Shown: positions 1 through 64,000 of the stretch, piece by piece
Layout of the letters: each line of letters opens with the position of its first letter
How positions within the stretch are numbered: the first letter of the stretch is position 1
Assembly (NCBI GenBank): GCA_014905635.1
Contig: JABVCE010000010.1
Location: 930,001 to 994,000 of the forward strand
Direction: 5' to 3'
DNA: 64,000 bases
Source: Scenedesmus sp. PABB004
Lineage: Eukaryota
The notes under the pieces: generated by a model
The model's database searches: none
Seen by the model: the letters and a program-made list of their open reading frames with translations, nothing else
Told to the model about the DNA's origin: nothing
Program-made: the position numbers and the translations under genes

Positions 1-1171
1 TCGCGCCGTTCTGCCTGGCCAGCGGCGCGCAGCTCAACCTGGCCAAGTGCAAGGGCATGCTGCTGGGCGACCACCCGGCGCTGCAGCTGCAGCCGGATGG
101 CAGCGGGCAGCTGGTCGAGTGCAGCACGGGCGTGTGCTTCCCGGACACAGAGCAGGCGCCGATCAGGCACCTGGGCGTGCTGCTCTCTGCCACCGGCGTC
201 GAGCGGCACGCGGCGCAGCTTTACCGCGAGCGGCTGCGCACCATCACCTGCCGCATCGCGCACTGGTCGCGGTACGCGCTCACGCGCCCGGGCCGCCGGC
301 ACGTTGCGCGCCAGGTGCTCGCGGCCTGCGTGGGCTGGCACGCGCAGTTTGTGCCGGTGCCGGCCGACCTCCTGCGCCTCATCCAGCGGCGCGTCACCGC
401 CTACATCGTCGGCAACTGGTGCATCCGCGAGAGCGACAACCGCATTATCAGGCAGGTTCCGCGGGCGGCCATCGCGTGCCTGCCCGCGAGCATGGGCGGC
501 GAGGCGCAGGTCGACGTCGCGGCCTTCACCACGGCAATGCTGGCCAAGACGGCCGCCAGGCTGCTGCACCCGGTGGGGGCGGCCTGGAAGCCACCCGCGG
601 CGGCGCGCTTCGCGCGCGCGCTGCCTGGCCGGGGCACCGCCGCCCTCGTGCAGGGCACCGCGCTGGAGCTGCGGGCGCAGCTGCCGTGGCGGTGGGGCGC
701 GATCGCCTGCGCGTTTGCGGCTCTCGGCGTGCACCGGGTGATCCCCCACGGCAGCATGACCGTGGAGCAGATCAGGGTGGAGGCCCTGGTGGGCAACTGC
801 AGCGTCGGCGCGGCCCTGGGCGGCGCGCGCATCGCGTCGCTCGAGGACCTGCCCGCGGAGCTGCGCAGCGACAGCCTCGGGCAGGCGGCGCCGCGCCTGC
901 CGTGGCGGCCGGCCGCCGACGGCGTCGTCATGCCGGGTGAGTGGCAGCAGGCGCTCGCGCGCAGCGGGCCGAGCGCGCCGGGTTGGCAGGCGCTGCGGCC
1001 CAGCGCGGCGCCGCCGTCGCCGGGCGGCGGCGTGGTGCAGCAGCCCCAGCAGCCGCTGGCGGCGCTGCCGGTGGAGCAGCCGCCGCAGCCGCCGCCGCCG
1101 CCGCCCGCCGTGCGGTGGGTACGGCGGTGGGCGCTGGGCGCGGCAGCGGCGAGCTTCTTCGAGGTGGGGCC
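1..1171 (+). mobile_element. L1-clade LINE ORF2 fragment (region downstream of the RT core), copy A; cut by the window edge and interrupted at 1171
   Basis: Near-identical to the reverse complement of 16821-17994, which is in frame with the RT domain. It breaks at ...GTGGGGCC followed by poly(T). Confidence 0.9.
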
Positions 1172-3117
1172 TTTTTTTTTTTTTTTTTTTTTGTTACAAT
1201 GGGTGACCAAACAAGGACCGAGGCCCAGGGGCAGCCCACTGAAAAAAACTCCAACGGGAAGAGCGCAGCAACCCCTCGTGAAAAACCGCGCCCCGGCGCC
1301 CCCCGAGAGGGGGCACACACATCACCCAACGGCACAGCCAGAGGCCAACGCCCAACGGGCGCCCAAGGAGACCAGGTGATGCCCCGCAATCAAAGGGGCA
1401 GCAGCAGATCAGGCCGCACACCCCCCTTCCGGTGCGGCGAGCCGCACCGGGCATCGGCGCAGCGAGGTGCACCGGCTCCAAGCCTCCGCGCAGAGACCAC
1501 GCGCAAACGCCATCCACGCTGGCGGCGGCAGGGGCCGGCCTCAGCGGCATCAGCCCCCGCGCCTCGCGACGACACACGCACACACCAGGGGGCAGCAGTT
1601 GGCTTTGCTGCAAAAACCCCTGAGAAAGCCGCGCACCGATGAGAAAGCCGCCCCACCGGGGCGGCTTTCTCAGCTCCATCGCCGCCGGCCCGATCCTTGT
1701 CGCCGCGTCGCCGGCACCGCCGCCGGGCAGGTCCTGCGGCTGCCGCTGCTGCTGCCGCTGCTGACCCTGCTCCATCGCCGCGGGGCGGCCCCTGGCCGCC
1801 TCGCCCGCGGCCGCCCGCGCCGCGCCGCCGGCTCGCGCGCCGCCAGCGCGCGCCGCACCTGCGCCCGGCACGCCCTGCGCGGGCGGCGGCGCCACGGGGG
1901 GCGCGGGCGCGCGGGCCTGCGCACGCTGCGGCGCAGCCTCGGCCCCCTCCGCGTCCGCCTCCAGCCGCGCCAGCGCCCGCTCGTAGGTCTGCTCGCTCGC
2001 ACGCCAGCCGCGCCACTCGCCGGCCGCGCGGCCGGCGACGTAGACGCGCACGCGCCGGCCGTCGGACACAAAGTCGTCTGGCAGGCGGCTGAGCATGGGC
2101 TCGCCCGGCGGCGTCCGCACGTACGCGACGAGCGTGTCCGCGCAGGGCAGCGCCGCCGGCGCGTCGCCGAACGCGCTGCTGCAGCCCCAGTGCTCGGACA
2201 CCGCGAGGTCAGGGCCGTAACCCGCGGCGACCAGCAGGGCGGCCATGACGCCCTGGCCGCGCTCCCACAGGTCCTCCGGCAGCCCCTGCACCAGCACCTT
2301 GACGGTGCCGGCCGGCGCGGCCGTCCTGCCCCATGCCGCCGGCACCGCGCAGCCGCCGAGCTGCAGCACGCCCGCGGCGGCGACCGCAGCCGCCGCCGCG
2401 CGCGACTGCTCGTCCGGCTTGACCGCGATCGCGACGGTGGCCCCGGGGGTGCGCTGCCCGTCGCGGTCGCACGTGGTGTAGCCTGCCGCCCAGGGGAGCG
2501 GCTGCCCGCCCTGCACCAGCAGCTGCCCGAGCTGCGCGACGCCGCGCACGCCCGCCTGGAAGTGCGCGGCGCGGCTCGCCTCCCGCTGGCGCGTCGTGCG
2601 GCCGGAAGGCTGCACGGCCTGCCCCAGCGAGAGCACGACCGCGCGCCGGTCGCCGCCCGGCCCGAGAGCCGGCGCCATGGGGATGGGCGCCCGCTGCGGC
2701 CGGTCCCGCAGCAGCCGGGCCGGGGGCAGGAGCCAGACGGGGCCCGAGGGGCCCGCAACGGCCCCTCCGGGCCGGCCGACAGGGCCCCCGCGCCCCACGG
2801 GCCAGCGCGGGCCGCCCGCTGCTGCCCGGTCGCCCGGGGGGCGCGCCAAAGGCCGGGCTGCGCCGGCCGGCGGGCCCCCGCGCCCAGAAAGCCCGCCCCG
2901 CGGCCAAACTGGGCCGCGGGCAGGCCCGCGGGCGCCTGCACGCTGCGGCCAGCAGCCTGCCGCATCGATGCTTCCCGTCCAAGTCGGCCAGGCCCCGCCC
3001 TGCACCCCCGCACCAGCAACAAGCTCCCCAGAGGCTCCCGAACCGCTCCGGCCAGCCCTGCGCGGCCTGCCGCGACCGAGCGCGCGCTGCCGCTGCTGCT
3101 GCCGCCCGGGGCAGTGA

Positions 3118-3148
<31 letters not shown>

Positions 3149-3158
3149 GAGCGGGGGT
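1172..3158 (-). mobile_element. LINE copy B: 3' UTR plus poly(A) (1172-1657) joined to a probable 5' UTR/ORF1 segment (1672-3158)
   Basis: T21 tract then GTTACAATGGGTGACC, the shared LINE 3' end. The upstream part is an open minus-strand frame (TVKVLVQGLPEDLW...TLVAYVRTPPGEPMLSRLPDDF). The ORF1 assignment is inferred from position. Confidence 0.7.
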
Positions 3159-3212
3159 GTCATCTCCGAGCTCTTGACCGTGGAGGCGCAAACCCCGGCC
3201 AACACCGAGAAG

Positions 3213-4112
3213 CAGCCCCGCCGCCCCTGCGCAGCGGAGGTGCGCGGCTGCAAGGTGCTGCCCGGCCACGGGCTGCGCCGCCGAGCGCCGCCGCCGGCGG
3301 CCGCGCCGCGCCGCGGGCCGCGCGCCGCCCGCGCGCGCGCCGCTCGGCGGCGCCGCGGCGCAGCGCTGCCGGGCGCCGTTCCCCTGCCCCGCCGCCCCTG
3401 CGCAGCGGAGGTGCGCGGCTGCAAGGTGCTGCCCGGCCACGGGCTGCGCCGCCGAGCGCCGCCGCCGGCGGCCGCGCCGCGCCGCGGGCCGCGCGCCGCC
3501 CGCGCGCGCGCCGCTCGGCGGCGCCGCGGCGCAGCGCTGCCGGGCGCCGTTCCCCTGCCCCGCCGCCCCTGCGCAGCGGAGGTGCGCGGCTCCAAGGTGC
3601 TGCCCGGCCACGGGCTGCGCCGCCGAGCGCCGCCGCCGGCGGCCGCGCCGCGCCGCGGGCCGCGCGCCGCCCGCGCGCGCGCCGCTCGGCGGCGCCGCGG
3701 CGCAGCGCTGCCGGGCGCCGTTCCCCCTGCCCGCCGCCCCTGCGCAGCGGAGGTGCGCGGCTGCAAGGTGCTGCCCGGCCACGGGCTGCGCCGCCGAGCG
3801 CCGCCGCCGGCGGCCGCGCCGCGCTGCGGGCCGCGCGCCGCCCGCGCGCGCGCCGCTCGGCGGCGCCGCGGCGCAGCGCTGCCGGGCGCCGTTCCCCCTG
3901 CCCCGCCGCCCCTGCGCAGCGGAGGTGAGCGGCTCCAAGGTGCTGCCCGGCCACGGGCTGCGCCGCCGAGCGCCGCCGCCGGCGGCCGCGCCGCGCCGCG
4001 GGCCGCGCGCCGCCCGCGCGCGCGCCGCTCGGCGGCGCCGCGGCGCAGCGCTGCCGGGCGCCGTTCCCCCTGCCCCGCCGCCCCTGCGCAGCGGAGGTGC
4101 GCGGCTGCAAGG
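3213..4112. repeat. 171-172-bp GC-rich tandem satellite, block 1 (~5.2 monomers)
   Basis: GCAGCGGAGG recurs at 3231, 3402, 3573, 3744, 3916 and 4088. Monomers are nearly identical. Confidence 0.97.
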
Positions 4113-4115
4113 CTG

Positions 4116-4200
4116 TTTTTTTTTTTTTTTTTTTTTTTGTTACTATGGGTGACCAGACAAGGACCGAGGCCCAGGGGCAGCCCACTGAAAAAAGCTCCAA
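4116..4200 (-). mobile_element. LINE 3'-end stub with poly(A), copy C
   Basis: Poly(T) 4116-4138 followed by 62 bp of the LINE 3' terminus. Confidence 0.9.
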
Positions 4201-4554
4201 TTATCAGGCAGGTTCCGCGGGCGGCCATCGCGTGCCTGCCCGCGAGCATGGGCGGCGAGGCGCAGGCCAGCGCCATCGCGCGGCGGGAGGCGGGCCAGAA
4301 GCGCAGCTGGGCGGAGCGGCAGCGAGCCGAGACGCCAGACCCGGAGCCTGGGCTGCCGGCGTGGCAGAAAGTCTCGCCCCCGCGGCGCCACGTCATGGAG
4401 CGCGTCGGGCCGGCGGCGGCCGCTGCCGCCGCGGCGCGGCGCGAGGAGCATGAGCAGCGGCGGGAGCAGCAGCTGGAGCAGCGCAGGACCCTGGTTCAGG
4501 AGCCGGCGGCCAACGACCTCGTCGACCCGCTCACTGGTGCGACTGCGACGCCGC

Positions 4555-5181
4555 CACCAGCGCGCGGCGCCGGAGCTGGCGGAGCTGGCGTGCCCGCACC
4601 CGCTCTGCCGCGCGCAGCAGCAGCCGCCGCTGGAGACGCTCGGCCACGTCCTCGGCGGATGCCCCGTGGCGGCGGCGGTGCTGCAGTGGTTTGCTCACCT
4701 CTGGGCGCGGCTGCAGCCGGGCTTCCCGCGCGCGCCGCCCCCGCCCAGGGTGATGCTGGCGGACGACTTTGCCAGGTCGGGCGTCGCGCCGGAGCTGCAG
4801 CAGCTCTGGACGCACCTCCGCCTGCTGCTGCTGCGCGCCCTGCTCGCTGCGCGCGCGCGGCACGGCGGCGGCCAGCCCGGGCACGCGCCTGTGGCGGCGA
4901 TTCGCATCTTTGTGTACTCGGTGCGCGACGCAGTCGTGCTGGACTGGCGCAAGGCAGCGATGGACGTGCGCGCGCTGGCGGGCGTGCCGCGCTCCTGGCT
5001 GTCGGGCTCCGGCAAGGAGCTCACTCGGGCAGATTTCGAACGCCGGTGGTGCCACCGAGGGGTCATCGCGCGCACGGGCCAGCACGGGGGCCGCTTCACA
5101 ATGGAGTTCCGGCTCACCGCAGCGGGCGTGCCGGCGCTGCCGGCGGCGCCGGCGCTGGCCCCGCCGGCGGCGCAGGACCCC

Positions 5182-5212
<31 letters not shown>

Positions 5213-5752
5213 AGCGCGGCGGCTAGCTGCAGGGGCCGGGGGGTCCGCGGCCGGGCTTGCTGCGACCCCGGCTGGCTGCGTGTCGCGCCTCTTCTGCAAC
5301 GTGCAAGGTTGGGCGGTGTCCGCCCGTGCCGCGGGGCTGGTGTCTGCGTGTCGGTCGTCGCGCGGCGCGGGGGCTGATGCCACTGAGGCCGGCCCCTGCC
5401 GCCGCCGGCGTGGATGGCGTTTGCGCGTGATCTCTGCGCGGAGGCTTGGAGCCGGTGCACCTCGCTGCACCGATGCCCGGTGCGGCTCGCCGCACCGGAA
5501 GGGGGGTGTGCGGCCTGATCTGCTGCTGCCCCTTTGATTGCGGGGCATCACCTGGTCTCCTTGGGCGCCCGTTGGGCGTTGGCCGCTGGCTGTGCCGTTG
5601 GGTGATGTGTGTGCCCCCTCTCGGGGGGCGCCGGAGCGCGGTTTTTCACGAGGGGTTGCTGAGCTCTTCCCGTTGGAGCTTTTTTCAATGGGCTGCCCAT
5701 GGGCCTCGGTCCTTGTCTGGTCACCCATTGTAAAAAAAAAAAAAAAAAAAAA
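4555..5752 (+). mobile_element. 5'-truncated LINE copy D nested in copy E
   Basis: ORF2 end (stop 5226), 3' UTR, TGT followed by poly(A). 13-bp TSD ACTGCGACGCCGC at 4542-4554 and 5753-5765. Confidence 0.92.
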
Positions 5753-6096
5753 ACTGCGACGCCGCGCGCCGGCGAGCGCGCGGAGCCGCCCGCCTGGGCC
5801 GCTTGCTACGCGCGCGCGCAGCAGGCGCGCATGCCGCGCGCCCTGCGACACTTTGGCTGGAGCCTGCTGCACGGCGGGGTGCGCGTCAGCGGCGACAGGG
5901 TCTTCTCTTACCAGCGCGCGGCGCCGGAGCTGGCGGAGCTGGCGTGCCCGCACCCGCTCTGCCGCGCGCAGCAGCAGCCGCCGCTGGAGACGCTCGGCCA
6001 CGTCCTCGGCGGATGCCCCGTGGCGGCGGCGGTGCTGCAGTGGTTTGCTCACCTCTGGGCGCGGCTGCAGCCGGGCTTCCCGCGCGCGCCGCCCCC

Positions 6097-6187
6097 TGGG
6101 CTGCCCCTGGGCCTCGGTCAATGGGCTGCCCCTGGGCCTCGGTCCTTGTCTGGTCACCCATTGTAACCAAAAAAAAAAAAAAAAAAA
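6097..6187 (+). mobile_element. LINE 3' stub with an internal short duplication and poly(A)
   Basis: TGGGCTGCCCCTGGGCCTCGGTC occurs twice, then ...ATTGTAACC(A)n. About 130 bp of the host ORF2 is missing at the site. Confidence 0.85.
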
Positions 6188-6494
6188 GCCCGGGCACGCG
6201 CCTGTGGCGGCGATTCGCATCTTTGTGTACTCGGTGCGCGACGCAGTCGTGCTGGACTGGCGCAAGGCAGCGATGGACGTGCGCGCGCTGGCGGGCGTGC
6301 CGCGCTCCTGGCTGTCGGGCTCCGGCAAGGAGCTCACTCGGGCAGATTTCGAACGCCGGTGGTGCCACCGAGGGGTCATCGCGCGCACGGGCCAGCACGG
6401 GGGCCGCTTCACAATGGAGTTCCGGCTCACCGCAGCGGGCGTGCCGGCGCTGCCGGCGGCGCCGGCGCTGGCCCCGCCGGCGGCGCAGGACCCC

Positions 6495-6525
<31 letters not shown>

Positions 6526-6817
6526 AGCGCGGCGGCTAGCTGCAGGGGCCGGGGGCTGCACGCGCTCCGTGCGCGGCGGCTTGGCGTGCTGCCTGCCCGG
6601 TGGGGCGGCTTTCTCATCGGTGCGCGGCTTTCTCAGGGGGTTTTGCAGCAAAGCCAACTGTTGCCCCCTGGTGTGTGCGTGTGTCGTCGCGCGGCGCGGG
6701 GGCTGATGCCGCTGAGGCCGGCCCCTGCCGCCGCCAGCGTGGATGGCGGTTGCGCGTGATCTCTGCGCGGAGGCTTGGGGCCGGTGCACCTCGCTGCACC
6801 GATGCCCGGTGCGGCTC

Positions 6818-7171
6818 TCTTGGTCGGAGTAGGCGCGGATGTTGCCGGCTAGAGGAGCCAGTCGACAACGGCGGAGAGCAGCGGTTGGCCAACGAGAGAG
6901 CACGGAGACACAAGTGAAGGAGCAAAGGTTACATGTGCGTGGTGAAGAGACTCCTTAGGCAAACGGGGCGGGCGCACGGAGCTATATAGCCGAAACGGTA
7001 TCGGTAATCGCAGCTTCTCGGCGGCTGCCGGTAGCTGCGCCGTAAGCAGCTTCCACCGCGGTTAGCACCTTCCACAAGAGCCCAACTAAGGCCCAATGTT
7101 CCGAGTAGCTTCCTTTAGGCTCCATGCACGCAATGGGGTGAGTGTGCGGCCGAAAACACGCACTCTCATCA
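6818..7171 (-). repeat. Copia 3' LTR
   Basis: Direct repeat of 12266-12619. Contains TATATA (6983-6988) and a minus-strand TGTAA (6929-6933). Confidence 0.97.
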
Positions 7172-7191
7172 CTCCCACGCGGACGCAACAC

Positions 7192-10100
7192 TCACACCAT
7201 GCCCATGCCGGTGCGGCACGCCACAAACTTGGACAGCGCCAGCGGCTTGGTGAGCGCGTCGGCGATGTTGTCGGCCGTGGGCACGTAGTGGAACGTGACC
7301 TCGCCGCGGGCCACGCGCTCGCGCGCAAAGTGGTGCGCGACGTCAATGTGCTTCGAGCGCTGCGAGGACACGGGGTTGCGCAGCAGCTTGATCGCACCCT
7401 GGTTGTCGGAGAGGATGTCGATGGCGCCGATGTTGAACTTGAGGTCGCTCATGAGCTTGCGCAGCCAGAGCGCCTCCTTGACCGCAGCGGAGGCGGCCAT
7501 GTACTCGGCCTCGGTGGTGGAGGCCGCGACGGTCTGCTGCTTCTTGCTGGACCAGGTGATCGCGCCGCCGTTGAGGGTGAAGACGTAGCCGGTGGTCGAG
7601 CGGCGCGTGTCGAGGTCGGCCGCGTAGTCCGAGTCACACATGCCGTTGAGGTCCAGGTTGCCCTTGATGCCGCCGTAGATGATGCCAATGTTGGTGGTGC
7701 CGGCCAGGTAGCGGAGCACGCCCTTGGCCACGCCCCAGTGCACGGTCGTGGGGCAGGACATGAAGCGTGTCAACGCGCTCACCGCAAAGGCGATGTCGGG
7801 GCGCACCGTGATGGAGAGGTAGAGGAGCGCTCCCACGAGCGACGTGTAGGGGTAGGCCGCGGTGTCGAGCGGGTCGCCGTTGTCCTTGGTGAGCTTGGTG
7901 CCGAGGCTCACGGGGATGTCGCGGGGCGCGCAGTCGGCGAGCCCGTACTTGGAGACGAGCTTGGTCACCATCTTCGCGTTGGTGATCTTGATGGTCTTGT
8001 TGATGCGGTCGCGCGTGATGTGCATGCCGAGGTACTGGCTCACCTCGCCGAGGTCGCGGGTCTTGAAGGCGGCAAAGAGCTCCGCCTTGACCGACTCGGC
8101 GAGCGCGCGGTTGCGCGCAATGATGAGGATGTCGTCGACGTAGATGAGGATGTACGAGCCGGAGGTGCCGACGTAGAGCGATGCGTCGGCCTTGGACGGC
8201 GCGAAGCCCATCTTGGTGAGCTCCTCGTGCAGGCGCGAGTGCCACGCGCGCGGGGCCTGCTTGAGGCCGTAGAGCGCCTTGATCAGGCGGCACGCGCGGC
8301 CGGAGCCGTCGTCGTAGCCCTCGGGCTGGCTGATCCACACCTCCTCCTCGAGGTTGCCTTGGAGGAAGGCGTTCTTAATGTCGATCTGGATGATCTCGTA
8401 GTCGTGCGCAGCGGCGAGCGCGAGCACCGCGCGCAGCGTGGCGTACTTGCCGACGGGGGCGAATACCTCGTCGTAGTCGATGCCCTCGATCTGGTGGAAG
8501 CCCTTGGCGACGATGCGGCCCTTGTAGCGCTCGATGTTGCCGGCGAGGTCGGTCTTGGTCGTTAGGACCCACTTGGTCGGGATGATCTTGACGCCGGCGG
8601 GCGGCACGTCGAGCTCCCACGTGTTGTTGGCCACGTGGGCGGCGATCTCCTCGTTCATGGCGCCGTCCCACTTGGACGCGTCGAGCCGGCCGAGCGCCTC
8701 GGTGCGCGTGGCCGGGTCGGGCAAGATCTGCCCCGCGTAGTGCGCGGCGGCGGCGGCGTTCCACCACTCACCGGGCTTGCGCGACACGCGCCCCGAGCGC
8801 GTGATGGTGCCGCCGGTGGTGGAGTCGGTGCCGCCGGCGGTCGGCGCCGGCATGTTGTCGTTGCTCTCGGGCGCCGGGCTCGGCGCGGGCGGCGGCGAGC
8901 CGCCCGGGCTCGAGGGCGGGGAGCCGCCGGGGCTCGCGGGCGGGGAGCCGCCCGGGGTGCCCGGCGGGGAGCCGCTCGGCGGCGCGCCGTCGTGCGCGCC
9001 GGAGTCGGGCTCGTCCTCAAAGGCGTCGTCCGCCGGGAACTTCTCGGCGGCGTAGCGGGTGATGTCGGGGTCGATGAGCGTCGGGGACTTGTAGTTGGCG
9101 AAGCTCTTGGAGAGCACCTTGCTCTCGTCGAAGACGACGTTGCGGCTCGACTTGATGTTGCCGTCGGGCATGAGGATGCGGTAGCCCTTGCCAAAGGCCG
9201 GGTAGCCCACCATGATGCCCTTCTCGGCGTGCGGCTCGAGCTTGGTCCTCTTCTCCTTGGGCACGTGGGCGTAGGCCGTGGCGCCAAAGACGCGGAGCGT
9301 TGACACGTCGGGCTTGCGGCCGAAGAAGGCCTCGAACGGCGTCTTGGGCTTGCCGCTCACGGGAGAGAGGTTGCGGAGGTGGTTGGCCGTCATGATCGCC
9401 TCACCCCACGCCGCGGGCGGGAGCTCGGCGGCGTAGATCATGGGGAGCACCTTGTTGAGGAGCGTGCGGTTGAGCCGCTCGGCGGTGCCGTTTTGCTCGG
9501 GCGTGTAGGGCATGGTCTTTTGGTGCGCGATGCCCTTGTCCTTGAAGAAGCCGGAGAGGTCGGCGTTGACGTACTCGGAGCCGTTGTCGGTGCGGACGGC
9601 CTTGACATGGGCGTCGGTTTGCTTCTCCATGTAGGTGAGCACCTCCTTGACGGCCGGCGTGACGTCGGCCTTGCTCTTGAGCGTGCGCACGATGGAGTAG
9701 CCCGTCGCGTGGTCGATGAAGGTCGCGGCGTACTTGGCGCCGCCGTAAGAGAGCTCGGTCATGGGGCCGCACACGTCCATGCTCACGAGCGCGAGCGGCG
9801 TGTCGTACACCGTCGCGGACTCACCGAAGGGGAGGCGCGTCGTCTTGCCCATCACGCACGGCTCGCACATGGGGAGCGCCTTGAAGTCGGTGGTCGTGAG
9901 GTCCATGCCGGTCACCATGCCGTGCTTGGCGGCGCGCTCGAGGTTGGCGTAGCCGAGGTGGCCAAAGCGCGCGTGCCACACCTCGGGCGCCTCTTTGGCA
10001 ATGAGAGCCGGACTCGGGGAGCCGCGGAGCGTGTTGCTCACGATGCACGGGATGCCGTTGGGCGCGTCGATGGCGGTGACGACCGTCTCGCCGCCCATGC

Positions 10101-11322
10101 GCACGGCGCACTTGTTGCCCTCCATGATGAACGTGGCGCCGGCGAGCTTGGCCATCTTGATGGAGACGAGCTTGGCCGCAAAGCCGGGGATGTAGAGCAC
10201 GCGGCGGAGCACGATGCGCCGCGAGATGACGTTGGACTCGTGCAAGATGGCGTCGCCCTCGAGCTCGGCGGCGACCACCTCGCCGGTGCCCACGATGACC
10301 TTGGTCGAGCACGGCTTGGGGTTGTTGAGGTCGCCGGCGTCGTTGGTGATGTGGCGCTCGGCCCCCGAGTCGATGAACCACGTGCACGCGTAGTCCGGGT
10401 TGTCGTAGTCGGGAGCGAGCGTGGTGGCGGTCCACGCCACCTCGCGCCGCTCGGTGTCGGGCGTGCCCTTGCGCGCCTCGACCGCGGCCCGCTCGCGGCA
10501 CTCACCGATGAAGTGGCCGGGCTTCTTGCAATAGTAGCACACGTCTTTGGCGTCCTTGGACGCGCCGAAGCGCGGCCGGTTGCCGCCGGGCGAGCCGCCG
10601 CCGTTGAACGGGCGCGGCGGGTTGGCGAAGCGCGACGCGCCGAGCATGGGCGCGCGCGGGTTGAAGGGCTTGTTGAAGCGCGGGTTGAACGTCTTGTTGA
10701 GCGGCTTGAACTTGGGCCGCGGCGCGGTCGCAAAGTAGGCCTTCTCGGTGTTGGCCGGGGTTTGCGCCTCCACGGTCAAGAGCTCGGAGATGACCTCCTC
10801 GAGCGTGGGGAAGGGCTTCTTGCTCATGATGATCTTCTTGGTGACCTCGTAGGCGCTCGGGAGCTTGTCGAGCATGGCGAGCGAGATGTCCATGTCGTCC
10901 ACCGTGGCGCCGGCGGAGATGAGGTTGTCCTTGAGCGCGTACGCGCGGCCGGCAAAGGCCGTGATGGTCTCGGTGTTGCCCTTGGCGAGCGTGCTCAACT
11001 CGCGCTTGAAGCGCACGATGCTTGCCGTGTTTTGGGTGTGGTACATGTTGGCGAGCTTGTCCCACGCTTCCTTGGCGGTGGTGCACGTTTGGATGAGTGG
11101 CAAGATCTTGTTGTCGACGGAGAGGACGATGGCGGCGAGGGCCTTGTCGTCCCGCGCGGCGTCGCGCGCGGGCGCGGCGTCGGCGTCGTTGCCGGGCGGC
11201 GGCGCGTCGATGAGCGCGCCATAGAAGCCCTTGAGCTTGAGGTAGAAGGTAATCTTGGTGCTCCACGTGACGTAGTTGGAGCCGGTGAATCGCTCAACGC
11301 CAAACTTTTCAAAGTCCATCAT
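7192..11322 (-). CDS. Copia Gag-Pol polyprotein (~1376 aa; Gag-CCHC-PR-IN-RT-RNaseH)
   Basis: CYYCKKPGHFIGEC knuckle; WFIDSGAERH protease; WHARFGH...CEPC and DVCGP/TDNGSEY/NGTAER integrase; YVDDILI RT; CDSDYA/TTEAEY/ADALTK RNase H. First ATG at 11322. Confidence 0.97.
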   Translation of the reverse strand: MMDFEKFGVERFTGSNYVTWSTKITFYLKLKGFYGALIDAPPPGNDADAAPARDAARDDKALAAIVLSVDNKILPLIQTCTTAKEAWDKLANMYHTQNTASIVRFKRELSTLAKGNTETITAFAGRAYALKDNLISAGATVDDMDISLAMLDKLPSAYEVTKKIIMSKKPFPTLEEVISELLTVEAQTPANTEKAYFATAPRPKFKPLNKTFNPRFNKPFNPRAPMLGASRFANPPRPFNGGGSPGGNRPRFGASKDAKDVCYYCKKPGHFIGECRERAAVEARKGTPDTERREVAWTATTLAPDYDNPDYACTWFIDSGAERHITNDAGDLNNPKPCSTKVIVGTGEVVAAELEGDAILHESNVISRRIVLRRVLYIPGFAAKLVSIKMAKLAGATFIMEGNKCAVRMGGETVVTAIDAPNGIPCIVSNTLRGSPSPALIAKEAPEVWHARFGHLGYANLERAAKHGMVTGMDLTTTDFKALPMCEPCVMGKTTRLPFGESATVYDTPLALVSMDVCGPMTELSYGGAKYAATFIDHATGYSIVRTLKSKADVTPAVKEVLTYMEKQTDAHVKAVRTDNGSEYVNADLSGFFKDKGIAHQKTMPYTPEQNGTAERLNRTLLNKVLPMIYAAELPPAAWGEAIMTANHLRNLSPVSGKPKTPFEAFFGRKPDVSTLRVFGATAYAHVPKEKRTKLEPHAEKGIMVGYPAFGKGYRILMPDGNIKSSRNVVFDESKVLSKSFANYKSPTLIDPDITRYAAEKFPADDAFEDEPDSGAHDGAPPSGSPPGTPGGSPPASPGGSPPSSPGGSPPPAPSPAPESNDNMPAPTAGGTDSTTGGTITRSGRVSRKPGEWWNAAAAAHYAGQILPDPATRTEALGRLDASKWDGAMNEEIAAHVANNTWELDVPPAGVKIIPTKWVLTTKTDLAGNIERYKGRIVAKGFHQIEGIDYDEVFAPVGKYATLRAVLALAAAHDYEIIQIDIKNAFLQGNLEEEVWISQPEGYDDGSGRACRLIKALYGLKQAPRAWHSRLHEELTKMGFAPSKADASLYVGTSGSYILIYVDDILIIARNRALAESVKAELFAAFKTRDLGEVSQYLGMHITRDRINKTIKITNAKMVTKLVSKYGLADCAPRDIPVSLGTKLTKDNGDPLDTAAYPYTSLVGALLYLSITVRPDIAFAVSALTRFMSCPTTVHWGVAKGVLRYLAGTTNIGIIYGGIKGNLDLNGMCDSDYAADLDTRRSTTGYVFTLNGGAITWSSKKQQTVAASTTEAEYMAASAAVKEALWLRKLMSDLKFNIGAIDILSDNQGAIKLLRNPVSSQRSKHIDVAHHFARERVARGEVTFHYVPTADNIADALTKPLALSKFVACRTGMGMV

Positions 11323-12253
11323 GACGGTAGCCGCGTTGGCGGGCCGATGGAGTTGTTGGCGGATGTCTCCCACGTCACGCCGCGCCGTAGACGCGCGCAC
11401 GCACGAGGTGTACGGACGCCCCGCCTAGATGTCCGATGCACGCGGCCGAGACGTACGCACACCTACGTACGGCGCGGGCGCGGGCGGACGGCGAAGGGGG
11501 CAAGGCCCCTTTGAAGTTAGCTCGGGTTTGGAGACACGAGGCGCGCGCTAGCGTAGCGTGCGAGCGTAGCCGAGGCGCACGCGCGGGCGCAAGAGCGGCC
11601 GGGCGCGAGCGCGGCGCGCGTTACGAGTTGGTCGAGGGCGCCGAGGGTCGTAGGGGCGCGAGGGTCGAGGGCGCCGAGAGTCGTAGGGGCGCGAGGGTCG
11701 AGGGCGCCGAGGGTCGTAGGGGCGCGGGTCGAGGGATGTCCTCCAACGTCACGCCGCCGTGTAGACACGCACGCCCAAGGTGCACGGACGCCCGCCTTGA
11801 TGACCGATGCGCACGGCCGGGTCGTACGTACACCTGTGAGCGGCGCGGGCGGGCGGACGGACGAAGGGCCGAGGCCCTTGAGCGTGAGAAGAGGCAAAGT
11901 CGGCGCGAGAAGGGCCGACGTCGAGCGCGCGGCGCCGAGTAGATCGAGCGCGGCGCGGGAAGCGCGACGGAGCGCGACGGAGCGCAAACGAGCACGCGCG
12001 AGCAAGCGCGGCGCGATTTACTGCGTTTGACGAGGGCGACTCAAGTAAGAGAAGTCGCGGACAAGGGGTGATGGCCTCTGCCAAGCGCCAAGTAGACAAT
12101 AGGGCTCTCGAATAGGACGGTGGAGGTCGCAGGATCGAATCTGGGGCCTTCTTTTTGGGCCGCTTGACGGAGGCCTCCGGCGCTCCGCGGAGTTGTCGAG
12201 TTGCCGGAGCGATGCGCGCGAAGCCTCCGCGATGCCTTTAGAGCACCGGGGAT

Positions 12254-12265
12254 GGGCTCATAACC
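12254..12265 (-). other. Primer-binding site GGTTATGAGCCC, complementary to the tRNAiMet anticodon arm
   Basis: Abuts the 5' LTR. The plus strand reads GGGCTCATAACC, the initiator tRNA anticodon stem-loop. Confidence 0.85.
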
Positions 12266-12619
12266 TCTTGGTCGGAGTAGGCGCGGTTGTTGCCGGCTAG
12301 AGGAGCGAGTCGACAACGGCGGAGAGCAGCGGTTGGCCAACGAGAGAGCACGGAGACACAAGTGAAGGAGCAAAGGTTACATGTGCGTGGTGAAGAGACT
12401 CCTTAGGCAAACGGGGCGGGCGCACGGAGCTATATAGCCGAAACGGTATCGGTAATCGCAGCTTCTCGGCGGCTGCCGGTAGCTGCGCCGTAAGCAGCTT
12501 CCACCGCGGTTAGCACCTTCCACAAGAGCCCAACTAAGGCCCAATGTTCCGAGTAGCTTCCTTTAGGCTCCATGCACGCAATGGGGTGAGTGTGCGGCCG
12601 AAAACACGCACTCTCATCA
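12266..12619 (-). repeat. Copia 5' LTR
   Basis: In element orientation it begins TGATGAGAG and ends CCGACCAAGA. Confidence 0.97.
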
Positions 12620-12815
12620 GGCTCGCCGCACCGGAAGGGGGGGGTGCGGCCTGATCTGCTGCTGCCCCTTTGATTGCGGGGCATCACCTGGTCTCCTTGG
12701 GCGCCCGTTGGGCGTTGGCCTCTGGCTGTGCCGTTGGGTGATGTGTGGGCCCCCTCTCGGGGGGCGCCGGGGCGCGGTTTTTCACGAGGGGTTGCTGCGC
12801 TCTTCCCGTTGGACC

Positions 12816-13046
12816 TTTTTTTTTTTTTTTTTTTATTTTACAATGGGTGACCAGACAAGGACCGAGGCCCAGGGGCAGCCCACTGAAAAAAGCTCCAACG
12901 GGAAGAGCGCAGCAACCCCTCGTGAAAAACCGCGCCCCGGCGCCCCCCGAGAGGGGGCACACACATCACCCAACGGCACAGCCAGAGGCCAACGCCCAAC
13001 GGGCGCCCAAGGAGACCAGGTGATGCCCCGCAATCAAAGGGGCAGC
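12816..13046 (-). mobile_element. 5'-truncated LINE 3' end, copy F
   Basis: Poly(T) followed by ~210 bp of the 3' UTR, running into the satellite. Confidence 0.9.
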
Positions 13047-14339
13047 TGCAAGGTGCTGCCCGGCCACGGGCTGCGCCGCCGAGCGCCGCCGCCGGCGGCC
13101 GCGCCGCGCCGCGGGCCGCGCGCCGCCCGCGCGCGCGCCGCTCGGCGGCGCCGCGGCGCAGCGCTGCCGGGCGCCGTTCCCCCTGCCCCGCCGCCCCTGC
13201 GCAGCGGAGGTGCGCGGCTGCAAGGTGCTGCCCGGCCACGGGCTGCGCCGCCGAGCGCCGCCGCCGGCGGCCGCGCCGCGCCGCGGGCCGCGCGCCGCCC
13301 GCGCGCGCGCCGCTCGGCGGCGCCGCGGCGCAGCGCTGCCGGGCGCCGTTCCCCCTGCCCCGCCGCCCCTGCGCAGCGGAGGTGCGCGGCTCCAAGGTGC
13401 TGCCCGGCCACGGGCTGCGCCGCCGAGCGCCGCCGCCGGCGGCCGCGCCGCGCCGCGGGCCGCGCGCCGCCCGCGCGCGCGCGCCGCTCGGCGGCGCCGC
13501 GGCGCAGCGCTGCCGGGCGCGGTTTTTTTTTTTTTTTTTTTGGTTACAATGGGTGACCAGACAAGGACCGAGGCCCAGGGGCAGCCCACTGCCGGGCGCC
13601 GTTCCCCCTGCCCCGCCGCCCCTGCGCAGCGGAGGTGCGCGGCTCCAAGGTGCTGCCCGGCCACGGGCTGCGCCGCCGAGCGCCGCCGCCGGCGGCCGCG
13701 CCGCGCCGCGGGCCGCGCGCCGCCCGCGCGCGCGCCGCTCGGCGGCGCCGCGGCGCAGCGCTGCCGGGCGCCGTTCCCCCTGCCCCGCCGCCCCTGCGCA
13801 GCGGAGGTGCGCGGCTGCAAGGTGCTGCCCGGCCACGGGCTGCGCCGCCGAGCGCCGCCGCCGGCGGCCGCGCCGCGCCGCGGGCCGCGCGCCGCCCGCG
13901 CGCGCGCCGCTCGGCGGCGCCGCGGCGCAGCGCTGCCGGGCGCCGTTCCCCCTGCCCCGCCGCCCCTGCGCAGCGGAGGTGCGCGGCTCCAAGGTGCTGC
14001 CCGGCCACGGGCTGCGCCGCCGAGCGCCGCCGCCGGCGGCCGCGCCGCGCCGCGGGCCGCGCGCCGCCCGCGCGCGCGCCGCTCGGCGGCGCCGCGGCGC
14101 AGCGCTGCCGGGCGCCGTTCCCCCTGCCCCGCCGCCCCTGCGCAGCGGAGGTGCGCGGCTGCAAGGTGCTGCCCGGCCACGGGCTGCGCCGCCGAGCGCC
14201 GCCGCCGGCGGCCGCGCCGCGCCGCGGGCCGCGCGCCGCCCGCGCGCGCGCCGCTCGGCGGCGCCGCGGCGCAGCGCTGCCGGGCGCCGTTCCCCCTGCC
14301 CCGCCGCCCCTGCGCAGCGGAGGTGCGCGGCTGCAAGGT
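13045..14339. repeat. 172-bp satellite, block 2 (~7 monomers, interrupted at 13521-13590)
   Basis: Same monomer and orientation as block 1. Confidence 0.97.
13523..13590 (-). mobile_element. LINE 3' stub G inserted in the satellite
   Basis: Poly(T) plus ~49 bp of the 3' end. ~11-bp TSD CTGCCGGGCGC at 13510-13520 and 13589-13599. Confidence 0.9.
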
Positions 14340-15254
14340 ATTTTTTTTTTTTTTTGTTACAATGGGTGACCAGACAAGGACCGAGGCCCATGGGCAGCCC
14401 ATTGAAAAAAACTCCAACGGGAAGAGCGCAGCAACCCCTCGTGAAAAAACCGCGGCGCGGCGGCTAGCTGCAGGGGCCGGGGGGGTCCGCGGCCGGGCTT
14501 GCTGCGACCCCGGCTGGCTGCGTGTCGCGCCTCTTTTTTTTTTTTTTTTTTTGTTACAATGGGTGACCAGACAAGGACCGAGGCCCAGGGGCAGCCCACT
14601 GAAAAAAGCTCCAACGGGAAGAGCGCAGCAACCCCTCGTGAAAAACCGCGCCCCGGCGCCCCCCGAGAGGGGGCCCACACATCACCCAACGGCACAGCCA
14701 GAGGCCAACGCCCAACGGGCGCCCAAGGAGACCAGGTGATGCCCCGCAATCAAAGGGGCAGCAGCAGATCAGGCCGCACACCCCCCTTCCGGTGCGGCGA
14801 GCCGCACCGGGCATCGGTGCAGCGAGGTGCACCGGCCCCAAGCCTCCGCGCAGAGATCACGCGCAAACGCCATCCACGCTGGCGGCGGCAGGGGCCGGCC
14901 TCAGCGGCATCAGCCCCCGCGCCGCGCGACGACACACGCACACACCAGGGGGCAACAGTTGGCTTTGCTGCAAAAACCCCTGAGAAAGCCGCGCACCGAT
15001 GAGAACACCGCCCCACCGGGCAGGCAGCACGCCAAGCCGCCGCGCACGGAGCGCGCGCAGCCGCCAAACACGCCGGCGGCGCCAGGGGCCGGCCCCATCG
15101 GCAGCAGCCCCCTCGCCGCGCGACGACCAACACGCAGACACCAGCCCCGCGGCACGGGCGGACACCGCCCAACCTTGCACGCTGCAGAAGAGGCGCGACA
15201 CGCAGCCAGCCGGGGTCGCAGCAGCCCGGCCGCGGACCCCCCCGGCCCCTGCAG

Positions 15255-15268
15255 CTAGCCGCCGCGCT

Positions 15269-15299
<31 letters not shown>

Positions 15300-18200
15300 G
15301 GGGTCCTGCGCCGCCGGCGGGGCCAGCGCCGGCGCCGCCGGCAGCGCCGGCACGCCCGCTGCGGTGAGCCGGAACTCCATTGTGAAGCGGCCCCCGTGCT
15401 GGCCCGTGCGCGCGATGACCCCTCGGTGGCACCACCGGCGTTCGAAATCTGCCCGAGTGAGCTCCTTGCCGGAGCCCGACAGCCAGGAGCGCGGCACGCC
15501 CGCCAGCGCGCGCACGTCCATCGCTGCCTTGCGCCAGTCCAGCACGACTGCGTCGCGCACCGAGTACACAAAGATGCGAATCGCCGCCACAGGCGCGTGC
15601 CCGGGCTGGCCGCCGCCGTGCCGCGCGCGCGCGGCGAGCAGGGCGCGCAGCAGCAGCAGGCGGAGGTGCGTCCAGAGCTGCTGCAGCTCCGGCGCGACGC
15701 CCGACCTGGCAAAGTCGTCCGCCAGCATCACCCTGGGCGGGGGCGGCGCGCGCGGGAAGCCCGGCTGCAGCCGCGCCCAGAGGTGAGCAAACCACTGCAG
15801 CACCGCCGCCGCCACGGGGCAGCCGCCGAGGACGTGGCCGAGCGTCTCCAGCGGCGGCTGCTGCTGCGCGCGGCAAAGCGGGTGCGGGCACGCCAGCTCC
15901 GCCAGCTCCGGCGCCGCGCGCTGGTAAGAGAAGACCCTGTCGCCGCTGACGCGCACCCCGCCGTGCAGCAGGCTCCAGCCAAAGTGTCCTTTTTTTTTTT
16001 TTGTTACAATGGGTGACCAGACAAGGACCGAGGCCAGCCAAAGTGTCGCAGGGCGCGCGGCATGCGCGCCTGCTGCGCGCGCGCGTAGCAGGCGGGCCAG
16101 GCGGGCGGCTCCGCGCGCTCGCCGGCGCGCGGCGGCGCAGTCGCACCAGTGAGCGGGTCGACGAGGTCGTTGGCCGCCGGCTCCTGAACCAGGGTCCTGC
16201 GCTGCTGCAGCTGCTGCTCCCGCCGCTGCTCATGCTCCTCGCGCCGCGCCGCGGCGGCAGCGGCCGCCGCCGGCCCGACGCGCTCCATGACGTGGCGCCG
16301 CGGGGGCGAGACTTTCTGCCACGCCGGCAGCCCAGGCTCCGGGTCTGGCGTCTCGGCTCGCTGCCGCTCCGCCCAGCTGCGCTTCTGGCCCGCCTCCCGC
16401 CGCGCGATGGCGCTGGCCGGGCAGGCCTGGCCGTAGCCGGCGCGCCAGAGGCCCGGCACGCAGCCAACGCCGGGCGTCCAGCCCCCTGCCGGCGTGACCT
16501 CGCGCGCGCAGCGCAGCTGCAGCAGCCGCAGGGTCGCGCCGCGCACCGTAAACTGCATGACCGTGGCCGCGTGCCCAAGCCCCCACACGGAGGGGTCGAC
16601 GCGGACGTCAGGCCAGAAGCCCACGAGGCACCATCGCCGCGCCCTGCTGTGCATCTCCGGCTGCTCCGCCGGCGCCGCTGCCCCGGGCGCTCCGGCCGCC
16701 GCGCGCTGCGCGCCCGCCGCTGGCCGCGGCGCCTGCGCCGCGTCCACCACGCAGCAGTCCTCCCACCCCCCCGCCGCGACTATCTCGGGCGGGGGCTCGG
16801 CGGTGCGGAGCCTGCTGTCAGGCCCCACCTCGAAGAAGCTCGCCGCTGCCGCGCCCAGCGCCCACCGCCGTACCCACCGCACGGCGGGCGGCGGCGGCGG
16901 CGGCTGCGGCGGCTGCTCCACCGGCAGCGCCGCCAGCGGCTGCTGGGGCTGCTGCACCACGCCGCCGCCCGGCGACGGCGGCGCCGCGCTGGGCCGCAGC
17001 GCCTGCCAACCCGGCGCGCTCGGCCCGCTGCGCGCGAGCGCCTGCTGCCACTCACCCGGCATGACGACGCCGTCGGCGGCCGGCCGCCACGGCAGGCGCG
17101 GCGCCGCCTGCCCGAGGCTGTCGCTGCGCAGCTCCGCGGGCAGGTCCTCGAGCGACGCGATGCGCGCGCCGCCCAGGGCCGCGCCGACGCTGCAGTTGCC
17201 CACCAGGGCCTCCACCCTGATCTGCTCCACGGTCATGCTGCCGTGGGGGATCACCCGGTGCACGCCGAGAGCCGCAAACGCGCAGGCGATCGCGCCCCAC
17301 CGCCACGGCAGCTGCGCCCGCAGCTCCAGCGCGGTGCCCTGCACGAGGGCGGCGGTGCCCCGGCCAGGCAGCGCGCGCGCGAAGCGCGCCGCCGCGGGTG
17401 GCTTCCAGGCCGCCCCCACCGGGTGCAGCAGCCTGGCGGCCGTCTTGGCCAGCATTGCCGTGGTGAAGGCCGCGACGTCGACCTGCGCCTCGCCGCCCAT
17501 GCTCGCGGGCAGGCACGCGATGGCCGCCCGCGGAACCTGCCTGATAATGCGGTTGTCGCTCGCGCGGATGCACCAGTTGCCGACGATGTAGGCGGTGGTG
17601 ACGCGCCGCTGGATGAGGCGCAGGAGGTCGGCCGGCACCGGCACAAACTGCGCGTGCCAGCCCACGCAGGCCGCGAGCACCTGGCGCGCAACGTGCCGGC
17701 GGCCCGGGCGCGTGAGCGCGTACCGCGACCAGTGCGCGATGCGGCAGGTGATGGTGCGCAGCCGCTCGCGGTAAAGCTGCGCCGCGTGCCGCTCGACGCC
17801 GGTGGCAGAGAGCAGCACGCCCAGGTGCCTGACCGGCGCCTGCTCTGTGTCCGGGAAGCACACGCCCGTGCTGCACTCGACCAGCTGCCCGCTGCCATCC
17901 GGCTGCAGCTGCAGCGCCGGGTGGTCGCCCAGCAGCATGCCCTTGCACTTGGCCAGGTTGAGCTGCGCGCCGCTGGCCAGGCAGAACGGCGCGACGGCGC
18001 CGTCCAGCAGCCGCTTGGCGCTCTCCACTGACGCTGCGTGCAGGGTGGTGTCGTCTGCGTGCTGGTGGCAGCATGGCGCCGGCCCTGCGCCGCCGGGCAG
18101 CTGCAGGCTGGCAAAGCCGGGCTGCCGCTGCACGCGCCGGCACATGGCCGCCAGCGGCTGCGCCGCCAGCACATACAGCAGCGGGCTGAGCGGGCTGCCC

Positions 18201-18717
18201 TGCGCGCAGCCCGACGCCACGCTGAACTCGCGGCTGACATGGCCGCCGTTGAAGGCGACGCGCGCCCGCGTGCCTGCGAGCAGCAGGCGGACCCAGCGCG
18301 TGGTTGCGTCGGGCAGGCCCATGCGCGCGAGGCACCTGAACAGCCAGCCGCGGTCGAGGCGGTCGTAGGCCTTGGCAAAGTCGAGGAACAGCAGGCAGCC
18401 CGGCGCGCGCGTCTCGCGCGCGTGGTCGATCGCCTCCAGGTGCATGAGCACGTTGTCGGCGATGTCCCGGCCCGGCACAAACGCCGTCTGCGTGCCGTCG
18501 ACGATGGAGCCGAGCGCGGGCGCGAGCCGCTGCACGATGGCCTTGGCTGCGATCTTGGTGTCTGCGTTGAGCAGCGTGATGGGGCGGTAGCTGCTGACCG
18601 CCTCGCGCGGCTGGCCGCCCTTGTGGATCAGCGTGACGAGCCCGAGCCGCTGCGTCGCCGCGAGCTGCGGCGCGCCGGCTGCCTGGTTGAGGTAGTGATA
18701 GTTGAAGGCTTGGACGA
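15255..18717 (-). pseudogene. L1-type ORF2 (RT plus C-terminal CCHC), lacking the endonuclease N-terminus and disrupted by stub J
   Basis: YRPITLLNADTKI, QTAFVPGRDIADN, LDFAKAYDR, QGSPLSPLLY, QHADDTT; C-terminal CPHPLC...ETLGHVLGGC. Confidence 0.92.
15990..16033 (-). mobile_element. 44-bp LINE 3' stub J nested in copy I
   Basis: T13 plus 31 bp of the 3' end. 14-bp TSD CCAGCCAAAGTGTC at 15975-15988 and 16034-16047. Confidence 0.93.
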
Positions 18718-20021
18718 GTGTCGCGCCTCTTCTGCAGCGTGCAAGGTTGGGCGGTGTCCGCCCGTGCCGCGGGGCTGGTGTCTGCGTGTTTGTCGTCGCG
18801 CGGCGAGGGGGCTGCAGCCGAAGGGGCCGGCCCCTGGCGCCGCCGGCGTGTTTGGCGGCTGCACGCGCTCCGTGCGCGGCGGCTTGGCGTGCTGCCTGCC
18901 CGGTGGGGCGGCTTTCTCATCGGTGCGCGGCTTTCTCAGGGGTTTTTGCAGCAAAGCCAACTGCTGCCCCCTGGTGTGTGCGTGTGTCGTCGCGCGGCGC
19001 GGGGGCTGATGCCGCTGAGGCCGGCCCCTGCCGCCGCCAGCGTGGATGGCGTTTGCGCGTGATCTTTGCGCGGAGGCTTGGAGCCGGTGCACCTCGCTGC
19101 ACCGATGCCCGGTGCGGCTCGCCGCACCGGAAGGGGGGTGTGCGGCCTGATCTGCTGCTGCCCCTTTGATTGCGGGGCATCACCTGGTCTCCTTGGGCGC
19201 CCGTTGGGCGTTGGCCTCTGGCTGTGCCGTTGGGTGGTGTGTGTGCCCCCTCTCGGGGGGCGCCGGGGCGCGGTTTTTCACGAGGGGTTGCTGCGCTCTT
19301 CCCGTTGGAGTTTTTTTCAATGGGCTGCCCCTGGGCCTCGGTCCTTGTCTGGTCACTCATTGTAACAAAAAAAAAAAAAAAAAACCCTCGTGAAAAACCG
19401 CGCCCCGGCGCCCCCCGAGAGGGGGCCCACACATCACCCAACGGCACAGCCAGAGGCCAACGCCCAACGGGCGCCCAAGGAGACCAGGTGATGCCCCGCA
19501 ATCAAAGGGGCAGCAGCAGATCAGGCCGCACACCCCCCTTCCGGTGCGGCGAGCCGCACCGGGCATCGGTGCAGCGAGGTGCACCGGCTCCAAGCCTCCG
19601 CGCAAAGATCACGCGCAAACGCCATCCACGCTGGCGGCGGCAGGGGCCGGCCTCAGCGGCATCAGCCCCCGCGCCGCGCGACGACACACGCACACACCAG
19701 GGGGCAGCAGTTGGCTTTGCTGCAAAAACCCCTGAGAAAGCCGCGCACCGATGAGAAAGCCGCCCCACCGGGCAGGCAGCACGCCAAGCCGCCGCGCACG
19801 GAGCGCGTGCAGCCGCCAAACACGCCGGCGGCGCCAGGGGCCGGCCCCATCGGCTGCAGCCCCCTCGCCGCGCGACGACAAACACGCAGACACCAGCCCC
19901 GCGGCACGGGCGGACACCGCCCAACCTTGCACGCTGCAGAAGAGGCGCGACACGCAGCCAGCCGGGGTCGCAGCAGGCCCGGCCGCGGACCCCCCGGCCC
20001 CTGCAGCTAGCCGCCGCGCTG

Positions 20022-20053
<32 letters not shown>

Positions 20054-21542
20054 GGTCCTGCGCCGCCGGCGGGGCCAGCGCCGGCGCCGCCGGCAGCGCC
20101 GGCACGCCCGCTGCGGCGAGCCGGAACTCCATTGTGAAGCGGCCCCCGTGCTGGCCCGTGCGCGCGATGACCCCTCGGTGGCACCACCGGCGTTCGAAAC
20201 CTGCCCGAGTGAGCTCCTTGCCGGAGCCCGACAGCCAGGAGCGCGGCACGCCCGCCAGCGCGCGCACGTCCATCGCTGCCTTGCGCCAGTCCAGCACGAC
20301 TGCGTCGCGCACCGAGTACACAAAGATGCGAATCGCCGCCACAGGCGCGTGCCCGGGCTGGCCGCCGCCGTGCCGCGCGCGCGCGGCGAGCAGGGCGCGC
20401 AGCAGCAGCAGGCGGAGGTGCGTCCAGAGCTGCTGCAGCTCCGGCGCGACGCCCGACCTGGCAAAGTCGTCCGCCAGCATCACCCTGGGCGGGGCGGCGC
20501 GCGCGGGAAGCCCGGCTGCAGCCGCGCCCAGAGGTGAGCAAACCACTGCAGCACCGCCGCCGCCACGGGGCAGCCGCCGAGGACGTGGCCGAGCGTCTCC
20601 AGCGGCGGCTGCTGCTGCGCGCGGCAAAGCGGGTGCGGGCACGCCAGCTCCGCCAGCTCCGGCGCCGCGCGCTGGTAAGAGAAGACCCTGTCGCCGCTGA
20701 CGCGCACCCCGCCGTGCAGCAGGCTCCAGCCAAAGTGTCGCAGGGCGCGCGGCATGCGCGCCTGCTGCGCGCGCGCGTAGCAGGCGGCCCAGGCGGGCGG
20801 CTCCGCGCGCTCGCCGGCGCGCGGCGGCGCAGTCGCACCAGTGAGCGGGTCGACGAGGTCGTTGGCCGCCGGCTCCTGAACCAGGGTCCTGCGCCGCTCC
20901 AGCTGCTGCTCCCGCCGCTGCTCATGCTCCTCGCGCCGCGCCGCGGCGGCAGCGGCCGCCGCCGGCCCGACGCGCTCCATGACGTGGCGCCGCGGGGGCG
21001 AGACTTTCTGCCACGCCGGCAGCCCAGGCTCCGGGTCTGGCGTCTCGGCTCGCTGCCGCACCGCCCAGCTGCGCTTCTGGCCCGCCTCCCGCCGCGCGAT
21101 GGCGCTGGCCGGGCAGGCCTGGCCGTAGCCGGCGCGCCAGAGGCCCGGCACGCAGCCAACGCCGGGCGTCCAGCCCCCTGCCGGCGTGACCTCGCGCGCG
21201 CAGCGCAGCTGCAGCAGCCGCAGGGTCGCGCCGCGCACCGTAAACTGCATGACCGTGGCCGCGTGCCCAATCCCCCACACGGAGGGGTCGACGCGGACGT
21301 CAGGCCAGAAGCCCACGAGGCACCATCGCCGCGCCCTGCTGTGCATCTCCGGCTGCTCCGCCGGCGCCGCTGCCCCGGGCGCTCCGGCCGCCGCGCGCTG
21401 CGCGCCCGCCGCTGGCCGCGGCGCCTGCGCCGCGTCCACCACGCAGCAATCCTCCCACCCCCCCGCCGCGACTATCTCGGGCGGGGGCTCGGCGGTGCGG
21501 AGCCTGCTGTCAGGCCCCACCTCGAAGAAGCTCGCCGCTGCC

Positions 21543-22173
21543 GCGCAGCGCTGCCGGGCGCCGTTCCCCCTGCCCCGCCGCCCCTGCGCAGCGGAGGTGC
21601 GCGGCTGCAAGGTGCTGCCCGGCCACGGGCTGCGCCGCCGAGCGCCGCCGCCGGCGGCCGCGCCGCGCCGCGGGCCGCGCGCCGCCCGCGCGCGCGCCGC
21701 TCGGCGGCGCCGCGGCGCAGCGCTGCCGGGCGCCGTTCCCCCTGCCCCGCCGCCCCTGCGCAGCGGAGGTGCGCGGCTCCAAGGTGCTGCCCGGCCACGG
21801 GCTGCGCCGCCGAGCGCCGCCGCCGGCGGCCGCGCCGCGCCGCGGGCCGCGCGCCGCCCGCGCGCGCGCCGCTCGGCGGCGCCGCGGCGCAGCGCTGCCG
21901 GGCGCCGTTCCCCCTGCCCCGCCGCCCCTGCGCAGCGGAGGTGCGCGGCTCCAAGGTGCTGCCCGGCCACGGGCTGCGCCGCCGAGCGCCGCCGCCGGCG
22001 GCCGCGCCGCGCCGCGGGCCGCGCGCCGCCCGCGCGCGCGCCGCTCGGCGGCGCCGCGGCGCAGCGCTGCCGGGCGCCGTTCCCCCTGCCCCGCCGCCCC
22101 TGCGCAGCGGAGGTGCGCGGCTCCAAGGTGCTGCCCGGCCACGGGCTGCGCCGCCGAGCACCGCCGCCGGCGG
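21543..22173. repeat. 172-bp satellite, block 3 (~3.7 monomers; right edge of the cluster)
   Basis: Same monomer and orientation. Unique sequence starts at ~22174. Confidence 0.97.
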
Positions 22174-22307
22174 CGAGATGCGCGCGGGCTGGGCACTCGG
22201 ATCGCCCCACGTCCATCGCCAGTTGTCATTGCATGTGTGACAAAGGGCGAGCGAGCATGCGGGGACAGTTACAGCGCTGCTGTAACGTCGGCGCGCGCCG
22301 CGCAGCA

Positions 22308-24759
22308 TCACCGCACGCGGCTGAGCACGCGCGTGAGGGCCTTCTTCATGTCGTCCTTGCTGAGCGTCGTGTCGACCAGCAGCTCCTGCAGCATCCGGCC
22401 CACGCGCGCCACCAGGGCAAAGCCGTTCTCCCGGCTCTGCTTGGTGAGGTACAGCTCGACGTCCTGCGGCGATGTGGCGTCAGCCCGGCTTGCGCCGGCC
22501 GCCCCCGCGTGAGCCCGGCCGCCCGCCGGCAGCGGTCCCGCCGGCGCGCGCACGCGGCGGCCCCGCGGCCCCACGCGCCTGCGCCACGATGTGCGCCTCC
22601 TCTGCTTGCCGGCCGACCGTGACCTTCTCGATGCCTGACGTGAGCTCGAGCACCTGGATGATCTGCTCCACCTCGGGCAGCGGCGCCGCGGTCTCGCGCC
22701 ACTGGATGCTGTCCATGGTTTCGCGCAGCGGGTCCTTCTGCATCTGCTTCAGCGACAGCCCCACGCGGCACCGCGGCACGTCCACGCTCACGACCTTGAC
22801 GTCCAGCTCCTGGCCTGCGCGGCGCGGCGCGGTGACGTGCGGCGCGGCGCGGTGAGTGGCGGCGGCGCAGCATGCGCGTCTCGGCCCAGGCCCGCGCGCG
22901 AGCCAGCTCGCCGACCGTGAGTGCGCCCGCGCGCCTGCACCGCCCGCGCGCCAGCCGCCCCGCGCGCGCCGCGTCGCGCGCCGCGTGCGCGGTCCCCTGC
23001 CGCCCCTGCCACCGCCCCTGCCGCCCCGCCCCCGCCGCCCCTGCCACCCCTGCCGCCCCGCGGGCGCACCCGCGGCGATGACGTCGTCGACCGTCATGAC
23101 CAGGTCCCAGCTCAGCTCGCTCTTGTGCAGCAGGCCCTGCACACCCGAGGGCCGCCCCGCCGCGTTGTAGATAGCCAGCAGCGCGCCGTAGTCCTCGAGC
23201 CGCAGCACCTGCCCCCGCACCACCTGCGCGCCGGGCGGCGACGCGCAGGACGCGGCGGCGGACGCGGCAGCGCTCGGCGCCGCGCAGAGAGGGAGGAGGG
23301 AGGCGGCCGGCGGGCCCCGCCGGGGCGCGCGCGCGGCCGGCCGCACCTGGCCCGGCTTGTACTGCCGCACCGCCTCGGTCAGCGCCGCCTGGCGCTCCGA
23401 CAGCACCAGCTCCTTGCGCGCCCCGTCCTTGTCGACCTGCGGCGCGGGCAGCCGTGCGCAGGGTTGGGGTCGCGCGCGGCGGCGCCGCTGGGCTCCTGCG
23501 CGCGCGCGGCGCCGCACTCCGCCCCGCTGTTGCCGACACCGTCACCGCCCCCGCCGCTCCCGCCGCTCCCGCCGCTCCCGCTGCTGCTCCTGCTGCTGCT
23601 CCTGCTGCTGCTCCTGCCGCTCCTGCTGCGCCTGCTGCTCCCGCCGCTCCGCTCACGCTGCGCTCCCGCCCCTGCCCCCGCTCCTGCCGCCCCGCTCCTG
23701 CCGCCCCGCTGCCGCTCCGCTCCTGCCGCCCCGCTCCTGCCGCTCCGCCCTGCCGCTCCTGCCGCCCCCGTCGCCCGCCCGGGCGCGGTCACCTGCACGA
23801 TGCGGGCCTTGACCTTCTTGCCCATGAGGTAGCTCAGGTCGCCCTTGTGCCCCGCGCGCAGCCGCTCCGGCGCTATCTTGGTGTACGGCATGAACCCTGT
23901 GCGGCGGCCGGGCAGCGCGCGCGCGGCGGCGTCGCGGGGAGGCCACGCACGTGCGGCGCGGGCGCCGCCGCCGCCGCCGGGGGCGCCGGCCCCGCGCGCA
24001 CCGCTGGCCGCCCGTCCGCCAGCGACGGCGCCGCTGGCCGCCCCGCCCGTCAGCCAGTGACGGGGCTGCCGCGGCGCGAGCGACGCTGCCGCCGCGAGCC
24101 CGCGCGGTGCGGTCGGGCGTGCTGCCGCCGCTGCCGCTGCCGCTGCCGCCGCCGCTGCCGCCACCGCTGCCGCCCTCGGGTCGCACCCTTGAGGTCGCCG
24201 AGCTCCACCAGCACGCCGCCCTTGTTGTAGCCCGTGATGGTGCCCTCTGCCACGGTGCCCCGCAGCATCATGTCCTGCGCGCGCTCCCAGGGGTCGGCGA
24301 TCTGCCGCGGCGGCGGGGCGGCGGGGCGGCGGCGCTCGGCAGCGGTCGCGGCGCGGCGCTCGGCAGCAGTGTCGCGGCCCGCGCGACCGCCGCGCCGGGC
24401 CGCGCCGGTGGCGCGGCAGCCGCCCAGCGGTGCGGCGCCACCAGCAGGGGCGGGGCGGCGGCACCGGCGCTGCGCCCACAGCGCCAGCCCCTGCTGGCCG
24501 CGCGCAGCGGCCGCGCCGCCGCCGGCCACACGCGCCCGCCGCCGTGCCTGGCTGACCGGCGCCTCGCGCGCCGCGCGGGCGATCGTCCGGGGTGCCCTGC
24601 GGCACGCGGTGCGGGCGGGGGATCAATGCGCGGTCGCGCGGCCGCTGTGGGCGGGCCGGCAGCAGCAGCGGCCCATCGCGCCGCCCACCGCGCGCTGCCA
24701 AAGGCCGCCCGCCTCTGTGGCGCGGCACAGGCCGGTACGGTGCAGTGCGAGGACAACAT
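22308..24759 (-). CDS. Plastid-targeted S1-domain RNA-binding protein (SRRP1/At3g23700-like), multi-exon
   Basis: Exons encode GTITGYNKGGVLVELGDLKG, GFMPYTKI, LEDYGALL...GLLHKSELSWD, VGLSLKQMQKDPL and C-terminal ARVGRMLQEL...KKALTRVLSRVR. TGTAA at 22273-22269. The start and 5' exons are uncertain. Confidence 0.8.
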
Positions 24760-25152
24760 GGCGCGCGTCAGCCGGCCGGCGCGGGCGCGCAGGGCGTCGG
24801 GCGCTCGAGCGCCGGAGCAGCAAGGGCAGCAGAGGCGCGCGCGGCGAGTTGCAGACCACTGGCGGGATTCTCACTCGCGAATGGACAGCGGGCGCGAGCG
24901 AACGCACACGGTGAGCCCCGGTCCTTGCGACGCGGCTGCCTGTTCGCACGCTCCCGCACGCACACTCCCCTGCCCCGCCACGACGCCGACGAGACGCCCG
25001 GCCGCCCGCAGCGAGCGCGCCTGACCCACCGCGGCGCACGCGCGCCCCCGCCGCTGCTGCTCGCCGCTGCCGCTGCCTGGCGGCGCCGCTCCGCTCCGCG
25101 CCGCGCCGCCGCAGCCCGCCCAGCGCGCGCAGCGCGCGCGTCTCCAGACGCC

Positions 25153-26341
25153 ATGGCGGCCAACCCCGCCCTGGTGCAGGCGTTCAGCGGCGAGCTGCAC
25201 CCGGCGCCGTTCGCGAACGAGACGTTTGTGCTCAAGCGCCCGCAGGTCGGCTTTGAGCTCGACGCGGTGCAGACCGCCAGCGGCAAGTGCGTGCGCAGTG
25301 CGGGGCGGGGCGGGGTGTGGGGGCTGGCCGGCGCGTGTGGGCGCTGCCGCTCCGGTGGCGCTGCCGCTCCGGCGGCGCCGCGCCGAGGCGCGTGCGCGGC
25401 ACGCGCGCCGCCGCCGCCGGCAGGTGGTCCGCCACGGGCTGCCTGTACCTCTCCAACGTGCGCGTGGTGTTCGTTGCGGACAAGGCCGACGCGTCAGGCG
25501 CGCGGGCGGCGCGGGCGGCGCGGGCGCGCTGCTGGCGGCGGGCGGAAGCTGCGCCGCATGGCCCCGTGCGCGACGCGCCGCCGCCACCGCTGCTGCCGCC
25601 GCAAACCTGCGGCGCAGGCCTGGCGGGGTTTGACATGCCGCTGGTCTACATTGACCGCGAAAAGCTCAACCAGCCGATCTTCGGCTGCAACAACCTGGCC
25701 GGTGCGCGGGCGGCGCGTCGGCGGCGGCAGCGGTGGCGATCGCGCCGGGCGGCGCCGCCCGGCTGCCCGGCAGTCGTGCCGGGCGGCATGGCAGCCCGGC
25801 AGCCCGGCGCCGCGCGCGCCGACCCCGCCTCCCCCGGCGCGCCGCGCCGCAGGCCGGGTGTGGCCCGCGGCCGACGGCGGCGGGCCGGGCGGGTCGCTGC
25901 CGCCGCACGCGTTCAAGGTCCTGTTCAAGGCAGGCGGCATCGGCACGTTCTATCCCCTCTTCTACGCCCTCGGCCAGCGCGCGCGCGCCGCCGCGGCCGC
26001 GCCGCCGCGGCCGCCGACGGCGCCGCCGCCGTCGGCCGCGGCCGAAGCCGCGGCGGTGCAGGAGCTGGCGCACAAGGCGTGCGTGGCGCGGGGCGCGCGC
26101 GCGCGCGGGGCGCCCCGCGCGGCGGCGGCGCCCGGCCGCGGCCGGCGCGCGAGCAGCGCGCCAGCGCCGCGCGCCGCCGCCGCGCCGCCGCCGCCGCAGG
26201 TTTGTCGACCCCAACGACCCCAGCACAGTCTACCTCTCGGCGCCGGTCGCGGAGAGCGCGCGCCTGAGCTACGCGCCGCGCTACGCCGCCAACTACGGCG
26301 CCGACGACGAGCCCTACGAATCCACCGGCCTGCGGCCGTGA
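25153..26341 (+). CDS. WBP2/UPF0664-like GRAM/PH-fold protein, ~5 exons
   Basis: MAANPALV...PFANETFVLKR, GCLYLSNVRVVFVA, FDMPL...KLNQPIFGCNNLAG, FKVLFKAGGIGTF, FVDPNDPSTVYL. Confidence 0.8.
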
Positions 26342-26872
26342 TGCCGGGCGAGGGAGCGCGGCGCGCGCGACTTGAAACCGGCTCAACGCAGCGCCGCCCC
26401 GCCCGCTCGCGCGTCAGCGTGCGTCCGCACGGCGCGCGTTCGTCCCCGCCAGCGCCTGCACCCGGGCGCCGGCCGCCGCCGCCGCGCGCTGCCGGCGGCG
26501 CGCGCGGGCGCGGCGCGGCGGGGCGGTCGCGCAGCGGCGGGCGCGCGCCGCCCGCGCCGCCCGCTGCCCCCGCGGCCGCGCGGACGGTCGCGGCGATCCG
26601 GTGAGGTTGATACCGTGCTCGGACACCCCGCGGCGCGGCGCGTGCGGTGGTTCGCGCGCCGGGGCAGTCGCGGAGGCATCATCGACGTGACGGTCGCGGT
26701 CCAGCGCGACCGCTGCCGACCGCCCGGCCGCCCGCCCGCCCACGCCGGCGTCAGTTCTCGACTCTCAAGCACACACAGAGACGCCCCCTAGCACCCGCAA
26801 CGCGCCCCCGCGCCCGCCAGCGGTCTTCGACACCGACTCTCCTAGCCTAAGAAGCCCCCGCGACCTCGCAGC

Positions 26873-27987
26873 ATGGCCTCCCAGGACGTTCTGTCCCTGG
26901 ACGACAAGCGCCTGCGCCTGGCGGAGGAGGGCATGGCCCTGCCCGCCCCGCCCGCGCCCGCGCCGGCCTGCTGCCTCGCCAACCCCGCGCCGCTGGGCCT
27001 GCTGTGCTTCGGCATGACCACAGGTGCGCGGAGGATCGAGCGCCGAAACGGGCGCGCCCGCGCCGCGCCGGGGCGGGACGGGATGGCGGGCGCACGCCCC
27101 CCGCGCCAGAGGGGCGCGCCGGGACGCCGCCGGGCGTCCCGGGCGGCGCCCCTCGCGGCGCTCTCCACTCACCGTGCCGCGCGCGCCGAGCCGAGCCGAG
27201 CCGGGGCTGACGCCCGCCGCGCGGCGCGCTGCGCTGCCGCCGCCGCCGCGCGCGCAGCGATGCTCATGTTTGTTGACGCCGAGTGGGCGGAGCGGGCCGC
27301 CATCTCGTCGGTCATCACCTACGCCTGCTTCTACGGCGGCTTCGGGCAGATGGTGGCCGGCGTGTTTGAGGTCCGCGCGCGCGCCGGCGACTCGCGCGCG
27401 CGCGCTGCGCTGCGCCGCTCGCGCCGCCGCTCACCCCTCACCCCCTCGCGCGCGCGCGCTGCGCTGCGCCGCTCGCGCCGCCGCTCACCCCTCACCCCTG
27501 AGCCCTCACCCCCTCACCCCCTGGCCCCCTCTGGCCCCCGGCCCCCTCTGGCCCCCTCTCCCCGCAGCTGATCAAGGGCAACACGTTTGCGGGAACCGCA
27601 TTCTTCAGCTATGGTGCCTTTTGGCTAGCCTTCTTCACCCTCAACCTCCTCGCCCGCAGCCACGCGGCCGACCCCGTGCCGCCCTTCCTCGCCCCGCCCG
27701 CGTTCCGCGTCGGCCAGACGCTCATCTTTGCGCTCTGGGGGTTCTTCACGCTCGGCTTCTTCGTCCCCACGCTGCGCAAGAACGGCTGCCTCATGACCGT
27801 GTTTGGCAGCCTCACGCTGACCTTCTTCCTCCTCGCCGGCGCGCAGTGGAGCCACGCCTGCGCGCTCGCCGCGGGCTACGTGGGCTTTGCCTGCGGCCTG
27901 AGCGCGATCTACACCGCGTTTGCGGAGCTCTGGCACGAGTCGCTCGGCGTGATGGCGCCCGGCCTGCGCCCCGTGCGCTTCATCTGA
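26873..27987 (+). CDS. GPR1/FUN34/YaaH (SatP) family acetate/carboxylate transporter, 3 exons
   Basis: Signature ANPAPLGLLCFGMTT, FYGGFGQMVAGVFE, GNTFAGTAFFSYGAFW, and several hydrophobic segments. Confidence 0.92.
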
Positions 27988-29192
27988 GCGCACGCGGCGC
28001 GGCGCCGCGCGGCGCCCGCGCGCGCACGCCCGCGCCGGCGCCGGCTGCACCCTCAGCCGCGCGCCACTCATTCGCACGGCATAACTTGGCTTGCTCCCGC
28101 CGGCCGCACCCGCGGCCGGCTCCTGCTGCTCGCTGGAGCGTTGTTGCCACCGCCAGGGGCGTGTGCATCTCTCGCACCACACCACGCGCGGGGCGCAGCC
28201 CGCCGCCACATTGGCGGGCGGCGCACGCGCGCGCGCGCGCGCGCGCGCGGCCGGCCCGCCCACCGCGCCCGCCCATCCTGGCGGGCGCGCAGCTGGCAGC
28301 CGCGCCGCGCCGCCTGCTGCAGGGGGCCTCGCACGCGAGGGCTCTGTGTTGCTTCCCGCGCGCGCCGCCAGGGCGCGCGCGAGGCGTGCACTGCCTCCTC
28401 CCCTCCTGGACCGCACCCGCTGCGCAATCGGCGGCATGCACGCGGCCGCCCCCGGGGGCGCCGCGTGCGGGCTCTCCACTGCTTCCTTTGCGCGCGCGCA
28501 CATTCCAGCTGCTTTTTGCTGTTTTTTCCTGCTTTGGCCCCAGCCCCTGCACTCGCCCTTCGCTGCCACTTGCCAAGCCGCCCGTCTCCCTGCATTGGTT
28601 TTTTCCATGTGAGCGCGCGCGCCGCATGCGGCGCCCGTGCGCGCTCAACGCACCCCCGACACCTGCGGCCAGCTGCCGCCCGGTCGCCTTGCGACAGAGG
28701 CCCCCGGGCGGCGGCGCGCGCCGCGAGGCTGCGGCTCGCCCAAACGGGGGGGAGCAGCAGCCGGCTCAGGCAGCGAACGCAGCGCAGTGCCGGAACTGAC
28801 GGCGAGGGGCCGCGAGGCAGGATGACCGACGATCAAGAGGGGGGTTTGGGATCCCGCAGCCGCCAACGCTGCCGCCCGCCCCGCGCGTGGCGGGCTGGCC
28901 GGGGCACGACTGCTCGCTTGCTTTGGTTTTGACCGCCGCCGCCGTGGCCCGCGCGCGCGGGCGCTCTTGAGGCTTTTGGACTGAACTGGCTGGCCATCAC
29001 CGTCAACGGCACAAGCTTTTCGATCGAGGGCGGGCGGAGCGGGTGGGTCCTGAACGCCGCTGCTGTGATGTAAGCGGTTGCCACCCAGCGCGTCGCCGCG
29101 CCTCGCAGCGCCGCCGCGCAGCGCCGCCTCGTCGCAGCGCCGCGCCGCGCGGCCCGCGCCCCCCCGCGCGCGCCGCTCTGCTGCTGCTGCGC

Positions 29193-29681
29193 TCAGAACG
29201 CGGCGTTGCCGGGCCAGCGCGGGAAGGGGATGACGTCCCGGATGTTGTCGATGCCGGTCGCAAACATGACGAGCCGCTCAAAGCCCAGCCCAAACCCGCT
29301 GTGCGGCACGCTGCCAAAGCGCCGCAGGTCCAGGTACGCGTCGTCCACGCTCACACCCATCTCGGCCATGCGCGCGTGCAGCACGTCCACCCTGGGCGAC
29401 GCGCGCGGCGAGGGCGAGAGCGCGGCGGCGGCCGCAGGTGGGCAGGTGGGCGCGGCGCGGCGCCGGCGCGCCGCGCCCGCCGCGGCGCTGCGCCGCCCCC
29501 GCCGCCGTTGCCGCGCGACCGCCGCCACCGCGTGGCCGCCGCCGCCCCCGCCGCCGGTCCCCCGCGCCGCGTCGCCGCCGCGTCGCCGCGCCGCGCCGCG
29601 CCGCGCCTGTCCTCGCGCTGGCTGCCGCCGATGAGCTCGCCAACCTTTGGCACGAGCAGGTCCATCGCGGCGACGGTGCGC

Positions 29682-29730
<49 letters not shown>

Positions 29731-30511
29731 CGTGCACGATGACGGGCGCCTTGAACACCTCCTCCGCGAGGTAGCGCTCGTGCTCGGTCGCGAGGTCGAT
29801 GCCCCAGGTGACGTCCTGCGGGCGCGGCGCGCGGGCGGTCGGCGCGGGTGCGCGGGCGGGCGAGCGGGGAGTGGGGAGTGGGGAGCTGTGGGGGGGGGGG
29901 GGCGAGGCCAGGGCGGGCGGCCCACAGCACGCAGCGTCGCTGCGTGCGCAGCGCGCAGCGCGCAGCGCGCAGCGCGCGGGCGGCCAGCGCCCCACCCGCG
30001 CCGCCGGCCGCGCGCCCCCGTGCCGCCGCCGGCCGGCCGCGCCGCGCACCATGTCCTCGAACTTGCGCCCGCCCTTGACCGCCTCCTGGAGCAGCTCGAT
30101 GCCGCGCGTGTAGCTGCAGCGCGCAAAGGGGCTGCCCGCGACGTGCTCGAGGCGCTCGATGGCCTTGGGGTCGATCATCTTGGCGATGAACTCGAGGTCG
30201 GGCCGGCAGCGCTCCAGCACGGTGCGGCAGCAGAAGCGCACATAGTCCTCCGCGCACGCCATGTCGTCCTGGCGCGCGGGAGGGGGAGGGAGGCGGGCGC
30301 GGGCGCGGGCGCGGGGCGCGTCGCCGCAGCGCGCGCGCGGCCAGGCCCGCGCGGCCTGCAGCGCGGCAGGCCGCGGCGCGCGGGGCGCTCCCTTCGCCGC
30401 CGCGCCCGCCCGCCCCGCCGCCGCCGCCGCCTCCCCGCCCCGCCGCCCTGCCGCCTCTCCGCCCCGCCGCGCTGCGCCGCGCCGCTCCGCCGTGCCTGGA
30501 GGTCGCAGAAG

Positions 30512-30543
<32 letters not shown>

Positions 30544-31678
30544 GAGGTGGCGGCTCGTGTGGCTGTTCTCGGCGCGGAAGGTGGGGCCAAAGGTGTAGAT
30601 GGAGCTCAGTCCGCACGCATAGTACTCGCCCTGCAGCTGCCCAGACACGGTCAGGAACGCGGGGCGGCCAAAAAAGTCGGCCCCAAAGTCGAGCTCGCCG
30701 CCGGGCGTGCGCTTGAGGCCGCCCACCCACAGCGACCTGCGCGCCGGAGGCGGCGAGCTGAGCCGGGGCGCGGCGGCAGGCGGCTGCGCGGCGGCTGCGC
30801 GGCGGCTGCGCGGCGGCTGCGCGGCGGCTGCGCGGCGGCTGCGCGGTGCGCGGCGCCGGGGCGGCGCTGCGATGCTCACGCCTCCTCCGCCTCTGCCAGC
30901 TCCTTCTTCAGCGCCAGCAGCTTGTCGACCGCCGCCTTGGCGGCAGCCGCCAGCTCCGCGTTGCCCTTGTCCGCCGCTGCCGCCTGCCGGGGGGCGCGGC
31001 GGGCGCGGTGGGCGTGCGGGCGGCGCGGCGCGGCGCGCGCGTCGGCGCCGCGCCGCGCCGGGCGCCGCCTCACCGCCTTGGCCTCCTTGACCGCGCCGCC
31101 CTGCGCCGCCGCCTGCTCCCGCAGCGCCGCTAGCTGCTCCGGCGACACGCCCGCCGCTGCCGGCGCGCCCTCCTTGGCTTTGCCCAGCAGCGTGGTGACC
31201 TGCGCGCGCCGGCAAGCAGCCGCCGGCGCACTGGGTCGGCGCGGCGCGCGGCGCCCCCGCGCCGGCGGCCGCCCGACGCGCGGTCGCGCCGCCGCGCCGC
31301 GCGGCGGCACGGCGGCGCGGGCGCGCGCCTGGAACATCTCTCCCGCGCCCTCGCAGTCGCTGGCGGTGATGATGGGCGTGTGCACGTAGTAGAAGCCGGC
31401 CTGCTGGAAGAAGGTGTGCGTGGCGTACGCGAGCGCGTTGCGGATGCGCGCGACGGCGCCGATGGTGTTGGTGCGGCTGCGCAGGTGGGCCTTGTCCCGC
31501 AGGAACTCCATGCTCATCTTGGTCTTGGCGATCGGGTACGTCGCCGCGTCGCACGGCCCCAGGTGGCACACGCGCGTGGCCTTGAGCTCCACCGCCTGCG
31601 CGCGCCGCGGCGCGGCCGGTGGCGTCGGCGCCGGCCGCGCGGCCGCGCCGCCGCTGCGCCCGCCGCCGCCCCGCCGCC

Positions 31679-31748
<70 letters not shown>

Positions 31749-32469
31749 CTGCAGGTGCGCGCTGCCACCGCCCGCGCGCGCGCCTGCTTGGTGCCCTCTG
31801 GCGTCTCGGCGAGCGTGCCCTGGATGAGCACGCAGGTGCCGGTGGGCACGAGCTTCTTGAGGCCGCCCACCTCCTCCGCCACCTCCTTTGTCACCATGAT
31901 CTGCGGGGACAGGCAGGCAGGGAGGCTCAAGGGCAGGGAGGCTCACAGGCAGGGAGGATCACGGGCAGCTGCGGCGCGCAGGCGCCGCTCGCCGCGCGCC
32001 GCGCGGCGCGGGGCGGTGCGGTGCCGCACCTGCAGGCTGTCGAAGCAGCTGCCATCGTTGACCTCGAGGAACGCAAACGCGCCCGCGCCCGCCTCGCGGC
32101 CCTTCTTTACCCAGCCGCCCACCTTGAGCGTCTGCCCCACCTGCGAGCGCGGCGCGGCGTGGGCGCGCGGCGGCGGCGGCCGGGGCCCGCCGGCGCGCGC
32201 GCGGCGCCGCACCAGGCTCTTGCCGCCGTCGTCCGCGAGCAGCAGGGCGCTGACGCAGGTGCGGCCGTAGCTGGCGGAGTAGGGATGGATCGGCGCGGCG
32301 CCGGCCGCCGCTGCCGGCGCCGCGCCGCCGTCCGCGAGCGAGGCCTGCGGGCGCGGCGCCCGGGTGCTGTGAGCAGACGCTCACCGGCATCAACCTACCA
32401 ATGCCTGGCCGCGCTCACGGCCCGCCAGCGCGCCTGGGCGAGCTGAGAAGCGACCGCGTCTGCTGCCAT
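29193..32469 (-). CDS. Asparaginyl-tRNA synthetase (plant cytosolic SYNC-type with a helical insertion), 11 exons
   Basis: [72 protein letters not shown]...IRDVIPFPR. Start taken as [12 protein letters not shown] at 32469. Confidence 0.95.
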
Positions 32470-32736
32470 CTTGCCGCTCGGCCGATGCGCCCCAGCTGGC
32501 GGCGTGCGGTCTCAGCGTCGATCGCGGATCGCTGCCGTCAATCCACGGCGTGCTCGCGGTCGCAGGCTGCCGGTGGGCGGCGGTTGAGGGCGGGCCGCTG
32601 GAGCTGCTGCTCCCGCGGGTGTGCCGGGCCGCGGACGACGCTGTGCTGACGGGAGGCCCAGGGCCGCTGAGTTGCACCGGCGCCGCCGTTGCACCGGCCG
32701 CGTCTCCGCCGCCAGGGCACAGCGGCCGCGCCGCGC

Positions 32737-35700
32737 TCAGCCCAGGCGCGGCTTCTTGGGCTCCCCGCCGCCGCTGCCGCCGGGCTGCGTGCCTGCGAAG
32801 AAGGTCGTGATGCTCTGCTGACCCGGGTCCGCCGCCGCCGCCGCCTTGGCGCCGCGCTGCGCGGTCGCGCGCTCGACCTGCGCGGCGTGCGCGCCGCAGG
32901 CGGCGCCACGGCTCGGCCGGCCCGGGCGCTGGCGGCGCGGCGCCAGCTAACCCCGCGGCGGCGCGCCGCCGCACCTCCAAGCGCTGCGCCGCGCCGTCGA
33001 GGACCTGGCCCGTCGTCGCGAGCTTGGACTGCAGCAGCTCCCACATGACCTCGTCGATCGAGTCGCGAACGAGCAGCAGCTGCACGCTCACGCACTGGCT
33101 CTGCCCGATGCGGTGCGCGCGGTCCTCCGCCTGCAGCACCTCGCTCGGCGTCCATGCGAGCTCCGCAAATACGACCGTCGACGCGCGCGTGAGCGTGAGG
33201 CCGACGCCCGCGGCCTTGATGTTCAGAATGGCCACCTGGGGCGGGCGCGGCCCGTGCGTGAATGCGGCGGGGCGCGGCAGGCGTCACGCGTCGGGAAGCG
33301 GCCGGCGGCGCGCCCGGGCGGCAGCACGGTCAGGCCCCGCCCTCCTGCGTCGCGCGGGCCGCGCACCCTGCAGTCTGCGTCCTGCTGGAACATGCTGACG
33401 TTGGCCTCGCGCTGCTTCGCGGGCGTGGAGCCGTCGATGCGCATGTGGCGCAGGCCCCGGAACTCCTTGTGGCTGTGCTTCACCTTGTTCACGCCGCACT
33501 CGATCGCGTCCATCAGCTCCCTGCGCGCCCGCGACGCGCAGCGCGATGCCGCCGCCGTGGGCAGGCGCGGCGCCCCCGCGACCTCTCTCGCTCGCGGCGC
33601 GCCGCCCGCCCGCGCGGCCCGGCGGCGGCCGCGTGCCACGCCCTTTTCAACCCTTGCGCCCCTAAAACCTCACTCACTTGTGGTACGCAAAGACCAGGAA
33701 CTTGTCGTCCGCGCCCGCCATGTCGGTCAGCAGGTCGGCCACGTACCCCGCCACCGCGTCGGCCTTGAGCCGCGCGGTGTCGTGCCAGAGCTGCATGACC
33801 ATGCTGCGCTGCGCCTGCTCCATGCCTGGCCGCGGCGGCGGCGGCGGCGGCAGGGGCGCGCCTCGGCGGCGGGCGCGCTGGGAGCGGGGGAGCCCCGCTC
33901 CCAGCGCGAGCGCCCCGCAGCGGGCGGGGCGCAACGCCGCCCGCGCGCCGCACCCTGCAGCAGGCCGCCGCCGGCGGCGCGGCCGACGCCGTGGATGTCG
34001 GTGGTGAGCTGCCGCACCTCGGCCAGCTGCGCCTTGAGGCGGTCCAGCGCGCCGCGCTTGTCCGCCGGCAGGACCAGCAGCACCTGCGCGGCGGCGCGCC
34101 GCGGGCGCGGGCATGAAGGCGCCGACCGGCGCCCCTGCTGCTGGGCGGCGCGCGGGTGGCCGCACCTGCTTGCGCATCTTTGCGGGCAGGTCTTTGAGCA
34201 CCTCGGTCTTGCGGCGGCGGATCATGACCGTGCTGGTCAGCAGCCGGTTCAGCTCCTCCTCGTTGCGGCTGCCGATCTGGGCGCGGCGCGGTGGGCGAGT
34301 CAGGCGAGCCGCGCACGCGCTCGCGGCGCCGCGCCGCGGCCGCCCCACTCGCGTCCCGCTCACCGCCTTGGTGAACTGGCGCCCGCCCGGCGCGCCGTAC
34401 TTGGTCGTCTGCGTGTAGCGCTCCTCAAACTCGGTCTTGCGCACCTGCCAGGTGTGTGTGTGTGTGTGTGTGCGTGTGTGTGTGTGGGGTGTGGGTGTGG
34501 GTGTGTGGGTGTGTGACGAGCGGTGCACAGAGTGCCGCGGCGGGTCCCGGCGCGGGGGCGCGGGGCGCGGGCCGGCGCACCTTGGCGCCCGGCAGCAGCG
34601 CGGAGAGCTGCGTGTAGAGCTCGCCCGGCCGCGAAAGCGCGGGCGTGCCGCTCAGCAGGATGGCGCGCTTGGCGCGCTGCAGCAGCGGCAGCGCCACCTT
34701 GGTGCGCGTGGCCTGCCGGCGCGGCGGCGGCGGTGGCGGCGGCGGCAGCGCGCCCGCGCGGGGCACGTGAGCGCGCGTGGCCCATCCATGCCTGCGCGCC
34801 GCGCGCCGCCGCTCGCGCCGCGCCGCTTGCGCACCGTGCCGTTCTTGATGCAGTGGCTCTCGTCCGCGATGACCACCTGCAGCGCCATGGCCTCCAGCAC
34901 GGCGGACACGTCCTTCAGCATGTCGTAGCTCACCACGATGAAGCTCGCCACGCGCCGCGCCGCCGCCGCGTCCGCCTGCGCGCACGGCGCACGCGGGGCG
35001 CGGGTGCGCGCACGCGCACATCCGTGAGCGGGACGGCAGGGCGGCGGGGCGGCGGCGACGCGCGCGGCGGCTGTGCGCGGCGGTCACCGCGTCGGCGAGG
35101 CGTGCCATGTCTGCCTTTTTGAGCGCGACCAGCACGCGGTCCTCCGTCACGCGCAGCCAGTCGTACAGCGCGGCCGCCCAGCTCAGCCTGCGCGCGCGGG
35201 CGCGGCCGGCGCCGCGCGCTCTGAAGACGCGCGCGCCATCGCATGGGCGCCGGATGAACGGCGGCGGCGGCTGCTTGGGCGCGCGCCGCGCACCGCACCG
35301 CAGCGAGGCGGGGCAAAGCACGAGCACTGGCCACTCGTCGCGGTAGCACCATGCGAGCGCGCAGGCCTGCACCGTCTTGCCGAGCCCCATCTCGTCACCG
35401 ATGAGCACCCGGCCTGGCGGCGGGCGGGCGGGCGGCGCGGGGCGCGGGTGGCGCGGGCGGCGCCTCGGCGGCCGGCGCCACGCAGCACGGCCCGCGCCTG
35501 GCGCCGCGCGCAGCAGGGCCTGCGCCCTCGCCGGCAGCGAGCAGCCCGGGTCAGCCGCACCTCCCGTGGCGAGGCCAAAGCGCACGCCCGCGCGCTGGAA
35601 CGGCATCATGCGCCCCTCCAGGCTCACGCCGGGCGCCAGCTCCACCTCGCCGAGGCTGTCGTAGCGCGCCGAGTCGTCGGTCGCCGCCCTGCGCGCCGCC

Positions 35701-36577
35701 GCGACCATGCGCAGCACGAGGTCCGGCAGCGGCTCAAACTTGGCCACCCGCACGCCCGCGCCCTGCGGCGCACGCGCAGGCGGCGGCGGCGGCGGCGCGG
35801 GGGCTCAGGGAGCGCGCTGCGCGGAGAGCGGAGTGCGCGCTGGGCCCCGCGACAAGGCGAGAGGGAGCGCCGCGCCGCCGCGCCTCCATGCAAGCCAGCT
35901 GCGCCTCCAGCGCGGCCACCCGGTCGCTCGGCACGAGCCACGAGCGCGCCAGCACGCCGCCGCCCGGCTGCCGCGCGCCCGGCACGGCGCCGAGCGCCCT
36001 GGTGATGTCCGGATGAACGCCCGAGAACGTCACCTGCGCCCGCCGGGCGCCGGGGAGGGTTTAGGGGGCTCGGTGGCGCCGGGCTCGGTAGCGCCGGTGC
36101 CGGCCAGCGGCGCGGCTGCCGCGCTGCCGCTCCTGCAGCCCCGCGCGCGCCGCGCCGCCTCTGCGACCCGCACCTCGACCATGCCCTTGGGCCCCAGCGC
36201 GAGCTTCGCGGTGTAGAGCACGGGCGGCCCGCCGGAGCGCGGCGGCCCGCCCGACGCCGCCGCGCCCGGCCCGCCCGTGCTGCCGGCGCCGCTCGCCGCG
36301 CCGGCGCCGCTCGCCGCCGGCGGCGGCGCGCCCGGTTGCGGCCCGCCCCCGCTGCCCGCGCCCGGCGCGCCGCTGCCGCCCGGCGGCAGCGGCGCGGCGC
36401 CGTGCTGCGCGTGGCCGGCCAGCGGTGCGGGCGGCGGCGCGGGCTGCACGTGCTGCTGCTGCTGGTGCGCAGGGCCCTGGGCCGCGTGCGGCGCTGGCGG
36501 CTGCCAGGGCTGCTGCTGCTGCTGCTGTGGCTGCCAGGGCGGCTGCTGCTGCTGCTGCTGCTGTGGCTGCCAGGGCG

Positions 36578-36610
<33 letters not shown>

Positions 36611-37115
36611 GCTGCTGCGGCTGCTGCCAGGGCTGCTGCTGTTGCTGCTGCGGCTGCTGCTGCGGCTGCTGCTGCCACGGCGCGGCGCCCGGCTTGCCGC
36701 CGGCGCCGCGCGGGCGCGGCTGCAGCCGCCTGCCCGCCCAGCCGCTGCAGCTGCTGCCCTCGCCGCCGCCGCGCGGCGCGTGGCTGCTGAAGAGCTGCCA
36801 CAGGGCCTCCGGCCCGGCTGCCGCGTGCCCTTGCGCCGGCGGCGCCAGCGGCACCCGCGCCCGCGGCGGCGCCGCCGGCGCCGGCTGCTGCTGACGGTGC
36901 GCCTGCTGCGCCTGCTGCACCTGCTGCACCTGCTGCTGCGCTGACACCTGCGGCGGGGCGAGGGGGATGGAAGGCGTTGCTCGCGCCGGCGCGAGCAGCA
37001 GCGTCGACCGTCGCCGCCGGCCCCCGCAGCGGACCTGCGTCGCGCCGTAGTAGCTGGTCTCGTAGCGGTCCAGCGCGTCGAGCAGGCCGTCGTCAAAGTC
37101 CAGGTCGTCGTCCAT
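32737..37115 (-). CDS. SMARCAL1/ZRANB3-like SNF2 annealing helicase (CHR18-like), multi-exon
   Basis: [65 protein letters not shown]...[11 protein letters not shown]. Acidic then Gln-rich N-terminus. Confidence 0.9.
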
Positions 37116-37723
37116 GGAGCCGGCCGGCACACGCGGCGCGCGCCGCGGCCGCTGCTGCTGCGCCGCCACCGCAGCGAGCTGGCACGCGCAGCGCCTCCAC
37201 GGTGCGGCTGCCGGGTCCGCGGATGTGAGGCGGCGGGCGGGGAGGGGGTGAGGGCAGGCTGCAACGCGCGATTCGAAGTGGCCGTGCGGGTTCAGGTCCC
37301 GGGCGGCGGCGCTGGAGCTCGGCCCCAGCGCCTGGAGGCGTCCCTGGAGCTGGGACCTCGCCGCCCGCGGCAGGCTCGCCTCGCCGCGCCGCGCGCTGCG
37401 CCCGCCGCCGGCCGACCGCCGAGCGCGCACGGGCAGCGTCGGCCGCGCAGAGAGCGCGCCGCCGCCCTCGCCGCCTGCTCGCCGTTGAGTCCCTGTCTGT
37501 GGCCACGGTCTACGGCGTGGTGGAAAGGTGGCCCCGGTGCCTTTGCGCAAAGTGACACCTCCAGGCTGCTGCTGCCGCACCACCAAGCGCGCCGCTCCGC
37601 GCTGCCACCGCGCCCACAGCATCCCCAGCCGCCCGATCGCTGCTGCGACGCCCCGCCACGCCGCGGATTCAGCCCCGGCCTCGCCGCGTGCTCGCCTTTG
37701 GCTCGGGGCGCCCCGCGCGCGCC

Positions 37724-38780
37724 ATGCAGACCGCCACGCAGCGCCTGGCCGTCGGCCGGCGCCTGGTGGCGGGCCCGCGCGCCGCGCGCGCGCCGGCGCG
37801 GGGCGTGGGGTGCCGCTCGCAGTCGGGTGCGGCGCCTGGCGCGCGCTGTGGGGCCCCGATTGCGCCGCGCGCGCGGACGGAGACGGGCCCGCGCGGCGCA
37901 CGCGCGACGCGCCGCCCGCAGCCGGCATGCGCGCCGGCCCGCGGCGCCGGCGGGGCACGCGCCGACGCGCCGCCGCTGCTCGCGCGCCGCGCGCGCAGGC
38001 CGCGCGGAGCCGTTCAACGAGGGCGCGGCGCAGGTGAAGCGCCTGGTCAACCGCGACCGTAAGGACCTGCTGGGCAACAAGATCGACATCCTCGACAAAT
38101 ACTCGACCGAGTTTGGCGACCCCGACGAGCCCGCGCCGCGGCCCCCTGCGGCGGCGGCGAGCGCAGCAGCAGCGGCGGCGCCGGCGCCGGCGGCGGCGGC
38201 GCCAACAGCAGCGGCCGTGCCGGCGGCGGCGGGACCGCCAGCGGGCGCAGCGGCGGCGCCGGGCGCAGCGGCGGCGCAGGCCAAGCCGGCGAGCCCGTTT
38301 GCCGCGGCCGCGCCCGCGGCGGTCGCGACCAAGTTCACGGGCGGCGGCGCGCTGTCGTCGCCGTTTGGGCCGGGCACGAGCAGCCGCACGCGCAGCGTGA
38401 CGGAGCCGGTCGGGCTCAGCCCCGACATGGGCCCCGACCCCGTGGTGCGGCTGCCGCCGACGCCCAAGAACCTCCTCAGCCGCATCACGCTCACGCAAGT
38501 GGTGAGCGCCCGCGCCGGCCGCCCGCCTCGGCGCCGCCGCACCAGGGGGGCCGCGCGCGCGCGCGCGGCCGCGCCGGGGCGGCGCGGCGGGCGCCGTGCG
38601 CCCGCCGCCGCCGCGTCGTGCCCACGCGGCCGCCCGCCCTGCGCCCCGCGCCGCGTGTGCATGTGTGCGCGCTGCGCCCAGGTCCTGTTCTTCACCTTCT
38701 CGTCGATGATCGGCCTCATGCTGGCCACCTTTTACGTCGTGCTCGGCACGGGCGCGGTGCGCCTCGCGGGCATCGAGTGA
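37724..38780 (+). CDS. Uncharacterised plastid-targeted protein with a C-terminal transmembrane helix, ~3 exons
   Basis: Arg/Ala-rich transit-like N-terminus, a coding-like middle exon, and terminal VLFFTFSSMIGLMLATFYVVLGTGAVRLAGIE*. Confidence 0.65.
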
Positions 38781-39045
38781 GCGGCCGGGCGAGCGAGCGG
38801 CGCGGCGCAGCGCACGCAGCAGCGCGGCGTGCGGCGCGCGGCAGCGGCGGCGGCGCGCGCGGCGGCGGGGAGCGCGGGCGGCGGGGACGGGCGTTGCCGA
38901 GAGAGTAAACGAGCAGGCGTGCGTTGCGATGAGGCACGGCGCGTGTCGCAGCGCCGGCGGCCGACCGCCCGGGTGCACAGCGCTCAGCGCGACGGCGGAC
39001 GCCCCGCCGCGGCGCGCACGGCTCCCTTGGCGCGCGCGCGCCGCG

Positions 39046-41151
39046 TCAGCGCCGCGCCCCCACCTGGTCGCGCCAGGCCTGCGCGAGCGCGGCGCGGAAC
39101 AGCGCGGGCGTGTCGGCGCCGCCCCGGAAGTTGGGGAAGTAGTTGACGTCCACCACCACCAGCTGCTGCGCCCGCTCCTGCTGCTGCTGCGCCCGCTCTC
39201 GCCCCTCCTGCGCGCCCGCCCGCTCCACGCTCGCCTGCTGCTTGTCGTCTTGCTGCGCCTGGGCTCCACCACCACCACCACCACCACCACCACCACCACC
39301 ACCACCACCACCACCACCACCACCACCACCACCACCACCGCCGCCGCCGTGCGGCGCCTCCACCACCACGTCAAAGCCCATCAGCGTCAGCCCCAGCTCG
39401 CGCCGCAGGAACGCAGCGACCGCCTCCACCGCCGCCCGGCACGGCGGGCGCGGCGGCGGCGCCGCGCCGCCGTGTGGAGGCGCCGACATGTGCGCGGGCA
39501 GCTGCGTCGGCAGCGAGGCCAGGCTGTCAAACAACAGCACCTGCTCCTCGCGTGGCAGCGCGCCCGGGTCCAGCCGCACGTCGGGGATGGACGCGCGCGG
39601 CGTCACAAACACCTGGCGACCGCAGCGGCGACGCCGCTGCGTGGGCTGGGCCGGGCCGCACCCGCTGCGGCTGCGGCTGCGGCTGCGGCTGCGGCTGCGG
39701 CTGCGGCTGCGGCTGCGGCTGCGGCTGCGGCTGCGGCTGCGGCTGCGGCTGCGGCTGCGGCTGCGGCTGCGGCTGCGGCTGCCGCTGCGGCTGCGGCTGC
39801 GGCTGCGGCTGCGTGCAGCGCCCCGCGTGCGCCCGCGCATGCGCGCACCTGCTCGCCCAGGCAGTACACCTTGTACTGCTGGCCACCGTGGTTGACAAAC
39901 TCCTGCGCCAGCGCCGGCAGCGGCACGCGGCCCGCGAGCGCGGGCAGCGCCGCGGGGCCCAGCACGAGCGCCATGCTGTGCGAGTGGCTCACGCCGCAGG
40001 CGACCAGCGGCTTGGCAATGAGCGGCCCGGACAGGCCTGCGATGCGGGGCGGCGTGGGTGGTCGTGGCGCGCAGCCCCCGGGAGCACAGCGCGGGCGGCG
40101 CTGCGAGCTGCAGCCGGCGCGCCGCCCCACCTGCCGCGGTCAGGTCTGCCGCCAGCCCCGGGTCCGCCCAGCTTTGCACCTCCCGGCAGCGCGGCGCGCG
40201 CGCACTGCAGCCGCCCGGCAGGCCCAGCCCCGGCAGCCGCTCCAGCAGGCGGCTCAGCAGGAGGCGGTCGAGCACCTGTGCGCGGGCGTGTGTATGTGTG
40301 TGTGTGGGGGGGGGGGCACAGGGCAGCGCCGCCTGCACCAGCCACCCGTCGCCTGTGCGGCGGCGCCGCCGCGCCTGGGCTGTGCGCTCGAAGGGGTCCA
40401 CCACTGCGACGCCCGGCTGCGCCGCCAGCCACGCCTGCAGGGCCCGCAGCCGCGGCGACCACGCCACGCCGCCGTCCGGCTGCGCCAGCAGCTCGTCCGA
40501 GCCCTTGTGCAGCAGCACGTCGATGTGGCCCTGCGCCTCGCCCAGCTGGCCGGCATCAAACGGCTGGAAGCACAGCCCGCCCGCTGGCAGGAGGTGCAGC
40601 AGGCCGCTGCCGGCGAGCTGCTCCTCGCGCGACGCCCGCATCACGTAGCCCACGACCAGCAGCGCCGGCTGCTCACGCGCCTCGCGCTCCCCGCCGCCGC
40701 CGTCGCCGCCGGCCAGCGCGCGCCGCCGGTTGTGCTGCACCAGCGCCTGCAAGACGCGGTCCGCGGTCGCCGGCGCGGCGTCCTGCGGACGCGGGCGGCC
40801 GTCGGATCGCCGCCGCCGGTGTCCCGTGCCCGCCGCCCATGCCCCCCCCCCCCCCCCCCCCCCGCGCACCTCGCCGGCCACCTCGCGCCACGGCAGCGCG
40901 CTCGCCAGGTCGGCGCCGAGCGCCAGCACCTGGTGCGGCGCCAGGCCCCACGCCCGCACAGCGGCCTCGCCCGCGTCCGCATCTGCACACAGCACCGCGA
41001 GCACCCCGCCGCGCCGCAGCCGCGTCACGGCGCCTGCGGCCACGCAGCGGCCGTGAGCGCCGCAGCAGCAGCGCCGCTGCGCGGCTCGGCTCCGCCAGCG
41101 GCCCCGCGCACCCTCCGGCTCGGTTCCAACGATCACCACGGCGGAGATCAT
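39046..41151 (-). CDS. Inositol 1,3,4-trisphosphate 5/6-kinase (ITPK; possibly ITPK4-like with an N-terminal extension)
   Basis: VVGYVM, DVLLHK, VVDP...VLDR, PLIAKPLVACGVSHSHSMALV, QEFVNHGGQQYKVY, LGLTLMGFDVVV, DVNYFPNF. Confidence 0.88.
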   Translation of the reverse strand: MISAVVIVGTEPEGARGRWRSRAAQRRCCCGAHGRCVAAGAVTRLRRGGVLAVLCADADAGEAAVRAWGLAPHQVLALGADLASALPWREVAGEVRGGGGGGGAWAAGTGHRRRRSDGRPRPQDAAPATADRVLQALVQHNRRRALAGGDGGGGEREAREQPALLVVGYVMRASREEQLAGSGLLHLLPAGGLCFQPFDAGQLGEAQGHIDVLLHKGSDELLAQPDGGVAWSPRLRALQAWLAAQPGVAVVDPFERTAQARRRRRTGDGWLVQAALPCAPPPTHTHTHARAQVLDRLLLSRLLERLPGLGLPGGCSARAPRCREVQSWADPGLAADLTAAGGAARRLQLAAPPALCSRGLRATTTHAAPHRRPVRAAHCQAAGRLRREPLAQHGARAGPRGAARARGPRAAAGAGAGVCQPRWPAVQGVLPGRAGARMRGRTRGAARSRSRSRSRSGSRSRSRSRSRSRSRSRSRSRSRSRSRSRSRSRSRSRSRSGCGPAQPTQRRRRCGRQVFVTPRASIPDVRLDPGALPREEQVLLFDSLASLPTQLPAHMSAPPHGGAAPPPRPPCRAAVEAVAAFLRRELGLTLMGFDVVVEAPHGGGGGGGGGGGGGGGGGGGGGGGGGGGGAQAQQDDKQQASVERAGAQEGRERAQQQQERAQQLVVVDVNYFPNFRGGADTPALFRAALAQAWRDQVGARR
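39266..39348. repeat. Coding (CAC/GGT)n microsatellite encoding poly-Gly in the ITPK last exon
   Basis: About 24 CAC units plus CGC units, in frame between FDVVVE and DVNYFP. Confidence 0.9.
39664..39812. repeat. Intronic (GCTGCG)n microsatellite
   Basis: About 24 hexamer units inside an ITPK intron. Confidence 0.95.
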
Positions 41152-42042
41152 GGCGCCGCGGCAGCAGCAGCGGCGGCCGCGCGTGCTGCGGGCCGCCGCT
41201 GAAACGGCGTCGTTCCCGGCGTCGCCCAACGGGTGAAGCTGCGCGTGGAGGGAGGAGTGCGGATGAGGCGATCGCTGGCGGCGCGACCAGCGCCAACGGC
41301 AGGGCACGGCGGCGGTTGCCGGCAGCAGCGCGTGTCCGGCCGGTGACCCAAGCTGCGCGCCGTTGGCTGGGCGGCCGTCTGCACGGCCCGGCCCGCCTCC
41401 GCCGGCACCGCCACTGTCTCGGCTTCACCCACCCCACCGCGCCGCCCGCCGCCCCAGCGCCGGTGCCCCCGGCGGCCCCTCGGTCGCCACCCGCCGTTGC
41501 CTTCGTGCGGCGTTTTCCGGGCCAGCTCGATCAATGGGGGAGCTTCACGCACGAGCCGGCCCGCGGGGGCGTCGGTGCGGGGCGCCGGGGTGAGCTGAAG
41601 CCGGCCGGCCGGACGCCGGCGAACTTTTGCTGCTCCGGACAGCCCAGCCCCCCGCCGCGCCCCCAAACACCTGCAGACCGCTACCTGCCGCCGAGCGTCG
41701 CGCGTGCACAGACGCTGCTGCGGGTGCAGGAACAGGCCTCGCGCAGCGTGTGAGCAGCCCGCCGCACAGCGCAGGCGACTCACCAGGTACGCATGAGGTC
41801 CGGGAGCGAGCGCCCCGGACTGGCGCGCCCTGCTCGTGCGCTGCAGCCTGGCCTTCCCGGGGCGCGCCGGGGCGCGCCCCGGGCTCACGTGCGCGGCCGT
41901 CGCCTGCTCGTCGCAGGGGCGCCGCCGATGCAGCGTGGCGCACCGTCGCGCCCGGCAGAGGCGCGGCGGGCGTAACTACCGCGCCCGCTGCTCCCAGCGG
42001 CGCGGCGGCAGCCGCCCGCCGGGCAGCGGCGCCACCTCGAAC

Positions 42043-58522
<16,480 letters not shown>

Positions 58523-59914
58523 GGCCCGGGCTGCTGCAGCAGCCTGGCCACCGCGCCGGCCGGCCGCGACCGCGCGGCGCGTCGCCCGCCAGCGCGGGGC
58601 AGGGGCAGGGCGAGGCGGGCGCGCCGCTGCGCGTGCCGCCCGGCGGCCCGGCTGAGCCGGCAGGGTGCGTGTGGGGGGAGGGGGGAGCGGGGCAAGGGTG
58701 GAGGGGCGAAGGGTGGCGGGGAGAACTGGCGGCGGCTGCACAATACCTGCCGCCGCCGCTGCTGCCGCCGCGGCCAGCGCACGCGTGCGCGGCCGTGCCC
58801 GAGCTGGGCGCACGGCTGGGCTTGCAGTGGGGCTGCCTGCCGCCCTGTGCTCCGCGCGTGCGCGCTCTGCCCTGGGCGGCGCCGTGCGCCTGCGCAGGCG
58901 CGCGCGCTGCTGGTTTGCTGTCTGCTGCACATCACTCTCGCAATAAGCACAGTGTGCCGCTGCCTCGGCACGCGCGGCACGTTGAGCGCGCCGAGCGCAC
59001 GCGTGCCGGCCGCTGGCCGCCGCGCCGCGCCGGCGCGCTGCCGCCGCGCGTGCTGAGCTCAGCCCCTGTGCCGGTGTCTCGGGCGTGGCACATGACCAAA
59101 GGCTTGCACCACTCATCCCTCTCTTCTCACGCCCCAGCGCACGCCTCGTGCGTGCGCCTCGTCACGCGCGCGCGTGACGCGCGCAGACCTCGTGTGACGC
59201 AGGCAACCCCGGGACGAGCGGTGTTTGGGGACGGGGGATCCATGCTGCGCGCTGCGACCGACCCCGCGAGGCAACGCGTGCCACGCCTGGCTGCGGGCCG
59301 GGGGCAGCGCGCGCGTCGGCTTTTCTGTTGTGGCAGAACTGAGGCGGGTGACTGCTGCTGCTCAGTCTTGGCTGCTGTTGAGTCTTGGGGCGCACGGTGA
59401 GCGAGGGGCTGGAGCTCGCACCCGTGTCGCGGGGAGACCTGTATATGCTGCCCTCCGACTGGCAGCCTGTTTCATGTGTGCGCTCAAGCTCGGCAGTCCT
59501 CGGGGAGAGTGCGGCGCTGGCCGTGGCTGGCCCGGGGAGCCAAACCAGATCTGGCTCTCTGGCCCAACTCGACACCCATTTATTTTTGCTGAGCGCCACG
59601 TGACCACACCACTGACCGGCTCCCTGATGCACGCACGCGGGTCCTTGCAGCCGCGCGCGGCGCGCGCTGTCGAGGCCTGCGGAACTGCAGCATCGTTATT
59701 GCGCGCGCCCGGGGCGCCGTTTGGGGGCCACTCGGCCGTGCAACAAGTACTCGTTATGAGGGCCCTGGCCGGCGCGCGCCCGTCACACAGCCAGCACGCA
59801 CGCACCCCGTCACGCCGCCCTCCGCGCCGCGCCCCTCTCGCACCGGCCCTTGCTGCGGGGCCCCGCCGCCGCCTGCTGCCTGCCGCCTGCTGCCGCCTGC
59901 CTGCCTGCCGCCGC

Positions 59915-60875
59915 CTAGTACAGCGTCTTCAACGCCGCGAGCTTGACTTTCTTGCTGCGCTGCGCGCTCACGCGGCTGGCCTGCTTCTCCGCCAGCGCCA
60001 GCGCCTGGCGCGGCAGGTGGGGCGGCGCGGCAGCCGCGCGCGGGCAGGCGGCGTGAGCGGCGCCCGGCGGCCGCCGGCGGGCGCCACGCGCGCCCCTGCC
60101 TGCCTGCTGGCGCGGGCGGGCGCACCTTTTCCTGCTTGGCGGCCTTGCGCCGCTTCTGCGTCGTGGTGCGGTTGCCGCGCGTCGCGGCCACCTTGCTGGC
60201 GGGGCGCCGCGCGACACCGGCGGCGGGCGTGAGCGCGTGAGCGCGCGCACCCCTGCGCGCCCGGCAGCCCGCCCGCTGCAGCACGCGCGCCGCACTCACA
60301 GCGCCGGCTGCTGCACCGCGAGGCCCTTTCGCCGCCGCCGCTTGGCGCTGCCGCCAGCCGACGGCGCGCGGTCGGCGGTGTCCATGGCCTCGCCCGCCGC
60401 CGCGGGCGCGGGCTCCGCGCCCCCTGCTGGCGCCCCCGCTGCGGCGGGCGCGGCGGGCGCGCGCGCGAGTCGGTGCGGCCGCTGGCGGTGTGCGTGTGTG
60501 TGTGTGCGCACACGCACACGCACAGCTGCGCCCCGCTGCTCCTGCGAGCGCCGCGCCACTGCCGCCCGCACCTGCGCCGCCGTCCTGCTCCATCAAGTCC
60601 AGCGCGCTCACGCCCGACTGCCAGCCCGCGCCACCCTTGGCGCCGCCGCTGTCAAACAGGGCGTCATAGTCGATGGTGCTGCGCTTCTTCTTCTTGCCTG
60701 GGCGCGCAGGGCGGCCCCACACGCGCGTCGGAGCCGGCACGGCGGGGCGCGGCCGCCGCTGCGGCCAGCCCCCGGGCGCTGCGCAGCTGGCGCCTGCGCA
60801 GCTGCTCCAGCGCTTCTGCGTGGGCGTACGCCAGAGGCCCTCCCTGCCTGCCCGGGGCGCACCTCCTTTGCCCAT
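59915..60875 (-). CDS. Small Lys/Arg-rich protein, possibly ribosome-biogenesis related (Alb1/Ecm1-like tail), ~5 exons
   Basis: MGKG/GKKKKRSTIDYDALFD ... TQKRRKAAKQEK/ALALAEKQASRVSAQRSKKVKLAALKTLY*. The function is a guess. Confidence 0.55.
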
Positions 60876-61191
60876 GGCCCCGCTAGCAGCGGTGGCGGCC
60901 GCTGCTGCTGCTGGCGGCGGCTGCGCGAGCCGTGGGATGCCCCGACGAGGCCGCCTGCGGTCAGGCGCCTGGCGGGGGCGCGGCGGGAACAGAGGACGCG
61001 CGCGAGCTGGCCTGCGTTGGCAGCGACGACGCGGCGGCTGCGGCGCTGTGGTGCGGCCTGCGCGAGCGGCGGCGGAGTGCTCTGGGCTACGGGGATTCGC
61101 GGAGAGCTGATGGACGGTGGCCTTGGGCCGCGCAACGCAACGCGCTGAACCCCAGGGCGGCCAGCGTGCGTGACCAGCGCCGCTCTCCGCC

Positions 61192-63755
61192 TTACTGCTG
61201 CCGCCTCGCCGCCGCCCCGGCCGCGACGTCGCACTTGCAGCTGTGGACGTGTGCGTACGCGACGCGCAGCAGCGGCGCGACCGCCGACTCGAGTAGCGCC
61301 CACAGCGCCGCGGCCTCGTCCGGCGACGACCCGGCGGCCAGGCAGAGCTGCACGCGCTCCGCGCCCTGGTAGGACGCCTGCCGCCCGCAGGCCGCCAGCG
61401 CGGGCGGGCTCCTCACGTGGCACAGAAACACGCCCGGCGTCGCGTTCCAGCGGCGCAGCAGGCCCCCGTTGACCTGCGCCGCCGCCGGCGTGCGCCGGCA
61501 CTGAGCGCGACGACCGCGCGCAGCAGGCCCCGCGCGCAGCAGGCCCCGCGCGCAAGCGGCCCCGTGCGCTCACCTCCGCGGCCACCACGCCGTGCAGGGG
61601 CGAGCCGATTGCCGAGAACTCAACCAAGCCAGGCGCCTCTCCTGGCTCTGGCTGCTGCTGCGTCGCCGCCGCTGCCGCCGCCGCCGCCGCCTGTGCCGTG
61701 GCTGCCAGCTCCAGCCTGTGGTGCTGCCGCACAAAGTCAGCAAGCCGCTCTGCTGCGGGCGCCGACGCGTGCCGTGCCGTGCCGCAGCTGCAGCCGCCCG
61801 CCACGCAGCCGCCCAGGCCCCGCTGCAGCGCCTGCAGCTGCTCAGGCTGCTGCCCAATGAGCACCAGCTGCGTGCCCGGCGGCCCCTGCCACGTGCCCTC
61901 CGCGCCGCACTCGGCGCGCTGCTTGCCGCTGCGCGTCAGCGGCGGCGGCGGCGGCGGCGGCAGCTGGCGGCGATTGGCGGCGCAGACGCCGAGCCCGCGC
62001 CTCGAGGCGGCGGCGTGGCGCTGAGCGGGCGCCGCGCGCACCTGAAGTGAAACACGTATCGCAGCGACCGCTGCGCGGCAAACCACACCAGCCCCTTGGC
62101 GCGAAAGAGCCCCGGCGCCGTCAGCACCTGCTGCGCGACGAGGGTCTGGAAGCAGGCCATGCACAGCGGCGCGTCGCTGACAAAGCTCACAGAGCTTATG
62201 TGCGCGTGCCCGGCATGGCTGCCGCCGCCGCCGCCGCTGCCGCCGCCACGCTGCGCCTCGTCGCCACCCGCTGCCACCCGGGCGGCGCGCCGGGCGGAGC
62301 CGGCGCCTGCGGACGGGCAGCGCGCGCGGCAGGCGCGTGGGGCGACCGGCGGCGCGCCCCCGACGCCCGGCGCCGCCGCGGCGCCCGCCGCGCACCTGGC
62401 GCGCGGGGCCTGTGCACGCCGCCCTGGATGATGGGCTCGTGAGACAAGAAGCCCAGGGCGCCGTGCACGCTGCCCGGCGGCGGCGACGCCGCGCCGCCCC
62501 GCGCCGGCGGGGGCGCCTCCTCCTCCTGCTCCACCTCCAGCTCCAGCAGGAACTCAGGCGGCACCTGCGCGGCACGGCGCCGCCCCGCGGCGCCCAGGCG
62601 CTGGGCCGAGTGCGCGGCACGTAGCGGCGCCGGCCCGAGCCGCCCCGCTGCGTCGGCGCCCGCGCCGCGCGGCGCGCGGCGCGCCGCACCTGGCCGAACC
62701 GCGCGCGCAGCATGCGCACGCCCGGCGCGAGCCGCTGCACCGCATCCTCCACCGCCGCGACGTCGCCCAGGCTGGCGAGGTCACACTTGTTCAGCACCGC
62801 CACGTCAGCAGCGCGCAGCTGGCGGGCGCGGCGCACGCGGCGGTCAGCGGCGGGGCGGCGCAGCGCGCGAGGCGCGCGGTGGGCGCGCTTGCCGCGCCGC
62901 ACCTGCGCGACCGCGACGTCCTGGCACAGCGCCGCCTGCCCCGCCTCGGCGTCAACGACCGCCACCACCGCAGCGAGCCGGAAGCCCGCCCCCGCCAGCG
63001 CGGCAGCCAGCGGCTCCGCGTCGGCCACGCCCGACGTCTCCAGCAGCTGCGCGGCGTCGGCGGCGCGGCACACCGCACGCGCGTGCCGCTCAGCCGCGAC
63101 CGCCGCGCAGGGCGGGCGGCAGGCCGGCGGCGCGGCGCGGCGCCGCCGCGCGCACCAGGCAGTCAAGACCCTGGTACGCGGGGCTGCCGGCCAGCTGCGC
63201 CAGCGCGGCCGCGAGCTCGCCGCTCGTGTCGCAGCACACGCAGCCGCCGGCGAGCGGCGCGGGCTTGACGCCCGCGGCGGCGTTGGCGGCGCGCGCGCCC
63301 AGCAGCTGGCTGTCCACGTCGAGCGCCGCGACCTCGTTGACCAGCACGCCGAGCCGGAGGTGCGGGGCGCTGCGGGCACACGCAGCGCGCCGCGCGGCGG
63401 CGGCGCCGGCCAAGTTGTGCGCGGGGCGGCGCACCGGCGGCGGCGGCGGCGGCGGCGCAGCCGCGGCGGCGCTCACCCGGCGGTGAGCAGGTGCTGCACC
63501 AGCGTCGTCTTGCCCGCGCCCAGGAAGCCTGTGACGCGCGCCCGCGTGAGCGAGCAGGCACGGGCGCCAAGCTGCGCGGCGCAGAGTGCCACGGCAGGGG
63601 CCACCCAGCGTGAGCGCAGCGCGCTCACCTGTGACCAGCAACACCGGCACCGGGCCGCGCCGCCCGGCGCCCCCCGCGAGCAGCTGCTGCTCCCAGCGCG
63701 CCGAGAGCGCCACGCCGGTCACGGCACGATCGGGCTCAGCCTCGCCAGCCGCCAT
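61192..63755 (-). CDS. COG0523/CobW-family metallochaperone GTPase, multi-exon
   Basis: VPVLLVT/GFLGAGKTTL, VLVNE, GGCVCC, ETSGVAD, ADVAVLNKCDL, CobW_C motifs LFRAKGLVW and QLVLIG. Confidence 0.9.
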
Positions 63756-64000
63756 CGCGGCGGGGTCGGCCACGCGCCGCTGCTGTCGCCGCTGCTGCTG
63801 CTGCTGCTGCTGGGCGCCCGGCGTCCGTGTGTTGCGCGTGTGTGCGTCCGACGTCAACTGACGCTGGAGATGGACCCATGGCCCGCCTGCACGGGCTCTT
63901 GATCGGCCGCCGCCCGCCACGCTTTTGACGCCGTCGTTGCGGCGTGCCTGCGCGGCCGAGCAGCGCGCCGTCGCGTCCAGTTCCGCGCAGCCCTGGCCCC

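Follow-up and report, generated by a model that had tools for sequence, protein, structure and literature searches.

The first 22 kb of the 64-kb stretch of Scenedesmus sp. PABB004 DNA analysed here (the window) raise the question of what kind of chromosomal region consists only of repeats that have inserted into one another, and whether such a region could be part of a centromere.

Composition and boundaries of the island

Positions 1-22174 are made up of a 171/172-bp satellite, one L1-like LINE family, and one intact Copia element, and nothing more (61% LINE, 26% Copia, 12% satellite). The island, at least 22 kb long and devoid of genes, belongs to a very GC-rich green alga. No host gene was found in 1-23 kb, where, among the long frames, only those of the Copia and LINE elements gave Pfam matches. 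The initial annotation had described 22 kb lacking host genes and composed of a single satellite, LINE family, and Copia; the Pfam scan upholds the former claim, and the latter also stands, as the previously unclassified ~1.5 kb (1661-3212) proved to belong to the LINE (its 5' portion, including a piece of ORF1), apart from 54 nt derived from the Copia gag region. The features are as follows (TSD, target site duplication).

1-1171, plus strand: LINE copy a, sense, spanning 2209-3383 nt as counted from the 3' end; 99.6% identity with copy R (1175 nt compared); continues left of the window
1172-3158, minus strand: LINE copy b, internally deleted; poly(T) at 1172-1192, last 468 nt at 1193-1660
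3159-3212, plus strand: Copia gag-region fragment, 54 nt, flanked by LINE 5' sequence and satellite
3213-4115, unstranded: satellite block 1, 171-bp period, ~5.2 units, ending at phase ~62 (...GGCTGCAAGG)
4116-4200, minus strand: LINE copy c, poly(T)23 and last 62 nt, within satellite
4200-5753, plus strand: LINE copy d+e+f, sense, two internal deletions, poly(A)22 at 5732-5753
5754-6816, plus strand: LINE copy G, left part (pieces g and i), sense, containing the tiny copy h
6097-6187: LINE copy h, last 50 nt and A19, with 131 bp of target replaced
6817-12619, minus strand: intact Ty1/Copia LTR retrotransposon, 5,803 bp, within LINE copy G
12620-12815, plus strand: LINE copy G, right part (piece j), ending ~50 nt short of the 3' end, at the internal T7 run of the LINE
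12816-13044, minus strand: LINE copy k, poly(T)19 and last 214 nt; 5' end meets satellite at phase 53 (CTGCAAGGTGCTG)
13045-13522, unstranded: satellite block 2, 172 bp, ~2.8 units
13523-13591, minus strand: LINE copy l, poly(T)19 and last 49 nt, in satellite; 11-bp TSD (CTGCCGGGCGC)
13592-14340, unstranded: satellite block 3, 172 bp, ~4.4 units, ending at phase ~62, as block 1
14341-14450, minus strand: LINE copy C3, 3' end, poly(T)15 and last 106 nt; nest level 1
14451-14533, plus strand: LINE copy S', 5' piece, nest level 2, in C3; TSD of ~18 bp (CCCTCGTGAAAAACCGCG)
14534-18710, minus strand: LINE copy R, nest level 3, in S'; 4.1 kb, poly(T)19; 12-bp TSD (GTGTCGCGCCTC)
15989-16034, minus strand: LINE copy p, nest level 4, in R; T13 and ~last 32 nt; 13-bp TSD (CAGCCAAAGTGTC)
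18711-19384, plus strand: LINE copy S', 3' piece, ending in poly(A)18
19385-21546, minus strand: LINE copy C3, main body, positions 78-2243 from the 3' end; 99.0% identical to R
21547-22174, unstranded: satellite block 4, 172 bp, ~3.7 units; right boundary of the island

The cluster extends past the left edge of the window, which contains one (right) edge only. Residues 1046-1432 of the database gene model P0002 are 100% identical to window positions 3-1163, and the first LINE copy therefore reaches at least ~3.1 kb farther left. The right boundary, at 22174, is sharp: satellite block 4 gives way to unique DNA that is gene-dense and encodes a class II aaRS, SNF2, inositol-trisphosphate kinase, an Ig-repeat protein, and CobW. 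Neither blastn of 1-22400 against the whole 64-kb window nor tblastn searches using the proteins of the LINE and the Copia detected any LINE, Copia, or satellite copy beyond 22174, in agreement with the earlier description of the adjacent 42 kb as free of copies. A relaxed satellite search of these 42 kb returned partial matches only (66-87% identity), which read as low-complexity GC-rich similarity, and no telomere-type repeat was found in the 64 kb. The satellite, with 89% GC, alone stands out in composition, the LINE and the flank both having 75%; the GC content reported for Scenedesmus sp. PABB004 is 78.5%. Its genome is described as having 39.8 Mb with 1.31% repeats (PMC12571836), which would leave room for only ~20 islands of this size. 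The LINE protein is common to Scenedesmus sp. PABB004, with 99% identity.

The LINE family

Mapping of the 4,099-nt reference copy (R) against the window resolved 12 separable insertion events of one LINE family. The chained pieces are 94-100% identical to the reference, except for a stretch in fragment i (88%), which suggests a young element. In all 64 kb, there are 13 A/T runs of at least 7 nt: 10 of them, 13-23 nt long, each adjoin the identical conserved LINE 3' end, and the three 7-nt runs are internal to the LINE. All 13 are located at or before position 19384, with none in 19385-64000. An initial count of 10 poly(A) tails and at least 12 copies thus matches the exact figures of 10 tails and 12 separable insertions.

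The complete element would consist of two frames, ORF1, which has an RRM-like domain, and ORF2, which encodes an APE endonuclease and a reverse transcriptase (RT), followed by a ~0.9-kb 3' UTR and a poly(A) tail. Copy R is truncated just upstream of the RT domain and encodes the RT (Pfam RVT_1, E=1.4e-28) and the C-terminal part of ORF2. Copy b has a sharp break at ~1662 and carries an N-terminal fragment of ORF1 (P0122) at 2678->1686; the remaining stretch, up to ~3158, is presumed to be the 5' leader. P0122 has 52 homologues and a predicted model with a tandem-RRM-like fold; no Pfam family was found for it. In L001 and L002, two related elements, the sequence directly 5' of the APE-RT ORF2 encodes the C-terminal halves of P0122 homologues, and these halves match the N-terminus of P0002. 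Among solved structures, P0002, a copy from the same genome, is best matched by human L1 ORF2p (2.8e-19 to 1.2e-18), with R2 at 1.8e-7. The relative P0007, whose alignment with P0002 begins within the endonuclease domain, combines Exo_endo_phos and RVT_1 domains and matches human L1 ORF2p at 3.3e-35. The matches of both proteins to L1 ORF2p and the domains of P0007 show the element, as judged from its encoded proteins, to be of the L1 type.

Satellite blocks and the Copia element

Tandem Repeats Finder (TRF) detected arrays at 3215-4112 (period 171, 5.2 copies, 98% matches), 13045-13524 (period 172, 2.8 copies, 98%), 13589-14339 (period 172, 4.4 copies, 99%), and 21536-22174 (period 172, 3.7 copies, 99%). 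After junction trimming, the four blocks, all in direct orientation and amounting to ~16 units in the window, add up to 2,758 bp, or 12.4% of 1-22174, with 89.0% GC. The satellite phase is uninterrupted across LINE copy l, from block 2 to block 3, and blocks 1 and 2 have CTGCAAGG in common on both sides of an 8.9-kb nest. Given this shared orientation, phase continuity, and shared sequence, the satellite predates the LINE insertions. Two satellite-LINE junctions, at 4115 and 14340, have the identical satellite phase, and the segments 3366-4200 and 13589-14417 are 97.3% identical; the two junctions could go back to a single event that unequal exchange duplicated.

The single Copia noted initially is intact. 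Its LTRs (6817-7171 and 12265-12619, 355 bp each) differ by 2 mismatches (99.4% identity), it is flanked by a 5-bp TSD in LINE copy G, and its 1410-aa open frame (7192-11424, minus strand) contains the Pfam domains Retrotran_gag_2, gag_pre-integrs, rve, and RVT_2. With an LTR difference of 2/355, the insertion is probably recent. The fragment at 3159-3212 matches 10741-10794 (Copia residues 211-228) in reverse complement, with 100% identity.

Insertion and nesting of the LINE copies

Clean TSDs were found at four LINE insertions, p (13 bp), R (12 bp), S' (~18 bp), and l (11 bp), and nesting is four deep, with C3 interrupted by S', S' by R, and R by p. Clean TSDs of 11-18 bp combined with nesting identify these as real retrotransposition events, not mere duplications. 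Every copy whose 5' end is readable in the window is 5' truncated, except for copy b, which has kept its 5' part and has an internal deletion. The insertion of copy h was accompanied by a 131-bp target deletion, and copy p cuts short the open frame of R, as seen from the uninterrupted copy at 20711-20760. Clean TSDs are absent from two junctions, those of the C3 5' end with satellite block 4 (at phase 164) and of the b 5' end with block 1, and rearrangement has therefore also shaped the island.

The neighbour at the 10 poly(A) junctions is LINE in seven cases, satellite in three, and unique DNA in none, and every scorable LINE target is a LINE copy or satellite. Insertion points along the LINE lie at ~50, 78-96, 636-648, 1055-1187, 1423-1436, and 2209 nt from its 3' end, and copy k entered at the internal T7 run; no target motif is common to the bases before poly(T) across the 10 junctions. 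The TSDs, four nest levels, and junction map bear out the initial view of a self-nesting LINE accompanied by a nucleosome-length satellite and a Copia. To call it a targeted LINE is justified only loosely, inasmuch as LINE or satellite adjoins each of the 10 poly(A) junctions, and not in the sense of a target motif. We infer that it is this chromatin, not a DNA motif, that either attracts new copies or is the only place where they persist.

Possible origins of the island

The anatomy of the island, the insertion mechanism, the nesting order, and the copy-free state of the neighbouring 42 kb are demonstrated by these data. By analogy with other green algae, we regard the island as the right-hand edge of a Zepp-type island that may represent the repeats of a centromere or pericentromere (probability of about 0.5). 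It would have started as a short array of the 172-bp, 89%-GC satellite adjoining ordinary genes, into which a young L1-like LINE would have inserted repeatedly by target-primed reverse transcription, hitting the satellite and, more often, its own earlier copies. This would have produced copies that are 5' truncated, end in poly(A), have TSDs of 11-18 bp, and are nested up to four levels deep, and the last step would be the landing of a single intact, recent Copia in a LINE copy.

The satellite has several properties that speak against a centromere. In the window it is short, ~16 units (2.8 kb), and it is extremely GC-rich, as opposed to the short regional centromere candidates described for other streamlined algae, which are AT-rich (PMC12636532). 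Moreover, Zepp, ZeppL, and Chlorella centromeres have been reported without a satellite core. A nested L1 cluster need not be centromeric, either, because the earliest Zepp clusters to be discovered lay at the ends of chromosomes (as cited in PMC3446292), and a subtelomeric location is described for two of those in Coccomyxa. The island might be a subtelomeric or other silent block with no kinetochore link, a tolerated satellite or transposable-element patch in which surviving copies have piled up while a compact, gene-dense genome purges LINE insertions elsewhere. We consider this possible, although less probable than a centromeric or pericentromeric region. It would fit the gene-dense flank, the lack of a target motif at the LINE junctions, the chromosomal positions of those Zepp clusters (PMC3446292), the satellites of their own reported for Chlamydomonas subtelomeres (PMC9940879), and the 1.31% repeat content (PMC12571836), at which selection against insertions should be strong; a chromosome end could also lie beyond the left edge of the window, which the cluster passes. 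However, the 64 kb contain no telomere-type repeat, and passive filtering does not readily account for near-identical copies nested four deep within 8 kb when the neighbouring 42 kb, intergenic and intronic sequence included, have no solitary copy. Further, according to the published accounts, nested L1 islands are putative centromeres in every green alga in which such islands have been mapped.

Clustering would be a mere by-product if the LINE endonuclease recognized a motif shared by the satellite and the LINE itself, which we consider very unlikely. The L1/Tx1 group includes site-specific members, and the closest annotated protein is named "transposon TX1 protein" by one source; two satellite junctions and one 5' junction share one satellite position, CTGCAAGG, and copy k entered the LINE at its T7 run. 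Nevertheless, the 10 junctions represent ten different contexts with no common motif before poly(T), the insertion points are scattered over a LINE segment of more than 2 kb, the third insertion into satellite (copy l) has a different phase, TSD length varies from 11 to 18 bp, and the two same-phase junctions may be that single duplicated event (3366-4200 versus 13589-14417, 97.3%). Just as improbable is that the nesting is largely an assembly artefact or reflects segmental duplication or inversion of a few copies, as might be suggested by the junctions lacking TSDs and by the 100% identity of 395-1172 to 16820-17597, 4556-4742 to 5910-6096, and 4874-5173 to 6187-6486. Mis-joins do not yield exact TSDs with the host sequence resuming precisely, as found at four nested LINE insertions and the Copia; poly(A) length and junction bases vary among copies, and the uninterrupted copy at 20711-20760 represents the empty site of insertion p.

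Comparison with known systems

Human LINE-1 has an RRM in its ORF1, nicks T-rich sites, and disperses. The PABB004 element resembles it in combining an APE endonuclease with an RT in ORF2, in its RRM-type ORF1 (the fold coming from a predicted model), and in its poly(A) tail, variable-length TSDs, 5' truncation, and occasional target deletion, but its sites are GC-rich and share no motif, and its copies are confined to one island within the window.

L1 and Copia elements are described in the centromeres of Chlorella (C. sorokiniana and C. pyrenoidosa; PMC11005252), and Copia centromeres have been reported for Chromochloris zofingiensis (PMC8226300), a member of the same order as PABB004. These are regional centromeres built of transposable elements, L1 and/or Copia, and the PABB004 island likewise includes a young Copia, although only a single copy in the window; unlike this island, they are reported to lack tandem satellites.

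The nested clusters of Zepp in Coccomyxa subellipsoidea C-169 measure 1.5-42.3 kb, with exactly one on each chromosome (PMC3446292), and their size range includes the at least 25 kb of the PABB004 island. As described (PMC3446292, PMC8226300), Zepp is a poly(A) LINE with two ORFs and frequent 5' truncation that inserts into its earlier copies, producing nested clusters rich in 3' ends and gene-free islands in a small genome. The differences are that no tandem satellite is described in or near Zepp clusters, whereas the 172-bp satellite serves as a substrate in PABB004; that Zepp raises local GC (61% versus 53%), whereas the PABB004 LINE, at 75%, is similar to its flank (75%); and that the Zepp host belongs to Trebouxiophyceae and PABB004 to Chlorophyceae (Sphaeropleales).

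In Chlamydomonas, ZeppL clusters are putative centromeres (PMC8226300; PMC9940879) and are reported to bind CENH3 (bioRxiv 10.1101/2025.03.28.645958). As described, the ZeppL clusters span 51-320 kb, with ~60% ZeppL, and satellite DNA is not a major component of them. Nonetheless, ZeppL-1_cRei of Chlamydomonas reinhardtii likewise forms highly localised nested L1 clusters with other transposable elements mixed in, some directly flanked by satellites, and is absent outside them, as is the PABB004 LINE within the 42-kb flank. In anatomy and behaviour, the PABB004 island thus appears to match the Zepp and ZeppL clusters as these have been described, and nested L1 islands of this kind are reported to mark centromeres in other green algae.

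Composition of the Repeat Island

The first 22,174 nt of the window form a repeat island that runs off the left edge and consists of a satellite (12.4%), a Copia element (26.2%), and copies of one LINE family (61.4%, including ~0.5 kb of presumed 5' leader). The counts and coordinates of the initial annotation (one satellite, 10 poly(A) tails, at least 12 LINE copies, and one Copia element) proved correct, and its description of the island as made only of these three classes holds, the sole addition being a 54-nt scrap of Copia. Its statement that the adjacent 42 kb has no copy was likewise borne out: with 1-22400 as the blastn query, and with LINE and Copia proteins as tblastn queries, the window yielded no match beyond 22174, i.e., 0 copies in 22175-64000. 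On the left, positions 3-1163 are 100% identical to residues 1046-1432 of P0002, a LINE gene model presumably from the same genome, which implies that the copy at the edge (copy a) extends at least about 3.1 kb beyond the window and gives the island a minimum length of about 25 kb.

The rest of the window, from 22175 on, is ordinary gene space. The GC content of the window, 68-83% in 2-kb bins, is in line with that of the Scenedesmus sp. PABB004 genome, which is described as 39.8 Mb in 77 contigs with 78.5% GC and 1.31% repeats (PMC12571836).

Genes predicted to the right of the island
About 29.2-31.9 kb, minus strand, class II aminoacyl-tRNA synthetase
34.4-35.8 kb, minus strand, SNF2-related protein
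39-41.4 kb, minus strand, inositol-trisphosphate 5/6-kinase
About 45-58 kb, plus strand, very large Ig-repeat protein with exons forming a 2,004-bp tandem repeat
60.6-63.5 kb, minus strand, CobW-type GTPase

From the satellite edge to the first recognizable gene (22175-29190, ~7 kb), there are long open frames with no Pfam match. No tRNA genes, Rfam families, or telomere-type repeats were found in the window. Within the Ig-repeat gene (45451-58500, plus strand), the 2,004-bp unit occurs at about 49.6-57.7 kb in 3-5 copies with 97-100% identity, and the frames over it match bacterial-type Ig domains (Big_9, He_PIG, and Cadherin_5); it looks like the product of recent exon-block duplications in a gene for a very large Ig-repeat surface protein.

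The Copia component is a Ty1/Copia LTR retrotransposon, as seen from its domain order, LTRs, and target site duplication (TSD). On the minus strand, 7192-11424 encode an uninterrupted 1410-aa polyprotein with gag, integrase, and reverse transcriptase domains in one frame (Retrotran_gag_2, residues 83-221; rve, 543-642; RVT_2, 933-1172). Its 355-bp LTRs differ at 2 positions, and a 5-bp target duplication flanks the element.

The satellite, a 171/172-bp unit, is present in four arrays, and its units match one another at 98-99%.

Satellite arrays detected by Tandem Repeats Finder
Array 1, 3215-4112, 5.2 copies
Array 2, 13045-13524, 2.8 copies
Array 3, 13589-14339, 4.4 copies
Array 4, 21536-22174, 3.7 copies

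All four blocks have the same orientation, and the reference unit is 89.5% G+C. The arrays are homogeneous, and the monomer size is within the nucleosome-length range (150-180 bp). Long arrays, as in chromosome-wide markers, were not encountered in the window, where the satellite amounts to ~16 units (2,758 bp) in four blocks. Derivation of the satellite from the LINE or Copia was considered and rejected, as it shares with them only low-complexity matches at 77-79%. No predicted protein reading through the satellite was found at E≤1e-10, a search that is uninformative because low-complexity words may have swamped the candidates. Relaxed satellite matches beyond 22174 are partial (66-87% identity) and are read as compositional.

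The LINE Copies and Their Nesting

Copy R (14553-18710, minus strand), the longest one, served after removal of a 46-nt nested copy as the 4,099-nt LINE reference. Fragments were positioned by their distance from the 3' end of the element and then chained, giving 12 insertion events in 1-22174.

LINE insertions mapped to the reference copy
a, 1-1171, plus strand
b, 1172 to about 3158, minus strand
c, 4116-4200, minus strand
d+e+f, 4200-5753, plus strand
G (g+i+j), 5754-6816 and 12620-12815, plus strand, split by Copia
h, 6097-6187, plus strand
k, 12816-13044, minus strand
l, 13523-13591, minus strand
C3 (m+r), 14341-14450 and 19385-21546, minus strand
S' (n+q), 14451-14533 and 18711-19384, plus strand
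R, 14534-18710, minus strand, reference copy
p, 15989-16034, minus strand

The whole 64 kb contains 13 runs of A or T of at least 7 nt, all at or before 19384. Ten of these are tails of 13-23 nt, each joined to one conserved LINE terminus (...CCTTGTCTGGTCACCCATTGTAAC-An), and the other three are a 7-nt run internal to the LINE. Four insertions have exact TSDs, and around all four the host sequence resumes precisely.

LINE insertions with target site duplications
p, in copy R, TSD of 13 bp; the empty site is found in a sister copy (20711-20760)
R, in copy S', TSD of 12 bp
S', in copy C3, TSD of about 18 bp
l, in the satellite, TSD of 11 bp; satellite phase continuous

At insertion h, the copy took the place of 131 bp of target sequence. 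Several copies are truncated at the 5' end, as read from their mapping to the reference. The poly(A) tails, variable TSDs, and 5' truncation are footprints of target-primed reverse transcription, so the copies arose by independent insertions and not merely by duplication. The LINE has repeatedly entered its own copies: p lies in R, R in S', and S' in C3, a nest of four levels, and the arrays are rich in 3' ends.

The 3' untranslated region (UTR) has peculiarities of its own. An internal A7 run ~50-57 nt from the end behaves as a hot spot: truncation of copies h and l occurred precisely at this point, 49-50 nt from the end (6118-6187 and 13543-13591), and copy k was inserted there (12815-12834). 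In copy c, the interruption lies 62 nt from the LINE end (4139-4200). An internal duplication of ~113 nt with 81-84% identity (14838-14948 versus 15032-15144) is old, being found in every copy long enough to show it.

Classification of the LINE

Domain content and similarity searches identify the element as an L1-type LINE; it has two ORFs, a poly(A) tail, and a 3' UTR of ~0.9 kb. The frame at 16004-18916 (minus strand) encodes a non-LTR reverse transcriptase (RVT_1, E=1.4e-28). Among solved structures in the PDB, human LINE-1 ORF2p is the best match for both P0002 (2.8e-19, versus 1.8e-7 for R2) and P0007, a full-length related LINE protein (3.3e-35, versus 1e-8 for R2), and the latter also matches L1 endonuclease structures. 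P0007 combines Exo_endo_phos (PF03372, E=3.5e-13) with RVT_1. None of the copies in the window includes the endonuclease domain: R, C3, d+e+f, and a (at the edge) reach the reverse transcriptase region and stop short of it. The N-terminal apurinic-type endonuclease was instead found through P0002, which aligns with P0007 at 47% identity over 1026 residues, starting inside the endonuclease.

The family has been active recently. Four LINE proteins presumed to be from the same genome, encoded on contigs of 1,269,045, 4,853,734, 87,414, and 784,350 nt, are 92-99% identical to the window copy and point to other copies in that genome. Among Scenedesmus sp. PABB004 LINE proteins, one is 81% identical (owing to differing gene models) and another 99%. 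Searches elsewhere returned little: exact-match scans with the LINE 3' end gave 0 matches both in JGI metagenome contigs and in prokaryote genome contigs, a search of short proteins for LINE fragments gave only 2 matches, the reverse transcriptase matched only generic RVT_1 clusters in the protein atlas, and only six public runs, all of them metagenomes, contain 0.05-0.13 of the sampled words.

Copy b and a Predicted ORF1 Family

The stretch 1661-3212, most of it in copy b, has no other match within the window except for a piece of Copia gag at 3159-3212. On the minus strand, an ATG-started frame named P0122 (2678 to 1686) immediately precedes the final 468 nt and poly(A) tail of copy b. P0122 belongs to no Pfam family. 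A search of 1.84 billion representatives recovered 52 homologues at E≤1e-3, of which 13 reach E≤1e-10, and in the 20 of the 52 that were scanned, no Pfam family scored above the cutoff. In the 52-sequence comparison, the C-terminal halves of the homologues match the N-terminal region of P0002 collinearly (E from 7e-5 to 0.02), and in L001 and L002, two related element loci on metagenome contigs, these halves are encoded immediately upstream of an APE-RT ORF2 on the same strand. Because of these collinear matches and this position, P0122 is assigned as the predicted N-terminal part of the ORF1 of this lineage, and copy b is best described as an internally deleted element that has retained its 5' part. 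That 1661-3193 might be a host gene or a different transposable element was considered and rejected, as the homologues and the comparison with P0002, L001, and L002 point to a LINE 5' part.

The predicted ORF1 proteins (P0122; relatives P0126-P0176; loci L001:38-850 and L002:38-850), a family without a Pfam model, comprise 52 representatives, typically of 580-680 aa, with a conserved N-terminal domain of ~200 aa, a Q-rich linker, and a C-terminal WLRxxLG...YxSDSDD motif just before ORF2. The structure model of P0122 has a mean pLDDT of only 63 (75-90 in the core). Its Foldseek matches, among those listed (ranks up to 50), all have at least 2 RRM domains, with E of about 1e-3 and a low TM-score; in the model, the N-terminal domain looks like tandem RRMs. 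Protein atlas scores for ORF1 (≤0.83) serve as a lead only.

Two features in and beside copy b deserve mention. The 54-nt piece at 3159-3212, which separates the LINE 5' part from the first satellite unit, is 100% identical to the reverse complement of Copia gag at 10741-10794; being antisense to the adjoining LINE, it is not explained by simple template switching. A perfect 14-nt inverted repeat (GAGAAAGCCGCCCC / GGGGCGGCTTTCTC) contains the junction of the internal deletion (1640-1672) and suggests a fold-back or a template jump at that breakpoint.

Assembly of the Island

The satellite was in place before the LINE. Satellite phase, i.e., the position within the 172-bp unit, runs on across insertion l, and CTGCAAGG (phases 53-62) is common to the end of block 1 and the start of block 2, so that the whole 8.9-kb nest (c, d-f, G with Copia, and k) occupies one satellite position. 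Elsewhere the joins are less regular: at its 5' end, C3 joins block 4 at phase 164, not 63 (101 nt missing modulo the unit), and the 5' end of copy b reaches block 1 via the Copia scrap. The simplest history would begin with a pre-existing array of about 16 units beside genes, which three insertion nests (8.9 kb, 69 bp, and 7.2 kb) would then have enlarged roughly sevenfold.

The satellite-to-poly(T) junctions at 4115 and 14340 fall at one phase, shared also by the junction of a LINE 5' end with the satellite at 13045 (CTGCAAGG, 53-62), and 3366-4200 is 97.3% identical to 13589-14417. The two satellite-to-poly(T) junctions may represent a single event copied by unequal exchange or two insertions at a preferred site. 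The LINE 3' ends at the two junctions differ at several of 62 positions, above most differences between copies, which makes reuse of the site and duplication equally likely.

Of the ten poly(A) junctions, 7 abut the LINE, 3 abut the satellite, and none abuts unique DNA. Insertion points along the LINE lie about 50, 78-96, 636-648, 1055-1187, 1423-1436, and 2209 nt from its 3' end. A target-site motif was sought before the poly(T) and rejected: the ten junction contexts have nothing in common, and the preceding bases are T-rich only at copy k, whose point of entry was the internal T7 run of the LINE. This lack of a common motif, together with the spread of the insertion points, makes a sequence-specific endonuclease unlikely. 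The pattern is compatible either with guidance of new insertions by chromatin or by a tethering factor or with their survival only in the island.

Centromeric Potential and Comparison with Green-Algal Systems

By analogy with other green algae, a centromeric identity for the island is a reasonable reading, to which we assign a probability of roughly one-half. In its favor, repeats are rare in the PABB004 genome (1.31%): at about 0.52 Mb in total, these would leave room for no more than about 20 islands as large as this one. Against it stand the satellite, which is short and very GC-rich, and the subtelomeric precedent for Zepp, the L1 of Coccomyxa. A more specific proposal, in which the island would be a working centromere, with CENH3 on the 89%-GC 172-bp satellite and an L1 homing to that chromatin, is considerably more tentative. 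If the island is not centromeric, it would be an ordinary young nest of transposable elements.

A working centromere of this kind would be the first in green algae to join a satellite core with a self-nesting LINE; those described so far are islands of transposable elements (Zepp, ZeppL, and L1 plus Copia in Chlorella), reported without a satellite core (PMC11005252; PMC3446292; PMC9940879). It would also mean that Sphaeropleales, an order whose only described centromeres are Copia-based, recruited an L1 of its own, separately from the Zepp/ZeppL lineage. A centromeric island would extend the Zepp-type solution to another order and provide a satellite-plus-LINE intermediate bearing on the proposal that centromeric satellites and centromere-seeking retroelements coevolve. 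Our literature search found no account of centromere composition in Scenedesmaceae; the one relevant paper on Scenedesmus names a centromere a single time, in the legend of a figure, and in the text of a 38-genome Scenedesmaceae paper the string "centromer" appears nowhere. With so small a genome and so few repeats (1.3% in PABB004), such islands would be easy to enumerate, and they might provide candidate centromere parts for use in artificial chromosomes of an oleaginous alga.

Among the known systems, Zepp of Coccomyxa subellipsoidea has two ORFs and is described as forming nested, probably centromeric clusters, with strictly one on each chromosome and sizes of 1.5-42.3 kb; that account reports no tandem satellite in or near them and places two clusters subtelomerically (PMC3446292). 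The Zepp-like L1 of Chlamydomonas, ZeppL-1_cRei, is reported to form one localized cluster of 51-320 kb per chromosome, with satellites flanking some clusters and not a major component (PMC8226300; PMC9940879), and CENH3 CUT&Tag is reported to map almost exclusively to ZeppL (bioRxiv 10.1101/2025.03.28.645958). Chlorella centromeres, validated by CENH3 ChIP, are described as L1 plus Copia without satellite arrays (PMC11005252), those of Chromochloris, from the same order as Scenedesmus, are cited as Copia-based (PMC8226300; PMC11005252), and a streamlined trebouxiophyte is reported to have short, AT-rich centromere candidates (PMC12636532). The island described here works in the same way as the Zepp and ZeppL clusters but differs from them in its satellite substrate and its host lineage.
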